Assembly: GCA_016699795.1 (NCBI GenBank) | Contig: CP065011.1 | Coordinates: forward strand, 290,474 to 354,473 | Direction of reading: 5' to 3' | From: Candidatus Moraniibacteriota bacterium | Lineage (GTDB): Bacteria > Patescibacteriota > Minisyncoccia > Moranbacterales > GCA-2747515 | DNA length: 64,000 nt | Shown here: piece after piece, positions 1 through 64,000 of the stretch | Layout of the letters: each line of letters starts with the position of its first letter | How positions within the stretch are numbered: position 1 is the first letter of the stretch | The notes under the pieces: model-generated | What the model was told of the DNA's origin: nothing | Databases searched by the model: none | What the model saw: the letters and a program-made list of their open reading frames with translations, nothing else | Position numbers and translations under genes: made by a program

Positions 1-1982
1 GGGTAGCATCAGTAAGGAAGTTTGTTGTTCTTGAGGTTATGATATTTTGAAGCGTATAGGTAGTAGCGTCATCACTTCTATAGAGTTTGTAGTTTCCGAA
101 TCCTGTTGGAGGTTCTTCTATTGTTTTGAATCCTACGAAGGCTCGGTATTCTGGAGGGGTAAGAAGCATATTACTCGTATCTTGAGAAATGACTCGTGTA
201 GGAGTTTCTGGAGTAGTTGTGTGTATGGTTTGTGTTTCATTCCCGTATTGATCTTTGAAGCGAGTATAGACAATGTCGGGATCAGTTTCGAGTTTTATTG
301 TTACCGTTGCATTAAAAGGTTCCCAAGGAGAGTTGGTAAGGTTTTCGTCAAGAGAAATCTTCATCTGTGTTGGAGAGTCATCACTGACTCCAAGAGTAAG
401 AACAGATGTGGTGGAGGGAATGGTGAGGTCTTGAGTGGAAGCATCAACAAGGAGGGAGGGATTGGTGGGAGTTTTTGTATCGAGGGTAAAGGTATTTGAT
501 TCAGCTCGTGCGATATTATTCGCTCCTTCATTGTCACTTACGGTTACACGGATTTTTGCATTGGTAAGATAGAAAGATTCACTTACGAGAGAAGGAGTCC
601 AGGTAGCACTGTGTGTTGTGTACGTATCTTGATTCACTGTTTTGTTTTGTATATCTTCGGGAGCTAGAGTATTGGAAGCGATATTGATCCAACTACTTCC
701 ATTGTAGTATTCAAAGCTCGGAGTAACTATTCCTGGAGTATTGGTTCCGGTATTGGTATCTTCATCTTTTGTTTCGTACGTGATAGTTACTGTTTTATCA
801 GTATTGGGAGTAGTGGTTACATTTTGAATCATAGGGAAAGCATTCACAACATAGCCTACTTTTACATCATCGACTTGAGGTTGAGAAAGAAGGTCAGGAG
901 AAGAAAGATCTACTTTGTATTGAAAGAAGCGATCTTCAAAGATATCTTTCATATCTTGAGGGATAGCACTGGCTGTGCAACTTACCGTTGTATTGTTTTT
1001 TGTACAATGTGTAGTAAGAGAAGAGGGAGTAGATTGTGCTATTTGTATCCAGGGGGAAGAAGAAAGATTTCCTTTCGTTCCTGCAGTTTTGAGAGAAAGA
1101 GTTACTGAAGAACCTGTTGGGAGTATTTCATTTTCTTTCCATTCTATTGTTCCCATGACATTAGCATCACTACTGGAATCAAATGCTGAAGAGATAAGAG
1201 AACCAGCAAGGTATCCAGATTTAAGTGAACCTGCGCTTCCATCAGTTGCAGGTGCGGTAGCTCCTTTTGTTCCTCCGAGTGTTTGAATCGTTTGATTGGT
1301 AAATGTTTTGTTTTCATAGGCATAGGCGATTCTTCCTCCTCCCCCTCCTCCTCCACCACCTTGTCCCGCCCCACCATTGGCTTGAAGCTTTCCACCGTTT
1401 ATGGTGAAGTTTTTTGCATAGAGTATGTTTATAGATCCTCCTGATCCTCCTCCACCATTGGTGAGTCCAGCGCTACCGTTACTGGATATGGTTCCATAGA
1501 GGTTGAGATTGTTATTCGTTCTGATTCGTATATCTCCTCCTCCTGTTCCTCCTGTAGACTTTCCTCCTCCACTTCCAAGATCTTCGGGAACAAAGTCATT
1601 TCCATAGGTGTTAGGGGAAGTTGCTCCATCACTACTATTTCCTCCTCTTCCTCCATATGTTCCTCCTGATCCATATCCAAGAGAGCCTGTTGTTCCTGCT
1701 CCTGTTCCAAGAGTAGGAGTGTAACCTTTCGTGTTGGTGTTTATGGATGCTCCTGTACCACTTACTCCATGAATAGTGAGATTGGTAGAAATGAGAGTTC
1801 CTGTTCCATTGGCTACTATGTGTGAGGTGTCAGTAGAAGAGTTAAGAGTTCCTATGGTTATGTCTCCTGTAGTGTTAAGAGTGGTTCCTGTAGGAATGGC
1901 AAGAAGTCCTTTGTTTTTTACAATGATGTTTCCGAGAGAGAGGGAGTTGTTGGTGAAGTTGTCTTGGGGGATGAGGGTTTGG
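1..1982. repeat. Copy A of a 1982-bp perfect duplicate (partner 41486-43467)
   Basis: Track ORFs 47-499, 824-1108, 975-1286, 1144-1395 and 1429-1710 are amino-acid identical in several frames to ORFs at a +41485 offset. Nucleotide spot checks at both ends agree. Identity breaks at position 1983 (a versus g at 43468). Confidence 0.85.
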
Positions 1983-3844
1983 ACGGTAGCTGTTTGATTA
2001 TTGTTGTCTATGGTGAGGGTTCCATTGTTGGAGCCTTGGGAGGCTGTTTCGGTGTAGATGGTGCCGGCTGCTCCAAAGTTACCTTCATTTCCCCCATATG
2101 TTTGCATCGTAACCGATCCAAAGTCATTTCCTGATGTAAGCTTTACAGCGATTCGACCACCTCCACCACCATTTCTTCCGTTCGCTCTTATACTACCAGA
2201 GCCCAAAAAATATTGTGTAATTATAGAAACTGACCCACCAGATCCTCCCCGCGCTCCATCAATACCAATACTATTTGAGGTAATTAAGCCATCTACCATT
2301 ATTAATCCAGAAACTACTAATTTTATAGCACCAGCTCCTGCCACATGACTCATTCCTCCTCCACTCCCATTATTAATCGGATCTGTAAAAGAGCCATAAG
2401 TTGGGCCTAAGGATGAACCAGATCCTCCATACGAACCTTGTAATCCAGCATTTCCCGGACCACCTCCAGCATATCCCTTCCCATCCACATTAATCTGTCC
2501 TCCTGTTTGAACATCGAGATTCCCATTAATAGTAAGATCCATTTTGTAGAGTTCCGTGCTTCCATTAGCACTATGTGTCATATATCCACCGGATTTCACC
2601 GTAATATTTCCATTGAGTGTATGAGGGAGATCTGCAATAAGAGCCCAGTTTTCAATATTAAGAGATCCTTGAGGAAGATCAAAGGTTCCTCCTCGAAGAG
2701 CGATACCACTGTCTATTGCAGAAGTACCTGAAAGTCCTGTTACAGAATCGGGATTATCAAGAATAAGTGCGGTTCCTATTGGGACACTTATTTTTCCTTT
2801 GTTTTTTAGAACTAGATTTTTAATGGTCCATGTTTGGGTGGAAGGAATAGCGGTGAAGACTGAGGAAATAACATTATTATTATCAATCGTTACCGTTCCA
2901 TTTCCCGCTCCTTGAGAGGCTGTTTCGGTGTAGATGGTGCCGGCTGCTCCAAAGTTACCTTCATTTCCCCCATATGTTTGCATCGTAACCGATCCAAAGT
3001 CATTTCCTGATGTAAGCTTTACAGCGATTCGACCACCTCCACCACCATTTCTTCCGTTCGCTCTTATACTACCAGAGCCCAAAAAATATTGTGTAATTAT
3101 AGAAACTGACCCACCAGATCCTCCCCGCGCTCCATCAATAGCAATACTATTTGATGTAATTAAACCATTTAACGTTACCGATCCAGAAACTATTAATTTA
3201 ACAGCACCAGCCCCTGATATAATACTCATTCCACCACCACTACCAATATTAACAGGGTCTACAAAAGAGCCATAAGTTGGGCCTGAGGATGAACCGGATC
3301 CTCCATATGAACCCTGATATCCAACATTTCCCGGACCACCTCCAGCATATCCCTTCCCATCAACATTAATCTGTCCTCCAGTTTGAACATCGAGATTCCC
3401 TCCGATATCCATAAAGAGTCTATGCGTTTCTGCTGTTGTGTTTGCTGTGTGGGTAAAATAACCATTGTTGAGAATTGTAACATTTCCGGTAACTACAAGT
3501 TTTCTATTGGTATCATCGAGTCTATATCCATTACTCATCGTAAGGGTTGATTGAGATGCTCCTCCTCCAAGAGTAAGAGATTGTATAGTAATGGGTCCAG
3601 AGTCTACATTAAGAAGAGGTTGATTCGTTCCTGTGTAATTGATAACGACATCATCGGTGCTGGTAGGAACGGTTCCTGTGTCCCAGTTCGTTACTGTAGT
3701 CCATGCAGTGCTGGTTGTTCCTGTCCAGGTTACAGTGGAAGCATGAGTAGGAGAAGAAAAAGAAAAAAAGAAAACACAAAGAATTCCAAAAAGAAAAGGA
3801 AGGGAAGAGTGAAAGAAAAATTCTTTTTTAAAGCCATTCTTCAC
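1..3844 (-). CDS. Giant surface protein paralog, partial: C-terminal part lies beyond the window start, N-terminus at 3844
   Basis: A continuous minus-strand reading frame is homologous to the 38907-46406 ORF. The N-terminus reads (GTG)KNGFKKEFFFHSSLPFLFGILCVFFFSFSSPTHASTVTWTGT, a signal peptide closely matching the start of the big gene. There is no in-frame ATG; a TGA stop lies 8 codons upstream of the GTG at 3842-3844. Bases 1-1982 are identical to 41486-43467. The ORF is open to the window edge, so it is absent from the ATG-to-stop ORF track. Confidence 0.6.
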   Translation of the reverse strand, partial: MKNGFKKEFFFHSSLPFLFGILCVFFFSFSSPTHASTVTWTGTTSTAWTTVTNWDTGTVPTSTDDVVINYTGTNQPLLNVDSGPITIQSLTLGGGASQSTLTMSNGYRLDDTNRKLVVTGNVTILNNGYFTHTANTTAETHRLFMDIGGNLDVQTGGQINVDGKGYAGGGPGNVGYQGSYGGSGSSSGPTYGSFVDPVNIGSGGGMSIISGAGAVKLIVSGSVTLNGLITSNSIAIDGARGGSGGSVSIITQYFLGSGSIRANGRNGGGGGRIAVKLTSGNDFGSVTMQTYGGNEGNFGAAGTIYTETASQGAGNGTVTIDNNNVISSVFTAIPSTQTWTIKNLVLKNKGKISVPIGTALILDNPDSVTGLSGTSAIDSGIALRGGTFDLPQGSLNIENWALIADLPHTLNGNITVKSGGYMTHSANGSTELYKMDLTINGNLDVQTGGQINVDGKGYAGGGPGNAGLQGSYGGSGSSLGPTYGSFTDPINNGSGGGMSHVAGAGAIKLVVSGLIMVDGLITSNSIGIDGARGGSGGSVSIITQYFLGSGSIRANGRNGGGGGRIAVKLTSGNDFGSVTMQTYGGNEGNFGAAGTIYTETASQGSNNGTLTIDNNNQTATVQTLIPQDNFTNNSLSLGNIIVKNKGLLAIPTGTTLNTTGDITIGTLNSSTDTSHIVANGTGTLISTNLTIHGVSGTGASINTNTKGYTPTLGTGAGTTGSLGYGSGGTYGGRGGNSSDGATSPNTYGNDFVPEDLGSGGGKSTGGTGGGDIRIRTNNNLNLYGTISSNGSAGLTNGGGGSGGSINILYAKNFTINGGKLQANGGAGQGGGGGGGGGRIAYAYENKTFTNQTIQTLGGTKGATAPATDGSAGSLKSGYLAGSLISSAFDSSSDANVMGTIEWKENEILPTGSSVTLSLKTAGTKGNLSSSPWIQIAQSTPSSLTTHCTKNNTTVSCTASAIPQDMKDIFEDRFFQYKVDLSSPDLLSQPQVDDVKVGYVVNAFPMIQNVTTTPNTDKTVTITYETKDEDTNTGTNTPGIVTPSFEYYNGSSWINIASNTLAPEDIQNKTVNQDTYTTHSATWTPSLVSESFYLTNAKIRVTVSDNEGANNIARAESNTFTLDTKTPTNPSLLVDASTQDLTIPSTTSVLTLGVSDDSPTQMKISLDENLTNSPWEPFNATVTIKLETDPDIVYTRFKDQYGNETQTIHTTTPETPTRVISQDTSNMLLTPPEYRAFVGFKTIEEPPTGFGNYKLYRSDDATTYTLQNIITSRTTNFLTDAT

Positions 3845-3940
3845 ATTTGTTTTTCTTCTATTTTTTATTCATACTATTTTTATAGTATCATTTTTTTTAT
3901 TTTCTGTGAAATAGTTTCTTTACAAGTCATTCCCCTCTTC

Positions 3941-4130
3941 TCTCCCTGAGGAAAAGGGAGTACCCGAGTCTTTGAGGGGGAGGGATTTGTATTGATTTCA
4001 CAAAAGAATTTCATACAAAGAAAATCCCCCTCAATCCCCCTTTTTCTAAGGGGGAGGAATTAGCTCTGGATTGCCACGACTGAGTACAGCCTCACAAAAA
4101 CGGAAGGACTCATTTGCCTCACTACGCTCA
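3941..4130 (-). promoter_or_regulatory. Conserved 5' leader/upstream element of the giant-protein gene (paralog of 46438-46575)
   Basis: Two conserved blocks are shared with the upstream region of the other giant gene: tctccctgag(g/a)aaaagggagta..gatttgta and cctcaatccccctttttt(c)taagggggag(g/t)aattagctctggattgccacgactgag(t/c)acagcctcacaaa(a/g)acgga. This copy has an extra ~32-nt insert. The blocks contain hairpins ctccc..gggag and ccccc..ggggg. Confidence 0.4.
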
Positions 4131-4221
4131 CAAAGACGGATCGAACTGAATTTCCACCTTCGCGAGAAAGAAAAAAAATAAAATGCAGAGGGAAAATCTA
4201 AAAAAAGAAAGACTCCTTTAT

Positions 4222-5337
4222 TTATTTTGACTTAAGAATATATTCGCTCAGTATCTGATAATAGGTAGAAAGAGAAGGAATATTCACCCATTCCTCATCA
4301 CTTCCAATCCCTCCCCCAATCGGACCAAATTCTATACCAGGACATCCTCTTTGCGAAAAATGTCTTGCGTCAGATGATCCCTGTGCTCCGCGAAGAATAA
4401 CCTCTTTTTTTAAAATTTTCTTGGAAATAGCTTGTAGTAATAGCAAAGAATTATTCTTTGGATCCGTATATAGAACATCTTCATCCACGAGAATTTCTAA
4501 AGAAAAATTTTTCGGCATAAGCTTCTTCAACTTCTCCAAAAAGATTTCTTTTTCTCCCAAGACAAAACGAACATCGAAAGAAACTGAACAATCATCCGGA
4601 ATTTTGTTATACGCCTTATTTGAAGTTTCAATAGAATTCAAATTAAGTGTTGTAACCCATTGTTCTTGTTTTGGAAATGTATATTCTTTCTGAATATTTG
4701 AAAGAAAATTATGCATCATCCAAATAGCATTCTTCCCTCTCCATGGATAAGCACCATGAGCCGTCTTTCCTTTAGCACTTATTTTCAATATCAAAATTCC
4801 TTTTGCTTGATGTACAATATCAAAATTTGTAGGTTCTGCTGAAAGAACGAAGTCTGTTAAAACACCTTTTTCTATCTGATATTTAGTTCCATCAAATCCC
4901 CCAACCTCTTCATCAGTCACTAATTGTAAACCAAGTGGATACGAAACACGATGTGCCATCTCTTGAAATGCTATTATAAGACAAGCGATATTCGCTTTCA
5001 TATCCATCGCTCCCGCACCATAAAGTCGATCATTTTTTATCACTGGGATGAATTGATTTTTTTTGGCAGGAATAATATCTAAATGACCATTAAGAAGAAG
5101 TGTAAATTTTTTGGGTCTTCTTTTTTTATTATAAATCAAAACACTTTTTACTCCATTTCTTTCGAAATATTCTTTATTAAAATCTTGAAAATGAGAAAGG
5201 GTAAACTGAAAAATTCTTTCTAGCTCTTTTTTATTTTCAAAAGAAGATTGAAATGTAATAAGTTTCTTCGCAAGGGAAAGTATTTTTTCGGTCATATAGT
5301 TTTTCTCATTTCTCATTCTTTTATAAAACTTCAGCAT
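4222..5337 (-). CDS. M20-family metallopeptidase (ArgE/DapE/ACY1-like deacylase)
   Basis: Motifs NGHLDIIP, GAGAMDMKANIA, LSAEPTN and GSSDA fit the M20 metal-binding and catalytic regions. The start may be the internal Met at 5295 (MTEKIL). Confidence 0.7.
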   Translation of the reverse strand: MLKFYKRMRNEKNYMTEKILSLAKKLITFQSSFENKKELERIFQFTLSHFQDFNKEYFERNGVKSVLIYNKKRRPKKFTLLLNGHLDIIPAKKNQFIPVIKNDRLYGAGAMDMKANIACLIIAFQEMAHRVSYPLGLQLVTDEEVGGFDGTKYQIEKGVLTDFVLSAEPTNFDIVHQAKGILILKISAKGKTAHGAYPWRGKNAIWMMHNFLSNIQKEYTFPKQEQWVTTLNLNSIETSNKAYNKIPDDCSVSFDVRFVLGEKEIFLEKLKKLMPKNFSLEILVDEDVLYTDPKNNSLLLLQAISKKILKKEVILRGAQGSSDARHFSQRGCPGIEFGPIGGGIGSDEEWVNIPSLSTYYQILSEYILKSK

Positions 5338-5493
5338 TCATTCTCTAAAAATTTCTTACCTTTCATCTTTTTATCTTTTGTTATATTTTCTCTGTAAAAA
5401 AGCTATTCTAAGGAGCTCATTCAAAAATAAAAAATGGACCGCATATTCCTTTTGAGAATATACGGTCTTTATCTTAGCACAGCTTATGACCTG

Positions 5494-6957
5494 CTAAGAA
5501 ATGATTTCAGCCCATACCGTATATCGACTTCCATGATTTCTTCCCTTCTGAGCTTCCACTGAATCCGTAGGAAGGAAGGCTCGAAATCCACCGATAAACA
5601 TAGGCTCTTCATCAATCATTGTCATGAAGTTTCTATCAATGTAGGCGTATTCAAACCCATCTACCTCATTAATTGTTTTGGGTATTTCCATTTCGGGTTG
5701 AATGATATACCCCCCTGGACGTCTGGAAAGATTATGACGCAATTCTCTCCGAAGTCTCCTATCCGGAAGTGCTCCAGACAAATGTCCGTAACATCCAAAT
5801 GTTCCTTTGGCAGGCTTTAATCGAAGGTTTTTCTCCCCAATTTCTACCTCGAGAGGATCTATCATGAAATCTCTCAAAAATCTCGAAAAATCTTGAGATA
5901 GCCGAAAGGAATCAAAAGGAAATTCTCTGTATTTCTTGCCCATCGCCAAGTGCGTTGTGAATTCAAAAGAATACAAATCATTTTCACTCTTGATAGGAAA
6001 TGCCATTCCCATAGGAGACATATAATCTTTCGTGTCATTGATACGATTTTCTGTCGCCATATCAGGAGCATCCACATTGAATGTGAGCGCGTGTTCTTTT
6101 ATTATCCTCCTCATTTCAGGATTAGCCAGAAGTGGATGCTCGACGAAAACATCCGGATTTTTGAGCTTTTCGATCGGATCTGATGTACGAGCATACAAAA
6201 GATACTCACATTTTCCCTTATTGGCCTTGATATACTGCTCGAATTCATAAGGGCCAAAAAACCGATCAAAACCAGAAAGTGCGAATGTTTCCACATCGGT
6301 CAAAATCGAATCCTTTTCATGACCGAATTCTAACTCTTTCATCGCATTGTATTTTTCTTGCGTTACCGCAAGGAGAGCAATCGGTTTCCCAAATCGCTTA
6401 CGAATTTTCAAAAGAGTTTGGCGAAATCCTTTTTTAAAGAAGGACTCTTCTCCTCGAGCAAAAAGATTCTCGAGCAGTTGGTACATTGCCAAACTATTTT
6501 CAATTTCAAAAATACGACGACGAAGAATTTCGCGAACATCTTCTTCAGACATTCCTTCTATTTCCTGGAAAAACTTTTTCGTAAGTCCAGACATATCTAT
6601 CTGAACTCCATAGTTGACCGGGCATCCTTTCGAAAGACAGAATCGGTAATCAGTTTCCCATTCACGATTCGCCTCTACAAGAGAGTGAAACGTTTTATTG
6701 TATTCTTGATACAGAGTACCGAGCGCTCGAATCACTACTTCGGGATAAATAATCTGATGTCCCGAAAAAGCATAGAAGGGTGCGTTAGAAGAACGAATGG
6801 TATCACATTCAGAAATGATGCCTTGCTCATAAGGAATATACATGAGAATTACCTCTTTTTTGATAATTGACAATTCAATTGATGGAAAAGAACAAAAAAA
6901 CCGATCTCTTTTGGGAGGCCGGTTTCTTTTTGGAGGTAATTTGTATACATTTTTCAA
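5494..6957 (-). CDS. Hypothetical protein, possibly an ATP-grasp-type ligase
   Basis: Long ORF whose likely true start is 6843 (MYIPYEQ). The C-terminal region KPAKGTFGCYGHLSGA...GGYIIQPEMEI...FEYAYIDRNF...GGFRAF resembles the ATP-grasp nucleotide-binding core. The family is not identified. Confidence 0.45.
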   Translation of the reverse strand: MKNVYKLPPKRNRPPKRDRFFCSFPSIELSIIKKEVILMYIPYEQGIISECDTIRSSNAPFYAFSGHQIIYPEVVIRALGTLYQEYNKTFHSLVEANREWETDYRFCLSKGCPVNYGVQIDMSGLTKKFFQEIEGMSEEDVREILRRRIFEIENSLAMYQLLENLFARGEESFFKKGFRQTLLKIRKRFGKPIALLAVTQEKYNAMKELEFGHEKDSILTDVETFALSGFDRFFGPYEFEQYIKANKGKCEYLLYARTSDPIEKLKNPDVFVEHPLLANPEMRRIIKEHALTFNVDAPDMATENRINDTKDYMSPMGMAFPIKSENDLYSFEFTTHLAMGKKYREFPFDSFRLSQDFSRFLRDFMIDPLEVEIGEKNLRLKPAKGTFGCYGHLSGALPDRRLRRELRHNLSRRPGGYIIQPEMEIPKTINEVDGFEYAYIDRNFMTMIDEEPMFIGGFRAFLPTDSVEAQKGRNHGSRYTVWAEIIS

Positions 6958-7239
6958 TTTCCTTCAAAAACAAGCCGGTCTCCCTTTATAAAGAGGACCA
7001 TAAAAATAATTCCAAAAAAATTTACTTGTTGTTCGTGATTATTCATACAACATAGAATAAAAAACAAAGGGTTTCTTGTCAAATTTTGGACTCTGTAAAA
7101 AATAATGCGGTACTTACACAATGTATGTTTTTTTCTAGAAATTCAACATCAAGACATAAGTATACTCAAAAAATCTCAATAAAATCATATATTCATTTCA
7201 ATATCAAATACAAAAAAATTATTTTCATTATAAATAATT

Positions 7240-7521
7240 TTGAGTCTCTTCAGTTCTTTATTGCACAAAATTGTTAAAAATAATATAATTAGGAACATGG
7301 AAATAATACTATTCATAATAATCATTGTTCTATTTGTTTATTTTAATAACAAAATAAACAATATTGCTATTTTATCGGATAAACAAACAAAAGTGATTGT
7401 TGAATTTCTTATTTCAAAACTTCAAGAAAAAGACATTTTTAAAAATGATGAGGTTGATCATTTGTACCAAGAGATAAACCAAAAAATTAAAGAAGAAGTT
7501 AAGGTCAATGAATATAAATAA
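7240..7521 (+). CDS. Small hypothetical membrane protein (likely start 7297, MEIILFIIIIVLF)
   Basis: An AGGA sits just upstream of the 7297 ATG and one TM helix is predicted. It lies in an AT-rich, gene-poor 1.2-kb stretch. Confidence 0.25.
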   Translation: MSLFSSLLHKIVKNNIIRNMEIILFIIIIVLFVYFNNKINNIAILSDKQTKVIVEFLISKLQEKDIFKNDEVDHLYQEINQKIKEEVKVNEYK

Positions 7522-8146
7522 ACACAAATACTTGTCATAAATCAATTTAATAAATATGCATTTATGATAACAACATCAGAAATGAGGGGAAGAGAAGAAA
7601 AAAAATCAACAGAAAATCACTTCAAAGGAATGCCCAAAGAAGAAATTTCAGAGGAAATGAGGACTATTAAACTTATTAAGGCTGAAAACCCAAATAAAGA
7701 AACTCTGGCTACATTTTCAGCTGAGTTTATTTCAGTTCTTAATAAATCGGCGTTGAAAGAAGAAAAATTGGAAGGAAAAAAAGACTAACTTTCATATCCA
7801 ATACATTACTCTTCTGGAAGTATATCTTTGTTATCTTCAACAATAGAGCTTAGCCTATCCGTCAATTCTTTTTTTGACGAATATTTTTTATTTTCTAGAA
7901 AATTTTTTCTCTTCCCTCTATCCCACCTTCTTTTTCTCTTTCTTTCAAGAAAAAACCAACCTCAATAAAAAAATTCTGAAGTAATCTCTCGTTGTTCTTC
8001 CTGTATTACTTTAATTTGTTTGTAAACTTTTTTGGGAGAAAATTTTTTTCCGTTACTACGGATTTTCCCGTTTTTTGTTCTAAGGTCTTGCGTACATCCT
8101 TGGCGATTTTTCCTCAAGAAATTCACTCTTTTTACAAAAAACATTA

Positions 8147-8668
8147 TCAATGAAAATCACATAAAAAGAATTCTCCTGAATTCATTGCTTCACATCCTCC
8201 GTAAAAATATGGCACTATAATAAATACTATTTGCAAAAGAACAAAAAAAATACAAATTCCAGCAATGATTTTTTGGGCTCGTAGATTTTTGATAGAAGAA
8301 GATACGAAATTTGTAATTATATAAAATAAAATGAGATAAAAAAAAGTTCCAAAAAACAAACCAGTAAAATTAGGGTAAGTACCACAAAAAAAAGCCTCTT
8401 TATTAATACAACGATCTGCAAGAAATTCTATACCCAATATATTTTCATCTATAAAAACAAGAGGAATTTCTATAAAAATAAAATAGAAAAAGGCAGTCGG
8501 AATCGCTCCTATTCCAAAGCCAATAAACTTAAAAATCATCATACTAGAAGGATATCCTGAAAAAAAAGCAACTCCCAAAGAAAACACGACAGGAAAAATC
8601 AAAAAAAGAAAAAGAGAGAATGTAAGTAAACTCGGCTTTATGACAAAACATTTCTTTATAAAATTCAT
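8147..8668 (-). CDS. Hypothetical polytopic membrane protein
   Basis: 173-aa ORF with 4-5 hydrophobic helices. No recognisable family. Confidence 0.45.
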   Translation of the reverse strand: MNFIKKCFVIKPSLLTFSLFLFLIFPVVFSLGVAFFSGYPSSMMIFKFIGFGIGAIPTAFFYFIFIEIPLVFIDENILGIEFLADRCINKEAFFCGTYPNFTGLFFGTFFYLILFYIITNFVSSSIKNLRAQKIIAGICIFFVLLQIVFIIVPYFYGGCEAMNSGEFFLCDFH

Positions 8669-8947
8669 AAGGCTATATATTTATTTGATTATTTTTTTCT
8701 TCATACATTTTTAAATTTCCAGATTTTTTCATTTTCTTCGTTAATCAGATGAATTAATCTCTACCCAAAACTGATATTGTCTTTTAAAAAAATTGCGATA
8801 ATCTTCCTTCTATGCCACTTTTTGAAATCTTTGCAAAATTACAAATGTCATCAATTGAAGCACCATTTCAAGATAAAAAATAAAAATAGTTTTCTTCCCC
8901 TTCTGATTTCTTGTTAGATTTTTTTGCAAAAAAAGAAGTTTTTTTCT

Positions 8948-11329
8948 CTATTTTTTTACCTTTACTCCTGAAAGTTTTTCGAGATCTTCGAAAAGAATTT
9001 CCCTCACAGCATCAACTTCTTTCCCGGACAAAGTTCGGTCTACAGATCCGAAGACCAAATGATATGCCATACTTTTCCCCTCTTTACTCTCATATAGGTC
9101 AAAGAGTTCTAGAGATCGTAAAAGTTTTTTCGCACTTTTTTGTATAGTTTCTTGAATAATTTTCGCTGTAATTTTTGGAGAAGTTACGAGAAGAGAAATA
9201 TCCCTCATGACACCTGGAAATTTATCCAAAGGAGAATATTTTTCTTGTACATTTTCCCTACATTTGAAAATCGAATCAAAATCAAATCGAGCCAGAGAAG
9301 TAGATACAGGAATTTTCCAAAGCTTTGCAAGATAAGGATGAATCATTCCTACATAACCAATAGTCTTTCCAAAAATTTGCACTTTTGCACTTTGTGATGG
9401 GTGGAAATAAGAGCCTCCTTCGTTTTTCTTCAAAGATTCAAATTCCGTTTCAGAAAAAAATAATTTTTGAGAAAGAGCTTGGATATCCCCCTTGAGAACG
9501 AAAAATCTTCGAGCATTTTCTTCTTTTTTTGTTGTCGAAGAAATCATACCGAATTGAAAAATTTCACAAACACTCGAATCCGATTTTTTCGTATACACTT
9601 TTCCAGCCTCAAACAAAGAAAGCGTGTCGAAACGACGAATGTTTTCTCGAAGAGAACGCATCATATTTACCAATATATCAGAACGAAAAAGTTCTTGATC
9701 AGGACTCATAGGATTGGCAAGTGAGAAATGATTTTCCTCGGGAAGTAAGAATGTTTTTGCAGTTTTTTGCGAATAAAAAGAATATGTTTTTATTTCATCA
9801 TATCCCATGCTTATACAAATATCTTCAATATGTCGTTTTAATTTCAAGGAAGTATTTCTTTCTCCGATTTGAAGAGAAACTTTGGGTGCTACGGCATCAA
9901 TTTTTTCATATCCATAGATTCGTCCTATTTCCTCTATAAGATCCTCTTCATGAGAAATATCTCTTCTTCGTGTTGGAATATGAACCAAGAAAATTTCTTT
10001 TGTTTTTTCTTCCAAAGAAAATCCCAAAGAAAGAAGAATCTTTCGAATTTCCTCTTTTTCTTTTTTAATCCCAAGAAGTCGCTCTACTTGAGCAATTTGA
10101 AGTTCCACCGTTTTAGAAAGTGAAACCTGTGGATACTTGTCACAAACACCCATTATTTTGGCACCTGCATATTCTTTGAAAAGTTCTAAAGCTCTCGATA
10201 CAGCAATAGAGGCTCCATTGGGGTCAATATCACGTTCAAATCGATAAGAACTTTCTGTATCTAACTTATGAAAAATTCTACTTTTTCTTATGGATACAGG
10301 ATGAAACCATGCTCCCTCAAGAAATACTGAAGTTGTATTTTCATCTGTTGCCGAATTTTTTCCACCCATAATACCTGCAAGAGCAAGAATTTCAGTTTTA
10401 TTGGCAATTACAATATCGTTTTGAGAAAGCTCTTTTTTTGATCCATCAAGAAGCTCGAGTGATTCTCCTTCTTTTGCATTTCGAACAAAAAGAGAAGATC
10501 CTGAAATTTTTGCATCAAAAGCATGAAGGGGTTGCCCTGTTTCAAGCATAACATAATTTGTTATGTCCGTAGCAATATTAATACTTTTAATACCACAAAT
10601 AGAAAGACGTGATTGCATCCACGAAGGAGTTGGGGTATCATTTTTTATTTCATAAAGAAGTGCCCCGATATAACGATTGCATCTTTCTTTATTTTCAATT
10701 TCTACAGAAATATTTTTTTCCGAAATCGAAGGTAGCTCATATTTTTCATTATCGAAACGCAAGGTTGTTTTCAAAATACAAGATAATTCTCGGGCGACTC
10801 CAATATGACTCAAAGCATCATGACCACGGCTGGCAAGAATATCGAGTTCAATACTGTCATCTCCTTTTTCAAAAATATCACAAAGCTTTGTCCCCAAAGG
10901 TATAGTTTTGTCCAAAAGAAAAATTCCACTATGATCCTCTCCCAAGCCAAGCTCGTCTTCAGCGCAAAGCATTCCCTCAGATTCAATTCCTCGAATCTTT
11001 GATTTTTTTATACAGAGTCCATGAGGAAGTTCTGTTCCTATAGTAGCAACAGGAACGCTATCGCCAATGGAAATATTATGAGCGCCACACACAATAGAAA
11101 GAATTGTTTTTTCTTGCTGATCAAGAGCAACTTTGGTCAATTGTAGTGTATCAGCATTTGGATGCGAAGAAATCTCAAGAATTTTTCCCACTATCACACC
11201 TTCATGCATACCAGGATTTTTTTCAATACTTTCAACTTCAAAACTATGACGCGTGAAAAGTTCCGCCATTTGTTCGACGGTTATGTTTGTCATTGCTAAT
11301 TCATTGAGCCACGATACAGAATATTTCAT
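8948..11329 (-). CDS. pheT: Phenylalanine--tRNA ligase beta subunit
   Basis: N-terminal tRNA-binding domain VGKILEISSHPNADTLQLTKV, then B3/4 and B5 regions, 793 aa. It sits immediately upstream of pheS. Confidence 0.9.
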   Translation of the reverse strand: MKYSVSWLNELAMTNITVEQMAELFTRHSFEVESIEKNPGMHEGVIVGKILEISSHPNADTLQLTKVALDQQEKTILSIVCGAHNISIGDSVPVATIGTELPHGLCIKKSKIRGIESEGMLCAEDELGLGEDHSGIFLLDKTIPLGTKLCDIFEKGDDSIELDILASRGHDALSHIGVARELSCILKTTLRFDNEKYELPSISEKNISVEIENKERCNRYIGALLYEIKNDTPTPSWMQSRLSICGIKSINIATDITNYVMLETGQPLHAFDAKISGSSLFVRNAKEGESLELLDGSKKELSQNDIVIANKTEILALAGIMGGKNSATDENTTSVFLEGAWFHPVSIRKSRIFHKLDTESSYRFERDIDPNGASIAVSRALELFKEYAGAKIMGVCDKYPQVSLSKTVELQIAQVERLLGIKKEKEEIRKILLSLGFSLEEKTKEIFLVHIPTRRRDISHEEDLIEEIGRIYGYEKIDAVAPKVSLQIGERNTSLKLKRHIEDICISMGYDEIKTYSFYSQKTAKTFLLPEENHFSLANPMSPDQELFRSDILVNMMRSLRENIRRFDTLSLFEAGKVYTKKSDSSVCEIFQFGMISSTTKKEENARRFFVLKGDIQALSQKLFFSETEFESLKKNEGGSYFHPSQSAKVQIFGKTIGYVGMIHPYLAKLWKIPVSTSLARFDFDSIFKCRENVQEKYSPLDKFPGVMRDISLLVTSPKITAKIIQETIQKSAKKLLRSLELFDLYESKEGKSMAYHLVFGSVDRTLSGKEVDAVREILFEDLEKLSGVKVKK

Positions 11330-11468
11330 ACATTCGATTATTATCTATTTTGAACAACTACTTTCAAGAATTCATTTTACTCTATGAGAATTCTTTATTC
11401 CTTCGATCCTTATTATCTTTTTACAGAAATGGAGAAATTTTCTTTTCTATTTCCACTATTACACTTCT

Positions 11469-12491
11469 TTAAAATTGTCGTATAAATCTCAAATCTCCGC
11501 TATGAAACAAACGAATATCATCGATTTTATATTTCATCATGGCTAACCGTTCTACACCAAATCCCCAAGCAAAACCTGTATATCTTCCTCGTTCATATCC
11601 AGCAGAAACAAACACATTTTGATGAACCATTCCAGCGCCACCTACTTCAATCCAGCCAGATTTTTTACAAACACTACAACCAGAGCCTTTGCACACAGTA
11701 CAACTAATATCAAACTCAAAACTTGGCTCAGTAAAAGGAAAATAACTCGGTCTGAGTCGGAGAGTAATATCTTTTTCAAAAAATGTTGAGAAGAAATCTT
11801 GAGCTATAGCCTTAAAATGAGAAACGTGTATATTATCCCCCACTACAAGCGCCTCAAATTGATGAAATGTATGTTCATGAGAAGCATCCGTTGCCTCATT
11901 ACGAAAGATTTTTCCTGGCACAATAATTCGAAATGGTGGAGTATGTTTCTCCATATAGCGAACCTGTACCGCTGATGTTTGTGTTCTCGGAAGAAGTGCA
12001 TTTCCTTTTTCATCTTTCTCTTTCATCCAAAAGGCATCTTGCATATCTCGCGCTGGGTGATCTTTCGGGATATTAAGTGCATCAAAATTATAAAGTTCTT
12101 GTTCAATTTCTGGACCTTCTGCAACCTCGAAACCCAAAGAAAGAAAAATATCTTCGATAGATCGCAGTGTCTTTGTAATAGGATGCAAATGACCAAGTAT
12201 TCTCTTTTCTCCTGGAAGAGTCACATCAATACGTTGAGATTCCCAATCATAAGAATCCTGCTCTTTTTGTTGTATTCTCTTGTCCAAATCAGCCGTTATT
12301 TGTTGCCTCATTGCTTGGAGTTCTGGTCCACATATTCTTTTTTCTTCGGTACTCATTTGTGAAAGTTTTCGAAGTTCTTCGGAAATTTGAGATTTTCTCC
12401 CCAGGTGTTTTGTACGAACACTTTCAAGTTCTATAACTGTTTTCGCGCTATCAGCATCTTTTGCATAATTATCCCACAACGTTTTTTTCAT
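11469..12491 (-). CDS. pheS: Phenylalanine--tRNA ligase alpha subunit
   Basis: Class II aaRS motifs FRNEATDASHEHTFHQFE, PSYFPFTEPSFE and GFAWGFGVERLAMM. Confidence 0.9.
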   Translation of the reverse strand: MKKTLWDNYAKDADSAKTVIELESVRTKHLGRKSQISEELRKLSQMSTEEKRICGPELQAMRQQITADLDKRIQQKEQDSYDWESQRIDVTLPGEKRILGHLHPITKTLRSIEDIFLSLGFEVAEGPEIEQELYNFDALNIPKDHPARDMQDAFWMKEKDEKGNALLPRTQTSAVQVRYMEKHTPPFRIIVPGKIFRNEATDASHEHTFHQFEALVVGDNIHVSHFKAIAQDFFSTFFEKDITLRLRPSYFPFTEPSFEFDISCTVCKGSGCSVCKKSGWIEVGGAGMVHQNVFVSAGYERGRYTGFAWGFGVERLAMMKYKIDDIRLFHSGDLRFIRQF

Positions 12492-12503
12492 ACCTGTTTT
12501 AGT

Positions 12504-13745
12504 TCATTCTTTAGATACATTCAATCGAACAAAATGTTTTTTTCCAATACGAAGAATTTCTCCATTATCCGATAATTCTATCTTCCTTTCCACAAATAAA
12601 CATTTTTCTTCTCCCAAAGAAACACCCCCCTGTTCAATCTTTCTACGAGCATCGCTTTTACTTTCTGCAAATTTATGAGAAACAAGGATATCCATTAAAG
12701 CACTTCCCGAAGCTACTGCAAGAATATCCAATGACTCCGCATTAATATGTTTTTTGGAAAATGTTTCAATAAAATATTCTTTTTCTTTTTCGGCAATTTC
12801 TAAACCATAAAAAATTTTTACAATTTCCTGTGCCAATCGAAGTTTGGCATCACGAAAATTTTCTTTTTCCATAATTTCAGAAATTTCTTTCAAAGATACT
12901 GCCGTACAATGTTTAAAAAGAATCTCTATCATTCCATCACCCTGAGACATTATCTGACCAAACATATTACGACTATCCGCATTCAAAAAAACTCCCGTTC
13001 CCTTACTTTTAGACATAAGTTCTCCTGTTTGAGGATCCTCCATAAGAGTCACAGCAACAACAAATTTTTCTTTATTTTTGCATTTTTTAAGTAGCGTTCT
13101 ACCAGAAAGAGCATTAAAAATCTGATCTGTACCACATAATTCAACATCCACATCCAAAACAACACTGTCATACCCTTGCATCAAGGGATAAAGAAATTCA
13201 TGGAGAAAAACAGGGTCTCCTTTTTGCATACGTTTTTCAAACATATCTCTTTCCAGCATTTGTTGAACAGTAAAATTTGAAGCTAGTCCGATAACTTCAT
13301 CAAATCGCAGTTGAGAGAGCCAGTCAGAATTATAACGAATGCAAGGAGGATTTTCTTCTGTTTCAAAATCCATAAGAGGAATTATCTGTTTTTTCCAAGA
13401 TTCAACATTTTCTTTTACCTCTTCTTTTGTTAATTGTTTTCGTTTCAATGATCCTCCTGTAGGATCTCCTATCATAGCAGTAAAATCTCCAAAAAGAAGA
13501 ATTACTTCATGACCAAGACGACGAAATTTTTCTAAAAGCATAATATTCTTTGCATGCGAAAGGTGCAAAGTTGAAGATGTTGCATCAAAACCGATATAAA
13601 ATTTTAATTTTTCCTCCAAAAGACGTTTACGAAATAACTCTTCAGAAGGTAAAATTTCAACGATAGTTCCTCGAGCAAAGATTTCATCAATACTAGCCTT
13701 TTTTTCTTCTTGGGTCATACTTCTTTTATAGAAAATTACACACAT
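12504..13745 (-). CDS. tyrS: Tyrosine--tRNA ligase (start likely 13718, MTQEEKK)
   Basis: Class I signature GFDATSSTLHLSH, a KMSKS-like LMSKSKGTG, and a C-terminal S4 domain SDARRKIEQGGVSL. Confidence 0.8.
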   Translation of the reverse strand: MCVIFYKRSMTQEEKKASIDEIFARGTIVEILPSEELFRKRLLEEKLKFYIGFDATSSTLHLSHAKNIMLLEKFRRLGHEVILLFGDFTAMIGDPTGGSLKRKQLTKEEVKENVESWKKQIIPLMDFETEENPPCIRYNSDWLSQLRFDEVIGLASNFTVQQMLERDMFEKRMQKGDPVFLHEFLYPLMQGYDSVVLDVDVELCGTDQIFNALSGRTLLKKCKNKEKFVVAVTLMEDPQTGELMSKSKGTGVFLNADSRNMFGQIMSQGDGMIEILFKHCTAVSLKEISEIMEKENFRDAKLRLAQEIVKIFYGLEIAEKEKEYFIETFSKKHINAESLDILAVASGSALMDILVSHKFAESKSDARRKIEQGGVSLGEEKCLFVERKIELSDNGEILRIGKKHFVRLNVSKE

Positions 13746-13879
13746 TCACAAAGTCTTTTAATTACTATCTTCTCTCTCCTCTTTTCAATAAACAAAAAGT
13801 TTATAAAAACAATAGATTTTTAATCCAATACACATGCCATTTATAGTATCACGAAAAAACTGAGATGCAAGAAAAAATT

Positions 13880-14902
13880 TCACCTTTCATCTGTATTCTC
13901 TTTTTCATCATTTTCCTCTTCGGCTTCATCTTTTTTCCTTTCTCTCCTAAATGTCAACACTGTCGGAATCGCCCATAAACTTAGGCCCATCTGTAAAAAT
14001 CGACTGATAATTGCTACTGTTACGGAAATTTCTGGAGCAATTCCGAAATAACCAAAAAAGATATAATACGCCCATTCTTTTACTCCAATATTATTTATAC
14101 TTAAAGGAAAGGCTGAAATGATATTGATAAAGAAGATAATACTCAAGAAATCAATAAAACTAAAAGAAATACCTACTGCAGTAAAAAGGATATAATTAGC
14201 AACACCCACACCAATAAAAGAAAATAAAATACCCAATAAAAAGGATATTGTTGTTAGACGAGTATCCTTAAACTCTTCTATTGATTCTGCAATTTTTGTT
14301 ATTTTCTTCGGTAGAAAGCGAAAAATTAAAGGGAATAATGACCATTTTTTCCCTGGAAGAATAAGAAATTGCGCCACTACACCAAAGACAGCTCCACTAA
14401 AAAGAAAAAGCCATAATGGATTTTCTACAACAAGAGAAATATTCCAAAGAGAAAAAAATATTCCCAAGATAGCCAAAGAAACTAATCCGATATATCTATC
14501 AAAGATAATTCCAGATATAGCATGAGCTCTACTCTTATGAAGCTTCCCCAATGCCATAGCTCTGAATGTATCTCCCCCGATAACAGAGGGAAGGAAATTA
14601 TTCACAAATGTCCCCGCAAGATACCATCGGAAATAGGATGAAAAAGGAAATGTATACCCACAAAATTTTCCAAGGATTTCCCATTTTTTCGCTGATATTG
14701 CAATTCCCAGAATGAGAAATGCCATATACAAAAATAAATACAAAGAATCAAGAGATCGTGCAATCTTCCATGACTCTCGCCAATCAATCATCCTTGCAAG
14801 AAAAAAAATCAATGTTATTGCAACACTTACTTTGAATACTGTTTTTATAAAAGAATTAGTTACTTTCATGAATGATTTCTTTATAAATTTTTCTATATTC
14901 AC
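13880..14902 (-). CDS. UPF0104 / lysyl-PG-synthase-TM-like (flippase-like) membrane protein
   Basis: Multi-TM protein with YLAGTFVNNFLPSVIGGDTFRAMAL, characteristic of the LPG_synthase_TM/flippase-like family. It lies adjacent to glycosyltransferases. Confidence 0.55.
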   Translation of the reverse strand: MNIEKFIKKSFMKVTNSFIKTVFKVSVAITLIFFLARMIDWRESWKIARSLDSLYLFLYMAFLILGIAISAKKWEILGKFCGYTFPFSSYFRWYLAGTFVNNFLPSVIGGDTFRAMALGKLHKSRAHAISGIIFDRYIGLVSLAILGIFFSLWNISLVVENPLWLFLFSGAVFGVVAQFLILPGKKWSLFPLIFRFLPKKITKIAESIEEFKDTRLTTISFLLGILFSFIGVGVANYILFTAVGISFSFIDFLSIIFFINIISAFPLSINNIGVKEWAYYIFFGYFGIAPEISVTVAIISRFLQMGLSLWAIPTVLTFRRERKKDEAEEENDEKENTDER

Positions 14903-16019
14903 TTGCGACAGAACTCCAATTTAATTCTTCAGCTCTCTGTCGACTTTCTCGTCCCATACGAATACAAAGATCAGTATCAGAAAGAAGTACGTCAAGTTTT
15001 TGAGCTATTGACTCAGGACTTCGAAAATCAACAATAAATCCATTTTCACCATTTCGGATCAATTCTTGAGCTCCTCCTGTTGGTGTCATAATAATCGGGA
15101 GTCCGGATGCCATTGCCTCAAGCATACTATTACTCATTCCTTCATTAAGAGATGGGAAAAGAAATATATTCGATGATTGTTGCAATTGAAGTAATTTCGC
15201 ATGATCATATTCACCCGAGAAAGTAATTTTTTCTTTTAAATTCAAAGTCATTACTTGTTGTTTGAGATTTTTTGCTGCATCACCATCTCCCCCAGCGATA
15301 ATCATTTTTGCATGCGGATATTTGTCTGCGATTCTAGAAAAACCCTCGATAGCATATTGTAAACCCTTTCTTTGTGTGAGTCGTGAAGCGCATAAAATAG
15401 TAGGATGTTTCGATGACCGCTTTCCTTCATCAGGAAGAAAAAAATTTGTATCCACTCCATTATAAATAACACCAATTTCTTGATCTGGTTTTGAAATAAG
15501 AGCTAATTGTTTTAGTCCTTCGCTATTAGAAATAACACGAGCAGATTTTTTCCATACAAATCGAATCAGAGGTGTAAGAATTTTGTAAATCCAACGAAAT
15601 TTCTCTGCATATCCAGGAACATCAGCACCTCGAAGCGATACTATAAAAGGAATATGAAATTCCATACTTAAAAGGAGCGCAAGTACACCACAAGGAACTG
15701 AAAAGAAGGCGTGAATAATATCATATTTTTCACCGCGAAGAATTCTTTTACGAATACATCTATACGCTGAAAAAGAATATCTCAAAAGATCTATTTGAGA
15801 TTGTTTTTGCATATTCTTGCCATCTTTTCCAATAGGAAGACGAAAAACTGTTATTCTATCAAATATGTTTGTTTCTACGAAATCTCCATCTACAGCAGAA
15901 GTTATTAAATCTGCATTCATATCTTCATGTTTAGAATATTCTTGCAAAAGATATTTAGTAGCGTTTCCTGCCCCTCCTCCAAGAGGTGGATATTCGTAGT
16001 TAAGAAAAAGAATTCGCAT
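14856..16019 (-). CDS. Glycosyltransferase family 4 (GT-B)
   Basis: The EX7E region FLFPSLNEGMSNSMLEAMASGLPIIMTPTGG is typical of GT4 enzymes. Confidence 0.8.
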   Translation of the reverse strand: MRILFLNYEYPPLGGGAGNATKYLLQEYSKHEDMNADLITSAVDGDFVETNIFDRITVFRLPIGKDGKNMQKQSQIDLLRYSFSAYRCIRKRILRGEKYDIIHAFFSVPCGVLALLLSMEFHIPFIVSLRGADVPGYAEKFRWIYKILTPLIRFVWKKSARVISNSEGLKQLALISKPDQEIGVIYNGVDTNFFLPDEGKRSSKHPTILCASRLTQRKGLQYAIEGFSRIADKYPHAKMIIAGGDGDAAKNLKQQVMTLNLKEKITFSGEYDHAKLLQLQQSSNIFLFPSLNEGMSNSMLEAMASGLPIIMTPTGGAQELIRNGENGFIVDFRSPESIAQKLDVLLSDTDLCIRMGRESRQRAEELNWSSVASEYRKIYKEIIHESN

Positions 16020-16299
16020 GAAATAGCTATTTAATAATTTACTTTCAATATAAGAGAAAAAAGTGTCAAAAAATATGCATTCTTAGAAAAAATTTGAGAT
16101 TCAAAAAATTCCTTCTTTGCACCATTTCCCTTATTTTATATTATACACATATCTATATTTTTCGCAAAAATGAAGGAAAAAATAAAGAAAAATGATTAAT
16201 GAAATTTTTTGCTCTTTCTTCATCATACCCGCGAAGGTAAGGATACATTCCAAATTTGTAACAAAAGAAAATTAATAACAATCCCCTTACGCTCTTATA

Positions 16300-16340
16300 C
16301 ATAAAAAGAGAGTCTTTTTATGTAAGACTCTCTTTTAATC
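16300..16340 (-). terminator. Intrinsic terminator downstream of ugd (bidirectional hairpin)
   Basis: Stems agagagtct (16307-16315) and agactctct (16325-16333) flank a 9-nt loop. A/T runs lie on both sides, giving a U-run on either strand. Confidence 0.45.
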
Positions 16341-16356
16341 TTTCTTTCTTTGAATA

Positions 16357-17697
16357 TTATATATTTTCTAATTTTTCTCCTCTTCCTATAGCAAAATAAA
16401 GGAATCCGCGTTTCTTCATTTCAGAAGGATCATAAAGATTTCGTCCATCAAAAATAAAAGGTGATTTTAGTCGCTTTTTCATATCTTTGAAATCAGGACT
16501 TCGAAAAATTTCCCATTCGGTAAGAATTGCCAAAGCGTCAGCACCTTCGATAGCTTCTTCGGGAGATTTACACAATATAAGACCCTTTTTATCCCCATAA
16601 ATACGTTTTGCTTCCTCTTCTGCTTGAGGGTCATATGCGCGAACAGTTGCACCAGCCTTCCACAAAGCCTCCATTAAAACTCGACTTGAAGCTTCTCGCA
16701 TATCGTCAGTATTTGCTTTAAAAGCAAGTCCCCAGACAGCGATAACTTTTCCCTTAAGATCTTTTTTGAAATGAGCTGAAATCTTTTCAAACAAAAATTT
16801 CTTTTGGTCAGCATTTACCGCTTCCACCATACGAAGAATTCGAAGATCATGTCCACAATCTTTCGCTGTTTTTACAATAGCTTTTACATCTTTAGGAAAA
16901 CATGCTCCTCCATATCCTGGGCCTGGATAAATCCAATGATATCCTATACGAGGATCTGATCCTATGCCTCGTCGAACAGACTCTATATCAGCTCCAAGTT
17001 TTTCAGAAAGTCGAGCTAGATCATTCATAAAACTAATCTTGGTAGCAAGAAGAGCGTTAGCAGCATATTTGGTAAGTTCTGCACTTCGAACATCCATTTC
17101 GATCACTCTTTCATGACTTCTGTTAAAGGGTGCATAAAGCTCTTGAAGCATTTTTCGAGCCTTTGCGCTATCCGTTCCGATAACGATGCGATCTGGATTT
17201 TTAAAATCAGCAACTGCTCGTCCCTCCGCCATAAATTCAGGGTTAGAAACAACATCAAAAAGAATTTTTTTCTTTCGTTTGTGTAATTCTTTCTGAATAG
17301 TATCTTTTACCTTATCTGCAGTCCCAACGGGAACAGTTGATTTGTCTACTACTACTTTATAACCCATCATATTCTCTCCAATACTTTTGGCTACGGCCAA
17401 AACATATTGTAAATCAGCGGATCCATCTTCATCAGGAGGAGTTCCTACAGCAATAAATAAAATATCTCCATGAGTAACCGCAACTTTTGGATCTGATGTA
17501 TAGGAAATTCGTCCAGCTTTTGTGTTTTTCTTAATAAGTGGTTCGAGACCTGGTTCGTAAATAGGCATTTTACCATTTTTAAGCATCTCTATCTTCTTTG
17601 TGTCAGTATCCATGCACATGACATGATTCCCCACTTCTGCCATTGCTCCCGCCATTGGTAATCCTACAAAACCTGTTCCGATAATTGTTATTTTCAT
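16357..17697 (-). CDS. ugd: UDP-glucose 6-dehydrogenase
   Basis: N-terminal Rossmann [16 protein letters not shown], catalytic GGACFPKD, and the UDP-glucose/GDP-mannose dehydrogenase C-terminal domain. Confidence 0.85.
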
Positions 17698-17721
17698 ATA
17701 GTTTTTTATTCAGATACCGTA

Positions 17722-18681
17722 TTATATCTCCTTTTTCGTAATTCTTTTTATACTATAATTCATTCTTTTGTGATCTTTGTAATATATTTTCGTAACTATA
17801 TCCGCCAAAAGACCAAATATAAAAAACTGAACTCCAATCATAATAAAGAATACTCCCATAAGAGGCCAAATTTTCTCACTAAGCTCAGCTCCAAAAAATA
17901 TTTTTTCAATAGCCATCCAAGTAAGAAGGAATGAGCCCATAAACAAAAGAAGAAGACCCGCTCCCCCAAAAAGATGAACGGGACGATGTGAATATCGATT
18001 CCAAAACCAAACCGAAACCATATCTACAAAGCCCTTAATGCCTCGTTTCCAGTTATATTTGGTTATTCCCTGAGTTCTGGGATGATGACTTACTTTTACC
18101 TCTCCAATACGAAATCCTTGAATTTCAAGAAGTGCTGGGATAAAACGATGCATCTCTCCGTACAAATCTAAATTATCAAAACATTCTCTCCGAAATGCTT
18201 TGAGACTACAACCAGAATCATGGATAGTATCGTGAAGTAAAACCTTTCGAAGTAAATTAGCTCCCCGAGAAAATATTTTTTTGCTCAATGAATCTTTTCG
18301 CTTATGACGCCAACCAGAAACAACATCAAAATCATTTTTTTCTATTTCTTCAAGAAGTAATTTGATATCTGCTGGATCATTTTGCAAATCACCATCCATA
18401 GTAACAATAATTTCTCCCTGAGAAGCTTTAAAACCAGCATCAAATGCTGCTGTCTGACCGAAGTTCCGCCGAAATTCTATGAGAGTAAGAGGTGAAAGAG
18501 CTCGAGCTTCTTCAAGAGTTTTATCATGAGATCCATCATCAACAAAAATAATTTCGTATGGCCTTTTTAAAGCATTACATGCCGAAACAATCTTGGAATG
18601 TAACTTTTCAACATTACCTTCTTCGTTGAACAAGGGGACAACTACTGAGAGAAACGGGCGTGATGTGGACTTTTCTTCCAT
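17722..18681 (-). CDS. GT2 polyprenol-phosphate glycosyltransferase (Dpm1/GtrB/ArnC-like)
   Basis: Motifs VVVPLFNEEGN, FVDDGSHD and DGDLQNDP (DXD), with two C-terminal TM helices. Confidence 0.8.
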   Translation of the reverse strand: MEEKSTSRPFLSVVVPLFNEEGNVEKLHSKIVSACNALKRPYEIIFVDDGSHDKTLEEARALSPLTLIEFRRNFGQTAAFDAGFKASQGEIIVTMDGDLQNDPADIKLLLEEIEKNDFDVVSGWRHKRKDSLSKKIFSRGANLLRKVLLHDTIHDSGCSLKAFRRECFDNLDLYGEMHRFIPALLEIQGFRIGEVKVSHHPRTQGITKYNWKRGIKGFVDMVSVWFWNRYSHRPVHLFGGAGLLLLFMGSFLLTWMAIEKIFFGAELSEKIWPLMGVFFIMIGVQFFIFGLLADIVTKIYYKDHKRMNYSIKRITKKEI

Positions 18682-18744
18682 ACAAAAAATTTTATATACT
18701 TACAATAGTATAGACGCATCCCCAAGAAGAGGCAAGTTTTCGAA

Positions 18745-19532
18745 CTATAAAAATCTCCCCCTTTTCCTCTGAAACTTCCATAGAAAAAAATTCCTTCTTA
18801 TTTTGATGCATAAAAAATTTAAATTTAAATCTAGATCAGAAAAAAATCTTCTTCCTCCCCTCCTAATCCCCACAGTAACCTTCATACTATGTGTAAGACG
18901 ATTCCCTGCTTTATCTGTTACTTTGAGAGTAAGGGTGTAGATTCCATTTGAAACAGATTCAGGGATGATGAAGAAAGAATCTTTTTGTTTGGTATCTTTT
19001 TCCATTCTTTATGATAGGGAGTGAGTTTTACTTGATAGGAGTCTATACCAGAGAAGTTATCTTTTGCAGGAAAGTCTATTCTTGTTCCTCTTGTTACGTT
19101 TTGTGTTTTTGGAAGTTCTGTTTTGAAGGTTGGAGCTTTTCTATCATAGATTACTTTAAACCATTGTGAGATGTCAGATTCATTTCCTGCTTCATCTATA
19201 AGTTTGATAGCATAGTGTCTTGAATCATTTTTTTCTTTTTGGGAGAGAGTATTCCCAATTCCCATCTTTATCTATACGTGCAGTAGCTATTTTTCTTTTT
19301 GCTCCAAGATAGGTTCTTTGATACACAACGATAGTTCCATTCTTTGCTTCTTCATTCCTTCCTTTAAGTTTGGGACGTTCTTTTTGTGTATAGAAGGTTT
19401 CTCCTTCTTCTATGTTTGTTTTCTTTGTTCCTTTGAGTTCGAGAGTGATTTGAGATTTTGGTTCGAGGGTAGGTTCTTTTGTATCTATAGTAGTATCTTC
19501 TGAAGGAGATGTTTGTATGCTTGTACTATTTC
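18745..19532 (-). pseudogene. Frameshifted continuation (Ig-like C-terminal domains) of the 19533-21527 surface-protein gene
   Basis: Manual translation shows the protein continuing after apparent 1-nt indels near 19583, 19250 and 19000, each at an A/T run. One frame reads ..IIHLHLTNLSDGNHIIYIRSTDNVGN..., then track ORFs 18918-19265 and 18745-19005 carry further Ig-like sequence. Confidence 0.5.
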
Positions 19533-21527
19533 CTACATTGTCTGTAGATCGTATGTATATGATGTGGTTTCCATCAGAGAGATTGGTGAGGTGCAGGTGA
19601 ATGATTCTTCTTGTTCTTCAAAGAGAGAATCGTTTGAGGTGCATGGAGTCCATGATCCTGAGAGAGAGTCGAGTTGATACTCTACGTTTTGGATAGTTCC
19701 ATCAGTATCTTTTGTTGTTCCGGTAAGAATAAGAGTGGAATCATTAGTAAGAGGAGGGAGAGGGTTAAGAGTGAGGGAGGGATAGGTGAGGTCTATGGTG
19801 AAGGTGAGAGATTGTGTTGTTTCATTTTGAGAAAGAGCATTGTCTTTGACTCGTATATATACAGTATGAGTTCCTTCTTGAAATTCTTCTGGGGTACAAG
19901 AGAAGATTTCTGAAGATGAATCAAAGAGAGAATCATCTGGAGTACAGGGAGTCCATTCTCCTTCTGTGGAGTCTACTTGGTAGTGTACTTGGTATATATC
20001 AGAAAGTTCATCTATGGTTGTTCCTGTGATGGAGATGGTTGTGTCTGAAGTTGGAGAAGAGATGGGAGTAAGAGTGAGGGAGGGAGGGAGGATGTCAGGG
20101 TCGGTGAAGGAGGCGAGGTTGAGATAGGAAGAGTCATTGTTTATGGAGTTAAAGGAGCCTCCTGCAAGGAGGATGGAGTTGGAGAGAGCGAGGGAATAAA
20201 TGGTACTATTCACGTTCGGATTAAAATCAGGATCAAGCACCCCTGTCAAAACATTGACTTTAGCAAGGCGATTTCTGGTTTGACCTCCGACTGTAGTGAA
20301 ATCTCCTCCGAGGTAGAGATCGGGGCCGGAAGTCAGAAGTGATCGAACGGCATTATCCACATTCGGATTAAAGTTCTCATCCAATACTCCTGTTGTGGTA
20401 TTGACTTTGGCAAGGTGATTGCGGGTTTGACCTCCGACCATAGTGAAGTCTCCTCCCGCATAAAGATCAGATCCGGAGAGGGCGAGAGAGAGAATATAAC
20501 TATTCGCATTTGGATTAAAACTCTCATCCAGTATTCCTGTTGTGGCATTGACTTTGGCAAGACGATTTCGGGTTTGACCTCCGACCGTAGTGAAGTATCC
20601 TCCAAGGTAGAGATCAGAGCCGGAGAGGACCAGGGAATAAACCCGATTATTCACATTCGGATCAAAACTCTCGTCAAGTGCTCCTGTAGTAGCGTTAAGT
20701 TTAGCAAGATCACTTCGATCATAACCTCCTATAAAGTAACTAAACTGGCCTCCTACATAAAGACTAGATCCAGAAAGAACTAAAGAAAAAACATCATCCG
20801 TTATAGTACTCTCAGGATTAAAGTTTGTATCTATTACTCCCGTATCGGCATTGACTTTAGCTAAAAAACTTCTTGATTGTCCTCCGATGCTATAAAATTC
20901 TCCTCCTACATAGAGGTTAGATCCAGAAAGCACAATCGCATTAATAGTATCATCCGCATCAGGATTAAAATTCTCATCCAATGCTCCTGTAATAGCATTC
21001 ACTTTAGCGAGACTATTTCGGATTTGACCTCCGACTGTGGTAAACCGTCCTCCGAGATAAATATTAGATCCAGATAAAAGTAAAGAGTAAACACCACCAC
21101 CATCTGTATTTGGATTGAAATTAGGATCTACTGTACCATCAGAAAGGATATGAGCAACATTGACGGTTTCTACATTTCCTACTTTGGTAAAAGATCCTCC
21201 GATATACCAACCTCCTGATCCATCGGAAAGAGAGGTTCGGACAGTACCATTTACTTTAGGAAACGTTACATCCATTTGATTGGTTGTAGTATCAATTTTT
21301 ACACCATTTCCTGTATAAGGTCCTATTTGAGTAAAAATTCCTCCCAAATAAACATTTCCCTCTCCGTCAGGAATCATAACGCTTACTGATCCACCTGGAA
21401 CACTCTCCCAAGCAGGATTCAATTCCAACTCCCCTGCATGAGCAGAATATGAAAGAAAAAAGAAAACAAAGAACATTCCGAAAAGTGTGGGGAGAAAATG
21501 TGATTTTTTGTAAGAGAGGATTCTCAT
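19533..21527 (-). CDS. Secreted beta-propeller-repeat surface protein (N-terminal, intact-frame part)
   Basis: Signal peptide, then 7-8 tandem ~48-aa repeats SGSxLYxGGxFTxVGGQxRNxLAKVNxxTGxLDxxFNP (delta-60/beta-propeller-like), then Ig-like domains. The 3' end is broken by frameshifts. Confidence 0.7.
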   Translation of the reverse strand: MRILSYKKSHFLPTLFGMFFVFFFLSYSAHAGELELNPAWESVPGGSVSVMIPDGEGNVYLGGIFTQIGPYTGNGVKIDTTTNQMDVTFPKVNGTVRTSLSDGSGGWYIGGSFTKVGNVETVNVAHILSDGTVDPNFNPNTDGGGVYSLLLSGSNIYLGGRFTTVGGQIRNSLAKVNAITGALDENFNPDADDTINAIVLSGSNLYVGGEFYSIGGQSRSFLAKVNADTGVIDTNFNPESTITDDVFSLVLSGSSLYVGGQFSYFIGGYDRSDLAKLNATTGALDESFDPNVNNRVYSLVLSGSDLYLGGYFTTVGGQTRNRLAKVNATTGILDESFNPNANSYILSLALSGSDLYAGGDFTMVGGQTRNHLAKVNTTTGVLDENFNPNVDNAVRSLLTSGPDLYLGGDFTTVGGQTRNRLAKVNVLTGVLDPDFNPNVNSTIYSLALSNSILLAGGSFNSINNDSSYLNLASFTDPDILPPSLTLTPISSPTSDTTISITGTTIDELSDIYQVHYQVDSTEGEWTPCTPDDSLFDSSSEIFSCTPEEFQEGTHTVYIRVKDNALSQNETTQSLTFTIDLTYPSLTLNPLPPLTNDSTLILTGTTKDTDGTIQNVEYQLDSLSGSWTPCTSNDSLFEEQEESFTCTSPISLMETTSYTYDLQTM

Positions 21528-21570
21528 ATTTTTTTATTTCATTATTTTTTTACTCTTTTTAGTATATCAC

Positions 21571-21585
21571 AAAAAAAAGGGGGGG
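21571..21585. repeat. Homopolymeric tract A8G7 in the promoter region of the propeller surface-protein gene
   Basis: aaaaaaaaggggggg lies 44-58 nt upstream of the start codon at 21527. It is the longest G run I found in this AT-rich window. Confidence 0.6.
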
Positions 21586-21704
21586 TGAATTCCTTCTCTC
21601 TTTCATAAATATTTATTTCTTTTTCTTTTATAAACAAAACGAAAAATCAGAATTTCTATCTAAAAACCCTTCATTTTATTTCCTATACATTGTAGAAAAA
21701 ATCT

Positions 21705-22091
21705 CTATTTCTTCATCTCTCGAAGAAGTTTTTTAATTTCTTCGAGATCACTCTGCATATCACGAATTTCAGATTCAGCTTTAGTATCAACGGCAAGATC
21801 CTTAGCTGCTTTTGCACGATCCCAATCAGCAGCGCGATTTTGACTCATAAGAATAATAGGCGCTTGGTATGCTGCCATAAATGAAAGAAAAAGATTGAGA
21901 AGAATAAATGGGTATGGATCCCAGCGATATACAACTAAAAGAATATTTGCAATAATCCATGCACACAATAAACAAGAAAGGATAATAATAAATATCCAAC
22001 TTCCTGCCCACTTAGCAATAGTATCTGCAGCCTTTTGACCAAAGGTTCGTTTTTTTCTAGACAAACGAATTGGTGAATTTATTTTGGGCAT
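21705..22091 (-). CDS. DUF1003-family membrane protein
   Basis: Two TM helices followed by LMSQNRAADWDRAKAAKDLAVDTKAESEI, typical of DUF1003. Confidence 0.6.
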   Translation of the reverse strand: MPKINSPIRLSRKKRTFGQKAADTIAKWAGSWIFIIILSCLLCAWIIANILLVVYRWDPYPFILLNLFLSFMAAYQAPIILMSQNRAADWDRAKAAKDLAVDTKAESEIRDMQSDLEEIKKLLREMKK

Positions 22092-22110
22092 ATTTTTTTA
22101 AGAAATATCT

Positions 22111-22323
22111 CTATTTCCCACAGCAACCCCCTCCACAACATCCGCCCTCTTCTTCCTTTTCAATTTTAAGATGTGTTCCATCGCAACGACCTTCTTCATT
22201 TTCTGTATATCCACAAGAGCAAAGAGATACTGTTTCATTTGCATTTTCTGCATTAGTCAAAATATGAGGTCCTTTTCCGATACCTCCCATTTTCGTAATT
22301 ATATATTTTTTTTCTTCGTTCAT
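22111..22323 (-). CDS. CDGSH-like iron-sulfur mini-protein with C-terminal poly-Cys/Gly tail
   Basis: LCSCGYTENEEGRCDGTHL matches the CDGSH signature CxCxx[ST]...CDG[SAT]H with a 1-residue insertion. The protein ends GGCCGGGCCGK. Gaps to ileS and to the DUF1003 gene are about 20 nt each. Confidence 0.5.
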   Translation of the reverse strand: MNEEKKYIITKMGGIGKGPHILTNAENANETVSLCSCGYTENEEGRCDGTHLKIEKEEEGGCCGGGCCGK

Positions 22324-22343
22324 ATAAATTCTTCTTTACTCTA

Positions 22344-25300
22344 TTATTTTTCCACCTTTTTTATCGTTAAAATGACTGTCCAATCATTCACAGTAATTTC
22401 CTTTTCTGCATCAGCATTTTCTATCCTACCAGAGATAACCTCTTTTGCCAAAGTTTCTTTGGCAATAAGTGATGCTCCAAAAAGAGAAAAAACTTCTTCC
22501 GCTCCAACATATCCCAAATGAATACGATTTTCTACGTCATATTTTGCTTGATTTCGCATTTCCTGAATAACGCGAATAATCGTTCTTGCGAGGCCTTCAA
22601 GCTTTAGCTCTGGAGTAATGTTTGTATCAAGTTCTACATCGAAACATTTTTCGTCTTCTTTGCAGATCACTTTTTTTACATTCAATTCTTCTTTGATAAT
22701 TTTTTTATATTGACTGGAAGAAATAATTACAGGAAGAGTTACTGAAGCAAGTGGTCTTCGAACTTCAATACCAGCTTCTGCACGTTTTTGTAAGCCTTTG
22801 GAAATATATTCTCGCGCTAAATCCATATTTTGCAAAACCTCCTCATCAATATTTTCATCCTTTGTTTGAGGATAATCTTCCAAATGTACTGATTCTTTTT
22901 TCGTTAAGTTTCGATATATTTCTTCAGAAATAAATGGCGCAAATGGAGCTAAAAGTTTAGAAAATTCTACAAGAACATAGTAAAGAGTTTCGTAGGCCTC
23001 TTTTTTGTCCGCATCATTTTCACTTTTCCAGAAACGTTTTCGACTTCTTCGTATATACCAATTAGAAAGATCGTCCACAAATGGAGCAAAATATCTCGTA
23101 GCCCGTGCCAATTCATAAAGCTCCATAGCTTCATTCACTTTCTTTGTCAGTACCCAAAATTTAGAAAGTAACCATCTGTCCAAAACATGCTTTTTTTTCT
23201 TTGTTACAGGAGTAATAGAAATATCTTGCGGAAGAAAACCATCCACATTGGCATACATAGTAAAAAAAGCATACGTATTTTGAAGCATTCGAAACATTCC
23301 TCGAAAAATTTCCGCTATATCCTTCTCCGAAAAATTTAAATTTTCTGCCATAACTACGGGCGAGCCCAAAAGATACATTCGAAGCGTATCCGCACCATAT
23401 TTTTCAATAATACCAGAAGGATCTGGATAATTTTTTAATTTTTTGGACATTTTTTTTCCATCCTGAGCTAAAACAATTCCATTTACAATAACATGAGAAA
23501 ATGCTCTTTTCTCTTCTATTCCAGAGGCTAAAACATGCAAATAATAAAACCATGCGCGCGTTTGATCCACGCCTTCGGCAATAAAATCTGCGGGAAATGT
23601 TTCTTGAAATTTCTTTTCATTTTCAAAGGGATAATGAAGTTGAGCATAGGGCATTGATCCACTATCAAACCAGGTATCCAAAACATCAGGAATCCGATTC
23701 ATCTTTCCTCCACATTCACAAGGAAGAGTTACTTCATCAATATATGGACGATGAATATCCACCTTCTTGGAAAAAATAGAGCGAATCTGTGCATTCTGAG
23801 CATGCCATAATTTTTGTTCTGAAAGATCTTCTTTATTTGAAAGTATCGCTTCAATAGCCAAAAGAGAATCTTGATGACCCACAAGTACAATAGTTTTTCC
23901 TGAATATTTAGCATTGATATCTTTGATAAGTAATCGGGCGCGTTTAAGAATATCTTCAAACGTTTCCACTTGATCTGTATTTTCTTTCTGCGAAGAAACA
24001 TTAGGATATTTTTTCCGAATATCTTGTACTTTTTTTCCTTCAAAAACTCCGAATGAAGTTTCTCGAAGGCGATCATCTTCGATAATATCAGATACTTCTT
24101 TTTCCCCTATTGTAGCGATAATCTCAGCTGTTTGACGAGCTCTTGTAAGTGGCGAAGTTATAATTATATCTACGAATTTTGTCGAGAGTTCTTTTCCGGC
24201 TTCTTCTACTTGCTGTATTCCATTTTGAGTGAGTGTATTTTTTGGATCTCCTTGAGAGTCAAGAAATAATTCAACATTACTCAATGCTTGAGCATGCCGA
24301 ACAAGATAGAGACGATTTACTCCCCCAAGTTCAGAGGCTATTTCCATAACAGAAGAAATGACTCGCGTTTTTGAGCAGTCTTCACATTTCCAAATCGGCA
24401 TCACACTTGCCCAAAATCGTTGTCGGCTTATAGACCAATCTCTAGCCCCAGAAAGCCAATTACCAAATCTTCCTTCTTTAATATGTTCTGGAACCCAATG
24501 AATATCCTGAGCATTGGTAAGACATTTTTCTTTAATCTTTTCTACAGCAACAAACCAACTTCCTGTCGCATAATTAAGAAGGGCCGTATCACAACGCCAA
24601 CAATGAGGATAGCTATGTTCGTATTTAGCATGAGAAAAATAACCTCCGCTTTTTTGCAAAGCTTTGAGGAAAAAAATATCAATTTCTCGGACATCTTTTG
24701 GATTTCCCTTAGCACGGAGTTTTATATCTTGCCCTGAAAACTCACCAAAACCATCAAGGATTATTCCATCTTTTCCTACGTGCTGAACGAAAGGAAGATT
24801 GTTTGTCTTTCCTATATTCATATCATCTTCTCCAAAAGCTGGAGCGATATGAACAACACCAGCTCCTTCGTCCGTAGTAACAAAATCAGCGTGATAAATC
24901 TTCCATCCATTTTCTTTATTTTTCAATTCAGTATTCGAAAAAGGGAAAATAGGACGATATGATTTCCCCAAAAGTTTTTCTCCAAAAAATTCTTCTTTCA
25001 TTTCATATTCAAAACCTCCCAAAACTTGAGATAATCGATTTTTGGCTATGATAAAAGTTTCTCCGTCAAAGGCTTTTATTTGTACACGACAATATTCAAT
25101 ATCTTTACCCACTGCAAGGGCTACATTTCCTAGTATCGTCCATGGCGTAGTAGTCCACGCTAAAATGTATGTTTGAGGCTCATCTTCAAGTTCGAATTTA
25201 ACGGTTACAGAAAGATCTTTGATATCTAAATATCCTTCAGCAACTTCTGATTGTGACAAGGTTGTCTCACATCGAGGACAAATATGCATAGATCGGTATC

Positions 25301-25844
25301 CCTCATAAATATAACCCTTCTTCCAAAGCTCTCCAAAAACCCACCAAACACTCTCCATATATTCCGGGTCCATCGTTCGATAGGGATCATCCATATCTGC
25401 CCACCGGCCAAAGAGATCGATAATTTTCTCCCACTCTGAAACATATTTAAAAACATTATCACGACAACGTGCATTAAACGCTTCAATACCGAGTTGTTCT
25501 ATGTCCTTCTTACTCTTTGAACCAAGTTCTTTTTCAACTATGTTTTCAATAGGAAGTCCATGACAATCCCAACCCCATCGTCGCTCCACATACTTCCCTC
25601 GCATAGTCCAATATCTTGGAATAGTGTCTTTTATAACACTTGCTACTAAATGACCATAATGAGGTGTTCCTGTAGCAAAAGGTGGTCCATCAAAAAAAGA
25701 ATATCGCTCATTCTCTCTTCGGTGAGCAATAGTTTTTTTAAAAATATTATTTTCCTTCCAATATTTTTGAACCTCTTTTTCTCGGCTGAGCACGGACTTC
25801 CGTGAATCAACCAAACTAAATAAAGGTTTTTGTTCTGTATTCAT
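22344..25844 (-). CDS. ileS: Isoleucine--tRNA ligase, type 2, with an inserted histidine-phosphatase domain
   Basis: HYGH and KMSKKL class I motifs, a CP1 editing region and WSISRQRFW. Between WKCEDC and HRPYID sits a ~190-aa insert (aa ~510-690, nt ~23775-24320) carrying LVRHAQ, TSPLTRARQTA and LVGHQDSL, the branch-1 histidine phosphatase signatures. Confidence 0.9.
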   Translation of the reverse strand: MNTEQKPLFSLVDSRKSVLSREKEVQKYWKENNIFKKTIAHRRENERYSFFDGPPFATGTPHYGHLVASVIKDTIPRYWTMRGKYVERRWGWDCHGLPIENIVEKELGSKSKKDIEQLGIEAFNARCRDNVFKYVSEWEKIIDLFGRWADMDDPYRTMDPEYMESVWWVFGELWKKGYIYEGYRSMHICPRCETTLSQSEVAEGYLDIKDLSVTVKFELEDEPQTYILAWTTTPWTILGNVALAVGKDIEYCRVQIKAFDGETFIIAKNRLSQVLGGFEYEMKEEFFGEKLLGKSYRPIFPFSNTELKNKENGWKIYHADFVTTDEGAGVVHIAPAFGEDDMNIGKTNNLPFVQHVGKDGIILDGFGEFSGQDIKLRAKGNPKDVREIDIFFLKALQKSGGYFSHAKYEHSYPHCWRCDTALLNYATGSWFVAVEKIKEKCLTNAQDIHWVPEHIKEGRFGNWLSGARDWSISRQRFWASVMPIWKCEDCSKTRVISSVMEIASELGGVNRLYLVRHAQALSNVELFLDSQGDPKNTLTQNGIQQVEEAGKELSTKFVDIIITSPLTRARQTAEIIATIGEKEVSDIIEDDRLRETSFGVFEGKKVQDIRKKYPNVSSQKENTDQVETFEDILKRARLLIKDINAKYSGKTIVLVGHQDSLLAIEAILSNKEDLSEQKLWHAQNAQIRSIFSKKVDIHRPYIDEVTLPCECGGKMNRIPDVLDTWFDSGSMPYAQLHYPFENEKKFQETFPADFIAEGVDQTRAWFYYLHVLASGIEEKRAFSHVIVNGIVLAQDGKKMSKKLKNYPDPSGIIEKYGADTLRMYLLGSPVVMAENLNFSEKDIAEIFRGMFRMLQNTYAFFTMYANVDGFLPQDISITPVTKKKKHVLDRWLLSKFWVLTKKVNEAMELYELARATRYFAPFVDDLSNWYIRRSRKRFWKSENDADKKEAYETLYYVLVEFSKLLAPFAPFISEEIYRNLTKKESVHLEDYPQTKDENIDEEVLQNMDLAREYISKGLQKRAEAGIEVRRPLASVTLPVIISSSQYKKIIKEELNVKKVICKEDEKCFDVELDTNITPELKLEGLARTIIRVIQEMRNQAKYDVENRIHLGYVGAEEVFSLFGASLIAKETLAKEVISGRIENADAEKEITVNDWTVILTIKKVEK

Positions 25845-25918
25845 ATATCCTAGTGTGCGACAAAATTATTTTTTTTTCAAGTAGAAAAAAATGTATTGTT
25901 TCTAAACTATTCTTTCTT

Positions 25919-27112
25919 TTATTTTTTCAAAATATTTTTGTATACTTCCAATGTTTTTTTGGCTGTTTGTTTCCAAGAAAAATTTTTGGCCTGTTGTATT
26001 CCCTTTTGAGCACACTCATGACGAAGTTTTTCATTTTTTACAAAAAGATTCATAGTCTGAGCCATTTCTTGAATATTTCTCGGATCAATGTACGTAACAG
26101 CATCACGAGCAATTTCAGGAATGGACGATGCTTTTGTGGCAATTGTTGGAGTACCTGTAGCAAGTGCCTCTAAAACCGTCGATCCAAAACCCTCATAGAG
26201 TGATGGCATTATGAAAAATTCCGCATTATGAAAAAGTGGTAAAAGATCGTCTCCTACAACATAGCCAGTAAATGCTATGCGAGAAAGAATTCCCAAATCT
26301 TTAGCCACTTGTCGATATTCCTCCGAAAACCAACCACTCTTTCCAGCAACCACCAAGGTAAAATCTTTCGAAACCCCTTTCATTTTCAAAAAAAGTGCGA
26401 ATGCTTCCAAAAGCCTCGTTATATTATTTATCGGAGAAAGTGTTCCAAGAAACAATGCATAAGGAGTAGCAATTTTATGTTTTACTCGAAAATCTGCGCC
26501 ATCTCCGGTAGGTGCTTTAAAAAATCTTTCATCTACACCAGCATAAACCACAGAAATCTTTTTTTTCTTTACACCAAATTTCTCGACTATTTCATCAGAA
26601 AGAAATTGAGAAGCAGAAATAATATGATCACTTTTTTTGACCATATAACGAATGAGCGATTGCTCTCTAATTCTTTGGGGAATAGAATACATTTCTGGAA
26701 AAACAAAAGCTCCTAAGGAATGTATTGTTGTTACACATGCTCCTTTATAAAGAAGAGGAATGCGACTCATTACTGAGGTAGAATGAAGAATATCAAGTTT
26801 TTCTCTCGTAATGGTTGCAAGACCAAGTATTTCACTATATGCCCCTGGAAGATATTTCTTATAATCAGAAAAAGGATAAAAACGAACCGAAACATGAGGA
26901 AGGGAAAATTTCTTAATATCTTTCTCGCGAACACGATAATCAAAAAATAAAACATATTCATTTTTCTTATCTTCTTCTATAAGATGTCTGATAAGCTGAT
27001 ATGTGTAATGACCAGAACCTATCGCATCTCCGTGCTCAGGATTGAGTATGGTTCTTGCATCAATTCCTATTCTCATACGCGTACATTTAAAAAATTCCAA
27101 AGAAACGAACAT
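25919..27112 (-). CDS. Glycosyltransferase family 4 (likely start 27076, MRIGID)
   Basis: EX7E region MPSLYEGFGSTVLEALATGTPTIATKASSIPEI. N-terminal GT-B domain. Confidence 0.75.
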   Translation of the reverse strand: MFVSLEFFKCTRMRIGIDARTILNPEHGDAIGSGHYTYQLIRHLIEEDKKNEYVLFFDYRVREKDIKKFSLPHVSVRFYPFSDYKKYLPGAYSEILGLATITREKLDILHSTSVMSRIPLLYKGACVTTIHSLGAFVFPEMYSIPQRIREQSLIRYMVKKSDHIISASQFLSDEIVEKFGVKKKKISVVYAGVDERFFKAPTGDGADFRVKHKIATPYALFLGTLSPINNITRLLEAFALFLKMKGVSKDFTLVVAGKSGWFSEEYRQVAKDLGILSRIAFTGYVVGDDLLPLFHNAEFFIMPSLYEGFGSTVLEALATGTPTIATKASSIPEIARDAVTYIDPRNIQEMAQTMNLFVKNEKLRHECAQKGIQQAKNFSWKQTAKKTLEVYKNILKK

Positions 27113-27165
27113 CTATCTATTCATCTTCATCCTTTACCCTTCATTCGTCAAGGAAAGTACTCTAT

Positions 27166-27501
27166 TTATTTTCCCAATTTTCCGCTTATAAGGGAAACAA
27201 GGAAACCAAGAAGAACAAGTAATCCTCCAAGGATAAAATATCCAGCATAAGAAGTTCCTGTAAAACTATTAAGTAAATGAACAGATCCTAGTACTAATAA
27301 TACTACACCCAAAAAAGATATTCCCACCACTACTGATTTGCGAACAATGTTTGCAATAGCCATTTCAAAAGAAGATCGAATTCTTCCCACAAAACCATCG
27401 CTAAATTCTCGTATAACCGTGGTTGCGTACGTCATTACAAGTTCCCGCCATTCAAAAGCGCTTTCTTCTTTTGCTTGTTTTTTTTCTTGTTTTTCTGTCA
27501 T
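27166..27501 (-). CDS. Small membrane protein (2 TM)
   Basis: 111-aa ORF with a charged N-terminus and two hydrophobic helices. Confidence 0.4.
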   Translation of the reverse strand: MTEKQEKKQAKEESAFEWRELVMTYATTVIREFSDGFVGRIRSSFEMAIANIVRKSVVVGISFLGVVLLVLGSVHLLNSFTGTSYAGYFILGGLLVLLGFLVSLISGKLGK

Positions 27502-27750
27502 ATATATATTTTAAAAAGTTATAAAGTAAAATTTACTATTTTCATAGTATACGATTTTCTCATTTTCGTCATATAAAAATAGTTTTACTCCTCATCCTTC
27601 GTATTTCCCATAGTAGCACGTTTTTCATTATCTGACTGGTATTCATTTCTTTTCTGAGACACATTGAACGCCCCAAACTTAATCTCACCTCATCGAAGTT
27701 TTTACAAAAAAAGTAATATTTAAATTAATACCTAAAAATAGAGAAGGCTT

Positions 27751-29184
27751 TTATTTAGCTGCTTCTGGAGTAAGTTGAAATGATGCATCTTTTTCTAAAA
27801 GTGCTGACTGAGAAAATTCCCCTTTCGAAGTTTTAATAGTCAATTTCAAAGGAACATCCCCCAGACCAGATTGTTTCTGAAGAAGGATTCGATAATTTTC
27901 TGGATTTTTAAATTTTTCTGGAAGTTGATACACAATTTTTCCTTTCGTAGAACCCCCTATAAGCACATCTACCTTGGCACCAAAATACGTTTTTCCAAAT
28001 TCGTCTTTTGTTATAGGAGATCCCACCATTTCACGACTCAAAAGAACAGAGCCTTGAGGAACATATAAGCGCAAATAGCTATGATAATCACTTGTCCTCC
28101 AATCCCCATATGGAGCTGTATGTTCATAAGTATAAACAAATGTCGCTGTAGGTACTTCACCACTAATATCTACCAAATATTCTATAGAACGTTTCATATA
28201 ATAATCACTCTTAAGCGCTCCCATATTCGAATCAACCGCCATAAGATAATCACCATCCCACTCAGTATTCACACTTCCATCCCAACTATTTTTCTTGGCC
28301 ATTTGTTGGAGCTCTTCATCCTGAAACCAAAGCATTATATTTTTTTTCTGCATTTGTGTGATTGAAAAATCTACAAGTTTAGAAATATTATCGATCGACA
28401 TTAATTTATCGATGATAAGTGGGGCCATAACCTTTATAATATTTTTTCTTTGTTCTTTTGCTTCAGCAGAAACATCATCTCCCAAATAAGCCTTTTCCAC
28501 AATTTCTTGAAGTTTCCACGCTGCATTTTCACTCGTAAACTCTGTTGAATATCCAGGGACTCGAAGAGGTCCTGTAATTTCTAAGACGCGATTTAAGACT
28601 TCAGCATTCACAGCGATCACACCATCAAAATTCTTATTTCCCCCACTCAGTCCATAGAAATATTTTATTTTCTCTACATTAGTAGGGAAATCAGGAGAAA
28701 AATTACTATCTCGAAATTTCCAATTTTTAATACCTATCATTTGTTTAAATGGATACGGTGCTGGTACCGTAGCATAAATCCGCTGATCCAAAAGATTAGC
28801 ATCTTCCACAAACAATTTCCCCACTTCGCCATTAAGAACTTCTACTACAGCATACTGACCCAGAAATCCCCCTCCCGGACGAAGTTCGTACTGATTTTGT
28901 AAAAGAATCAGATACCTTCGTTTTACACTATCACCCTTTAAGACCGAATGAGCTATCGCATTAGCACCTCCTATTAAATCTTTTGTGTCCTGATTTATAG
29001 GCAAAAATTTCATAGTAGCATCAGCAAGCGTTACCGCGTTGAGAAGTACTGTTGTTTTTTGAACACCTTTGAAGCTAAAAATAATTATCCCTCCCACAAC
29101 CACAAATACTATAACCAAAAAAAGAGAAAAATTTTTTTTATTTTTAAAGTGAAGAAATGATTTATTTTTCATATTTTTGTTCAA
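27751..29184 (-). CDS. DUF4012 domain protein (N-terminal TM anchor)
   Basis: RYLILLQNQYELRPGGGFLGQYAVVEV matches the conserved DUF4012 core. This family is often found in cell-wall polysaccharide loci. Confidence 0.6.
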   Translation of the reverse strand: MNKNMKNKSFLHFKNKKNFSLFLVIVFVVVGGIIIFSFKGVQKTTVLLNAVTLADATMKFLPINQDTKDLIGGANAIAHSVLKGDSVKRRYLILLQNQYELRPGGGFLGQYAVVEVLNGEVGKLFVEDANLLDQRIYATVPAPYPFKQMIGIKNWKFRDSNFSPDFPTNVEKIKYFYGLSGGNKNFDGVIAVNAEVLNRVLEITGPLRVPGYSTEFTSENAAWKLQEIVEKAYLGDDVSAEAKEQRKNIIKVMAPLIIDKLMSIDNISKLVDFSITQMQKKNIMLWFQDEELQQMAKKNSWDGSVNTEWDGDYLMAVDSNMGALKSDYYMKRSIEYLVDISGEVPTATFVYTYEHTAPYGDWRTSDYHSYLRLYVPQGSVLLSREMVGSPITKDEFGKTYFGAKVDVLIGGSTKGKIVYQLPEKFKNPENYRILLQKQSGLGDVPLKLTIKTSKGEFSQSALLEKDASFQLTPEAAK

Positions 29185-29187
29185 ACT

Positions 29188-29484
29188 TTATATATTTTCT
29201 TTTTCATGTAACTTGGATTTTTTCATTTCCAAAATAAAATTATAAGTATTTGTAATTGTTTCACCGATTCGTTCTGTAGTAAATCCAGCAGAATCACACA
29301 CACATTCAACTCGCTCCAAAGAAAAAGGATCCCGATGAGATTCTTTCAAAAATGCATCTATTTCAATAAGAAGTTTTTTGGAAAGGTCTGTATCTATAGG
29401 AAATGAATGTTCTTTTATTTTCTTTTCTTTTTCTATCAAAAAAAGTTGTGCTAAGTGTGAAGTAAGTTGTATTTGTAACACCAT
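29188..29484 (-). CDS. Hypothetical protein
   Basis: 98-aa ORF tightly following the DUF4012 gene. No recognisable family. Confidence 0.3.
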   Translation of the reverse strand: MVLQIQLTSHLAQLFLIEKEKKIKEHSFPIDTDLSKKLLIEIDAFLKESHRDPFSLERVECVCDSAGFTTERIGETITNTYNFILEMKKSKLHEKENI

Positions 29485-29648
29485 AAAAATTCGAAAAAAG
29501 AAATTGTCTATCTCTAACCTTTTCCCAGAATATCTGAAAAAGAAGAAAAAAACAAACTCCCTTTTATTTTTTATTTTCTTTCTTAATTCATACCCCTTTT
29601 ATGAATTGAGAAACTTTCATAAAATAATAATTTCTCTAAAAATAAAAA

Positions 29649-31629
29649 TTATTCCCCGAAGCGAAGAGATGATCCGCCGTTATAAAGAAGTTTTATTTGT
29701 TCATCGGAAAGGGCGTAGTTGAAAATTTGAACATCATCGATTTTTCCATTCCAATAATAATTTCCACCCCCACCATAATTACCCATTGTTATCGCTTGTG
29801 CCGAATAATTATGCGTATCTGGAGCTGAAGTTGAAAGATTCGCATTCAAATATGTATACGTTATTCCTGCTCGCCTCGTTACTAAAGCATGATACCATCT
29901 CCCCGTTACAAAATTTGATCCGAATCCAGTGGTATAGAGAGGACTTCCCGAACCAATAGTTGCATTATAATAACGTAAAATATTTGTATAATATTGTATC
30001 ACACCTCCATTTGATCCATGATCTAAAACATATTTATTTCCAGTAAGATTATTTCCATTAATCCACGCAGACCATGTGAAGTCTCCTGTACCGTAAGCAA
30101 AAACGGGATTTGATGATATGTTTATTTTATCATCCGTTCCATCGAAAGTAAGTGACGAATTAAATTTCCCAGTAATGCCATTCCCCCATGCAGTATTGGG
30201 GGTTTGACAAGTACCTACTGATAGTTGAGTTCCTCCCGAACCACTCCACGTTCCATGATTATTATTTCCGGAGATATCGTGAATTATTGTTCCCTCACAC
30301 TCATCCATATTCCAATACGCAATAGGTTTTCCACGATTATATTCCCATGCGATTTGAGCTGGAGTGCGAGCGTAATTATAGATACGAACGTCATCTATGG
30401 AGCCTGTAAAATAATAGCCTCCATTAGACCATTGTCCAAAATAATTTAAACTAATATTAATAGCTGGAATAGAAGAAGAAACGGAATTTGCTATAATTTC
30501 TTTTCCATTTAAATAAAGTTTAGTTGTGGCATTGATTGCTCCGGGTATTTTAACCGCCTCAAGATGATACCATTGGTTTGGATTTATTAATCCAGAGCTA
30601 CTTCTATAACCAATCCCCCCATTAAATTCCGCTGAGACCGAGCCGTTGCCATTATTATTTATCATTAAGGAAAAATTGTGTAACGCTACCGTATCACCAA
30701 AAACAGCGATGGACTGTGCGGACGAAATTGAATCGGTTTTAAACCATGCAGAAAGAGATACGCTTGCATCACCGCTTATATTAAGTCCATTTACCGTTGA
30801 AGTACTATAGTCATTCGTTCCATCAAATTTTACTGCTTTTCCCACTTTTCCTACATCCCAAATGGGACCATTCGTGAGAGTTCCGTTATTATTTTTTCCA
30901 CTCGTATCTTTGACTGTAGTTCCTGTTCCATCGTCAAATGTCCATTCTCCTACAGGAGTTGGATCAAGTCCCGAAGCGCAGTTCCCTTCTATATTTCCTG
31001 GAGGACAATATTTCTCATGAGCACCAGTTGCTGGACCACCTACCGTTACAGGATTTGCTGTTCCTTGTATTATTGCGCTTCCTCTATTGTATTCGACTTT
31101 AATTTCATCTTCAGTAAGGGCAAAATTGTAAATTTTTGTTTCATCGATCTTGCCTTTAAAAGCGTGTCCTGATAGTCCACTCCAACCAGAGCCATATGGG
31201 TATAATGTTCCAATTGCCAAAGAAACATTTCCATCGCTATAAACAGGTACCCAGCTAGAAATGTTATGCGTACCACTATTTGTTAGTTTTCCATTAATGT
31301 AAAGACTTACTTTTTTATCAAATCCTCTAATTGAAAAAGCTATATAATGCCATTTTCCTGATTCTATTGTTTTATTGAAACCCAAGCTATATCCCGTTGA
31401 ACCCATAACGTAAAAAGATAAATTGGGGTTTACTCCACCTGTAGAACTTATTGAATAATTGTATTCGCCACTCCCATTCCATGGCTTGGAAATAATATTT
31501 CCTCCATCATCGGATGAGTCGGGTTTTACCCAAACTCCAACAGAAAAATCACTTCCGGTATACCTATTTGCTGATATACTATAAGGGACTTGAATATAAT
31601 CATTACTTCCAACAAAATTTAACCCGCCT
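29649..31629 (-). CDS. LamG/ConA-like lectin-domain repeat protein, 5'-truncated (possible pseudogene)
   Basis: Three ConA-like/LamG modules, each ending GKIDDVRIYN/GKIDDVQIFN/GKIDETKIYN. The open frame extends upstream of the first ATG (31406) to a TAA at ~31630. There is no start codon and no signal peptide ahead of the first domain. Confidence 0.5.
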
Positions 31630-32373
31630 TATGTTCATATACATTCTTTTGACAAACAGGATCTCCTTTCATCAGAAACTTTCTTAGAAACGCAAAACCC
31701 TCGTCCACAATTTTCAGGATCAACCAACATAGCAAATGCTATCGTCGTTACCTCCATACAAAATACACCAAAAATTATTTTTAATGAGATTCCCGTTAAT
31801 GATAATGGGTATTGGAGTCAAACACCCGAATCAGATCTCGAACCTGGATATTACACATTTTACATTTTTGTTCGGGATCCAAATAACTCAGCGATAATTT
31901 CCTCAAAAAATATTCCCTTTTTAATAACTGCTGAGAAAACTATAAAAGACTTAGGAAACAATATGCTCTCAGAAAAAATTCTTTCATCTTCATATAGTAC
32001 TTCTCAAGCAAATCAACTATCACAGCCACCATTTGATTTTATCTTTTCTCTAAAAAATACAGCTGAACTTCAAAAAAAGAAACTCGTAGCATCAATAAAG
32101 ACACCCAATTTTCCAGAAAAATATAGAGGGAAGGAATTTACAGTCAAGTTTTCTATTCTAAATGAAAACGGAAATGAAATTCTCGAGCCTTTTCATAAAA
32201 CCATCGAGCTCACAAAAGATAGTACTTTAGATCAAAGTATTGAGATTCCTCTTTATGCAAGAAATGGCCTTCATTCAATACAGGCTGAAGTTTCATTTGA
32301 AAATTACTCTGTACATAAACAAAAATATTTTGATATGCATATAACTCCTGCAGTTATACGTCTCACACCATGA
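31600..32373 (+). pseudogene. Start-less plus-strand ORF fragment (Ig-like, PGYYTFYIFVRDPNNS)
   Basis: The frame is open from 31600 with no ATG, GTG or TTG start until an internal Met at 31963. It abuts the 5'-truncated LamG gene head-to-head. Confidence 0.3.
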
Positions 32374-32470
32374 AAAATCAAAAAAGTTAGAAGTATTCCA
32401 AATACAAAATTTCTTTTAAAAAAGCTTTTTGTACACTTTTTTTCTGCATGTTATTTATGCGAACCACCTA

Positions 32471-32510
32471 AAAAGCAAAAAACCACTAGATTTTATTCTC
32501 GTGGTTTTAT
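32471..32510 (-). terminator. Intrinsic terminator after the Wzy_C-TPR gene
   Basis: Hairpin aaccac..(14-nt loop)..gtggtt at 32481-32506. An A-run precedes it (a U-run on the minus strand) and a T4 run follows. Confidence 0.4.
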
Positions 32511-32529
32511 GCATTTTCATTAACTATTT

Positions 32530-35073
32530 TTATTTTGGAGCTGGTGGAGCAATTTGATTTGGATCAACACCTGAGGCTGGATTTACATTCGGATTTACTT
32601 CCCCCTTTTCTTCCCCTACTGGTTGAGCACCTTGACTAGGTATTGGTGTTTGCGGAGAAAGATTACTCTTTCCATCTCGAATATTTTGAATAAATTTCGT
32701 CAATTCCGTTTTTGCTTCTTTCGACTCTTCTGGCAAAATATCTAAGGCTTTTTGATAATATTCAATAGCTGTATCTTTTTCTCCCTTCCCTTCATGGAGA
32801 GCGCCCAGACTTAAAAGAGAATTAATTTCTTCTTTATTTACACCCAATATAGATTGAAAAAGACTTTTTGCTTTATCAATATCATCATTAGAATTTCTCA
32901 TTTGATATAATCTAGCAAGGGTAAAGGTATAGGAAAGATTATTCGTTATTCCAACTTTTCGTACAGCATTCTCCATTTGCAAAATAGCCTCATCTTGATT
33001 TCCAAGGGTTTCTTCTACTATTGCTAAATGATAATGTCCGATAGGATAATTTTCTCTAAACTGCAAAGATTTTGAAAATTTTTCTTTTGCACTTTGTAAT
33101 TTCTCTTTTTTTTCACGTTCCTCTTTAACTTTTTGAGAAATAGCTATATCAATCTGACCAAGTTTTAGATAAATATCAGGATTATTAGGCTCAAATTTAA
33201 GAAGTTTTTCATAAGCATCCTTTGCCTTATCTATAAAGGTTGGGTCAAAAAAAGCCATTCCGTCATAAACAACAGCAACATTTTCCTGAGCCACTGTATT
33301 TTCTGGCAACAAATCTCTTCCCGTTTCAACGCTTTTTTGTGAGAAAGCGAGATATTGAAATAACATATCATTATTTCTCTCTGCTTCAGGTTTAAGAGCT
33401 TCCTGATTAGATAAGGTCAGAAATTCTCGACCCATTCGCAAATAATAATACCCCTCCTTTGGAGAAAGTTGTATCGCCTTTCCATAATAATTAATAGATC
33501 CCTCCACAGAAACATTCGGTTGTCTCGCTCCAATTCCCGCATACACATCAGCAACAAAAACTTGTCCCATAAGCACAAAAATAAATGCCACTCCCACCAT
33601 AAGAAGAAGTGAAACAAAAGACAGCGCAAGTGCAAAACGAGGAGATGCTTGAACCGAAAATTCAAAATATTCACTTTCTCTATCACTTTCAGAAAAAATC
33701 ACACCCATAGCAAGAATGCAAAGCAGTATCATAACAATAAGAATAGAACCGTGCGCAATAGTAAGAAAACAACCTAACACTGCTATAACAGCAGCTGCCC
33801 AAACACCTAGAGAAAATAATTTATTTCTCTGTTGTTCTCTCGAAAGAAAATACATAGTCACCACGAATGCTATACCGAAAATACCAATAAGAAGAAATCC
33901 ACCAAAGACACCCATTGTTGTCAAAGTCTCAAAGAACAATCCCCCTGCATGTTCCGGACGAATCTGATAAAAAGGTGTTTGAAAAAAAGATTCTGGAACA
34001 TAAGAAGAAAAAGCTTGCCCATAAAGAGCTATACCTTTTCCAAAGAAAAGATTCTCACCCATAGCTCTTTTTGCTACATCCCAAGAAAGAGAGTAGGCGG
34101 GATAGAGTTCCTGTGGAAGATTTGTTTGCGCTATTTTTATTTTATCCCCCAACATAAGGATAATAAGAATTCCCACAAAAACAACCATAGGAATCCATGC
34201 AAAACTTTCGCTAGGTCGAATAATTCGAGAGAGAATAAACAAAAGAAAAACACCAAGTCCTAGAAGTACCCCAAGCCATGGAATATATTCGTACAAAGCA
34301 AACATCACAATTAAATCTAAAAAGAGCACGAAAAGTAATAAACCATTTATCAATTTTTCTTTTATATCAAGACTCTCAGATTTTTCAGAAAAAAACTCTG
34401 CTCGTAAAAATAAATGCGTAATAAAAAGAGGAAGTAATGACGCCAAAAATATACCCAACGCAGTAAATGATCCCATCACACTTGCAGGAAACCATTTAGG
34501 AAAAAATGGAACACCAAACACTACCAAAGAAGAAACTAAAACTGAAAATCCCCCAGAAAGAGTTATAGCAAAGAACATCATTCGAAGTCGTTTCTCTGTA
34601 GCATTACTCAATATAAAATAGTAACTCAAAACAAAAGCTGAAATAGAAAGAAAGCCTCGACTAGGATCCATAAATGCTCCTATAAAACTTCTCCATGTAT
34701 CAGGGGAGAAGAATAAAAGTAGAAAAGAAATTCCCCACGCTATCCATATAGGGATATCTAAAGGGGTTTTTCTTATTTGAAGCGTCCCACTTGTTACCCC
34801 TCGAACTACCCAAGCTATAACACCAACAAGAAGGCAAAAATAAAAATAAAGTTGCTTTTCGAAAAAAACTCCCTGAAAAGTACTATTAAGAAAAAACAAA
34901 GGAACCCCAAAAAATAAAGCAAATAAACTTGTTGTTACAACACCCTCTAAAAATTTCTTGGATACGGCTGGTGAATTTTCCGCGGATTTTCTTTTTTCAT
35001 TTCGAACCACGTGATAGTGCATATTTGGACTCAGAACATTCGAAATAGGAGTTTTTTCAGTCTGTTCTTTCAT
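32530..35073 (-). CDS. O-antigen ligase (Wzy_C)-domain membrane protein fused to C-terminal TPR repeats
   Basis: About 12 TM helices, with the periplasmic-loop motif FFGKGIALYGQ...RPEHAGGLFFETLTTMGVFGG (Wzy_C-like). The C-terminal ~350 aa contain TPR-like repeats (YYLRMGREF, AIEYYQKALDILPEE). Confidence 0.65.
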   Translation of the reverse strand: MKEQTEKTPISNVLSPNMHYHVVRNEKRKSAENSPAVSKKFLEGVVTTSLFALFFGVPLFFLNSTFQGVFFEKQLYFYFCLLVGVIAWVVRGVTSGTLQIRKTPLDIPIWIAWGISFLLLFFSPDTWRSFIGAFMDPSRGFLSISAFVLSYYFILSNATEKRLRMMFFAITLSGGFSVLVSSLVVFGVPFFPKWFPASVMGSFTALGIFLASLLPLFITHLFLRAEFFSEKSESLDIKEKLINGLLLFVLFLDLIVMFALYEYIPWLGVLLGLGVFLLFILSRIIRPSESFAWIPMVVFVGILIILMLGDKIKIAQTNLPQELYPAYSLSWDVAKRAMGENLFFGKGIALYGQAFSSYVPESFFQTPFYQIRPEHAGGLFFETLTTMGVFGGFLLIGIFGIAFVVTMYFLSREQQRNKLFSLGVWAAAVIAVLGCFLTIAHGSILIVMILLCILAMGVIFSESDRESEYFEFSVQASPRFALALSFVSLLLMVGVAFIFVLMGQVFVADVYAGIGARQPNVSVEGSINYYGKAIQLSPKEGYYYLRMGREFLTLSNQEALKPEAERNNDMLFQYLAFSQKSVETGRDLLPENTVAQENVAVVYDGMAFFDPTFIDKAKDAYEKLLKFEPNNPDIYLKLGQIDIAISQKVKEEREKKEKLQSAKEKFSKSLQFRENYPIGHYHLAIVEETLGNQDEAILQMENAVRKVGITNNLSYTFTLARLYQMRNSNDDIDKAKSLFQSILGVNKEEINSLLSLGALHEGKGEKDTAIEYYQKALDILPEESKEAKTELTKFIQNIRDGKSNLSPQTPIPSQGAQPVGEEKGEVNPNVNPASGVDPNQIAPPAPK

Positions 35074-35429
35074 ATTCTTCTTTCATTTAAAAATCAATAT
35101 TTATTTTTTCTTTTATAATTTTAATTATATCAGTTTATTTCAAAAAAAAGAAATTTTTCTCTTTCCCTGGTAAATATAGATTATTCTTATCCAAAACACC
35201 ACTTACAATTAAAAACTTTGAAGAAGTACTTTTTATATTTTTATAAAGGGATTTATTTTTTCATCATACACAGTATCGCGTTTTTTCATTTTTTTCTTTG
35301 TTGTCCTCTATTTTCTATTCTTATTTCTTATATATAAGTATGAATGTATATTTCTTGTTTAATTTTCTTTCAAAAGAATACTTGTGCTATACTTAAAAAA
35401 AGAAAAAATTAAAAATAGAACTTTCTTTC

Positions 35430-36959
35430 ATGTTAGCAGCACAACATTTTCCTCCCTTTTCTCCTAAAGGAGAAATGATAAAACCTCCCTCAAAAAAACA
35501 CAAAAATCTCCGTGCTTTTTTCTTCATCTTTTCATTAATTATAAGCTTTTCCCTAGGTAGCTATCTTATTTTTTTGGGCTTTATCTTCAAGCAAACAGGT
35601 CAAGCATTACTCACCATCACAACCAATACTCAAAACGCACCCATTCCTACAGTCTTGGGTATTACGAAATCTTTTCTCTCCAATGAACCTAGTAAGCCCC
35701 TCAAAGGAGAAGAGGAAAAGCGTATAAATATACTCCTCTTAGGAAAGGCAAGTGAAGATTATCCTGGTAAAAATCTCACTGACACCATCATGATCGCGTC
35801 TCTCAATACAGAAACAGGAAAGGTCTCTTTTCTTTCTCTTCCTCGAGACCTTTACGTCCCTATCTCAAAAACATCTTCTTCTACAAAAATCAATGCTCTT
35901 TATGCATTAGGAAGAAATAGCGATGATCCTTTTTCTATTATTCGAGATACTATCTCTTCTCTCCTCAAAATTCCCATCCATTATTCTTTTATGGTTGATT
36001 ATAAAGCATTTATTCAAACTGTCGATGCTCTTGGAGGCGTTCAAATTACCGTAGAAAGAGATATCTTAGATACTCATTTTCCTGGACCAAACTATAGTTA
36101 TGAAACATTCGAGCTCACGAAAGGTATTCATCATTTAGATGGATCCACAGCACTCAAATATGTTCGGGAACGCCATAGTGATCCTATGGGAGATTTCGGA
36201 CGAGCAAAGCGACAACAACAAACACTCAAAGCCATAAAAACAAAAGCCTTTAATGCAAAAACATTTCTTAATCCCCTTGCTATTAATGAACTTCTTAGTA
36301 CATTAAAAGAAAATGTTCGAATGGATATTTCGTTGGAAGAAATTCCTCGATTTATAGAAATTTCTCACACACTTGATCTTGAAAATATAGAAATGGTTGT
36401 TGTGGATGCATGGAAACCAGAAAGTCTCTTGCGTGTTTCTCATGTCTTTCTTGAAAATGGTCAAAGGATGTTTGCTCTCTCCCCTCGAACGGGAAGTTTC
36501 GATGAAATTCAAGAAACTGCTCAAAATATTTTCGATTCTTCCTATCTCAAAAAACGAAAAGAAATGATAACGAATGAAGAATCAACAGTTCTTCTTCGAG
36601 TACCAGAAAACCATTACGACACTGCTCAAAAAATAAAAAAACTTCTCAAAGAACTTGGATTTTCAGATATTTCTATCCAGAAAGACGCTTTTGGAGAAGA
36701 TACCTTTCTTGAAGAAAATTCAACCGTATTCGACGCCACTCATCTCGAAAAACCTTTTTCATTAGATGAGCTTATAAAGAAAATACCTGCCACAAAAACA
36801 AATAATAATGCCGAAGAAGAAGAAGAAGAAGAAGAAGAAGAAGAAGAAGAAGAAGCCTATGATTTTATTGTTATTCTTGCAAATGATGCTTTTGAAAGAT
36901 ATAACTGGGAAGAGGCAACAAGAGAAGATCTTGAAAAAAGCACTTCTTACGAAGAATAA
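35430..36959 (+). CDS. LytR-CpsA-Psr (LCP) family phosphotransferase with poly-Glu tail
   Basis: N-terminal TM helix, LCP core ILLLGKASEDYPGKNLTDTIMIASLNTETGKVSFLSLPRDLYVP and LytR_C-like region. The C-terminus carries 14 consecutive Glu. Confidence 0.8.
   Translation: MLAAQHFPPFSPKGEMIKPPSKKHKNLRAFFFIFSLIISFSLGSYLIFLGFIFKQTGQALLTITTNTQNAPIPTVLGITKSFLSNEPSKPLKGEEEKRINILLLGKASEDYPGKNLTDTIMIASLNTETGKVSFLSLPRDLYVPISKTSSSTKINALYALGRNSDDPFSIIRDTISSLLKIPIHYSFMVDYKAFIQTVDALGGVQITVERDILDTHFPGPNYSYETFELTKGIHHLDGSTALKYVRERHSDPMGDFGRAKRQQQTLKAIKTKAFNAKTFLNPLAINELLSTLKENVRMDISLEEIPRFIEISHTLDLENIEMVVVDAWKPESLLRVSHVFLENGQRMFALSPRTGSFDEIQETAQNIFDSSYLKKRKEMITNEESTVLLRVPENHYDTAQKIKKLLKELGFSDISIQKDAFGEDTFLEENSTVFDATHLEKPFSLDELIKKIPATKTNNNAEEEEEEEEEEEEEEAYDFIVILANDAFERYNWEEATREDLEKSTSYEE
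36823..36864 (+). repeat. (GAA)14 trinucleotide microsatellite encoding poly-Glu in the LCP gene
   Basis: A direct run of 14 gaa codons. Confidence 0.9.
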
Positions 36960-37033
36960 CTCCTCTCCAAAATAATTCCTGATAAGATTTTTTCATTTTT
37001 CATTTTATAATATTTACTCCTTTATTTATTTTT

Positions 37034-37573
37034 ATGTATCTCATTATTGGCCTCGGAAATCCTGGAACAAAATATCAAGAAACCAGACATAATGCGGGAT
37101 TTATTTTTTTGGATACCTATATTCAAAATTGGGACTTTCCAAAATTCTCTCTTCATAAAAATTTTTCTGCCGAAACTTCAGAAGGATTTCTTTTGGAGAA
37201 AAAAATTCTTCTCGCAAAACCTCAAACGTATATGAACCTTTCAGGAAAAAGTGTTAAAGCGCTCATAGATTATTACAAAATTAATCTCGAAAACATCCTT
37301 ATTATTCACGATGATAAGGACCTCTCTTTAGGAGAAATACGCACAACTCTAGAATCCTCCAGTGCTGGACATCGAGGTGTTCAAAATATTTTTGACATTC
37401 TTGGTACGAAAGCGATAAAACGCATACGAATTGGTATTGGTCCAGTTCAAGAGAATGTTCCAACAGATGCTTTTGTTTTGGGACAATTCACCTCACAAGA
37501 AAAAAAGAGTCTTCTTGATCATACTGAAAAAATTCAAGAAATTGTTTTTTCTTTTTTGGAAAAAAAATTCTAA
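37034..37573 (+). CDS. pth: Peptidyl-tRNA hydrolase
   Basis: MYLIIGLGNPGTKYQETRHNAGF and the overall 179-aa Pth architecture. Confidence 0.85.
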   Translation: MYLIIGLGNPGTKYQETRHNAGFIFLDTYIQNWDFPKFSLHKNFSAETSEGFLLEKKILLAKPQTYMNLSGKSVKALIDYYKINLENILIIHDDKDLSLGEIRTTLESSSAGHRGVQNIFDILGTKAIKRIRIGIGPVQENVPTDAFVLGQFTSQEKKSLLDHTEKIQEIVFSFLEKKF

Positions 37574-37659
37574 AAATAGAAAAGCTTTAGAAAAAACCTT
37601 TTTTGTTTTCAATATTTTCTTCTATTGTACTATTCCCTTTTTAAAAGAAAAAGAAGAGA

Positions 37660-38703
37660 TTATTCTTTATCTATTTCTTCTTTTTTCTCTTTTGTATATT
37701 CTTCGGCAATAGAACTAATAAGTTTTCGAATATCCCCCATAGCACCATCTTCTAAAATAGAGCAAATAAGAACTCGAGGATTTTTTCTTTTCAATGATCG
37801 GACTACTTTTTTTACTTCTTCTATTGTTTGTTCATCAGATCGAGAAACCAAAACCCATTCAGGTTTTTCCAAAAGCGTTGGATTGTAAATACCCAATTCT
37901 TTTCGAATATTTTTATAATCCAATAACGGATGCTCACTTGTAGCATTTACAAGGTGAAATAAAACACGAGTTCTTTCAATATGTCTCAAAAATTTATGTC
38001 CCAAACCTTTACCCTCTGAAGCACCTTCGATAAGGCCTGGAATATCTGCCAATAAAGTTCCGTAATACATTCCCAAATGAGGCTCCAGCGTAGTGAAATT
38101 ATAATTTCCTACTTTACTTGATGATCGGGTAAGTGCATTCATTAGACTCGATTTTCCAACATTAGGATAACCAATAAAACCAATATCCGCTATAAGCTTT
38201 AGTTCGATATCTAAAGTTGCTGCTTCCCCTACTTTTCCAAGAGTTGCTTTATCCGGACTAGTTTTTCGGCTTGATCGAAAATGAAAATTTCCAAAACCTC
38301 CCCTTCCTCCATGAATAACCGTTATTCTTTGATCTACGAATAATATTTCGTATACCTTATTATTTTCTCGATTTCTAGCAACAGTTCCTACTGGAACCCG
38401 AACCAAAACATCTTTTCCATTATGTCCTGTTTTTACATTCTGACCGCCATTCCTTCCATCTTCAGCAAATATAGGTTTCTTGGATCGAAAAGCTCGAAGA
38501 GCTCCAATATCTGCGACACCCACGAGAACAACATCTCCCCCTCGACCACCATCTCCTCCCGTTGGTCCATACGTTTTCATCGTTCCAGAAAATTGGACAA
38601 CTCCATCTCCACCCTTTCCGGCAGAAACTTTGAGAGTAATTTCATCAATAAGCATATTCGTAAAAAAAAGAGAATTAACAAGGAACTCTACCACGAAGCC
38701 CAA
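37660..38703 (-). CDS. obg: GTPase Obg (likely start 38655, MLIDEITLKV)
   Basis: Obg-fold Gly-rich N-terminus GKGGDGVVQF...GGDGGRGGDVVL, and a G domain GFIGYPNVGKSSL...DIPGLIEGAS. Confidence 0.85.
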   Translation of the reverse strand: MGFVVEFLVNSLFFTNMLIDEITLKVSAGKGGDGVVQFSGTMKTYGPTGGDGGRGGDVVLVGVADIGALRAFRSKKPIFAEDGRNGGQNVKTGHNGKDVLVRVPVGTVARNRENNKVYEILFVDQRITVIHGGRGGFGNFHFRSSRKTSPDKATLGKVGEAATLDIELKLIADIGFIGYPNVGKSSLMNALTRSSSKVGNYNFTTLEPHLGMYYGTLLADIPGLIEGASEGKGLGHKFLRHIERTRVLFHLVNATSEHPLLDYKNIRKELGIYNPTLLEKPEWVLVSRSDEQTIEEVKKVVRSLKRKNPRVLICSILEDGAMGDIRKLISSIAEEYTKEKKEEIDKE

Positions 38704-38906
38704 TATTAATCAATGATACGATAACTTCCATCCTCTCATCTTTTCGATCTCGTCACGATAGGAAAAACCAGTCCAGAAAATCCTCTCCCACCTTCGCGAG
38801 ACTCTACGTAATGGCGGTCATATCCTCCCGTCATCTCAAGCGAGTCCTCGAGTCAAGACTTGGTCCACCTCTGGTGGAGATCCCTCTTCCTTATAAACCT
38901 CCCCTC

Positions 38907-41900
38907 CTACCCTCCCGTCCAAGCAAAGATTTCTTTGAAGTTCTTTATGATGAGTTCTACAACAGATTCTTTTGTTTGTGGTGTAAGGGTGATGTAGTCT
39001 TTGGTTATGGTTTCATTCCCACTCAGATCTTTTACTATGACTTTGTAAGAGTAGAGAGTTCCTGGTTTCCAAGAGGTGAGTACAATGATGTGATTCTTTG
39101 TTGGGGAAGAACTTACATTCACTGTTTTTTCTTCTCCTGCTCTTCCTTCTTTGTAGATGAGGGAGGAAGAAGCATCTTCATCTGTTTGCCAGTTAATAAT
39201 CATTTGTACTTTTCCGTTTTGTGAAAGAGCGGAGTCGGTAGAGACTCTTTCTACTGTAGGAGAAGTTTCATCTTTTTGCATAGTGAATTCTATCTCATCA
39301 GAGAGAGTTTCATTTCCCATATCATCTCTGACTCGTACAGTAAGAACGTAGTTTTCTCCAGGAGTGAGTTCTTTGAGGGTGAGGGAGTGAGTTTGGAGGA
39401 GGGAGGGATTTCCTTCACTCTTTTGATCTTCTTCTTTGTTTTTGTTTTTGTAGGTTACAAGAGAGTCGGTAAGAGTATCAGTAAGGAAGTTTACTTTTGC
39501 TTCTCTGTCTGAAAGAACTTCTATCTTGATTTCTTTGATTTGTGGTGGAGACTTTGGTTCAAAGGTAGAGTCGGAAGAAGAGAAGAGATTTTTTGATTCA
39601 TCTTCTCCTTTTACTCGGAAGTGGTAGGTAGAGTTTTCTAAAAGATTGTTTATGATAATTTCATGATCTTTTTTGAGTTCTTCACTTTTTCTTGTTTGTC
39701 CATAGTTTTCTGTGTTTCCATATTCAACAATAGAGGTAGTGGGAGTGGAAGTTTTCCATGTGATAGTTGTTTCCCCTATTTGTTTGGAAGAAGCTTTAAT
39801 GGAAGAGATGGAAGAAGGAGATTGCGTTTGGAAGGTTTGTTGGGAGGAGGTGCCTATGTTTCCGGCGGTGTCGGAAGATCCTGTGGAGAAGAAGTATTTA
39901 GTAGATGGGATGAGACCTCGAAGAGTTACGGAGTGGGAGGTGGTGTATTTGGTGGGGTCGAAACCTGTAATACTATCAATTGTGGCATATTCAAGGTCTT
40001 TTGTCGTACCATATTTTACTCTACTATCAGAAACTTCATCCGTCTCCCAACTCACCACTGCACTCTCTCCTGTAATGTCTTTGACTTTGACTCCTGAGAT
40101 AGAGGGAGGAGTAGATTCTGCTTGTTCACTTCCACTGTCTACTTGTTTGAGTTTTGTTGTGAAGCTTTTTTCTTCACTCTCTATGAGGGTTCCAAGATTA
40201 TCTTCACAAAGAAGTTTGTAGAAGTAGGTTGTGTTAAAGATGAGTCCTCCAAGATGCAGGGAATGGAGTGTGTCATAGATTCCTGTCGCTTCTGTTTGAG
40301 GAACTTCTTGGTAGTTTCTTGATTGGGTTCCATATTCAAGGATGCAGTTTGCTGCTTGATCCGTCTGGAAGGTTATGACTGCTTTTTGATCAGTGAGTAC
40401 TTTAGGAGGATCACTGATAGTATGAATCTTTGAAAGAGGTGCATGATTGTATTCTGGATCTAAGGTTGTTTTCATTGTTTGTATATCACTCTGTGATTCG
40501 TTTTGATTGATATCTTTAACACTCACTTGATATTCATACTCTGTATCAGGAGTAAGAGTATCGAGTACCCTGTAGTGAGATCTATCGTATGTTGTTCCTT
40601 GTTCTGTTTGTGTGAAGGTAAGGCTTCCTTTTTTTCTGTACTGAAGGAGGAAGGATGCTTCTTCATCTGTGTTTGCTGTAATAACTGCTTTGTCATTTGA
40701 GATAAGAGATGTTTGAAGATTCGTTATGGTAGGAGGTGTTTCGTCGAGTGTTGTAGAGAATTGAAAATAGTTTCCTCCATTATTGTCATTGGCAATGTTT
40801 CCTTGTGAGTCGGTGGAGGTAACGTAGAAATAGTAGGTGGTTCCTTGAGTAAGAGCATCTAAGGTTACTTGATGATTTTTTGTAAGAACACTTGATCCGG
40901 AGAGAGTGATAGGATCGATAAGAGATCCATTCTTGTTTTCACTGTAATGGAGTACAGAGTCTGCAGGGACATTCGTATTCCAGAATATGGTTGCTTGTGT
41001 GTTAGAAGCACTTGATACCGCTACACCACTGATAGAAGGTCCAGGATTCGTTGTGACTTCATATCCATTGCCATTATTGTCATTGACTCCGGTATTGCCT
41101 TGAGGATCAGTAGAGGCAACTCTAAAGAAGTAGGGAGTGTTTGGTGTGAGGTTGGTAAGAGTGACTCTATGAAGTCCTGATTGTGCTTGGGTGTCAGCAT
41201 AGGTAGAGACTCCTGTTTGTTTGGTATAGGTGTTGGGAGTGGTTGCATATTCTACACGAGAGTCAGAGAGTTCATCTGTTTCCCATGTGATAGTTACGGT
41301 TGTGGTGTCTTTAGATTCTACGGTTACGTTTTGTAGAACAGGAGGGGTTTGATCTGATCCTCCTCCACCTTCTCCGAAGTCTTGAATACCATTTGCTTTC
41401 ATCGTAACGGTTTGTGAGAAGAAAGAAACATTTCCTGGTGTGTCTGTTGTCTTTGCTTTGTAGGTGTAGAGAATGTCTGGTTGTGGGGTAGCATCAGTAA
41501 GGAAGTTTGTTGTTCTTGAGGTTATGATATTTTGAAGCGTATAGGTAGTAGCGTCATCACTTCTATAGAGTTTGTAGTTTCCGAATCCTGTTGGAGGTTC
41601 TTCTATTGTTTTGAATCCTACGAAGGCTCGGTATTCTGGAGGGGTAAGAAGCATATTACTCGTATCTTGAGAAATGACTCGTGTAGGAGTTTCTGGAGTA
41701 GTTGTGTGTATGGTTTGTGTTTCATTCCCGTATTGATCTTTGAAGCGAGTATAGACAATGTCGGGATCAGTTTCGAGTTTTATTGTTACCGTTGCATTAA
41801 AAGGTTCCCAAGGAGAGTTGGTAAGGTTTTCGTCAAGAGAAATCTTCATCTGTGTTGGAGAGTCATCACTGACTCCAAGAGTAAGAACAGATGTGGTGGA

Positions 41901-44900
41901 GGGAATGGTGAGGTCTTGAGTGGAAGCATCAACAAGGAGGGAGGGATTGGTGGGAGTTTTTGTATCGAGGGTAAAGGTATTTGATTCAGCTCGTGCGATA
42001 TTATTCGCTCCTTCATTGTCACTTACGGTTACACGGATTTTTGCATTGGTAAGATAGAAAGATTCACTTACGAGAGAAGGAGTCCAGGTAGCACTGTGTG
42101 TTGTGTACGTATCTTGATTCACTGTTTTGTTTTGTATATCTTCGGGAGCTAGAGTATTGGAAGCGATATTGATCCAACTACTTCCATTGTAGTATTCAAA
42201 GCTCGGAGTAACTATTCCTGGAGTATTGGTTCCGGTATTGGTATCTTCATCTTTTGTTTCGTACGTGATAGTTACTGTTTTATCAGTATTGGGAGTAGTG
42301 GTTACATTTTGAATCATAGGGAAAGCATTCACAACATAGCCTACTTTTACATCATCGACTTGAGGTTGAGAAAGAAGGTCAGGAGAAGAAAGATCTACTT
42401 TGTATTGAAAGAAGCGATCTTCAAAGATATCTTTCATATCTTGAGGGATAGCACTGGCTGTGCAACTTACCGTTGTATTGTTTTTTGTACAATGTGTAGT
42501 AAGAGAAGAGGGAGTAGATTGTGCTATTTGTATCCAGGGGGAAGAAGAAAGATTTCCTTTCGTTCCTGCAGTTTTGAGAGAAAGAGTTACTGAAGAACCT
42601 GTTGGGAGTATTTCATTTTCTTTCCATTCTATTGTTCCCATGACATTAGCATCACTACTGGAATCAAATGCTGAAGAGATAAGAGAACCAGCAAGGTATC
42701 CAGATTTAAGTGAACCTGCGCTTCCATCAGTTGCAGGTGCGGTAGCTCCTTTTGTTCCTCCGAGTGTTTGAATCGTTTGATTGGTAAATGTTTTGTTTTC
42801 ATAGGCATAGGCGATTCTTCCTCCTCCCCCTCCTCCTCCACCACCTTGTCCCGCCCCACCATTGGCTTGAAGCTTTCCACCGTTTATGGTGAAGTTTTTT
42901 GCATAGAGTATGTTTATAGATCCTCCTGATCCTCCTCCACCATTGGTGAGTCCAGCGCTACCGTTACTGGATATGGTTCCATAGAGGTTGAGATTGTTAT
43001 TCGTTCTGATTCGTATATCTCCTCCTCCTGTTCCTCCTGTAGACTTTCCTCCTCCACTTCCAAGATCTTCGGGAACAAAGTCATTTCCATAGGTGTTAGG
43101 GGAAGTTGCTCCATCACTACTATTTCCTCCTCTTCCTCCATATGTTCCTCCTGATCCATATCCAAGAGAGCCTGTTGTTCCTGCTCCTGTTCCAAGAGTA
43201 GGAGTGTAACCTTTCGTGTTGGTGTTTATGGATGCTCCTGTACCACTTACTCCATGAATAGTGAGATTGGTAGAAATGAGAGTTCCTGTTCCATTGGCTA
43301 CTATGTGTGAGGTGTCAGTAGAAGAGTTAAGAGTTCCTATGGTTATGTCTCCTGTAGTGTTAAGAGTGGTTCCTGTAGGAATGGCAAGAAGTCCTTTGTT
43401 TTTTACAATGATGTTTCCGAGAGAGAGGGAGTTGTTGGTGAAGTTGTCTTGGGGGATGAGGGTTTGGGCTGAAGTGGAAATGTTGTTGTTGTCTATGGTG
43501 AGGGTGCCATTGTTGGGGCCTTGAGAGACAGTTTCAGTGTAGATGGTTCCGGCAGCTCCACCCACTCCAAATGATTGCATTGTTACTAATCCGAAATCGT
43601 TTCCAGAGGTAAGTTTGACAGCAATACGTCCACCGCCACCACCATAAGTAGTATTTAAAGATCCGTTTGTATTCATAGCACCAAAACCTGAAAATATTTC
43701 TGTAAAAATATTTATCGTACCACCAGAGCCACCAAAAATACCTGAAGAAGAGATAGCTCCGTTAAGTATTAACGTTCCAGAGATAACTAAAATAACAGAT
43801 CCCCCACCAGATCCATTACTATAGGAATAACCAGATCCTAAATTAATAGGATCTGATATTGATCCATAAGTTGAGCATCCGGAAGATCCTTGTCCTCCAT
43901 ACGCTGGAGTCCCGCAATATCCTGGACCACTTCCTTGTCCATACCCCTTCCCATTCACATTAATTTGTCCTCCAGTTTGAACATCGAGATTTCCTCCGAC
44001 ATCCATAAAGAGTCGGTGGGTTTCTGCATTTGTATTTGCTGTGTGGGTGAGGTAACCATTATTGAGAATCGTAACATTCCCAGTAACGGTGAATTTGTTG
44101 GTTGGGGAACCGTTACTAACAGTAAGAGTAGAAGTAGTAGATCCTCCTCCAAGAGAAAGGTTCCCTCCTATAGTTTGAGGTGCGGTTGTAGTAAGATAGA
44201 TTCCATTTATAGAAAGTGTTCCGGAAGAACTAAGAAGCGTTCCTCCATTTACATTGATTCCACTTGTTCCAAGTCCGTCATTAGTAATCGTTGCTCCCGT
44301 AAGATCAAGAGTGGTTCCTGTGGGAACACTGATTTGTCCTTTGTTTTTTAAAACTAGATTTTTAATGGTCCATGTTTGGGTGGATGGGATAGCGGTGAAA
44401 ACTGAGGTTGTTTGATTATTATTATCAATAATCACCGTTCCATTTCCCGATCCTTGACTTGCTGTTTCGGTGTAGATAGTACCGGCGGCAGTGCCCAATC
44501 CTCCATACGATTGGATAGTAAGAGATCCAAAATCATTTCCCGAAGTGAGTTTAACGGCAATACGTCCACCAGAACCATATCCGTAAGCACCTCCTGATGT
44601 TCCTGTGTAACCATTAGTATAAATACTTCCTGAACCTGAAATATTTGTTGTTGTAATATTAACAGATCCTCCAGAAGAAGGTCTGTCACTTGGGGAGTGT
44701 GCACTTGCAATAATTTGCCCATTAAGAATGGTTGATCCTAAAATATTAAGAATAACAGCCCCTCCCCCAATTGTATAATAAGCTCCTGTTCCAAGATTTA
44801 TAGGATTAGTAAGAGATCCATATGTTGGTCCTACTGAACTAGCCTGTCCCCCATAAGAGCAATTACCACTATTCAATCCGGGACCAGCATTATTGTATCC

Positions 44901-46406
44901 CTTTTCTTTTACATTAATTTGTCCTCCAGTTTGAACATCAAGGTTTCCGTTAAGTGTAAGATCCATTTTATAACTTTCAATATTTCCATTCGCACTGTGC
45001 GTCATATACCCACCAGATTTTACGGTAATGTTTCCCGTAATTGTTGTGGGAGAATCAATAATAAGTGCCCAATTTTGAATATTAAGATTTCCATCAGAAA
45101 GTAAAATTGCTCCCCCACGAAGCGCAATACCATTTATTGAGTTCGCAGCAATTCCTCCACCAACAACAGAAATATCATCTATATTTCCAAAAATTACTCC
45201 TGTTACCGAATTTTGATTATCTAAAGAAACTGTCGTTCCTGTAGGGACACCAAGAACTCCTCGATTTTTTACTATCAAATTTTTAATAATCCACGTCTGC
45301 CCTAAAGGAATAGCTGTTGTATAAAAAGTAGATTGACTATTATTATCAATAATCACTGTTCCATTTCCTTCTCCTTGACTTGCAGTTTCGGTATAGATAG
45401 TTCCAGCTGATCCATTCCCTGACCCACCAACGCCCCCATATGCTCGCATCACAATAGATCCAAAATCATTTCCCAAAGTGAGTTTAATAGCAATACGTCC
45501 ACCAGCACCTGATCCGTAAGTTTGAGATACTCCGTTTACTTGAAACAATCCAGATCCTGTGATGGTTGAAGTTGTAACATTTATAGAACCTCCCGAAGAA
45601 CCCCTATCACTAGGAAGTCGACCATTTGCAAGAATTTGTCCATTAATTATAATTGCTCCCGAAATATTCAAAATAACAACACCACCTCCATTTGAAACAG
45701 TATATCCACTACTTCCAAGATTTATAGGATTAGTAAGAGATCCGTATGTTGGTCCTAAACCAACTTGTCCTCCATGAGAACAATTACCATTATTTATTCC
45801 AGGACCACTACCAGCATACCCCTTCCCATCCACATTAATCTGTCCTCCGGTTTGAACATCGAGATTGCCTCCGACACTCATGAGAAGTCTATGCGTTTCT
45901 GTTGTGGTGTTTGCTGTATGCGTAAGATAACCATTGTTGAGAATCGTAACATTTCCTGTAACATTCAATTTTTTGTTTGTATCATTTCCGTTGTACCCAT
46001 TACTCATAGTAAGAGTAGAAGTTGATGCTCCTCCTCCAAGAGTAAGAGATTGTATAGTAATGGTTCCACCATTTACATCGAGTGTAGGTTGATTCGTTCC
46101 TGTGTAATTTATAACAACATCATCTGTGCTTGTAGGAACAGTTCCTGTATTCCAGTTCGTTACTGTAGTCCAAGCAGTGCTTGTTGTTCCTGTCCAGGTT
46201 ACAGTGGAAGCATGAGTAGGAGAAGAAAAAGAAAAAAAGGCTCCAAGACATCCGAGTAAGAGGGAGAGAGAAAAAGAAAAAAATGATTGTCTTTTTATGG
46301 TTGCTTCATGCATCTTTTTTCTTTTTGAAGTATCGAGGAGAACACTCTTAAAAGTACCACAGAAATACCTTTGGAACAAGAAGGAATTTATTTTCTGTGT
46401 GTGCAA
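38907..46406 (-). CDS. Giant secreted surface protein with beta-helix-like repeats and fibronectin-III-like modules
   Basis: 2499-codon ORF. The likely start is the ATG at 46313 (MHEATIKRQSFFSFSLSLLLGCLGAFFSFSSPTHA, a signal peptide). The first ~1000 aa are Gly/Asn/Thr-rich repeat modules (GGNLDVQTGGQINV[DN]GKGY..., GGRIAVKLTSGNDFG...TIYTETASQG), then 10 or more ~95-aa FN3-like modules (T.I.W.TDE.SDS.V.YG...........H.V.L..L.P.T.Y.FRV...D..GN). Confidence 0.8.
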   Translation of the reverse strand: MHTQKINSFLFQRYFCGTFKSVLLDTSKRKKMHEATIKRQSFFSFSLSLLLGCLGAFFSFSSPTHASTVTWTGTTSTAWTTVTNWNTGTVPTSTDDVVINYTGTNQPTLDVNGGTITIQSLTLGGGASTSTLTMSNGYNGNDTNKKLNVTGNVTILNNGYLTHTANTTTETHRLLMSVGGNLDVQTGGQINVDGKGYAGSGPGINNGNCSHGGQVGLGPTYGSLTNPINLGSSGYTVSNGGGVVILNISGAIIINGQILANGRLPSDRGSSGGSINVTTSTITGSGLFQVNGVSQTYGSGAGGRIAIKLTLGNDFGSIVMRAYGGVGGSGNGSAGTIYTETASQGEGNGTVIIDNNSQSTFYTTAIPLGQTWIIKNLIVKNRGVLGVPTGTTVSLDNQNSVTGVIFGNIDDISVVGGGIAANSINGIALRGGAILLSDGNLNIQNWALIIDSPTTITGNITVKSGGYMTHSANGNIESYKMDLTLNGNLDVQTGGQINVKEKGYNNAGPGLNSGNCSYGGQASSVGPTYGSLTNPINLGTGAYYTIGGGAVILNILGSTILNGQIIASAHSPSDRPSSGGSVNITTTNISGSGSIYTNGYTGTSGGAYGYGSGGRIAVKLTSGNDFGSLTIQSYGGLGTAAGTIYTETASQGSGNGTVIIDNNNQTTSVFTAIPSTQTWTIKNLVLKNKGQISVPTGTTLDLTGATITNDGLGTSGINVNGGTLLSSSGTLSINGIYLTTTAPQTIGGNLSLGGGSTTSTLTVSNGSPTNKFTVTGNVTILNNGYLTHTANTNAETHRLFMDVGGNLDVQTGGQINVNGKGYGQGSGPGYCGTPAYGGQGSSGCSTYGSISDPINLGSGYSYSNGSGGGSVILVISGTLILNGAISSSGIFGGSGGTINIFTEIFSGFGAMNTNGSLNTTYGGGGGRIAVKLTSGNDFGLVTMQSFGVGGAAGTIYTETVSQGPNNGTLTIDNNNISTSAQTLIPQDNFTNNSLSLGNIIVKNKGLLAIPTGTTLNTTGDITIGTLNSSTDTSHIVANGTGTLISTNLTIHGVSGTGASINTNTKGYTPTLGTGAGTTGSLGYGSGGTYGGRGGNSSDGATSPNTYGNDFVPEDLGSGGGKSTGGTGGGDIRIRTNNNLNLYGTISSNGSAGLTNGGGGSGGSINILYAKNFTINGGKLQANGGAGQGGGGGGGGGRIAYAYENKTFTNQTIQTLGGTKGATAPATDGSAGSLKSGYLAGSLISSAFDSSSDANVMGTIEWKENEILPTGSSVTLSLKTAGTKGNLSSSPWIQIAQSTPSSLTTHCTKNNTTVSCTASAIPQDMKDIFEDRFFQYKVDLSSPDLLSQPQVDDVKVGYVVNAFPMIQNVTTTPNTDKTVTITYETKDEDTNTGTNTPGIVTPSFEYYNGSSWINIASNTLAPEDIQNKTVNQDTYTTHSATWTPSLVSESFYLTNAKIRVTVSDNEGANNIARAESNTFTLDTKTPTNPSLLVDASTQDLTIPSTTSVLTLGVSDDSPTQMKISLDENLTNSPWEPFNATVTIKLETDPDIVYTRFKDQYGNETQTIHTTTPETPTRVISQDTSNMLLTPPEYRAFVGFKTIEEPPTGFGNYKLYRSDDATTYTLQNIITSRTTNFLTDATPQPDILYTYKAKTTDTPGNVSFFSQTVTMKANGIQDFGEGGGGSDQTPPVLQNVTVESKDTTTVTITWETDELSDSRVEYATTPNTYTKQTGVSTYADTQAQSGLHRVTLTNLTPNTPYFFRVASTDPQGNTGVNDNNGNGYEVTTNPGPSISGVAVSSASNTQATIFWNTNVPADSVLHYSENKNGSLIDPITLSGSSVLTKNHQVTLDALTQGTTYYFYVTSTDSQGNIANDNNGGNYFQFSTTLDETPPTITNLQTSLISNDKAVITANTDEEASFLLQYRKKGSLTFTQTEQGTTYDRSHYRVLDTLTPDTEYEYQVSVKDINQNESQSDIQTMKTTLDPEYNHAPLSKIHTISDPPKVLTDQKAVITFQTDQAANCILEYGTQSRNYQEVPQTEATGIYDTLHSLHLGGLIFNTTYFYKLLCEDNLGTLIESEEKSFTTKLKQVDSGSEQAESTPPSISGVKVKDITGESAVVSWETDEVSDSRVKYGTTKDLEYATIDSITGFDPTKYTTSHSVTLRGLIPSTKYFFSTGSSDTAGNIGTSSQQTFQTQSPSSISSIKASSKQIGETTITWKTSTPTTSIVEYGNTENYGQTRKSEELKKDHEIIINNLLENSTYHFRVKGEDESKNLFSSSDSTFEPKSPPQIKEIKIEVLSDREAKVNFLTDTLTDSLVTYKNKNKEEDQKSEGNPSLLQTHSLTLKELTPGENYVLTVRVRDDMGNETLSDEIEFTMQKDETSPTVERVSTDSALSQNGKVQMIINWQTDEDASSSLIYKEGRAGEEKTVNVSSSPTKNHIIVLTSWKPGTLYSYKVIVKDLSGNETITKDYITLTPQTKESVVELIIKNFKEIFAWTGG
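41486..43467. repeat. Copy B of the 1982-bp perfect duplicate, inside the complete giant gene
   Basis: Same evidence as copy A. Flanking sequence remains homologous but diverges. Confidence 0.85.
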
Positions 46407-46437
46407 GAAAACTCATTGTTATGAGTTGGTTTATATT

Positions 46438-46575
46438 CTCCCTGAGAAAAAGGGAGTATTCGAGTTTTTGAGAGGGAAAGATTTGTATCCTCCTCAATCC
46501 CCCTTTTTTAAGGGGGAGTAATTAGCTCTGGATTGCCACGACTGAGCACAGCCTCACAAAGACGGAAAAGGAAAA
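46438..46575 (-). promoter_or_regulatory. Conserved 5' leader/upstream element of the giant gene (paralog of 3941-4130)
   Basis: Two blocks align to 3941-4130 with few substitutions. It lies 125-260 nt upstream of the 46313 start. Confidence 0.4.
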
Positions 46576-46702
46576 ACTTCATCACTCGAAAGGACAAAAA
46601 AAGAATTGGATACTCCTCCGCTTTTGCGGGGGAAAAAATTAAATACGAGAGGGAATAAAGAAAGATAAGAAGAAAATGAAAGGTAGAAACTAGATAATTT
46701 AC

Positions 46703-48136
46703 TTATGCTATTTCTATTCTTTCAAACAAAATTTTTCTTTCTCGAGTTTCCACCATAGAAAGAATTTTTTCCGCTGTTTCTGGAAGGAAAAATTTCAAAG
46801 CATCTGCAATGAGAGAAATTTCTTTCAAAAGATAGCGCATAGTTTCTACAAATTTTTCAGGATGAGTCTTTTTGAGCTCCCACGGTTTTTGCTCTTCAAT
46901 GTATTTATTGGCATTTCCTATTCTTTGCCATATCAATTCCAATGCTATGTTCATATCAAAGTTTTCAATATGCGCAGAAACATCAATTTTTTCTTTTATT
47001 TCTTCTTGAAAGAGAACACTTTCTTTCAGGGAAAGTGCGATAATTCTTGAAACAAGATTTCCCAAACCATTAGCAAGATCTGCATTATATTTCTCTTCTA
47101 ACCACTTCCATGTAATATCATTATCTTCTCCGAAATATCCCTTAGTAAGAAGAAGATACCTTGTTGCATCCACACCAAACTTTTCTACCATTTCTGAAGG
47201 AGCTATAACATTTCCCAAGGATTTGCTCATTTTTTTTCCATCGACACTGATAAAACCATTTATACCAATCTTTCTACTCGAAGGAAGACCCCCTGCCAAA
47301 AGCATAGCTTGCCACATAGCACTTTGCTGACGAAGATTATCTTTTCCTGCTATTTGAATAGCCTTTGGATTCTCAATTGTCCCCCAAAACTTTTCGAAAT
47401 TTTCTTGATCTTCAGGCCAACCCAGCGTAGAAATATAATTTGTGAGAGCATCGAACCACACATACATAACATGTTCATCATCTCCCGGAACAGGAATTCC
47501 CCATGGCATTTTTTCCTTTCTTCTGGAAATAGAAAAGTCCTGAAGTCCTCTTTCTACAAAAGCACGTATTTCATTACGTCTTTTCTCTGGTACGACAAAA
47601 TCTGGATACTTTTTATATATATCCAAAAGATTCTCACCAAAAGCACTAAATCGAAAAAAATAATTTTCTTCCTGAATACATTCTAATTCTTTGTTGGGGT
47701 GAAATTCACATTTACCTTCTTTGAGCTCTGAGTCTGTTTTTTCTAATTCACATCCCACACAATATTTCACATTATATTCTTTTTTGTACATATACCCATT
47801 TTTCTCTACTCGTTTCCACAATTCCTGAGCAGCACGAATATGATGCTCATCCGTAGTTCGTATAAAATGAGAATAATCAACATGCAATAAATCTTTTAAT
47901 TTTTGAAATTCTTTTGCATAACGATCTGCATACACTTTTGCACTCACCCCTTCCAAGAGGGCGTTTTGATAGATTTTTTGTCCATGCTCATCGGTTCCTG
48001 TATTAAAAACCACGTCCTCTCCACGTGATCTGTGAAATCTTGCCAAAACATCAGCAATAATAATCTCTGAAGCAAATCCTATATGAGGATCCGCATTCAC
48101 ATACGGTAAGGTAGTAGTAATATAAAATGATTTCAT
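46703..48136 (-). CDS. metG: Methionine--tRNA ligase (short form)
   Basis: Motifs PYVNADPHIGFA and KMSKSLGN, and an anticodon-binding helical domain. Confidence 0.9.
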   Translation of the reverse strand: MKSFYITTTLPYVNADPHIGFASEIIIADVLARFHRSRGEDVVFNTGTDEHGQKIYQNALLEGVSAKVYADRYAKEFQKLKDLLHVDYSHFIRTTDEHHIRAAQELWKRVEKNGYMYKKEYNVKYCVGCELEKTDSELKEGKCEFHPNKELECIQEENYFFRFSAFGENLLDIYKKYPDFVVPEKRRNEIRAFVERGLQDFSISRRKEKMPWGIPVPGDDEHVMYVWFDALTNYISTLGWPEDQENFEKFWGTIENPKAIQIAGKDNLRQQSAMWQAMLLAGGLPSSRKIGINGFISVDGKKMSKSLGNVIAPSEMVEKFGVDATRYLLLTKGYFGEDNDITWKWLEEKYNADLANGLGNLVSRIIALSLKESVLFQEEIKEKIDVSAHIENFDMNIALELIWQRIGNANKYIEEQKPWELKKTHPEKFVETMRYLLKEISLIADALKFFLPETAEKILSMVETRERKILFERIEIA

Positions 48137-48146
48137 ATGTTTATCT

Positions 48147-48842
48147 TTATTTTTTCAAAGGCGCCACAAGAATAACAAATTCCCCCCGACATTCTCCCGG
48201 ATTCTCCCGAAAATGCTGTATAATATCACCCACTTTTCCTCGCAAAATACTTTCAAACATTTTGGTAAGCTCTCTCGCTACGACAATAGTAACATCTGGA
48301 TTCATCTGAGCAAGAAGTTCCAAATTTTTTATTACACGATGTACAGAATCATAGTAGGCCACAGCAACATTTGAAGCCACTACCTTTTCAAAAAATGTTT
48401 TTCTTCCCTTTTTATGAGGAGGAAATCCTGCGAAAAAAAACTGTTGCATATCAAAGCCAGAAATACTCACTGCCGTAGCAAGTGCCGATGCGCCTGGAAT
48501 AGGAACAACCAAAAATCCAGCTCGAACAACCTGCTCTACCAACATATTTCCCGGGTCTGATATTCCAGGAGTTCCCGCATCAGTTACCAAAGCAATACTC
48601 TTTCCAGATCCAAGAAGGATCAAAATCTTTTCAATATCACGATCTTTGGAATGCTGATGGTATGAAATTGTAGGTGTTTGAATATTGTAATGAGTGAGAA
48701 GTTTTTTTGTTACTCGAGTATCTTCACAAGCAATTTTGTCGCACAAGGCCAAAACTCGAAGAGAACGAAAAGTCATATCTTCCAAATTACCAATGGGAGT
48801 ACCGATAACAAAAAGTGTTCCTCGAATAATTTCTTCGCTCAT
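48147..48842 (-). CDS. rsmI: 16S rRNA (cytidine1402-2'-O)-methyltransferase
   Basis: Tetrapyrrole-methylase fold GTLFVIGTPIGNLEDMTFRSLRVL...ACEDTR. Confidence 0.8.
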   Translation of the reverse strand: MSEEIIRGTLFVIGTPIGNLEDMTFRSLRVLALCDKIACEDTRVTKKLLTHYNIQTPTISYHQHSKDRDIEKILILLGSGKSIALVTDAGTPGISDPGNMLVEQVVRAGFLVVPIPGASALATAVSISGFDMQQFFFAGFPPHKKGRKTFFEKVVASNVAVAYYDSVHRVIKNLELLAQMNPDVTIVVARELTKMFESILRGKVGDIIQHFRENPGECRGEFVILVAPLKK

Positions 48843-48906
48843 ATAATTGTTTTCAAAATATTTTGAATCTTTTTCCTACATCTCTTACATTTTCCAAAAA
48901 AACATC

Positions 48907-49917
48907 TTACGATTTATTATTTTCTTTTTCGCGTGCATCGATAACGTCTTTAACAAAAACTCGGAGTCCCATAACAAAAGGCACTGCCAAAATCATCCCT
49001 GATACGCCTGCAATACTTCCTCCTACGAAAAGAGCAAGAATAATAACCACGGGATTCAGTCCCAAAACTTTTCTCATAACCTGAGGCACGAGAATATGAT
49101 TTTCAATTTGTTGAATAACGCCAAAACTTATAGCCACAAGAAGGCCAACAAGAGGAGAAACAAAAAATGCCAAAACAATAGCGGGTATAGCTGCCAAAAC
49201 TGGCCCAAAATAAGGAATAATTTCAAGAGCTCCTCCCAAGATTGCCAGAACTAAAGCGTTCGGAACGCCAAAAACTAAAAGTACCGCATAATACAAAACA
49301 AACACAATAAACATGAGAATAAACTGCCCCAACATCCATCGTCCAATTTTTTCATAAATTACCTGCGATCGAGAAATAATATATCCCTGATACTTTTTTG
49401 GAAGTAATGATCGGAGGAATTGTTGAACACCATCTTCTCGAATCGAAAGATAAAAAGCCATCGATAATATAGCAAAAAAAGAAACAAAGGATCCAATAAC
49501 GCCAACCGTTTTAGAGAACACTTCCTGAGAAACGCCCGCTTGTCCGAAACCATTTTCAAAAGAGGAAAGTATAAAACGAGAAATATCTTCAAACAAAACT
49601 TCCGATCCTGTAAGCTCTTTTGCATAGATAGGAAGCTCTTCAGCCAAAGAACGAATCTCATTTATTACCATAGGAATAATAGACCAAAGAATTCCCGCTA
49701 CAATAATAAGTAAAGAAATAAAAACGACTATGACAGCAGCACTTCGATTTACAAAACGATTTTGTAATTTCCGAATGGCGGGCTCCATCGCCGCAGAAAT
49801 TATAAGTGCTACAAAAAATAACACGATAATGTCACGGATTACATAAAGGAACCACACACCCAAAACGATGCCTGTAGCCCACCAAAGAATGGACGGAGAA
49901 ATGGTTATTTTATTCAT
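48907..49917 (-). CDS. AI-2E family transporter (PerM/UPF0118)
   Basis: 8-TM profile with the conserved C-terminal GGSIAGVSGMILAVPF. Confidence 0.75.
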   Translation of the reverse strand: MNKITISPSILWWATGIVLGVWFLYVIRDIIVLFFVALIISAAMEPAIRKLQNRFVNRSAAVIVVFISLLIIVAGILWSIIPMVINEIRSLAEELPIYAKELTGSEVLFEDISRFILSSFENGFGQAGVSQEVFSKTVGVIGSFVSFFAILSMAFYLSIREDGVQQFLRSLLPKKYQGYIISRSQVIYEKIGRWMLGQFILMFIVFVLYYAVLLVFGVPNALVLAILGGALEIIPYFGPVLAAIPAIVLAFFVSPLVGLLVAISFGVIQQIENHILVPQVMRKVLGLNPVVIILALFVGGSIAGVSGMILAVPFVMGLRVFVKDVIDAREKENNKS

Positions 49918-50006
49918 AGTCCTTCCCTTAAAAATTCAAATATCAAAAACCAAACACGTTCACTCTTCAGTTCAAATTAATACATTCACCTTTCTCTTCT
50001 ATTTCT

Positions 50007-51410
50007 TTACAATTTGAGAAGTTCCTTTATTTTCGCTTCTTCAATGTCAGGACCTATTGCTGAAAAATTTAATCGATCAGATTTGAAAATTTCCCTAGCA
50101 ACAAGCTTAATATCCTCCATTTTTACTCGATCCACACGTTTTACTATTGTATCTGGAAGTGTTATTTCGCTACGAAGAATTTCCTGATCTGCCAAAAATG
50201 AAGCTATGTCGTCACTGGATTCAAGTCCCATGGCCAAACTTCCTTTGAGATGTTCTTTCGCTTTTTTGAGCTCTTTAGCATCCACACCATTTCGGGCTAT
50301 TTTCTTGTATTCAGAAAGAATAACTTGTAATGCTTTTTCGAGATTTTTGTGTTCTACTCCACAATACGTCGCAAGATATCCAGCGTCATCATATGCCTCG
50401 ACTCCAGTACTCACACGATACGCAAGTCCCCGACGTTCACGGACCTGAATAAATAATCGACTCGACATTCCTCCTCCCAAAATTCCCGAGAGAAGAGAAA
50501 GTGCATAACGGTCTTTATGAAAACGATCGAATGTTCGTACTCCTACCATGAAATGAGTTTGATCGGTTTTTTTGTTTTTGATAAAAAGTTTGGGACTCTC
50601 TTGCGCATCATGTATTGTTTCGAAATGACGTGAGAAATTATTTGGAATATGAGAAAAGTTTTTTTCTATATATGAAAATGTTTTCTCTTGGTCAAATCCC
50701 CCTGCAACACACACGACAATATTCTCTGCTCGATATTTTTCATCCAGATACGACATGAAATCACTTCTCTTGAGATTTTTTATATTTTCTTCAGGGCCCA
50801 CAATATCCCAACCAAGAGGATGATCTCCGTAAAGAAGATTTTCAAAAATCTCCTCTACTCGACGTCCCGGCATATCTTCATACATTCGCATTTCTTGAAT
50901 AATGGCGCCTCGCTCTTTATTGATTTCTTTCGCTTCAAATTTAGCATTCAAAAAGACATCACTCATAATATCTAAAGCGGTATGTACATTCTCACTACTT
51001 GTTTTTGCCCAATAACCTGTTCGATCCTTTCCAGTAAACGCATTATACAATCCACCAATAGAATCAAGTTCTGTTGCAATATCAAGTGTTGTGGGACGCT
51101 TTTGTGTTCCCTTAAAAAAAAGATGTTCGAGAAAATGAGATATTCCATTATTTTCTTTTGTCTCATAACGAGATCCTGTTCCCGTAAGAATAAGTACTGT
51201 TGCTGTGGGAGCTTCTTTTACAGGTGCCAAAATAACACGAAGTCCGTTTTTTAATATTCTTTTTTCGTAATGCATATATGTATGATTATTCCTTATACTG
51301 AAAGACAATTGTAAATCTTCTTCATCACTTTGTCCATATTCAAAATATCGTCGTTCGCCTTTGAATGCTACGGCCTTTAAAAAAAATAAAGGTATTTTCT
51401 TCTTTCTCAC
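50007..51410 (-). CDS. M16 (pitrilysin) family zinc peptidase (likely start ~51278, MHYEKRIL)
   Basis: Inverted zinc motif HFLEHLFFKGT...E, plus the M16 N and C domains. Confidence 0.75.
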   Translation of the reverse strand: MRKKKIPLFFLKAVAFKGERRYFEYGQSDEEDLQLSFSIRNNHTYMHYEKRILKNGLRVILAPVKEAPTATVLILTGTGSRYETKENNGISHFLEHLFFKGTQKRPTTLDIATELDSIGGLYNAFTGKDRTGYWAKTSSENVHTALDIMSDVFLNAKFEAKEINKERGAIIQEMRMYEDMPGRRVEEIFENLLYGDHPLGWDIVGPEENIKNLKRSDFMSYLDEKYRAENIVVCVAGGFDQEKTFSYIEKNFSHIPNNFSRHFETIHDAQESPKLFIKNKKTDQTHFMVGVRTFDRFHKDRYALSLLSGILGGGMSSRLFIQVRERRGLAYRVSTGVEAYDDAGYLATYCGVEHKNLEKALQVILSEYKKIARNGVDAKELKKAKEHLKGSLAMGLESSDDIASFLADQEILRSEITLPDTIVKRVDRVKMEDIKLVAREIFKSDRLNFSAIGPDIEEAKIKELLKL

Positions 51411-51602
51411 AGCGTGTACACAAAAAAATTCCGTCTCAGCTAGTATAAAGTTATACGATCCTTATTATTCCTTCTTATCTTGATGAACAGATATTACTTC
51501 TTCAATATATCGCAAAGTAATATCTACTTCGTGAAATGCTCCTAGCATTGCAGATTCTGAAAACATCTGATCTTTTCTTGCTTTTGCATACGCATTCCAT
51601 TT

Positions 51603-51947
51603 TTAACTTCTTTCTTCCCAAGCAAAATCATTCCATGTACGTTGAGGATTTTTCAAAAACCATTCTCGCGCCTTACTCATATACACCAACGCTTTGGTAT
51701 TAAGAACGCGTAGACTATTTTCTTTATCTCCCTCATACATACTTTCCGAAAGATCGGTCAATCTTTTTAATAAATATTGCCTTCCTTTTTCAATAGCATC
51801 GCTCCCAAAAGAAATTTCCCCTTCTTCATTTCTTTCATATTTTTTATTTTCCTCAGACATTTTATTTTCCAAAGAATCTTTTATTTCTTCTTTTCCTAAT
51901 TCTTCTTGATTGAGAGAGGGAGTTCCTGTGTTCATTTTTTCATTCAT
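51603..51947 (-). CDS. Hypothetical acidic protein
   Basis: 114-aa ORF. An in-frame TAA is followed by 45 more open codons (see rejected notes). Confidence 0.3.
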   Translation of the reverse strand: MNEKMNTGTPSLNQEELGKEEIKDSLENKMSEENKKYERNEEGEISFGSDAIEKGRQYLLKRLTDLSESMYEGDKENSLRVLNTKALVYMSKAREWFLKNPQRTWNDFAWEERS

Positions 51948-51993
51948 ATTTTTTCTTTAAAATTCGTCAAAAAATTCAATATTTACTTTTTCA

Positions 51994-53304
51994 TTATAAA
52001 CTTATTTTTTCAAGATCAATTTCTACTTCTGGTCGACTATGAGGATACTTCGTAAAACTTGTAACTCTTATTGTTGCGGGCCTTTCTTTAGAAGCTTTTT
52101 TTAGCATATCCTCTTGATCATTAGAAAGTGTTGTTACAATTTTTACAGAAGGAGTAATTTCTGATCCGTCCTCATGAAGGCCTGTAATGTCTTCAGGGAA
52201 TAAAGAAATATCACTATGTACGACATGAAAAACCCAACCTTTTTTCTCTTCATATTCATAATCATATTCATACCATCCTTGAATAGATTTTTTCCCTTCA
52301 AAACGAAGAGGTTTTATGGAACCATCCTCATTAAATGGCTCTTCTGTAACAAGCTTCCAGCCCTGTATTTTTTTAGAAACCAAAACACCACTCCCGTAAT
52401 AAAGCTTCTCATCTTCCGCTGTTCTCGCCTTTTCAGAAAGAATATGAAATGTTTCGCTATAGAGTCCAATCTTAGAATTTCCATACATCAAAAATTCCCC
52501 GTCCGTTGAATACCCTCCACCAAGAATTTGAAATTTTTCAGGCATTTGAAAAGAAATCTTCTCCACATGGATCATATCAGCAGAAAGAAAATAAATACCT
52601 TTTGCATCAGCTACATAATCTTCTGAAATAACTTTCAAAGTACTTGGGTCCAAACCATCTATTCTATTTCCCTTAAAATAAACATTTTTCTTGGTTTTAG
52701 CAAAGCCGTTCTGAACGAATTCAAAAGCATTCACATCGGCTCCTGCAAGCTGACATTCTTCATGATATATCGCCTTTCCTTCAACCTTATAGTATGCGTC
52801 TGAAACCATTTCTATTTGATCTGTGTAGCGATATTTTTCATAAAAAGAAAAAGTGAACTCTCCATTTTTAAGATCTCTATATCCGTACTGTCCATATCGT
52901 ATATTTTTATTTAAAGGTTCCTCCCCACATGTTTTTGGAATAAAAAGAGAAAGATTTCTATACCATCCATTTTTATCACGAACAACATTGATGTCCGTAT
53001 CTAAAAGTTCAAATGTTTTTGCATCCAGATAGTCCACGGCTTTTCCCAAGAAAAAAATGTTTTTTTCATCTTTTGCATACGTTTTATTGATAACTTCAAA
53101 TGTTTTGGGATCAGCGTTTTCTATAATAACTCCCGAGTAATATACATCCACATTATCTTTCGTATATATTTCATCAATACGAATACTTTCTCCCCGATAA
53201 AAATTCATATTCTCTGGAAGCAATCTTTCAAAAAAAAGAAAAGAAAAAACACCCAAAGAAAGAATGATAAGAAAAAGGATGCCGTACTTTAAAAAGTTTT
53301 TCAT
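51994..53304 (-). CDS. DKNYY-repeat family protein (N-terminal anchor)
   Basis: Repeated D(E)KN(I/V)(F/Y)F.G..(V/I)D.LD..TF..L motifs: DEKNIFFLGKAVDYLDAKTFELL, TKKNVYFKGNRIDGLDPSTLKVI, DAKGIYFLSADM. Confidence 0.5.
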   Translation of the reverse strand: MKNFLKYGILFLIILSLGVFSFLFFERLLPENMNFYRGESIRIDEIYTKDNVDVYYSGVIIENADPKTFEVINKTYAKDEKNIFFLGKAVDYLDAKTFELLDTDINVVRDKNGWYRNLSLFIPKTCGEEPLNKNIRYGQYGYRDLKNGEFTFSFYEKYRYTDQIEMVSDAYYKVEGKAIYHEECQLAGADVNAFEFVQNGFAKTKKNVYFKGNRIDGLDPSTLKVISEDYVADAKGIYFLSADMIHVEKISFQMPEKFQILGGGYSTDGEFLMYGNSKIGLYSETFHILSEKARTAEDEKLYYGSGVLVSKKIQGWKLVTEEPFNEDGSIKPLRFEGKKSIQGWYEYDYEYEEKKGWVFHVVHSDISLFPEDITGLHEDGSEITPSVKIVTTLSNDQEDMLKKASKERPATIRVTSFTKYPHSRPEVEIDLEKISL

Positions 53305-53327
53305 ATTTTATAATAATTATTGTTATA

Positions 53328-53939
53328 TTATTCAAAAATCAGCACCAATCTTTCCCATCCATAAAGTCCAGCAAAAGCCAAAAGACCATTAAAAACTACC
53401 TTCCCCAAAAACAAACTCAAAATAATTCTTTTAAAAGGATATCGAACGAATCCGGCAGGAGCCATAATAAGGTCATCAGGGAGTGGAAGGAAAGCTGCAT
53501 ACAGAAAGGTAAAAAAAGGAACAAAACTAGGATGCTTTTCTTTGAGTGAATATACGATTCGTGAAAAATAAACTCGAGCTCGAGAAGGAGTAAAAATTCT
53601 TCCGCTCCGAGCGATAAAATAGGTCGTCGTATCCCCAATGGCCGTCCCTAATGCAGCCACGATCGCCAAAGATAAAGGATTAAATCCAGCTGCCCCCAAA
53701 GAAATAGTTACAAGATAATAAGGAAACGGAATGAAAATAGAAGTTCCTCCAAGAAGAGCACTTAAAAACAAAGCTATATAGGCATGTTCTTCTCCTATAA
53801 GATCAGTAATATCTTCTGGTGAATAATTCCATACCAAAAAAGACATTGTGCCCAATAACAGAAAAAGGCTTAAAAAAATAAAAAAGTGTTTTGTTTTTTT
53901 TGACATTTGTTTTTTAAAAAAATCTTTGTTTGAACTCAT
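53328..53939 (-). CDS. DedA/TVP38-like membrane protein
   Basis: Polytopic, with re-entrant-loop-like LPLPDDLIMAPAG and GAAGFNPLSLAIVAALGTAIGDTTTY. Confidence 0.45.
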   Translation of the reverse strand: MSSNKDFFKKQMSKKTKHFFIFLSLFLLLGTMSFLVWNYSPEDITDLIGEEHAYIALFLSALLGGTSIFIPFPYYLVTISLGAAGFNPLSLAIVAALGTAIGDTTTYFIARSGRIFTPSRARVYFSRIVYSLKEKHPSFVPFFTFLYAAFLPLPDDLIMAPAGFVRYPFKRIILSLFLGKVVFNGLLAFAGLYGWERLVLIFE

Positions 53940-54140
53940 TCGAATAAAGATCTCTTCTTATTCTTTCTTCTCTTTTTCTACTATACCTGAAAACTTCTCT
54001 CAAGAGAAATTAAATAAGAAATTCTCTTGAAAAATAAAAATATTTTTTCTTTATTACTAGCGTTTATCCATGCAATATGCGGTCTACTGTATACTTTAAT
54101 TTAGAGCCCTTGTTTTGTTTTACGATTATTTTCCGACTTT

Positions 54141-54725
54141 TCATACTATTCCAAGTTCTTTCATTTTTTTGAGAGCTTTTGCTATATTTGAATTATCCTC
54201 AAGAACAGTATCTATATCCGTCCATATAAAATCGGAAACTTCATTTTGATCAAGCGAAACACTACCTTTTTCTGTGAAAAAAATAAACATGAGATCATGG
54301 TGATAATGTGCGTCTTCCTGTTTTTTCTCGTTTTCGGGAATAGGATGTGTATCAATAAGAATTGGTGATCCAGTTTTTTTGTGCCACGGGTGTGGCTTAA
54401 TATCATTCAATCCCGCTTCTTCGATCACTTCTCGCTTCGCTGAATTTTCGAGATCCCGGTCTTCATTTTCGATATGTCCTCCAGGCTGAAGATACCTTTG
54501 TAATTTTTTGTGAAAAAGAGCTAAGACCTTTCTCTCTGGAGAAATAACCAATCCACTTGCAGTAATGTGCCCTCGAAAATTCTTTCTGCTGAATATATCT
54601 TCGTCAGACTGCATCTGTTCTAAAAGAAGAGAGAATTTCTTTTTTTCTTCAGGAAATAATGAAAGGTAATTATCAAATAAAATTTTTGCATCTTCTTTTA
54701 CAATCATATTTCTTATCTTAAACAA
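54141..54725 (-). CDS. Nudix hydrolase
   Basis: Nudix box GGHIENEDRDLENSAKREVIEEAGL (REUxEExGU). Confidence 0.7.
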   Translation of the reverse strand: MFKIRNMIVKEDAKILFDNYLSLFPEEKKKFSLLLEQMQSDEDIFSRKNFRGHITASGLVISPERKVLALFHKKLQRYLQPGGHIENEDRDLENSAKREVIEEAGLNDIKPHPWHKKTGSPILIDTHPIPENEKKQEDAHYHHDLMFIFFTEKGSVSLDQNEVSDFIWTDIDTVLEDNSNIAKALKKMKELGIV

Positions 54726-55878
54726 TTACTCCGAGAAACTTTTTCAACCAAGCATCAGCGATTCTTGAACGAATACTTTCTGGTCCTTCTTGGATACCAT
54801 TAGGCAGATTCTCGCTTTGTAAATACGTGATAGTATCCAACATTTCTTTCTGTACAAGCAAAATAAAATCATCCACTACCGCACCATGAAGAAAATTAAC
54901 GGCATTTCCTTTATTAAGAAGATAGAAATAATGCCCGTTTTTTTCATAAAGTGAAATGTATTTTGCTATCTTTTTCTCAGTGTAATTCATTTCAATCCAC
55001 GAGATATCCATTTCATCATCCGAAGAAGTAACCGACGCCACAAAAGAACCGTTTTTCAACAGCTTGAACTCTTCACCTTTAAGAGCAAGTTTTCCTGTGG
55101 CACAGAAAACTATATCGGATTCTTCAATAATTTTTATCTTTTTTACAATCTTATTTCCTTTTGAATAAGCTAATACCATAATAACTGGATCAGTATCATA
55201 AATAGAGACGTCACAACCCTTATCATGTAAAGATGATAAGATTCCATTACCTATTTTTCCAAATCCGATAATGCCGACCTTTTTATTGTTTATAAGAATT
55301 CCTTGTTCTCTCAGGAGAGATTCAGTTGAAAATACAACAGCCTGTCCCACAAGATGATCTTCATTACTTTTAAGAGGACTTTGTGCCACAGAAACAACTG
55401 GACAATCAAGAGAAAGCTGGGATAAATATTTTTGATGTCCATTTTCTGTGTCTTCTATAATTCCGAGAAATCTTTTTCCTAGAATTTTCTTTATATCACT
55501 GGCTATTGTAGAAAAGTATCCGCCTATATCAAGAATAACTAATGAATTTTCAGAAGGGATTTTTTCAAGGACATTTCTAATAGCGTTTATAGATCTCAAA
55601 TCATCTTTTGTTATAGAAAGAATTTTCTCTCTTGGATAAAATTCTATTATACTTTCGTTGATCGAATTTCTTTTTGGGATAATTCCTTCTAATAAAAAAT
55701 ATTTCTCAAGTATTTTTGCAAATGGTATACCCGTATCTAGTATGTGCATTACAGCTATAACACTTATCCTTTTTGTGTCGCAAATTGATCTTAAATAATT
55801 ATCATCAAAAAAAATTTCTCTTTGAGCAATTTTTTTCTCAAGAATTATAGTATTTTCCATAAGTATTATTTTATACAA
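54718..55878 (-). CDS. S-adenosyl-L-homocysteine hydrolase-like protein, divergent (likely start 55860)
   Basis: Spacing and motifs parallel AdoHcyase. HILDTG (cf HMTIQTAVLIETL) comes first, then ILDIGGYF (cf DDGGD) and IIEDTENGHQKYL (cf EETTTGVHRLY). KSNEDHLVGQ (cf KSKFDNLYG) and the Rossmann VGIIGFGKIGNG...YDTDP follow. The block ends in VTSSDDEMDI where AdoHcyase has NIGHFDNEIDV. A 2-hydroxyacid-dehydrogenase-like Rossmann enzyme cannot be excluded. Confidence 0.45.
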   Translation of the reverse strand: MYKIILMENTIILEKKIAQREIFFDDNYLRSICDTKRISVIAVMHILDTGIPFAKILEKYFLLEGIIPKRNSINESIIEFYPREKILSITKDDLRSINAIRNVLEKIPSENSLVILDIGGYFSTIASDIKKILGKRFLGIIEDTENGHQKYLSQLSLDCPVVSVAQSPLKSNEDHLVGQAVVFSTESLLREQGILINNKKVGIIGFGKIGNGILSSLHDKGCDVSIYDTDPVIMVLAYSKGNKIVKKIKIIEESDIVFCATGKLALKGEEFKLLKNGSFVASVTSSDDEMDISWIEMNYTEKKIAKYISLYEKNGHYFYLLNKGNAVNFLHGAVVDDFILLVQKEMLDTITYLQSENLPNGIQEGPESIRSRIADAWLKKFLGVIV

Positions 55879-55939
55879 TAGAACTTCTTCGTATGCCCAT
55901 CACCAAATTTTATAGATATCCAAAATTAAAATATTTCTT

Positions 55940-56995
55940 TTAAATATTGTTCGTTATTTCTTCAACAACAATTTCTGGTTTTCTTATTTGCTTCTCCCCT
56001 ATTAACTGATAAATTCTTCTTTTAGAAATAAATAAATTATTTCTTTTTAGCTTAGGATCCCTTCCGAGAGTTACCAAATTAAACGAATAAAACTTATCTT
56101 TTTCTAAATAAAACTTTCCAAAAATATCATTTTCAGTTATTACATCTGAGATACACTCAATAAAACTCTTTTTTCTCTTTTGGATTATTTTGAAAGAACC
56201 ATGGATTTCAAATTGAGAAATATCTTCTTTTTCTGGATATAATCCTGTTTCTATTTCTAAGTCCATCATCCCATCAAAATCTTTATATTCTTTAACATCT
56301 AATACATCTTTTCTCATTCCATCTTTAGAATAAAATGACTTGGATTTTTTTTCTTCAAATAAATTTGTTTCATACATATTCATTCCACGTTCAAAAGGAT
56401 AAGCAAATTTTTCTAAATCATTTGATGAAATAATAAATTCAATCTTGCATTCAGCATTCAAGTTTGCAAATTTTTGAAATATCTCACTTTTACTTTTATC
56501 CTCTATTTCTTTCAAAAACATTCCTGTTAAATCTGTTGTTTTTGGATTATTATTTATTGTTTGTGATCGAATAGACGCATAGATCATATATACTCGTTTA
56601 CTTCCCGCACTTCTTTTTATTGTATTAAATTGTTCTTCTGTAAGACCAATCCAGCGATCATTTTCAGACGTATTTTTAATTTCTACAAATAAATTTGGGT
56701 TTCTTAGATCTCCATTTTCCTTAATATGTAAAATATCAGGCTCGTCCATTACTTGCGTATTACTTTTAATATCAAAGTCGAGAATATAAAGCTTGTTTTC
56801 ATTAAATTCAGTAAAAATCTTCTCTATGCCAATTTCAGTGAGTTTTCCTAATGTAAAAGCATCTAGTATAGCTCCTAATCCCCTTGGCTCACCAGTTGTT
56901 CTTCCTGTGGTATTTTTTAAAGGGTCGATATAATAATTTGTTCCAAATTCAAAAACTCTTTTAAAATCTTCTAATATAAGTTTATAATATTTCAT
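55940..56995 (-). CDS. Putative type II restriction endonuclease (PD-(D/E)xK candidate)
   Basis: Lies 15 nt downstream of a C5-MTase on the same strand. Candidate catalytic core ILDFD...(33 aa)...FVEIK. No other family resemblance. Confidence 0.4.
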   Translation of the reverse strand: MKYYKLILEDFKRVFEFGTNYYIDPLKNTTGRTTGEPRGLGAILDAFTLGKLTEIGIEKIFTEFNENKLYILDFDIKSNTQVMDEPDILHIKENGDLRNPNLFVEIKNTSENDRWIGLTEEQFNTIKRSAGSKRVYMIYASIRSQTINNNPKTTDLTGMFLKEIEDKSKSEIFQKFANLNAECKIEFIISSNDLEKFAYPFERGMNMYETNLFEEKKSKSFYSKDGMRKDVLDVKEYKDFDGMMDLEIETGLYPEKEDISQFEIHGSFKIIQKRKKSFIECISDVITENDIFGKFYLEKDKFYSFNLVTLGRDPKLKRNNLFISKRRIYQLIGEKQIRKPEIVVEEITNNI

Positions 56996-57010
56996 AATAT
57001 TTATTAAAAA

Positions 57011-57961
57011 TTACTCTAAAGCTTTTTTTATATTTTTAGCAATTCTCCTAACAACTGGTATTACCACAGAATTACCAAACTGTTTATAAAGAGCTGAATC
57101 TGCAATTTTTGGAAGTTTATAATTTTTTGGAAATCCCTGAAAGTTTGCACATTCTCTAGGTGTGAGCTTTCTTATTCCCTGATCAGTAAATATAATTGGC
57201 ACATTATGACCACCCATCCCCATATTTGCTGTTAATGTTGGGCAAACTTTACTTTTATTTTCTCTCACATACTGCCTTCTCCATTGATAAATAGTATCTT
57301 TTTTTGTGACATCTTTTTTTATCCTTTCAAATAATGGCTTGTCATTATAAAAATATTTTTTATCTACTACTATCTCTAAACAATCATTAATCGTTTTTGT
57401 TAAAGTGATTTTTTTAGGAAATTTAAATTTCTCGAAAGACTTTTCTTCAAGAAATCCAACGATATAAATTCTTTCTCTATTTTGAGGAATGTTCCCATAT
57501 TGCATTGCATTTAAAACTTTATCAGTTACTTTGTACCCCAATTTTTCTAATTCCTGATATATTACTTTTATTGTATTACCTTTGTCATGAGATTTTAAAT
57601 TTTTTACATTTTCAAGTAAGAAGGCTTTTGGCTTTTTATCTTTTAAAATACGAATAATATCAAAAAAAACATTCCCTCTTCCCTTTTCATCTTTAAACCC
57701 TTGTCTATATCCCGCAATAGAAAATGGCTGACAAGGAAATCCTCCTGTTAGGATATCAAAATCTGGAATATTTTTTGTAGAAATTTGAGAAATATCTCTT
57801 AAAACCATTTGCTTATCTATTTCAAATAATCCTGAAAAATTTAAATCAAAGGTTATTCTACAGTTATTATCAAAATCATTTGAAAAAACACAATCAAAAC
57901 CAGCGTCTTCGAATGCTATTTTTATTCCACCAATTCCTGCAAATAAATCTATAAATTTCAT
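57011..57961 (-). CDS. DNA (cytosine-5)-methyltransferase
   Basis: Motif I FAGIGG, motif IV GFPCQPFSIAG, motif VI LLENV and motif VIII QNRERIYIVG. Confidence 0.85.
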   Translation of the reverse strand: MKFIDLFAGIGGIKIAFEDAGFDCVFSNDFDNNCRITFDLNFSGLFEIDKQMVLRDISQISTKNIPDFDILTGGFPCQPFSIAGYRQGFKDEKGRGNVFFDIIRILKDKKPKAFLLENVKNLKSHDKGNTIKVIYQELEKLGYKVTDKVLNAMQYGNIPQNRERIYIVGFLEEKSFEKFKFPKKITLTKTINDCLEIVVDKKYFYNDKPLFERIKKDVTKKDTIYQWRRQYVRENKSKVCPTLTANMGMGGHNVPIIFTDQGIRKLTPRECANFQGFPKNYKLPKIADSALYKQFGNSVVIPVVRRIAKNIKKALE

Positions 57962-57998
57962 CTGTGTAAGAATATTTATTTACATTCTAACTCTACTT

Positions 57999-58814
57999 TT
58001 ATAAATCAATCAAATAAAATTGAGGATTTTCTTCGGATACATCAATAACAATATTTCTATGAGCAAAATCCCTCATATCGAAAGCATTCCCTTCAGAAGA
58101 ATGTTCTAACGCTCCTTGTATTTTTTTAAATTGTTCATCTACAAAACTTTCTATTTGACTAGCATCTGAAATTATCCCTTTTTCTATTAATATTTCGACA
58201 GTACGATTTACCGTATTATCAAAGCTTCCATCTTTTTGATATTGCTTTAATTTACCCAAGTCAACGCCATCTCCCACAAAAGGCATAAGTACATAACTAC
58301 AAATATCCGCTTTTCGAGTAAAAGCTCCGGCACCGACAGCAACATCGGTTTGCTGATTATCAAATGAAATTTTTTGTTTTCGCCTACCCCATTCATCTTC
58401 TGGAAGATAAGGAGGCTCGATCAATGCTACATAATCGATAAAGCGTATATTTTCTGGAAAAGAAGAGTCATTCTGTGTGTACTTTTTCCATTTTTCATGT
58501 TCCTTCATAAGTTCTTTTCCATCACTTTTTTGTTCTTTGAGAATATACGATCCACTTTTTAAAACATAGACCGAGCCATCACTTCCCGTGTGTAATTTTT
58601 CCGGTTTTTCTTGCATAAAACTATGACCATCTTCAAATATAGTTTGGATTTCTTCGGAATCAAGTTTTTTTGCGTCTGAAGTTATATATAAAGTTCCTTT
58701 CTCAAACGTAAATTTTTTCCACACCCAATCATTCTCCCGTTCCTGTTCTTGTATTTTTTCTTGTGTTTGTTTTTGTGCTTGTTCAAGATCATTCATTTTT
58801 TCGGAAGAAAGCAT
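57999..58814 (-). CDS. Hypothetical protein with weak kinase-like catalytic-loop resemblance
   Basis: The C-terminal segment FAHRNIVIDVSEENPQFYLIDL resembles atypical-kinase (RIO/Kdo-like) HxDLxxxNILI...IDF elements, with a Gly-rich VAVGAGAF upstream. The stop lies 37 nt before the MTase start. Speculative. Confidence 0.3.
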   Translation of the reverse strand: MLSSEKMNDLEQAQKQTQEKIQEQERENDWVWKKFTFEKGTLYITSDAKKLDSEEIQTIFEDGHSFMQEKPEKLHTGSDGSVYVLKSGSYILKEQKSDGKELMKEHEKWKKYTQNDSSFPENIRFIDYVALIEPPYLPEDEWGRRKQKISFDNQQTDVAVGAGAFTRKADICSYVLMPFVGDGVDLGKLKQYQKDGSFDNTVNRTVEILIEKGIISDASQIESFVDEQFKKIQGALEHSSEGNAFDMRDFAHRNIVIDVSEENPQFYLIDL

Positions 58815-58879
58815 ATTTTTTATTTAATGCTACGATATCAAGTAGCTGTTTATAATTATATCTTTATCTCTAACATTCT

Positions 58880-58918
58880 TATATAGTATACAGTATATAA
58901 TATACTGTATACTATATA
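58880..58918. repeat. 39-bp perfect palindrome (19-nt arms around a single central base)
   Basis: tatatagtatacagtatat a atatactgtatactatata. I checked this base by base. It lies in the divergent intergenic region upstream of the kinase-like/MTase cluster. Confidence 0.85.
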
Positions 58919-59343
58919 CTTTTTTGGAGAAAATGCTTCCTAAAAGTTAAAATATTTTTAAGCGCCACCTATCCGTACAAAATACTGTGTCGGAATTATC
59001 GCTTTAGATTTCAACACCTCATTAGCAGAAAACACGCACAAGAGAGTTTCTTCGTTTTTTTGAGAAGCTATTTTTATTTTATAGACAAAAGCATTTCCTC
59101 TATGTTTTTTGAGAAAGTCCAACTCATTTCGAGAAAGGTAAAAAAAGACATCAACCCCCTTTTTTTCTACTTATTATCTATGTTGTATTGTAAAGGTATA
59201 GCAACCTTGGTAAAGTAAGATAATAAAAGATTAAAAAAATTAGTTTTACCATGGATAAAAATTGGCATAATTCTAAGAAAAAAAACATTTGCTGTATTTT
59301 TCCAATAACAAAAGTTAAAATATAAATAATTAGGCACACCTTT

Positions 59344-60156
59344 ATGAATAGTTTTGAACAGTTTAATACAAAAATAAATAGAGCTCGGATTGTGATTATT
59401 TTCTGTATTACATTATTTATTGTATTTCTAATAAATCAACTGCCTATAAATAAAAATCAAGAAAATATAAAAACTCCTGATCCAATTAAAGAAAAAATGG
59501 AAACTAAAGAATCTCCATCAATATCAACGATAGAAGATCTTACATTTAATACTCCAGAAGAAATAGCTACATGGATACAGAATAATCCGAATGACCCAAG
59601 AATAAACGAAGTCAAGCAAAAATTTAAATCAATGGGATATTCCATAGAAGAATTTACAAAAGATCAAGAAGCACCACAAGCAACAGATCCTTCTGATAGA
59701 GCATTGAAAGCATCTTTATTTTGGTATAATAATATACCAAAAGAGAGGCAGGATAAAATGAAACAGACATGGGGGGGCGGATCTGATGATCATTATGTTG
59801 CGGTCAAAAACTTCGCAATAGCTTTAGATACGAAAAGAGAATGGTTAATCGATGTGGAATTAATTATCGAGGAATATAAATCTAAACAGAATACTAGTTA
59901 TACACAGCCATCTACTAAAAACCCAAAAACAATACCCTCTAATGAAAATTCGAATTCAGAATTGGATGATATGATTCAAGAAAGTGAAAGAAAAAAGACT
60001 GAAAAATGTCAACGGGATCTTGCTGAATATAACGCTTGTTTAACTGAATATAATGCAGAAATGGCGGAATATAATGCATGTTTAAATCAAGATAATCCTT
60101 ACAAATATTGTTCAAAACCATTCGGGTCTTTTTGTGTTAAGCCCTTTTGTTTCTAA
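59344..60156 (+). CDS. Hypothetical membrane-anchored protein with Cys-containing C-terminal repeats
   Basis: N-terminal TM helix. The C-terminus reads LAEYNACLTEYNAEMAEYNACLNQDNPYKYCSKPFGSFCVKPFCF. Confidence 0.4.
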   Translation: MNSFEQFNTKINRARIVIIFCITLFIVFLINQLPINKNQENIKTPDPIKEKMETKESPSISTIEDLTFNTPEEIATWIQNNPNDPRINEVKQKFKSMGYSIEEFTKDQEAPQATDPSDRALKASLFWYNNIPKERQDKMKQTWGGGSDDHYVAVKNFAIALDTKREWLIDVELIIEEYKSKQNTSYTQPSTKNPKTIPSNENSNSELDDMIQESERKKTEKCQRDLAEYNACLTEYNAEMAEYNACLNQDNPYKYCSKPFGSFCVKPFCF

Positions 60157-60263
60157 TTGATATTCATAAAAGAAGTCATTATTATTCTTATTATTTTAGA
60201 GCTATTCTATTTTTTAGAGAGACTACTTTATACAAGCCAAAATATTTTCTCAAATACCTACTA

Positions 60264-61043
60264 TTATTGTTGTCGTATAGTTTTGTGATATTGTTCTAAA
60301 ACATTATTTATCGCTTGCATCATTTTACTAGAAAGACGCAAGCATCGTTTTAGCTGAATATCTACAGAATCATCCTTGCCAAAATATTTTTCAAGATATC
60401 CTTGTATCGCAGCGTCGGCATAGTAATGCCTACTTTCCAAAACTTTACTATGATTTATTGATCTATACGCATATCTTTTTTCATCAGAAAGATTATCTTG
60501 AAAAAAAAATTTTCTATACCCCTCCACCAATCTCTTGTTTGTTTGATAGTGAAAAGAGGTATTATTTCTCACATCACGAATAATTTCAACTAAATCTCGT
60601 ACCCACAAAACCTCTTGAGGAATATCAGAGAAATTCTTCTTTCTGGTATTTTTTTGAAGAATAAGCAAGATATGTTTCCAAGTACTTTGTGTATCCTCAT
60701 TTGTTTTTTGAATGAAGCTCTGAATATAAGACGATTCAATCATAGATATTTTTTTCGTCATATAATTACAAACTTCGTAGAGCGTGCCAATATACAACCT
60801 CAGAATATGCAAACGAATACCGCCATATTCTCCCGCATGTACTGAAATCTCTTTTTCCTCTGGCTTCTTGCAGCTTTCTACAAAAAGATCATTAAGAAGT
60901 ATAATGTCTTTAAGATCATTAAACATCAAAGAGAAAGTTAAAAGAATTTCTTTTTCTTCTTGATATTGTATTCTTTCCTCCTTTTGTGGAAAAATATCTT
61001 CGGCAAAAAACTTTTGCAGTTTTTTATTTATAAACTCTTTCAT
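60264..61043 (-). CDS. Hypothetical protein
   Basis: 259-aa ORF with no recognisable family. An Rx5H (RNNTSFH) motif suggests, very tentatively, a HEPN-like fold. Confidence 0.4.
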   Translation of the reverse strand: MKEFINKKLQKFFAEDIFPQKEERIQYQEEKEILLTFSLMFNDLKDIILLNDLFVESCKKPEEKEISVHAGEYGGIRLHILRLYIGTLYEVCNYMTKKISMIESSYIQSFIQKTNEDTQSTWKHILLILQKNTRKKNFSDIPQEVLWVRDLVEIIRDVRNNTSFHYQTNKRLVEGYRKFFFQDNLSDEKRYAYRSINHSKVLESRHYYADAAIQGYLEKYFGKDDSVDIQLKRCLRLSSKMMQAINNVLEQYHKTIRQQ

Positions 61044-61322
61044 TGAATTCTACTTTTTCAATATCTCATACTGTTTATAACAGTCTTCTTTTTCTTTTTC
61101 TACACTCTCAATCATTTCATCCCATATGATCTTTTGTCCTTCGTATTTTTCCATAATTTTTTTAGTATTCTCAGTATTTTTTTCTTCAATTTTTTGTAGA
61201 CAAATCAACAACTTCTCTTTTTCTAAATTTTATAGATAAGTATTTATTCATAAAGAATTTTTACGAAAAAATTAAAAAACATTATTCGAATTTTATGAGT
61301 GATAAGAATGGGGATACGAATC

Positions 61323-61940
61323 TTATCTCTTCTTTCCCGATATAATCTCGTAAGTATAGGTAAAATCACTATTTGGATCTACTTTTTTCATATAAAATTC
61401 CTCATTAAAATCCATGAAACTATTTTCGTAAATAACATTTGTTAATTCTTCGTCATGTTCATCGAATTTATTTCCTTCGCTATCAAAAAAATCTATCTTA
61501 ATGCTTAATTTTTCAATTGGATAAGAATTATTATTTTGGATCTTTCCCGTTATCGCAAACTTATTCCCATAATGAGTATTATACGCGTTATACGGATCAG
61601 AAGATTGCTCTAATTGAAAACTTAAAAGAGAGAGTTTATCGGCATCAATAGTATTTCGATCACTTTCTTCATTGAGGGTGTTTTGTATTACCTCTTCTCT
61701 TTTTCGATTTTCTGCTTGAATATCAATCGCACCTCTGCTTTTTGCACATACCTCAAGAAGAAATTCCTTTTCATTCGTTGACTTTGCGGATAAATAATCT
61801 GGGGATTTTTGAAGGGCATCTAGACATTCTTTATAAGCATTTCTTTCCATATGGGGTTGTATAATTAGAACATGCATTAAAATTGCAACGACAATAATTA
61901 TGCCAATAAGCAAGAGTGTCTTGAATGTAGTAGTCTTCAT
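61323..61940 (-). CDS. Hypothetical membrane-anchored protein
   Basis: 205-aa ORF with an N-terminal TM helix, then a soluble domain. Confidence 0.4.
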   Translation of the reverse strand: MKTTTFKTLLLIGIIIVVAILMHVLIIQPHMERNAYKECLDALQKSPDYLSAKSTNEKEFLLEVCAKSRGAIDIQAENRKREEVIQNTLNEESDRNTIDADKLSLLSFQLEQSSDPYNAYNTHYGNKFAITGKIQNNNSYPIEKLSIKIDFFDSEGNKFDEHDEELTNVIYENSFMDFNEEFYMKKVDPNSDFTYTYEIISGKKR

Positions 61941-62235
61941 ATTCCTTTAATTTTAGGTAATTAGTGTAAAACATAATCAAAATAGATATAAATGAACAAC
62001 TTGAAAAGATTTTCGTTTCTATGGTTACATTGGAAGTCCGCTCATCTCTTGCATTATAGCACCACTTATTTTTCACTTGTAATTCTCAATCCTTCCTCCA
62101 ACTCCTCCACCTTTACTCTCTTTTGCTCCAATGCTTTTTTAAAAGCGATATTTTCAACATTCATTTCCATTTAAAATTCAAATTATTTTTTAATTATCAC
62201 CTTTTTATTTTATAAAAAATAGAGGTTTATTTCTC

Positions 62236-63648
62236 TCAAATATTTTGTGTAAAAAATTCTTGCAAACTTTCAATAGAAATTCGTTTTTGTTCCATACTGT
62301 CACGATCACGGACAGTAACGGTATCGTCATTGAGAGTGTCAAAATCTATAGTTACACAATACGGTGTTCCAATTTCATCTTGTCGACGATATCGTTTTCC
62401 CACATTGCCATTATCATCAAATTCACATATCCACCTATCTCGAAGAAGATCGAAAACTCCACGAGCTTTATCCACTAATTCCATCTTATTTTTCAAAAGA
62501 GGGAAAATAGCAATTTTTACAGGAGCAAGTTTTTTGGGAAGACGAAGAACTGTTCGAACATCTCCTCCTTCCATCTCTTCTTCTGTATACGCATCGGTCA
62601 AAACTGCCAAAAACATTCGGTCCAATCCCACAGATGTTTCAACAATCCAAGGTAAATATTTTTCATTCGTATACGGATCACGATAACTCAAATCTTTTCC
62701 AGAAAATTTACTGTGTTGAGTAAGATCATAGTCACTCCTATTATGAATACCTTCAAGTTCTTTAAAACCAAAGGGAAAATTGTATTCAATATCCCACGCT
62801 GCTTTAGCGTAAAATACAAGATTTTCATGTTCATGCCATTTTAGATTCTTTTCTTGTATGCCAAGATCAAGATAAAACTGCCACCTCTTTTCTCGCCACT
62901 CTTCATAAACTTCCGATGCTTCCTCTGGACGTACAAAATATTGCATCTCCATTTGTTCGAACTCACGTTTTCTAAAAATAAATTGGCGAGCCGTAATTTC
63001 ATTACGAAAGGCTTTACCTATTTGTGCTATACCAAAAGGTACTTTCATCCGCGTACTATCCAAAACATTTTTGAAATTTACATAGATTCCCTGGCAGGTT
63101 TCTCCTCTAAGATAGGTTGGCTGTTTCGCCCAATCTCCGGTAAAATTTCCTAGATTAGATTGGACCAAAAGATTAAATTTTTTCGCATCAGAAAAGTCCT
63201 TTCCCCCACATTTCGGACATACTATTTTCTCTTTAACACTTTCAAAAAGTTTTTGTATTTCTTCTTCGCTCATTTTTTCATCAGCAAAGACTCTTGCGTC
63301 TTCCAATGCATGATCCACACGTATTCTCGTATGACATGTCTTACATTCGCTCAAAGGATCGCTAAAACCATTCACATGACCAGAGGCTTCCCAAACTTTA
63401 GGATGCATAAAAATAGCGCTATCAAGCCCTACAATGTTTTCATGAGTTTGTACCATTGCCTTCCACCACGCATCACGAATATTTCGTGCAAGCTCAACAC
63501 CATACGGACCAAAATCATAAACAGCAGCAAATCCTCCATAAATTTCACTCGAAGGAAAAACAAAACCACGACGCTTAGCAAAAGAAACAATTTTATCCAT
63601 AGTATCCATAAAATATTGTGCTACAAATATATTTCCAATGTACGACAA
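62236..63648 (-). CDS. glyQS: Glycine--tRNA ligase (alpha2 type; likely start ~63600-63609)
   Basis: N-terminus VSFAKRRGFVFPSSEIYGGFAAVYDFGPYGVELARNI, class II motifs, and a C-terminal anticodon-binding domain. Confidence 0.85.
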   Translation of the reverse strand: MSYIGNIFVAQYFMDTMDKIVSFAKRRGFVFPSSEIYGGFAAVYDFGPYGVELARNIRDAWWKAMVQTHENIVGLDSAIFMHPKVWEASGHVNGFSDPLSECKTCHTRIRVDHALEDARVFADEKMSEEEIQKLFESVKEKIVCPKCGGKDFSDAKKFNLLVQSNLGNFTGDWAKQPTYLRGETCQGIYVNFKNVLDSTRMKVPFGIAQIGKAFRNEITARQFIFRKREFEQMEMQYFVRPEEASEVYEEWREKRWQFYLDLGIQEKNLKWHEHENLVFYAKAAWDIEYNFPFGFKELEGIHNRSDYDLTQHSKFSGKDLSYRDPYTNEKYLPWIVETSVGLDRMFLAVLTDAYTEEEMEGGDVRTVLRLPKKLAPVKIAIFPLLKNKMELVDKARGVFDLLRDRWICEFDDNGNVGKRYRRQDEIGTPYCVTIDFDTLNDDTVTVRDRDSMEQKRISIESLQEFFTQNI

Positions 63649-63706
63649 ATACCCAAAAAGAGCAAAAAAATGCTTTTTATTGAAAAACGTTTGAAGGAAT
63701 TATTCT

Positions 63707-63883
63707 TTAATTTCCATCATTCTCATAATACATCTCGGGAGGAGAAATTTCATATGCAGCTTCTTCTGAAGAGTTTTTTTCATTTTTCTTTATTTGTAAG
63801 GATGCCACCAAAATAAAAAGGAGAAGCGCTAAACTCAAAAGAAGAACAATAAGTACTTTTTGTGTTTGGGTTTCTTTTTTCAT
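63707..63883 (-). CDS. Possible 58-aa membrane mini-protein (MKKETQTQKVLIVLLLSLALLLFILVASL...)
   Basis: ORF found by manual translation, below the track's 60-aa cutoff. One TM helix. Confidence 0.25.
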   Translation of the reverse strand: MKKETQTQKVLIVLLLSLALLLFILVASLQIKKNEKNSSEEAAYEISPPEMYYENDGN

Positions 63884-64000
63884 ATTTTTTTCTACGTACT
63901 ATCTTTTAAAATATTCTTTTATTTTTCTACTATCTCCCCAGAAATTTCACTCTTTTTCAAAGATGAAAATAAGGAGCTCTCTATCATCATTTAACGTTTA

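Follow-up and report, generated by a model that had tools for sequence, protein, structure and literature searches.

The Locus

The window analysed here, a stretch of 64,000 nucleotides from the single contig of a Candidatus Moraniibacteriota MAG, carries two giant genes on its minus strand (Table 1). One of them is cut by the left-hand edge of the window and will be called the edge gene; the other, which lies complete within the window, will be called the big gene. The rest of the window looks like the chromosome of an ordinary small bacterium, with tRNA synthetases, obg, pth, glycosyltransferases and a DUF4012 protein, and nearly all genes share one strand. Pfam scans of the 64 kb detected no reverse transcriptase, site-specific recombinase, invertase or transposase. 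RecA was not found within the same 64 kb, and no known RNA or tRNA that could serve as a recombination target was found within the window.

Both giant genes are preceded by a short conserved element. The 27-mer core of this element occurs at only two sites in the window, one in front of each gene, and the copy upstream of the edge gene has a fold z-score of -3.9. As regards tracts prone to slipped-strand mispairing, no homopolymer of eight or more nucleotides is present inside either gene, and only trivial short tandem repeats were seen. A T8 and an A8 upstream of the edge gene are the only homopolymer tracts of that length.

Table 1. Features of the two giant genes in the window and members of the protein family. 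Positions are those of the window.
Feature	Position	Strand	Remarks
Edge gene QQS61592 (2140 aa)	2-3844 in window	-	Translation equals the first 1281 residues exactly
Constant region of the edge gene, visible part	1..1982	-	QQS61592 codons 622-1281; exact match to 41486-43467
Central cassette allele A, edge gene	488-1117	-	Same allele as in the big gene
Variable head of the edge gene	1983..3844	-	GTG start at 3844, signal peptide, N-terminal cap, two predicted beta-solenoid modules
Hairpin-rich element upstream of the edge gene	4024..4105	-	94% identical to 46487-46567
Housekeeping genes between the repeats	4222..38703		From Pfam scans: M20 peptidase, pheT, pheS, tyrS, ileS, obg, pth, glycosyltransferases, others
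Big gene QQS61620 (2468 aa)	38907-46313	-	Translation matches exactly; ORF listed as 38907-46406, real ATG at 46313
Full constant region of the big gene	38907..43467	-	QQS61620 residues 950-2468 + stop
Hypervariable FN3 patch (55 aa), allele 1	39870..40034	-	Inside otherwise identical sequence
Block copy matched by the earlier note	41486..43467	-	Identical to 1-1982
Central cassette allele A, big gene	41973..42602	-	
Variable head of the big gene	43468..46313	-	ATG at 46313, signal peptide, N-terminal cap, three predicted beta-solenoid modules
Conserved upstream element of the big gene	46487..46567	-	Partner of 4024..4105
QQS60964			1639 aa
QQS60985			2300 aa
QQS61126			2628 aa
QQS61440			2399 aa
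QQS61822			1639 aa

Extent and Boundaries of the Identical Block

An earlier note on this DNA had claimed perfect identity between positions 1-1982 and 41486-43467, and a base-by-base comparison confirms it, with 0 mismatches over the 1982 nt. The two copies form a direct repeat with a spacing of 41,485 bp, both of them in coding sequence on the minus strand. No second repeat of similar quality emerged when the window was compared with itself. The boundary on the right-hand side (1982/43467) is sharp, since the ungapped identity amounts to 57% over the following 200 bases. With gaps allowed, it reaches about 66% over the next ~540 bases and about 71% over the remaining 5' parts, and the heads of the two genes are 64-71% identical at the nucleotide level. 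A chance origin of the identity over 1982 nt is excluded, because the longest exact match within these diverged 5' parts is 57 nt.

The length of 1982 bp is itself a lower bound, since the window edge cuts the block at its left end. This edge is not a contig end: the edge gene extends about 2.58 kb (859 codons) beyond it as an intact annotated gene of 2140 codons, on a contig of 1,186,598 bp, and the suspicion that the copy at the edge could be partly an assembly artefact is thus not supported. When the two proteins are compared end to end, the diverged heads are followed by an exact common C-terminal suffix of 1519 aa. The 4557 nt that encode these residues and the stop codon behind them fill exactly the window interval 38907-43467. 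The diverged flank of this pair therefore lies on the 5' side only, and on the 3' side the identity reaches the end of the gene at the protein level. The figure of 70-80% given earlier for the similarity of the flanks has to be amended accordingly: the 5' flank is indeed diverged, at the somewhat lower values reported above, and the 3' flank is not. Likewise, the description of a 1982-bp block shared by two paralogous giant genes holds for the coding nature of both copies, but both the number of genes and the length of the shared region were underestimated. Judging from the sequences, seven genes have in common a constant 3' stretch no shorter than 4.56 kb (1519 codons), and this stretch is the true unit. 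The comparison at the DNA level covers 1.6 of the seven copies, and the identity outside the window is known at the protein level.

A Family of Seven Paralogs

A search with the big protein brought up five proteins whose best local alignments to it show 83-95% identity, and a cluster look-up added two more. All seven paralogs are encoded on the same contig of 1,186,598 bp. Together they take up 45.6 kb, or 3.8% of the genome, and they are dispersed, their protein accession numbers covering about 860 genes. The reading frames are intact in all seven (1639-2628 codons).

Five paralogs are full-length, each with its own signal peptide. In all of them the signal peptide is followed by a conserved cap and by two or three modules, each about 270-300 aa long, before the constant region begins. 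The head modules of different paralogs are 50-69% identical to each other, and in QQS61440 one module is tandemly duplicated at 100% identity. The two remaining proteins, QQS60964 and QQS61822, begin partway through a solenoid module, with no signal peptide in front. They differ from each other at 23 residues, all of which are located in a single fibronectin type III (FN3) patch.

Over the last ~1500 residues, the alignment of the seven proteins shows 100% identity in 7/7 paralogs, except for two segments. The first is a central cassette, for which the protein alignment reveals two alleles across the family. Allele B, found in QQS60985 and QQS61126, is about 120 aa longer than allele A, and the two are 33-82% identical in windows of 40 columns. 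The second is the 55-aa FN3 patch, which exists as four alleles with pairwise identities of 51-76% (that is, differing at 24-49% of the 55 positions). Patch allele 1 is paired with three different heads, and allele 4 is a mosaic of pieces found in alleles 2 and 3. The patch differences include conservative framework changes on two strands. Altogether, at the protein level, the copies combine their heads with cassette and patch alleles independently of one another.

Predicted Folds of the Heads and of the Stalk

In the big protein, Pfam recognises only FN3-type domains, which are confined to the C-terminal third (PF16656, E = 8e-49 in 7 stretches; PF00041, E = 5e-22). Sequence searches of NCBIfam and the PDB gave no match for the rest of the protein, head included. 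An AF2 model of residues 36-345 of QQS61620, computed from an alignment of 29 modules, has a pLDDT of 88 and a pTM of 0.90, with short beta strands throughout, and the head is thus predicted to be a beta-solenoid. A Foldseek search of the PDB with this solenoid model returned no significant neighbour (best E = 1.7). The top-ranked matches, none of them significant, were mostly beta-helix proteins such as an autotransporter passenger, TpsA/hemolysin and HMW1 secretion domains, ice-binding proteins and tailspikes. With a module profile as query, matches were obtained to 9,776 cluster representatives at E <= 1e-10, which indicates that the head is built of a widespread, unnamed module. The matches listed are giant proteins with 3-12 tandem matches.

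The constant region of the big gene appears to begin with a last beta-solenoid module, to continue with beta-sandwich domains and an FN3 array, and to end in a conserved C-terminal motif. The additional module spans the initial ~280 residues of the block, and conservation of the beta-sandwich domains that follow it extends to distant homologues in other lineages of the CPR. The variable FN3 domain is modelled by AF2 as a seven-strand sandwich (pLDDT 90). The variable positions of the patch map to strands C, C' and F and to the C'-E loop, and strands A, B and G as well as the rest of E are invariant. Since the FN3 topology places strands C, C', F and G in the same sheet, the patch looks like one exposed face of the domain.

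Two known classes of large secreted proteins were considered. An autotransporter or two-partner-secretion (TPS) adhesin was rejected: a solenoid is predicted, but profile searches of the big protein gave no C-terminal beta-barrel and no TPS domain. A Pfam scan of the family did not reveal any YD/Rhs repeats, nor any toxin or immunity signatures.

From their architecture (signal peptide, predicted beta-solenoid heads and FN3 stalk), the proteins are putative surface adhesins directed at a host cell, and the diversity of the heads is presumably under selection.

Divergence and the Case for Recombination

The two parts of the genes present in the window have very different synonymous divergence. 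Between the heads of the edge gene and of the big gene, dS is 0.99 and dN 0.31 over 589 aligned codons. Over the 660 codons of the block, 0 differences are found at 485 synonymous sites. The N-terminal cap provides an internal reference, being almost identical as a protein and yet having a dS of 0.4-0.6. It follows from this near-identical cap that the genes are old and that conservation of the protein does not suppress synonymous change. On these sequence data, purifying selection on the protein cannot account for the complete lack of synonymous change in the block. Zero synonymous change in copies that are otherwise old means that the constant region has been homogenised recently.

Repeated exchange of segments over long homology, in other words gene conversion, is the simplest way to account for their independent assortment among seven scattered loci. 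Three marks of concerted evolution are found together: a sharp tract boundary, near-zero dS within the tract against high dS in the flank, and mosaic combinations of segments. We thus consider it probable that the constant 3' region of the seven giant secreted-protein genes has been homogenised by homologous recombination (gene conversion), with the heads kept diverse by selection. The earlier note had already pointed to recent recombination or gene conversion between the paralogs, and this proposal gains from both the contrast between 0 differences at 485 synonymous sites and a head dS of about 0.99 and the mosaic seen among seven paralogs.

As neither a reverse transcriptase, a recombinase nor a template copy was found within the window, and no slippery tracts inside the genes, ordinary homologous recombination is to be preferred over a dedicated device, and we infer a RecA-type gene conversion. 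A site-specific invertible or shufflon-type switch was also considered and rejected, the repeats being direct and 41.5 kb apart, with no recombinase in the window.

The homogenisation could operate as follows. Non-reciprocal gene conversion between dispersed copies would repeatedly overwrite the constant region, and this overwriting would hold its synonymous divergence at zero. Tracts that would homogenise the heads, the cassette or the patch would be either stopped by sequence divergence or purged by selection. The genome would thus retain a variety of heads, all mounted on the same stalk. Presumably only the non-crossover products of conversion persist, because a crossover between the direct repeats would delete the essential tRNA-synthetase genes pheS, pheT, tyrS and ileS as well as obg and pth.

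Alternative Explanations

The identity could have been created, or at least sharpened, during assembly. According to this explanation, the seven loci are real and truly differ by up to ~1-2%, and short reads mapping to several of them imposed one consensus during polishing. The absence of any mismatch over 1982 nt, together with 100% protein identity over ~1500 aa in seven copies, is the outcome expected of such a process, and a single 1.19-Mb contig containing seven repeats of 4.5 kb implies a long-read assembly. The QQS accession series presumably belongs to the MAGs of the Aalborg activated-sludge study. That study, which lists closed Moranbacterales MAGs, used Canu and Flye for assembly and Racon, medaka and Illumina reads for polishing (PMC8012365). 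However, the patch and cassette alleles have survived inside the constant region, so that only small differences could have been lost, and all seven reading frames are intact. Moreover, even an identity of 98-99%, set against a head dS of about 1, would require homogenisation. Polishing as the source of the identity is therefore rather unlikely, though of all the alternatives it weighs most heavily.

A recent burst of duplication would leave the same static picture of a young constant region attached to old heads. The constant region would then be merely young, and old diverged heads would have been recombined onto the copies afterwards, for example by transfer from other strains. The tandem module of QQS61440, with its 100% identity, does show that very recent duplication takes place within the family. 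Nevertheless, at least six independent head replacements would be needed, all of them stopping at the same module boundary, and separate exchanges of the cassette and of the patch would have to be added. The seven copies are also dispersed over ~860 genes. Repeated conversion over the shared tract covers the pattern of heads, cassette and patch with one process, and a burst looks unlikely in comparison.

The two 5'-truncated copies, QQS60964 and QQS61822, bring to mind a system in which partial copies without a promoter donate segments to a few expressed genes. They have no signal peptide and differ only in the FN3 patch, and the variable segments are flanked by long identical sequence. Against this stand five full-length copies with signal peptides of their own and the upstream element in front of both copies visible at the DNA level, which argues against a single expression site. 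In addition, there is no dedicated recombinase within the window and slip-strand tracts are absent from the genes. Switching from silent cassettes is thus quite improbable as the origin of the pattern.

Finally, a diversity-generating retroelement (DGR) acting on the FN3 patch can practically be dismissed: although the patch is indeed a short hypervariable stretch within an otherwise invariant domain, and DGRs are widespread among CPR genomes, no reverse transcriptase was detected in the window, whose self-comparison also shows no template-like second copy of the patch DNA, the alleles differ at many positions including framework changes and are mosaics of each other, and the patch domain is an FN3 domain and not a C-type lectin fold.

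Relation to Known Systems

The closest analogue of gene conversion in the Moranbacteria family is the ligA/ligB pair of Leptospira, which encodes paralogous surface adhesins with Ig-like domains that share a long block and are unique over the rest (PMC7821625). Apart from minor coding differences, this block is identical over the interval between 266 nt before the start and position +1890, and it has been attributed to gene conversion (PMC7821625). The shared part of the Lig genes is their 5' end, promoter included, whereas it is the 3' 4.56 kb in the Moranbacteria family, whose upstream element reaches no more than 94% identity. The Lig genes number two against seven here, and they encode lipoproteins of a diderm pathogen.

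The babA, babB and babC genes of Helicobacter pylori have near-identical ends and diverged binding regions, and interlocus gene conversion changes the adhesin that is displayed. They can be regarded as a functional analogue. The bab genes, however, encode beta-barrel outer-membrane proteins over about 2 kb, their variable part is central, and their switching has been shown experimentally.

The nearest relatives in terms of design are the Giant1-5 proteins of Apilactobacillus kunkeei, which have a signal peptide, an N-terminal beta-solenoid (in most of them), long repeats and a conserved C-terminal part (PMC12863079). These five giant secreted proteins occupy ~6% of a small genome, and recombination tracts have been detected across their genes, the recombination described being between strains (PMC12863079). 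They differ from the Moranbacteria family by the tandem arrangement of their genes, the alpha-helical repeats of their stalks and their DUF5776/SH3b ends, and they are not known to share a multi-kilobase identical block between paralogs (PMC12863079).

Dispersed partial copies and long homology that allow segmental conversion are also features of Neisseria pilE/pilS, Mycoplasma genitalium mgpB/MgPar and Borrelia vlsE. In contrast to these silent-cassette systems, the Moranbacteria copies are mostly complete genes with signal peptides, and no single expression site is evident. A large near-identical core joined sharply to a variable end is likewise encountered in the Rhs/CDI polymorphic toxin loci, but with the opposite polarity: these loci have variable C-terminal toxin tips and immunity genes, whereas the Moranbacteria family varies at its N-terminus. 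What is distinctive in this family is the combination of a shared 3' end, seven copies, an extreme identity over 4.5 kb, three variable regions and a CPR host.

Functional Implications

The seven giant secreted proteins are candidate host-contact molecules, with which a CPR/Patescibacteria cell might recognise its host and attach to it. As much as 3.8% of a 1.19-Mb genome is spent on seven versions of one such protein. The heads and one face of an FN3 domain are the candidate parts that would meet a variable partner. Concerted evolution of paralogous surface proteins is already well known from pathogens, and it is the setting which is new here.

Given this architecture, adhesin or antigenic switching is plausible. 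A more elaborate version would be a combinatorial adhesin repertoire, with one stalk, three exchangeable regions (heads, cassette and FN3 face) and two 5'-truncated silent donors, in which conversion would amount to true switching. We regard this version as rather doubtful. If it were true, conversion would serve host range or the evasion of phage or host defences in an ultra-small and presumably host-attached CPR bacterium. To our knowledge, combinatorial adhesin switching based on conversion has not been described for Patescibacteria.

Seven near-identical repeats of 4.5 kb break or collapse short-read assemblies, so that in most CPR MAGs similar families can be expected to escape notice, or to appear truncated, in a systematic way. 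A scan of genome contigs with the big protein gave no hit, and one of metagenome contigs gave only two loci, both weak and unrelated. A profile scan of the GTDB genomes yielded one genome with two loci, between which there is no BLAST match of at least 300 bp; short-read MAGs cannot carry such repeats. The scan returned 21 loci, with homologues in 21 species, mostly from CPR MAGs labelled Moranii-, Wolfe- or Paceibacterota or Patescibacteria.

The Solenoid Module and the C-Terminal Motif

The glycine-rich modules of the giant proteins (positions in the table) are recognized by the motifs GKGY..GPG, GSGG, GGGGRIA, AGTIY and DNNN, and a Pfam search with the module returned no match. The module is very common: with a cutoff of E <= 1e-10, a profile built on it retrieved 9,776 cluster representatives, of which 5,773 remained at E <= 1e-30. 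The matches listed are giant proteins, each with 3–12 tandem copies matched. In the family member QQS61440 (P0001), which lies outside the window, the whole module of ~279 residues is duplicated in tandem with 100% identity (residues about 150–430 and 430–710), which indicates that the module number can change by unequal recombination.

At the other end of the protein, QQS61620, the larger giant gene in the window, terminates in the amphipathic motif ESVVELIIKNFKEIFAWTGG, which is covered by no Pfam or NCBIfam model. Across many CPR lineages, distant homologues have it at their extreme C-terminus, in versions such as ENIVQVIISNFYDIFRWTRR and ESVVDLIVNNVEEMFGFLRR. It is a candidate sorting or envelope-anchoring signal.

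Coordinates of features in the window
Feature	Position	Strand	Basis or remark
Beta-solenoid modules, ~270 aa, glycine-rich	43468-46208, 1983-3740, 42624-43466	(-)	Sequence motifs
C-terminal amphipathic motif	38910-38969	(-)	Last 20 residues of QQS61620
Upstream element, QQS61592	Core 4024-4105, wider about 3930-4110	(-)	Comparison of the two gene flanks
Upstream element, QQS61620	Core 46487-46567, wider about 46425-46575	(-)	Comparison of the two gene flanks
Isoleucyl-tRNA synthetase ORF, 1166 aa	22344-25844, insertion about 23781-24311	(-)	Pfam scan
C-5 cytosine DNA methylase	57011-57961	(-)	PF00145, E = 2e-93
Two secreted-type repeat proteins	19533-21527, 29649-31406	(-)	Between the two giant genes

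A Conserved Element Upstream of Both Giant Genes

A hairpin-rich conserved element of ~130 nt lies 100–250 nt upstream of both QQS61620 and QQS61592, the giant gene at the window edge. The two cores, 94% identical, are the only such sites in the window. One hairpin is longer in the QQS61592 copy through a 33-nt insertion, and the fold z-scores are -3.9 for this copy and -2.1 for that of QQS61620. No match was obtained in Rfam. The element may be a shared promoter or 5′ leader, or else an intergenic repeat.

Similar Patterns and Homologues Elsewhere

Two ENA proteins of another family (P0100 and P0112, 2124 aa each), both with PhoD-like and peptidoglycan-binding domains, share an exact C-terminal block of 878 residues, FN3 included, and are <90% identical outside it. 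This may be a further case, outside this genome, of a constant tail joined to variable heads.

Among named organisms, the giant-protein family has its nearest relatives in the Patescibacteria, yet several homologous loci from a profile scan of GTDB genomes (L003–L007, L011 and L013) lie on contigs with the MAG labels “uncultured Bdellovibrionales” or “Bathyarchaeia archaeon”. These labels may reflect mis-binning, mis-labelling or a broader family distribution.

Other Genes in the Window

In the isoleucyl-tRNA synthetase ORF, the first tRNA-synt_1 match (residues 25–504) is directly followed by a histidine-phosphatase domain at residues 512–688 (PF00300, E = 8e-34). Since the tRNA-synt_1 matches fall in two stretches, this domain probably divides the catalytic core, an unusual fusion or insertion. 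The C-5 cytosine DNA methylase and its two flanking ORFs, both without a Pfam match, may form a restriction-modification system (55940-58814, (-) strand). One of the two secreted-type repeat proteins is a DUF5122 beta-propeller, with internal repeats in a ~147-bp register at 20181-21096. The other contains three LamG-like domains, and a LamG-type N-terminal extension is also present on QQS61126, a giant-family paralog outside the window.

What the first reader, a model, noticed from the sequence alone, without database searches (positions are those of the whole stretch)
23775..24320. Histidine-phosphatase (PGAM-like) domain inserted inside the catalytic core of IleRS
Canonical IleRS proteins have only a short linker between WxISRQRxWG...CEDC and HRPYIDEVTLPC...WFDSGS. 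Here that position holds about 190 aa with the full branch-1 histidine phosphatase signature: LVRHAQ (RHG-type catalytic His), TSPLTRARQTAEII, and LVGHQDSL (the second His). The rest of IleRS looks intact (HYGH, KMSKKL, CP1). An in-frame, apparently catalytically competent phosphatase embedded in an aminoacyl-tRNA synthetase is highly unusual. It may add a new activity such as hydrolysis of a phosphorylated intermediate, a regulatory nucleotide or a tRNA end.
Basis: partly seen in the sequence, partly recalled or inferred. Interest (0 to 1): 0.7.

Follow-up and report, generated by a model that had tools for sequence, protein, structure and literature searches.

The report
Active phosphatase domain embedded inside IleRS
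The isoleucyl-tRNA synthetase of this ultra-small (CPR/Patescibacteria) bacterium really does carry a complete, apparently active histidine-phosphatase domain spliced into a zinc-knuckle loop of its catalytic core; the same module recurs in IleRS, ValRS, ArgRS and TsaC across this radiation and appears undescribed, but what it dephosphorylates is unknown.

Summary
One uninterrupted 1166-aa ORF (window 22344-25844, minus strand) is a bona fide type-2 IleRS (TIGR00392, 883 bits against a cut-off of 621). It carries a 189-aa His_Phos_1 domain (aa 507-695, window 23760-24326, E=8e-34). In T. thermophilus IleRS the same position is an 8-residue linker between the two halves of the second zinc knuckle.

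It is not a chimera. 56 of the 120 closest protein clusters and 42 of 80 species-representative ileS loci, all CPR, have the insert. The catalytic set R516/H517/N523/R568/E595/H657 is invariant or nearly so.

New findings:
- The nearest free-standing copies sit in the argS-ileS block (7 of 7 metagenome loci plus L038), so the separate gene and the embedded domain are alternative states.
- The same subfamily is inserted in ValRS at three sites (up to four matched stretches in one protein), fused to the ArgRS C-terminus, and fused to TsaC.
- NUDIX and P-loop-kinase-like insertions occur in related IleRS and LeuRS proteins.

Most likely it is an autonomous PhoE-like small-molecule phosphomonoesterase riding on an intact housekeeping IleRS. 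The substrate is unknown. No publication was found. It is a new variant of a known kind; interest is about 0.6.

The parts
22344..25844 (-). ileS gene: type-2 (eukaryote/Thermus-like) isoleucyl-tRNA synthetase with internal phosphatase domain, 1166 aa plus stop
   Evidence: single ORF; TIGR00392 883 bits (cut-off 621); C-terminal DUF5915; best PDB relatives 1ILE, 9W01, 8C8V
24327..25844 (-). IleRS aa 1-506: first half of the Rossmann fold, CP1 editing domain, and first half of the second zinc knuckle
23760..24326 (-). Inserted His_Phos_1 (PhoE-like branch-1 histidine phosphatase) domain, aa 507-695
   Evidence: Pfam E=7.8e-34; boundaries; AF2 pLDDT 95.5 alone and 10-residue block means of 79-96 across the insert in the full-length model; Foldseek TM 0.79-0.82 to PhoE, PspA and HFP
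22347..23759 (-). IleRS aa 696-1166: second half of the zinc knuckle, second half of the Rossmann fold with KMSKK, anticodon-binding domain, DUF5915
24291..24299 (-). Phosphatase catalytic motif R516-H517-A518 (RHG type; H517 is the predicted phospho-acceptor)
   Evidence: R and H invariant in 56 of 56 relatives, G in 54 of 56; 86 of 86 ungapped embedded IleRS copies at the 50%-representative level
24276..24278 (-). N523, phosphate-pocket Asn
   Evidence: 54 of 56
24141..24143 (-). R568, second phosphate-binding Arg
   Evidence: 56 of 56
24060..24062 (-). E595, predicted general acid/base
   Evidence: 55 of 56
23874..23876 (-). H657, second catalytic His
   Evidence: 56 of 56; 88 of 88
24375..24386 (-). 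Zinc-knuckle half 1, C487-x-x-C490, immediately upstream of the insert
   Evidence: Invariant in alignment A2; aligns to the VCQAC motif of 1ILE
23712..23720 (-). Zinc-knuckle half 2, C709-x-C711, immediately downstream of the insert
   Evidence: Invariant; aligns to the ACAC motif of 1ILE
25650..25661 (-). HIGH motif (H62-Y-G-H65) of the synthetic site
   Evidence: Invariant
23439..23453 (-). KMSKS motif (K798-M-S-K-K802)
   Evidence: K798 and K801 invariant, M799 nearly invariant
25137..25154 (-). CP1 editing-site motif T231-T-T-P-W-T236
   Evidence: Invariant

Best explanation
The gene encodes the organism's housekeeping IleRS, intact in its synthetic, editing and zinc-binding motifs. A complete, catalytically competent PhoE-like branch-1 histidine phosphatase has been spliced into the loop between the two halves of its second zinc knuckle, making a bifunctional polypeptide. 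The phosphatase most likely acts as an autonomous phosphomonoesterase: nucleophilic H517 forms a phospho-histidine intermediate, R516/R568/N523/H657 hold the phosphate, and E595 acts as general acid. Its most probable target is a small phosphorylated metabolite or nucleotide, not a precisely positioned tRNA end. It is genetically tied to ileS. In some CPR lineages it is a separate, tightly packed gene in the argS-HP-ileS block; in others it sits inside IleRS, sometimes twice. These states probably interconverted by local fusion or fission. My working guess for the substrate class is a phosphate-bearing by-product or salvage intermediate of adenylate-forming enzymes (AMP or another nucleoside phosphate, possibly PPi). 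Shown: the domain identity, its boundaries, the intact catalytic residues, recurrence, synteny and the alternative states. Inferred: that it is catalytically active and acts independently. Guessed: the substrate.
For: Identity and integrity. Fold: AF2 pLDDT 95.5, and the closest solved structures are all short small-molecule phosphatases (riboflavin HFP 9MMH, PspA 4IJ5/6, PhoE 1H2E, mycobacterial hydrolases, TIGAR) at TM 0.79-0.82 and 20-28% identity. Selection on catalysis: R/H/R/H are invariant in 56 of 56 relatives and essentially invariant in embedded copies at the 50%-representative level, although the domain averages only 39% identity against 65% for the IleRS backbone. Housekeeping locus: the same GT4-ileS arrangement occurs in the orthologous insert-free locus L001 and insert-bearing locus L003. 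Alternative states: free HP genes lie in the argS/ileS block in L004, L005/6, L007, L008, L009, L092, L093 and L038, with intergenic gaps of 1-10 nt or overlaps and the same domain ends as the embedded copy. Autonomy rather than fixed geometry: three ValRS insertion sites, a second IleRS site, tandem copies, a C-terminal fusion to ArgRS and a fusion to TsaC in four clusters; no IleRS backbone column discriminates insert-bearing from insert-free proteins; embedded domains are not basic, with median pI about 7. All four partner enzymes form acyl-adenylates from ATP (established biochemistry of aaRS and TsaC).
Against: No substrate evidence exists. The domain fails every curated equivalog cut-off (dPGM_arch, CobC, PspA, SixA, GpmB), so no specificity can be transferred. 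The short linkers (about 4-5 residues on each side) and the confident junctions in the full-length model (pTM 0.78) could equally mean a fixed, functionally meaningful orientation relative to the synthetic site. The model coordinates could not be inspected, so active-site orientation is unknown. The adenylate by-product idea rests partly on the TsaC and ArgRS fusions, but CPR TsaC is fused to many unrelated enzymes (Ogt, TruB, 2H phosphoesterase, NUDIX, GNAT, glycosylase), so fusion partners in CPR are weak functional evidence. The ileS adjacency of free copies may reflect inherited synteny, or origin by fission, rather than selection for coupling. Hydrolysing AMP would seem wasteful for organisms generally held to depend on nucleotide salvage (general knowledge, not tested here).
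Confidence: 0.45

Rival explanations
1. Pure gene-economy fusion. The phosphatase is an ordinary housekeeping enzyme with no mechanistic relation to aminoacylation. In streamlined CPR genomes, small enzymes are frequently fused onto or into essential translation genes, which guarantees constitutive co-expression. The insertion persists because the zinc-knuckle loop tolerates it.
For: CPR TsaC is fused to at least six unrelated domain types. IleRS and LeuRS also carry NUDIX, a P-loop-kinase-like segment and unassigned insertions. The phosphatase occupies several different sites and partners. Presence and absence are interleaved among close relatives, even within proteins labelled Moranbacteria/Moraniibacteriota. 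No backbone co-adaptation is seen. This overlaps the best explanation and differs only in denying any substrate link.
Against: The association is strikingly specific. Of the 149 best-scoring representatives of this subfamily, 69 are IleRS, 7 ValRS, 1 ArgRS and 1 TsaC, and every free copy examined lies beside ileS or argS. Repeated independent insertions into two paralogous editing synthetases suggest more than chance.
Confidence: 0.2
2. Built-in repair or defence module. The phosphatase, with NUDIX where present, removes inactivating phosphate groups from the tRNA 3' end (for example the 3'-pyrophosphate added by toxSAS/CapRel-type enzymes, or the 3'-phosphate left by nucleases), or from the synthetase's own active-site loop (HipA/HipT-type kinases target class-I synthetases).
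For: tRNA CCA-end pyrophosphorylation that blocks aminoacylation is established (bioRxiv 10.1101/2021.04.30.441581; PMC11245113). The insertion lies in the catalytic core of class-Ia enzymes that handle A76. NUDIX domains co-occur in or next to the same synthetases, which would allow a two-step pyrophosphate-to-phosphate-to-hydroxyl conversion. The short linkers suggest a fixed position. A NUDIX plus RHG-phosphatase pairing exists in mycobacterial MutT1, which acts on phosphoproteins (PMC11784022, PMC12407098). The HipA-to-GltX and HipT-to-TrpS targets are from my own knowledge and were not checked here.
Against: The free-standing form, the ArgRS C-terminal fusion (the anticodon end of that enzyme, by general knowledge of ArgRS structure) and the TsaC fusion do not place the domain near a tRNA 3' end. 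Multiple insertion sites argue against a required geometry. The domain is not basic. No PADLOC defence match was found. No branch-1 histidine phosphatase acting on RNA ends is known to me.
Confidence: 0.13
3. It is the missing phosphoglycerate mutase of these lineages: a short, archaeal-type cofactor-dependent PGM embedded in IleRS that supplies lower glycolysis.
For: The best NCBIfam match of the insert is the short archaeal dPGM family NF038349 (97-101 bits). Jaffe et al. [quoted passage not shown] Many insert-bearing loci are labelled Paceibacteria/Parcubacteria.
Against: The score is far below the family cut-off (225). TIGR01258 pgm_1 gives 35.7 against 81.7. From my knowledge of E. coli GpmA, the dPGM substrate-binding features (the FTGW segment, ERHYG with R90/Y92, K100) have no counterpart in the consensus RLRExxxGxxEG. 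The closest structures are phosphatases rather than mutases, which align with lower TM-scores relative to the target. Lineages said to have PGM (Peregrinibacteria, Dojkabacteria/WS6) also carry the insert.
Confidence: 0.1
4. Dedicated product-removal enzyme. The domain hydrolyses PPi, or AMP, at the site of adenylate formation, pulling the activation reaction forward in organisms with limited pyrophosphatase capacity.
For: All four fusion partners (IleRS, ValRS, ArgRS, TsaC) release PPi and then AMP (established biochemistry). Tandem and multiple copies would increase capacity.
Against: Branch-1 histidine phosphatases are typically phosphomonoesterases, and PPi hydrolysis by this branch is not established to my knowledge. 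Other aaRS classes in the window (TyrRS, PheRS, MetRS) carry no such domain. Many CPR IleRSs lack it. This is folded into the best explanation as the preferred substrate guess and is listed separately because it is separately testable.
Confidence: 0.1
5. Assembly chimera, frameshifted gene pair, or decaying non-catalytic relic.
For: None found.
Against: The reading frame is continuous. An identical protein sits on a 1.19-Mb contig, and there are homologues at 49-75% identity from NCBI, JGI, ENA and Logan assemblies. 42 species-representative genomes have the insert. Catalytic residues are invariant. The model is confident.
Confidence: 0.01

Closest known systems
Type-2 (Thermus/eukaryote-like) isoleucyl-tRNA synthetase, e.g. 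T. thermophilus IleRS (PDB 1ILE/1JZQ) and Priestia megaterium IleRS2 (8C8V)
   Same: Full-length homology. HIGH, KMSKS, CP1 editing motifs, both Cys4 zinc sites and the C-terminal DUF5915 domain are all present. TIGR00392 scores above its cut-off.
   Different: A 189-aa phosphatase domain replaces the 8-residue linker (1ILE residues 478-485) between the two halves of the second zinc knuckle. No solved IleRS has an insertion there.
PhoE / PspA / HFP-type short broad-specificity histidine phosphatases (PDB 1H2E, 4IJ5, 9MMH; Pfam PF00300)
   Same: Same fold (TM 0.79-0.82), same catalytic constellation (RHG, Asn, Arg, Glu, His) and similar size, about 190-210 aa.
   Different: Only 20-28% identical. 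It fails every NCBIfam equivalog cut-off. It is embedded in, or encoded beside, class-I synthetases. No substrate can be inferred.
NCBIfam NF040702 'isoleucine--tRNA ligase, N-acetyltransferase domain-containing'
   Same: A curated precedent for an IleRS that carries an extra enzymatic domain.
   Different: The extra domain there is a GNAT, not a phosphatase. The query scores 309 bits against a cut-off of 1999, so it is not a member. The position of the GNAT domain was not examined.
Mycobacterial MutT1 (NUDIX N-terminal domain plus RHG histidine-phosphatase C-terminal domain; PMC11784022, PMC12407098)
   Same: A natural pairing of NUDIX and branch-1 histidine-phosphatase modules. Here, NUDIX and HP co-occur in one IleRS (P0022) and as neighbouring genes (L005).
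   Different: MutT1 is a stand-alone two-domain protein unrelated to synthetases, and its phosphatase domain's own activity is unresolved. The embedded NUDIX domains here do not reach the MutT1 family cut-off.
Bifunctional RNase H / acid phosphatase (NCBIfam NF005567, Rv2228c type) and PFK-2/FBPase-2
   Same: Examples of a branch-1 histidine phosphatase fused to another catalytic domain. P0017 adds a P-loop-kinase-like segment in the same IleRS subdomain.
   Different: Those are end-to-end fusions, whereas here the domain is inserted within a loop of the host's catalytic core. Scores are below cut-off (77.7-81.5 against 326). The P0017 kinase-like segment is a separate insertion about 25 residues upstream, not a cassette.

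Membership tests
Isoleucyl-tRNA synthetase (TIGR00392) | Whole-protein score above the curated equivalog cut-off | tested here: met
   883 bits against 621.4
Isoleucyl-tRNA synthetase (TIGR00392) | Class-I signature motifs HIGH and KMSKS | tested here: met
   HYGH 62-65 and KMSKK 798-802; invariant or nearly invariant across 65 relatives
Isoleucyl-tRNA synthetase (TIGR00392) | CP1 editing domain with the Thr-rich motif and conserved His/Asp | tested here: met
   W230-TTTPWT-236, H332 and D341 are invariant
Isoleucyl-tRNA synthetase (TIGR00392) | Aminoacylation of tRNA-Ile and editing of Val | not testable with these tools
   Needs biochemistry
Isoleucyl-tRNA synthetase (TIGR00392) | It is the only (housekeeping) ileS of the genome | tested here: inconclusive
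   It occupies the orthologous GT4-ileS locus, but only 64 kb of the 1.19-Mb genome is visible
Histidine phosphatase superfamily, branch 1 (PF00300) | Score above the Pfam gathering threshold | tested here: met
   117.5 bits in context and 122.4 bits alone, against 21.7
Histidine phosphatase superfamily, branch 1 (PF00300) | Catalytic core: RHG His, two Arg, a second His, and an acidic proton donor | tested here: met
   R516, H517 (RHA here), R568, H657 and E595 are present and 55-56 of 56 conserved
Histidine phosphatase superfamily, branch 1 (PF00300) | Alpha/beta/alpha fold of the superfamily | tested here: met
   AF2 pLDDT 95.5; Foldseek probability 1.00 and TM 0.79-0.82 to PhoE, PspA and HFP
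Histidine phosphatase superfamily, branch 1 (PF00300) | Phosphatase activity through a phospho-histidine intermediate | not testable with these tools
   Needs an enzyme assay and an H517A control
Cofactor-dependent phosphoglycerate mutase (NF038349 dPGM_arch; TIGR01258 pgm_1) | Score above the curated cut-off | tested here: not met
   97-101 against 225, and 35.7 against 81.7
Alpha-ribazole phosphatase CobC (TIGR03162) | Score above the curated cut-off | tested here: not met
   79.5-84.2 against 162.9
Phosphoserine phosphatase PspA (NF045917) | Score above the curated cut-off | tested here: not met
   66.9-70.6 against 350
Phosphohistidine phosphatase SixA (TIGR00249) | Score above the curated cut-off | tested here: not met
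   39.9 against 74.5, N-terminal third only
IleRS with GNAT domain (NF040702) | Score above the curated cut-off | tested here: not met
   309 against 1999; no GNAT match in Pfam
Mupirocin-resistance IleRS MupA/MupB (NF000257/NF000258) | Score above the curated cut-off | tested here: not met
   About 765 against 1900; the similarity only reflects type-2 IleRS ancestry
Intein or other mobile insertion | Hint/homing-endonuclease domains, flanking repeats, or compositional break | tested here: not met
   Only His_Phos_1 matches in the insert; no boundary repeats; GC 0.33-0.38, like its surroundings
Catalogued anti-phage defence components (PADLOC) | Match to any PADLOC model | tested here: not met
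   No hit for the insert; only a marginal hit (E=4.6e-4) for the free homologue P0156

The most novel reading that the evidence does not exclude
Class-Ia synthetases of CPR bacteria carry built-in 'healing' enzymes. The embedded histidine phosphatase, acting together with the NUDIX domains found in or beside the same IleRS and LeuRS genes, would strip inactivating phosphate or pyrophosphate from the 3'-OH of tRNA A76 (the modification made by toxSAS/CapRel-type effectors), or from the synthetase's own active-site loop. The synthetase would then restore its substrate, or itself, before charging. This would be a previously unknown cis-acting layer of translation quality control or counter-defence.
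Probability: 0.1. Interest if true: 0.9.

Novelty: new variant of a known kind. Interest (0 to 1): 0.6.

Why it matters
Aminoacyl-tRNA synthetases are among the best-studied enzymes. Additions to bacterial class-I cores are known mainly as editing or RNA-binding modules, not as independent hydrolases with intact active sites. This work shows that a catalytically intact phosphatase has been inserted, repeatedly and at several sites, into IleRS and ValRS across the Candidate Phyla Radiation. It also exists as an alternative stand-alone gene in the argS-ileS block. That defines a large family (hundreds of sequence clusters) for which no publication was found, with a clean experimental handle: wild type versus H517A, and embedded versus split forms. 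If the phosphatase is coupled to aminoacylation, it would be a new kind of synthetase accessory activity. If it is autonomous, it is a striking example of domain-insertion gene economy in ultra-small genomes, and it may account for enzymes scored as 'missing' in CPR metabolic reconstructions. It also matters for annotation: NCBI names the identical protein only 'class I tRNA ligase family protein'.

Tried and rejected
- **Insert-only word-indexed search.** It returned only distant free phosphatases (34% identity or less) and missed the embedded copies. The exhaustive profile search superseded it.
- **The search for related loci with the insert alignment.** It failed because no stretch was conserved enough, so I surveyed from the ileS side instead.
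- **Exact look-up of P0001.** Not on record, so the window's own wider genome could not be inspected.
- **AFDB Foldseek.** Library unavailable.
- **Monophyly of insert-bearing IleRS.** A backbone-only NJ tree interleaves insert-bearing and insert-free sequences, and no backbone column discriminates them. I rejected 'one clean clade', but NJ on roughly 65%-identical sequences is poorly resolved, so the number of gains and losses stays open. I first thought the flank motif HRPYID marked insert-bearing proteins; it is confined to the query's immediate clade.
- **Kinase-phosphatase cassette in P0017 (PFK2/FBPase2-like or PNK-like).** Rejected. The kinase-like segment is a separate insertion between the two Cys of the first half-knuckle, about 25 residues upstream, and was seen in a single cluster.
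- **RNA-binding electrostatics.** The embedded domains are not basic.
- **Mobile-element signatures.** None found.
- **Defence-system membership.** None found.
- **NUDIX subtype as a substrate clue.** The matches are generic MutT/RppH-like, and none reaches a cut-off.
- **Archaeal tandem form (L090).** No synthetase is nearby, so the aaRS association seems specific to CPR.
- **Literature.** Six full-text searches found no paper describing the architecture.
Full report
**1.

The region lies inside one uninterrupted 1166-aa ORF on the minus strand (22344..25844). Pfam splits the class-I synthetase catalytic domain around a full His_Phos_1 match (aa 512-688, E=7.8e-34). Anticodon_1 and DUF5915 follow, which is the type-2 IleRS architecture. 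NCBIfam's ileS equivalog scores 883 bits against a cut-off of 621.

I aligned the protein with its 119 best database relatives. They fall cleanly into two classes across the region: about 74 aa (64 clusters) or about 255-274 aa (55 clusters, plus one with 428 aa). The boundaries are sharp:
- Insert-free: ...SVEELEELSG|(T)DLHKHxVD...
- Query: ...SVMEIASELGG[VNRLYLVRHAQ...IRSIFSKKV]DIHRPYIDE...

The insert is aa 507-695, which is window 23760-24326.

On T. thermophilus IleRS (1ILE) the flanks align to residues 404-477 and 486-553. The domain therefore replaces an 8-residue linker between the C-x-x-C and C-x-C halves of the second zinc knuckle. None of the solved IleRS structures (Thermus, human, yeast, P. 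megaterium IleRS2) has anything there.

**2. It is not an artefact.**

- GC content does not change across the boundaries, and no repeats flank them.
- The identical protein is in NCBI on a 1.19-Mb contig of a Candidatus Moraniibacteriota MAG, named only 'class I tRNA ligase family protein'.
- 56 of the 120 closest 90%-identity clusters, from NCBI, JGI, ENA and Logan assemblies, have the same architecture at 49-75% identity.
- In a scan of species-representative genomes, 42 of the 80 best ileS loci carry the phosphatase inside IleRS. Eight of those have two copies, mostly genomes labelled Peregrinibacteria/Peribacteria. One locus has it as a separate adjacent gene, 36 lack it, and one is truncated at the critical point.
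- All non-CPR genomes in that set lack it (Latescibacterota, Spirochaetaceae, Gemmatimonadaceae, Treponema).
- The top-80 ranking favours insert-bearing genes, so these are not prevalence estimates. Some NCBI organism labels in this set are clearly unreliable.

**3. Both enzymes look functional.**

Across 65 relatives the following IleRS features are invariant: the HIGH motif, the key KMSKS residues (K798, K801), the CP1 editing motifs (TTTPWT, H332, D341), and both Cys4 zinc sites, including C487/C490 and C709/C711 that bracket the insert.

Within the insert, R516, H517, R568 and H657 are invariant in 56 of 56 relatives. E595 is conserved in 55 of 56 and N523 in 54 of 56. The G of the RHG motif is present in 54 of 56 and is Ala in this sequence. 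The same holds for the embedded IleRS copies at the 50%-identity representative level. Yet the domain as a whole is only about 39% identical on average, against about 65% for the IleRS backbone. That pattern points to selection on catalysis specifically.

AlphaFold2 models the isolated domain at pLDDT 95.5. The full-length protein models at pLDDT 84 and pTM 0.78, with confident junctions. The nearest solved structures are short small-molecule phosphatases at TM 0.79-0.82 but only 20-28% identity: riboflavin-pathway HFP 9MMH, PspA 4IJ5/6, PhoE 1H2E, mycobacterial hydrolases and TIGAR. Every curated functional subfamily (dPGM, CobC, PspA, SixA, GpmB) scores far below its cut-off. The fold and chemistry are therefore assignable, but the substrate is not.

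**4. What the wider survey adds.**

A profile of the insert was searched exhaustively against 1.84 billion representatives and found 1,050 at E<=1e-30. The best 149 break down as 69 IleRS, 7 ValRS, 1 ArgRS, 1 TsaC, 38 free-standing (about 190 aa), 32 tandem two-domain proteins and 1 other.

*ValRS.* The ValRS proteins are bona fide (for example P0218 at 1018 bits and P0256 at 948 bits, against a cut-off of 704). They carry the domain at three different sites:
- the loop homologous to the IleRS site, between GHxIPVWY and QDxDTLDTWFSS;
- just after DTWFSS...STLGWP;
- after EPMISPQWF at the end of CP1.

Up to four phosphatase stretches match in one ValRS-like protein, P0138, three of them near full length.

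*IleRS variants.* Some IleRSs have tandem copies in the same loop, or a second site about 180 residues downstream.

*ArgRS and TsaC.* P0267 is an ArgRS with the domain at its C-terminus. P0264 and three further clusters are Sua5/TsaC-phosphatase fusions.

*Free-standing copies.* All seven metagenome loci I could examine lie in the argS/ileS block:
- L004, L007 and L008: argS-HP-ileS directly.
- L009: argS-HP followed by a convergent ileS.
- L092: argS, then several genes, then HP-ileS.
- L093: argS-HP, with the contig too short to see further.
- L005/6: argS...HP, then two NUDIX genes, then an IleRS with an internal NUDIX domain.

L038 from the genome scan has the same argS-HP-ileS arrangement. 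Intergenic gaps are 1-10 nt or overlaps. The free proteins end exactly where the embedded domain ends. The surrounding synteny (smpB, infC, rplT ... argS ... ileS ... recO) is the same for the insert-free, insert-bearing and split arrangements examined outside the window. The window shares only the GT4 glycosyltransferase upstream of ileS with L001 and L003.

The separate gene and the embedded domain are therefore alternative states of one locus. They most plausibly interconverted by local fusion or fission. On rough NJ trees, embedded and free copies interleave, and insert-bearing IleRS backbones do not form one clade. Both states occur among proteins labelled Moranbacteria/Moraniibacteriota. 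Repeated gain and loss is likely but has not been rigorously counted.

**5. Mechanism.**

*What is shown.* This is a bifunctional polypeptide made of an intact housekeeping-type IleRS and an intact PhoE-like phosphatase.

*What I infer (about 45%).* The phosphatase acts autonomously as a small-molecule phosphomonoesterase through a phospho-H517 intermediate, and it is tied to ileS genetically rather than geometrically. The reasons are:
- It works as a separate protein in some lineages.
- It tolerates several insertion sites and different partners, including the ArgRS C-terminus, which by general structural knowledge is far from the acceptor end.
- No IleRS backbone position co-varies with its presence.
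- It is not basic.
- Its structural neighbours are metabolite phosphatases.

All four partners form acyl-adenylates, so my preferred guess for the substrate is a nucleotide-type by-product or salvage intermediate (AMP, another nucleoside phosphate, or PPi). This step is conjecture.

*A serious caveat.* CPR TsaC is fused to many unrelated enzymes: most often Ogt, but also TruB, 2H phosphoesterase, NUDIX, GNAT and a DNA glycosylase. CPR IleRS and LeuRS also carry NUDIX, a P-loop-kinase-like segment and unassigned insertions. Fusion partners in this radiation are therefore weak functional evidence, and a pure gene-economy explanation (about 20%) cannot be separated from the best explanation without experiments.

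*Other rivals.*
- **A cis-acting repair or defence function** on the tRNA 3' end or on the synthetase itself (about 13%). It is attractive because toxSAS enzymes pyrophosphorylate the CCA end and because NUDIX co-occurs. It is disfavoured by the free-standing form, the ArgRS and TsaC fusions and the multiple insertion sites.
- **The 'missing PGM' of Parcubacteria** (about 10%; PMC7304191). It is disfavoured by sub-threshold scores and by the absence of dPGM substrate-binding residues.
- **Dedicated PPi/AMP removal** (about 10%).
- **Chimera or relic** is excluded.

**6. Comparison with known systems and novelty.**

The protein is a member of IleRS and its insert is a member of the His_Phos_1 superfamily; the sequence, motif and fold criteria tested here were met. 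It is not a member of any characterised phosphatase subfamily, nor of the curated 'IleRS with GNAT' family, nor of MupA/MupB. The closest conceptual precedents are that GNAT-bearing IleRS, mycobacterial MutT1 (NUDIX plus RHG phosphatase; PMC11784022) and the RNase H/acid phosphatase fusions.

Six full-text searches found no description of a histidine phosphatase (or NUDIX) domain inside a class-I synthetase. The sequences are public and their Pfam hits are precomputed, so this is an unremarked architecture rather than an unseen one.

I rate it a new variant of a known kind, with interest of about 0.6. It is a real, widespread and surprising architecture in a much-studied enzyme family, with clear experiments available. 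It has no demonstrated new mechanism, and there is a plausible mundane explanation.

Noticed in passing
L003:18121-19617 (+), same contig as the insert-bearing IleRS P0004: A LeuRS with a NUDIX domain inserted directly after its editing domain (Pfam tRNA-synt_1_2 at aa 223-387, NUDIX at aa 385-499; the gene runs off the locus).
   Followed up: partly
L005:9033-12563 (+) and P0022 (aa 321-448): IleRS proteins with a NUDIX domain inside the CP1 region. P0022 carries both NUDIX and the phosphatase. In L005 two free NUDIX genes and a free phosphatase gene lie between argS and this IleRS. The NUDIX subtypes are generic MutT/RppH-like and none reaches a cut-off.
   Followed up: partly
P0017 aa ~488-665 (relative of the window protein; single cluster, 75.8-kb contig): A P-loop kinase-like segment (Walker A GPYAAGKT) is inserted between the two cysteines of the first zinc half-knuckle, about 25 residues upstream of the phosphatase. 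Best PDB matches are APS kinase 8A8H at E=8e-5 and dephospho-CoA kinase at E=4e-3. By general knowledge both of those enzymes phosphorylate an adenosine 3'-OH, but the match is weak.
   Followed up: partly
P0218, P0256, P0248, P0183, P0177, P0138, P0194 (ValRS): ValRS proteins carry the same phosphatase subfamily at three distinct insertion sites. P0138 has four matched stretches, three of them near full length. Copies within the multi-copy ValRS proteins cluster together on the NJ domain tree, suggesting duplication within that lineage.
   Followed up: partly
P0267; P0264, P0297-P0299; other hits: There is an ArgRS with a C-terminal phosphatase, and TsaC/Sua5-phosphatase fusions in four clusters. 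CPR TsaC is more often fused to Ogt/MGMT (PF01035), and also to TruB, 2H cyclic phosphodiesterase, NUDIX, GNAT or a methylpurine glycosylase. This points to a general habit of fusing small enzymes onto translation genes.
   Followed up: partly
L024:5941-9789 and L058:3171-7196: These ileS genes are interrupted by in-frame stop codons with the frame preserved. This suggests lineages that read a stop codon as sense (for example UGA=Gly, code 25) rather than pseudogenes. The identity of the stop codons was not checked.
   Followed up: no
L090:6001-7862: In a Woesearchaeota (DPANN archaeon) contig, a tandem two-domain phosphatase of the same subfamily is followed by a third phosphatase gene. No synthetase is nearby, so the link to synthetases appears specific to CPR.
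   Followed up: partly
window 19533-21527 (-), especially 20000-20750: A 664-aa repetitive beta-propeller protein (DUF5122 repeats, internally repeated 'LAKVN..TG.LD..FNP' units) lies in a stretch with GC 0.45-0.47, against about 0.35 for its surroundings.
   Followed up: no
window 38907-46406 (-): A very large ORF (2499 aa, TTG start) that I did not analyse.
   Followed up: no
window 8948-13745, 37034-38703 and 46703-48136: The window is rich in translation genes: PheRS beta and alpha, TyrRS, peptidyl-tRNA hydrolase, Obg, and a compact 477-aa MetRS. None carries a phosphatase or NUDIX insertion. The window has no second His_Phos_1 copy and no Nudix box.
   Followed up: yes
window 25919-27112 (-): The GT4 glycosyltransferase immediately upstream of ileS also matches Pfam 'GT4-conflict' (PF20706, E=9e-9), much more weakly than the ordinary GT1/GT4 families. 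The same gene position is conserved in L001 and L003. It has no PADLOC hit.
   Followed up: partly
L039, L045, L047, L051, L061, L070, L072, L073, L086 (record titles): ileS loci 49-60% identical to this CPR protein are deposited under labels such as 'uncultured Gammaproteobacteria', 'Pseudomonadales' or 'archaeon'. These organism labels look unreliable and were not used for taxonomic conclusions.
   Followed up: no
L080:5971-10086 (candidate division WS6): This IleRS has the phosphatase (weaker match, 59.7 bits) plus an unassigned insertion of about 150 aa inside the CP1 region with no Pfam match.
   Followed up: no

Follow-up and report, generated by a model that had tools for sequence, protein, structure and literature searches.

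Do five adjoining genes on one strand of a Candidatus Moraniibacteriota (Patescibacteria) genome form one system, or are they neighbors with separate histories? An earlier note had proposed the former, coupling a restriction-modification (R-M) module to an SAH-hydrolase-like/Nudix pair as a novel defense architecture. Within the 64,000-nucleotide stretch of DNA analyzed here (the window), all five open reading frames are present on the minus strand, and are referred to below as g1 (58814..57999, 271 aa), g2 (57961..57011, 316 aa), g3 (56995..55940, 351 aa), g4 (55878..54718, 386 aa), and g5 (54725..54141, 194 aa). We find it probable, at roughly 0.85, that they represent three independently inherited units (g1, g2–g3, and g4–g5) lying side by side in a genome that carries nearly all of its genes on one strand.

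The arrangement itself says little. Co-directionality, remarked upon earlier, is uninformative because 28 of the 30 window ORFs of at least 220 aa share the minus strand. The gaps between g1 and g2 (37 nt) and between g3 and g4 (61–79 nt) are both ordinary; terminator prediction returned none in the latter, across which transcriptional read-through may occur. The 8-nt overlap described for g4 and g5 is a product of a mechanically assigned TTG start. The likely true starts are the ATG codons at 55860 (g4) and 54707 (g5), where both the homologues and the DNA-level similarity set in; counted from these, a 10-nt spacer separates the two genes.

The g2–g3 pair was correctly recognized as a Type II R-M pair. 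The g2 product is a full-length C5-cytosine methyltransferase (PF00145, E = 1.8e-93; TIGR00675, E = 8e-101), and it is the only one of the five recognized by PADLOC (MTase_II, E = 2e-122), which returned nothing for g3, g4, or g5. Its best solved relative is M.HhaI (225 bits, full length), from which it differs in the target-recognition region, which is not conserved. We therefore assign g2 as a Dcm-family, HhaI-like C5-cytosine DNA methyltransferase displaying the full-length ten-motif fold and constituting the modification half of the module. The gene for the nuclease starts 15 nt 3′ of the g2 stop codon. The PD-(D/E)xK-like core noted earlier in g3 is borne out by its family, in which D73, D87, and K107 are invariant and E105 is near-invariant; D87, E105, and K107 are the core residues of the motif. 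All 161 g3 homologues are either unnamed or labeled "NO VEIN domain", and 22 of 32 family members match PF13020 (NOV_C), with a best E of 5.9e-6. An AlphaFold2 model of g3 (pLDDT 91.7) gave local Foldseek matches over about 90 columns to PD-(D/E)xK nucleases, including Hjc resolvases (probability 0.8–0.97), the SPARDA nuclease, R.SwaI, and HincII, all of them weak (E ≥ 5e-3). We regard g3 as a putative Type II restriction endonuclease of the PD-(D/E)xK type. It differs from known Type II nucleases in belonging to an unnamed family with neither a solved nor a named relative, showing weak NOV_C/DUF3883-type similarity. A Dcm methyltransferase lies directly 5′ of the g3 homologue in all four loci examined, and g2–g3 recurs as a two-gene cassette in unrelated genomes. 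With GC contents of 0.281 (g2) and 0.270 (g3) and a GC3 of 0.167 for g2, the pair has the lowest GC and GC3 of the region. These two genes are an ordinary, horizontally mobile Type II R-M module, in which g2 would shield host DNA and g3 would cleave unmethylated incoming DNA.

Upstream of this module, g1 has no match in Pfam, NCBIfam, or PADLOC, and only 16 relatives emerged when 1.84 billion representative proteins were searched exhaustively. The kinase-like resemblance that had been remarked upon is nonetheless backed by motifs and predicted fold. Invariant residues of the family comprise G77/G80 (Gly loop), K93-E94, D249-x4-N254, and D270, and the top 50 Foldseek matches of the AlphaFold2 model (pLDDT 83.8) are without exception protein-kinase-like folds, including APH(2''), WaaP (probability 1.0), and Lpg2603, at weak E values of about 3e-3. 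Like WaaP, aminoglycoside phosphotransferases, and Lpg2603, g1 combines a Gly-rich loop, Lys, D-x4-N, and a last Asp with a predicted bilobal kinase-like fold. Unlike them, it terminates at the DFG-equivalent Asp and therefore lacks the activation segment and C-lobe helices. We classify g1 as a lineage-restricted, orphan, minimal protein-kinase-like protein; its homologues occur in other contexts, without R-M or SAH-hydrolase-like genes.

Comparison with other genomes separates the three units. DNA-level homology with other contigs breaks off at the module borders: one contig (L101) matches window positions 55861-54138 at 79%, covering g4 and g5 only; a second (L012) matches 57958-55920 at 84%, covering g2 and g3 only; and a third (L016) matches 58721-58000, covering g1 only. 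Synteny is anchored by glycyl-tRNA synthetase (GlyRS; 62236..63648, minus strand) and an M16 peptidase (50007..51410, minus strand). In the Moranbacteria loci L029 and L032, GlyRS, a Nudix::SAH-hydrolase-like fusion gene, and the M16 peptidase are contiguous; the window GlyRS is 77% identical to that directly 5′ of the L029 fusion, and the window peptidase is 53–54% identical to the gene directly 3′ of the fusion in both. Between GlyRS and g4, the window carries a variable, low-GC stretch (55920..62235; GC 0.27–0.31 versus 0.354 for the whole window). Besides the R-M pair and g1, this stretch contains three orphan genes of 205, 259, and 270 aa, the last of these on the plus strand. Its contents are missing from L029 and L032. 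Identity to the syntenic fused gene is only 44% for the window g4 and 38% for the window g5, and their domain order is opposite; thus, the window pair may itself be a replacement.

That difference in subtype also lends something to the idea that one event brought in the whole block, as a mobile island with the 11-mer AGTATACAGTA at its borders. This 11-mer is the core of a perfect palindrome (58880..58918; inverted repeat I11, 19+19 nt, 100% complementary) located 66 nt 5′ of g1, and a third copy lies on the minus strand at 54085..54095, 46 nt 3′ of the g5 stop codon. The three exact copies are the only ones in 64 kb (0.43 expected at ≤1 mismatch) and flank exactly the five-gene block, which could hint at a shared block boundary. 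The significance of the motif is roughly 0.01, however, and was assessed post hoc; AGTATACAGTA is absent from 100 related loci, and the block recurs, like the motif, in no other locus. Moreover, the closest relatives of g1, g2–g3, and g4–g5 each have unrelated flanks, GC is uneven (0.27–0.28 in g2–g3 versus 0.31–0.34 in g1, g4, and g5), and integrase and transposase genes are absent. A single acquisition is accordingly very unlikely, and separate inheritance of the three units accounts better for these observations.

The earlier description of g4 as a divergent SAH-hydrolase-like protein holds, as does its tight linkage to a Nudix gene, and the protein is noncanonical. It matches PF00670 (E = 6.7e-18), every one of its best solved-structure matches is an adenosylhomocysteinase (E = 7.5e-23), and its family profile aligned with solved SAH hydrolases covers both domains (E = 1e-30). 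Against the NCBIfam adenosylhomocysteinase models, it scores 92 bits versus a cutoff of 275 (equivalog model) and 80 versus 498. The replacement of the expected GHFD by SSDDE is confirmed, as is the K...D spacing (K170, D174), but the DDGGD and EETTTGVH motifs ascribed to g4 are not kept, the actual sequence reading LDIGGY and EDTENGH. A check of the catalytic residues is likewise divided: the Lys and Asp equivalent to K186 and D190 are retained as K170 and D174, together with GxGxxG, whereas the positions of D131 and H301 are replaced. Canonical D131 corresponds to I118, H301 to S285/S286, and T158/T159 to E145/N146, and these substitutions are invariant in the family. Also invariant are H45, K69, S72, LDIGGYF, EDTENG, K170, E173, D174, GxGKxG, D228, VTSxDDE, and GNAxNFxH. 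On this residue pattern, g4 is not a canonical SAH hydrolase: it belongs to the SAH-hydrolase superfamily as an NAD-binding enzyme with a remodeled active site, and the family-wide replacement of Asp131 and His301 predicts that it does not hydrolyze SAH.

The assignment of g5 as a Nudix hydrolase with the box REVIEEAGL is upheld (PF00293, E = 1.1e-8). Its family conserves PGGHxE..D...RE..EE.G, followed downstream by P121, H127, N132, E137, and HxHxD. The best solved relative is the Nudix protein 3fcm (E = 3.8e-9), with an alignment that spans an N-terminal extension (R..GH.T.S) as well as the Nudix box. Compared with 3fcm ("Hydrolase, NUDIX family") and 1jrk ("Nudix homolog"), both of which carry generic molecule names, g5 has two extra residues within the Nudix box and the conserved downstream HxHxD.

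The SAH-hydrolase-like/Nudix pair, adjacent or fused, is conserved in at least 566 species genomes, and the loci examined show it without R-M genes, which the earlier note had named as an observation that would refute its proposal. Among 80 loci examined, 74 contain the pair, 72 with the Nudix gene immediately 3′ of the g4 homologue and two with it fused upstream, and Nudix fusions account for 24 of the 120 top-ranking protein clusters. The two genes are thus a widespread, conserved module, sometimes merged into one gene, and g5 is the dedicated partner of g4. Patescibacterial, DPANN archaeal, and actinobacterial members of the g4 family have a Nudix as their obligate partner; on plasmids of Firmicutes (49 of them), its place is taken by a translationally coupled HD-domain phosphohydrolase, which indicates a nucleotide-derived substrate for the g4 family. 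In S. epidermidis, the g4-family/HD pair lies beside a phosphoribosyltransferase and MFS exporters, and some patescibacterial pair loci have NDK, Ham1, HIT, or additional Nudix genes close by. No adjoining phosphohydrolase was found for proteobacterial family members. Residue conservation and the identity of the partner genes lead us to infer a nucleotide-type substrate for g4–g5.

Less likely again than the single island is that g4 serves as the housekeeping SAH hydrolase of the organism, with the Nudix gene an incidental neighbor. Public sources do name members of its family adenosylhomocysteinase, and the two-domain fold with its K186 and D190 equivalents is consistent with that name. The score far below the equivalog cutoff and the family-wide loss of Asp131 and His301 argue against it, as does the missing C-terminal tail of the solved enzymes (the alignment to 6aph stops at residue 416 of 445). 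The Nudix or HD partners and the fusions favor a different, nucleotide-type substrate, and even the paralogue AgmF, which has diverged less, does not use SAH (PMC8599513).

The pair is surrounded by housekeeping genes such as those for a tRNA synthetase, a ribosomal protein, and ATP synthase, and six independent metagenomic contexts of it contain no R-M genes. Least credible of all is the proposed coupling of the R-M module to g4–g5, with the pair removing or sensing SAH or modified nucleotides: the five genes do adjoin on one strand, SAH is a by-product of the methyltransferase reaction, and no terminator is predicted between g3 and g4, but no homologue of g2 or g3 lies within 6 kb in any of the 80 pair loci, the pair is never found beside g3 homologues among the g3 loci examined, DNA homology stops at the module borders, g4 lacks canonical D131 and H301 and falls far under the adenosylhomocysteinase cutoffs, PADLOC is blank for g3, g4, and g5, a phage collection contains no g4 homologue, and the settings of the pair are housekeeping ones.

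For g4–g5 as a separately inherited module, a candidate function can be outlined. The NAD site of g4 is kept, as are the Lys and Asp by which the ribose 3′-OH is bound and oxidized, and the residues handling the 5′-homocysteine group have been replaced. The Nudix enzyme g5 would hydrolyze a nucleoside-diphosphate-type compound, and g4 would transiently oxidize the ribose of either that compound or the hydrolysis product, altering the 4′/5′ end of the molecule. If so, g4–g5 would be a nucleotide or nucleoside processing step and not a defense system.

With AhcY/SAHH, g4 shares the two-domain architecture, an NAD-binding GxGxxG with D228 as the acidic residue ending beta-2, and the Lys and Asp that contact the ribose. 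It differs in its identity of about 25%, its scores under the family cutoffs, its truncated C-terminus, the changes of Asp131 to Ile, the GHFD His301 to Ser, TTT to TEN, and Asn80 to Lys, and the partnering of its family with a Nudix or HD protein. In cordycepin synthesis, the redox enzyme and nucleotide phosphohydrolase Cns1/Cns2 act successively on one nucleotide (PMC10710699); the g4 family similarly pairs a redox-type enzyme with a phosphohydrolase (Nudix or HD), an analogy only, as g4 and g5 have no sequence relationship to these proteins. A precedent for a non-SAH substrate in the superfamily is AgmF from angustmycin biosynthesis, an SAH-hydrolase-like, NAD-dependent dehydratase that does not accept SAH and modifies a nucleoside sugar with tightly bound NAD+ in a pathway including a phosphoribosyltransferase and a phosphatase (PMC8599513). 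AgmF retains the canonical catalytic residues H56, D129, K184, D188, and H299 (PMC8599513), whereas the g4 family has lost the equivalents of Asp131 and His301, and the window has no biosynthetic cluster around g4–g5; the plasmid cluster of S. epidermidis resembles the AgmF pathway in its gene make-up.

The five co-directional genes that the earlier note had read as a possible novel defense architecture, in which restriction-modification (R-M) is coupled to a protein resembling S-adenosylhomocysteine (SAH) hydrolase (SAHH) and a Nudix hydrolase, comprise an orphan kinase-like gene and a predicted mobile R-M cassette of ordinary type, which lie inserted beside a conserved, misannotated SAHH-like/Nudix module. 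The observation behind that reading was largely correct; its functional interpretation is without support, and the locus does not belong on a list of novel immune systems. All five ORFs do lie on the minus strand, as does nearly everything around them: 28 of the 30 ORFs of ≥220 aa across the whole window share this orientation, and co-directionality is therefore the background state and no evidence for an operon. One of the few plus-strand genes (59344–60156) encodes a 270-aa orphan without a family match, displaying a Cys-rich C-terminus with repeated AEYNACL-like units. Scanning for promoters and terminators gave a result at chance level, and neither Rfam families nor tRNAs were detected in the window. 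Among the defense models of PADLOC-DB v2, the methyltransferase alone is matched (MTase_II and others); the kinase-like protein, the putative nuclease, and the Nudix protein have no match, and the single match of the SAHH-like protein (E1-E2, E = 0.011) is spurious.

The SAHH-like gene (g4, 55878..54718, minus strand, 386 aa) and the Nudix gene (g5, 54725..54141, minus strand, 194 aa) constitute a module that recurs independently of R-M genes. Their reported 8-nt overlap is an artifact of a mechanically assigned TTG start. Protein homologues and DNA homology both set in at ATG codons (54707 in g5, 55860 in g4), so that a 10-nt spacer separates the genes. In a scan of one genome per species, the g4 family was retrieved from at least 566 genomes. 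Neighborhoods were read in the best 80 loci, where a g5-type Nudix gene lies immediately downstream of the g4 homologue in 72 and is fused upstream of it in two, while a homologue of the methyltransferase or the nuclease occurs within 6 kb in none. The pair is therefore conserved elsewhere without R-M genes, which is the situation that the earlier note had named as speaking against a coupling and that was looked for here. The two modules are not linked, and their adjacency is probably coincidental.

The wider distribution of the pair is similarly varied. Nudix fusions, with the Nudix domain at the N-terminus, account for 24 of the top 120 g4 protein clusters, and the pair is also found on a Streptomyces chromosome. 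Metagenomic contexts include positions beside tRNA synthetases, within an ATP-synthase operon, and within a ribosomal-protein operon. Two patescibacterial loci show surprising placements: in L008 (8200–12343), the pair sits between the genes for ATP synthase subunits c and b; in L010 (6201–10382), the ribosomal-protein operon is interrupted, beside a second, short S8 gene, by the pair along with genes for Ham1, an additional Nudix, and an ABC ATPase. Neighbors vary among Patescibacteria, a GntR regulator precedes the pair in only 7 of the 80 loci, and ORF clustering in 85 loci yielded no consistent third gene, with the caveat that calling the longest ORFs works poorly in actinomycete DNA of high GC. 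A search of phages returned no g4 homologue.

Two syntenic Moranbacteria (L029 and L032) illustrate what the site looks like elsewhere. In both, the glycyl-tRNA synthetase gene (GlyRS, 77% identical), a Nudix::SAHH-like fusion, and an M16 peptidase gene stand back to back; in the window, the interval between GlyRS and g4 is filled by ∼6.3 kb of low-GC DNA holding three orphan genes, the kinase-like gene, and the R-M cassette. The split pair at 54141–55878 of the window is only 44% (g4) and 38% (g5) identical to the fusion gene (5431–7086 in each locus), in which the domain order is opposite. Such low identity despite 77% identity of GlyRS suggests that one g4/g5 subtype may have been replaced by another at the same GlyRS–M16 site. 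The closest relative of the pair (L101) displays 79% DNA identity over 55861–54138 of the window, and this homology ends at the g4 start and the g5 stop.

The R-M cassette consists of g2 (57961..57011, minus strand, 316 aa) and g3 (56995..55940, minus strand, 351 aa), the g2 stop and g3 start being separated by 15 nt. That g2 is a C5-cytosine methyltransferase was confirmed: the enzyme is complete, with PF00145 covering residues 1–313 (E = 1.8e-93), TIGR00675 scoring 338 bits against a cut-off of 100.65 (E = 8e-101), PADLOC MTase_II at E = 2e-122, and the m5C motifs DLFAGIGG, GFPCQPFS, and ENVKN present. Its nearest solved relative is M.HhaI (225 bits), from which it differs in the target-recognition region; because this region is not conserved, HhaI-type specificity was rejected. 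Counts of palindromes revealed no informative avoidance in the 64-kb window, which is too small for this purpose (GCGC, 48 observed versus 43.5 expected).

About 160 proteins of 351 aa, all unnamed, make up the g3 family; among them D73, D87 (EPD), and K107 do not vary, and E105 hardly does. PF13020 (NOV_C), which we take to be a family of the PD-(D/E)xK clan, is matched by 22 of 32 family members (best E = 5.9e-6). The predicted model, a confident one (pLDDT 91.7), gave uniformly weak Foldseek matches (E ≥ 5e-3), the local ones consistently to PD-(D/E)xK nucleases, namely Hjc resolvases, the SPARDA nuclease, R.SwaI, and HincII, with no competing non-nuclease family; sequence searches against solved structures found no match. 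Homologues of g3 lie directly behind a Dcm methyltransferase in four other loci (L012–L015), and the identities of the two proteins covary (83/90% and 77/68%). One of these loci, L012, shares with the window an 84%-identical DNA block at 57958–55920, exactly g2 plus g3, and these two genes have the lowest GC (0.28 and 0.27) and GC3 (0.17 and 0.18) of the region. The proposed type II R-M pair thus stands as a predicted mobile type II cassette, adjacent and co-inherited elsewhere. In L012 (4803–6518), the closest cassette relative, gene calling gives the methyltransferase as a single 571-aa product with an N-terminal RadC/UPF0758 domain, which implies either an in-frame insertion of the cassette behind radC or a genuine fusion to it.

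Upstream of the cassette, g1 (58814..57999, minus strand, 271 aa) has no Pfam match. Its description as kinase-like appears to have been a reasonable impression, consistent with conserved motifs and weak fold matches: 12 family members share, without variation, the Gly-rich loop (G77, G80), K93-E94, D249-x4-N254, and the terminal D270, and the best 50 Foldseek matches of its model (pLDDT 83.8) are all kinase-like at E ∼3e-3 and TM ∼0.3. The protein stops right at the Asp equivalent to that of DFG. Only 16 relatives were retrieved among 1.84 billion representative proteins, in other contexts. The g1 family is thus very small, its minimal kinase-like members all ending at this Asp, and one of them (P0250, 575 aa) is extended at the N-terminus by ∼300 aa. 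This family and that of the 351-aa nuclease were unannotated and now have a reasoned assignment.

A perfect 19+19-nt (39-nt) palindrome lies at 58880–58918, 66 nt upstream of g1, and the only further copy in the window of its core 11-mer, AGTATACAGTA, is found downstream of g5, at a distance of 46 nt (54085–54095). The five genes are thus flanked by the motif on both sides, an arrangement that could be taken to mark them as a single island, a reading that we regard as very improbable given that the separate DNA homology blocks and the GC differences within the block both speak against it. The element could be an operator, a terminator-like structure, or a product of chance. It is absent from 100 related loci; metagenome contigs lack its 31-nt core, and the 17-mer half-site gave only scattered single matches, none close to a homologue of the five proteins. 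Elsewhere in the window, a 2499-aa minus-strand ORF (38907–46406) is located in DNA of raised GC (0.40–0.42), where the GC skew becomes positive, unlike most of the window.

The discovery value of the locus, such as it is, resides in the SAHH-like/Nudix module. Judged from sequence, the homology of g4 to SAH hydrolases is beyond question: the protein matches PF00670 (E = 6.7e-18) and is recovered by phmmer (E = 7.5e-23), and a g4-family profile spans both domains of solved SAH hydrolases (E = 1e-30), its positions 40–371 aligning with the Thermotoga maritima enzyme (E = 1.4e-29). The two-domain SAHH fold is present, with GFGKIG and D228 of the NAD-binding Rossmann domain conserved. Scores nevertheless fall far below the curated equivalog cut-offs for adenosylhomocysteinase (EC 3.13.2.1) (NF004005, 92 versus 275 bits; TIGR00936, 80.3 versus 497.6). 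Of the motifs described earlier, SSDDE in place of GHFD is correct, whereas the supposedly retained DDGGD and EETTTGVH actually read LDIGGY and EDTENGH. An alignment of 28 family members revealed the invariant signatures H45, IPKxxS, LDIGGYF, EDTENG, ARSxLKxxED, GxGKxG, D228, VTSxDDE, and GNAxNFxH.

The canonical SAHH catalytic residues are His55, Asp131, Glu156, Lys186, Asp190, and His301 (human numbering). Mutagenesis of AgmF provides a further basis for this list (PMC8599513). The retention of these residues in g4 is partial: the NAD site is kept, and Lys186 and Asp190, which contact the ribose, persist as K170 and D174, whereas Asp131, Glu156, and His301 are replaced by I118, D143, and Ser, respectively, substitutions that are invariant in the 28 members. 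Thr158/Thr159 are likewise exchanged for Glu/Asn and Asn80 for Lys. In SAH hydrolases, a C-terminal tail contacts the NAD of the neighboring subunit; g4 lacks it, its last residue (386) aligning with position 416 in chain 6aph (445 residues), and the family alignment contains no equivalent extension. The g4 protein is a conserved, presumably active enzyme whose pocket has been rebuilt around the 5′ substituent, and not a decayed SAH hydrolase. The family is annotated as adenosylhomocysteinase in hundreds of genomes despite the absent key residues and the regular company of a nucleotide phosphohydrolase, and metabolic reconstructions that on this basis credit Patescibacteria, DPANN archaea, and actinomycetes with SAH hydrolase are probably wrong.

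The partner protein offers a view of the likely chemistry. As had been proposed, g5 is a Nudix hydrolase (PF00293, 35.6 bits versus a cut-off of 21.1). The Nudix box consensus, GX5EX7REUXEEXGU, includes the catalytic Glu residues; in g5 the box reads GGHIENEDRDLENSAKREVIEEAGL, with REVIEE intact and a middle spacer of nine residues instead of seven. N-terminally, the protein has a conserved extension, and an HxHxD motif follows downstream of the box. The partner of the g4 family differs between lineages but remains a nucleotide phosphohydrolase: it is Nudix in Patescibacteria, DPANN archaea, and Actinobacteria, and in some patescibacterial loci the pair has NDK, Ham1, HIT, or further Nudix genes as neighbors. 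On 49 Firmicutes plasmids, the partner is a translationally coupled HD-domain phosphohydrolase, and these plasmid-borne g4-family members display all signature motifs. A Lactobacillus plantarum plasmid (L222, NZ_CP023175.1, 3961–7158) encodes an operon of an MFS transporter, HD, and SAHH-like protein. On a Staphylococcus epidermidis plasmid (L223, NZ_CP121498.1, 662–8502), the SAHH-like/HD pair is accompanied by a PyrE-like phosphoribosyltransferase, a Nudix, a PLP-dependent enzyme, an M24-family protein, an HpaB-like monooxygenase, and two MFS transporters, a run that looks like a small undescribed nucleoside-type biosynthetic cluster. Proteobacterial members stand alone; in four gammaproteobacterial loci (L041, L073, L083, and L088; Neptuniibacter; ∼6001–7720), a gene for a SpoU-family RNA methyltransferase takes the place of Nudix behind the SAHH-like gene.

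The phosphohydrolase partners, the basic residues gained by the family (K69, R166, and R190), and the retained 3′-OH-oxidizing Lys/Asp together suggest a nucleotide-derived substrate and SAHH-type, NAD-assisted chemistry on its ribose. In such a scheme, g4 would act on the sugar, with the phosphohydrolase working just before or just after. We tentatively propose, at a probability of roughly 0.3, that the g4 family and its Nudix or HD partner form an undescribed two-enzyme pathway in which NAD-assisted chemistry at the ribose 3′/4′/5′ positions makes a sugar-modified nucleoside from a common nucleotide, or destroys one; on the plasmids of L. plantarum and S. epidermidis bearing MFS and phosphoribosyltransferase genes, the pathway would yield a secreted nucleoside analogue. 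The Nudix pairing and fusion, together with the plasmid-borne swap to HD, render the module a clean, testable target for enzyme discovery in nucleoside chemistry.

Full-text literature searches returned no description of an SAH-hydrolase-like protein paired with Nudix or HD, and two characterized systems serve for comparison. AgmF, a paralogue less divergent than g4, does not accept SAH although it keeps all catalytic residues (PMC8599513). Cns1/Cns2, the oxidoreductase/phosphohydrolase pair of a nucleoside natural product pathway, resembles g4/g5 by analogy and not by relatedness (PMC10710699).
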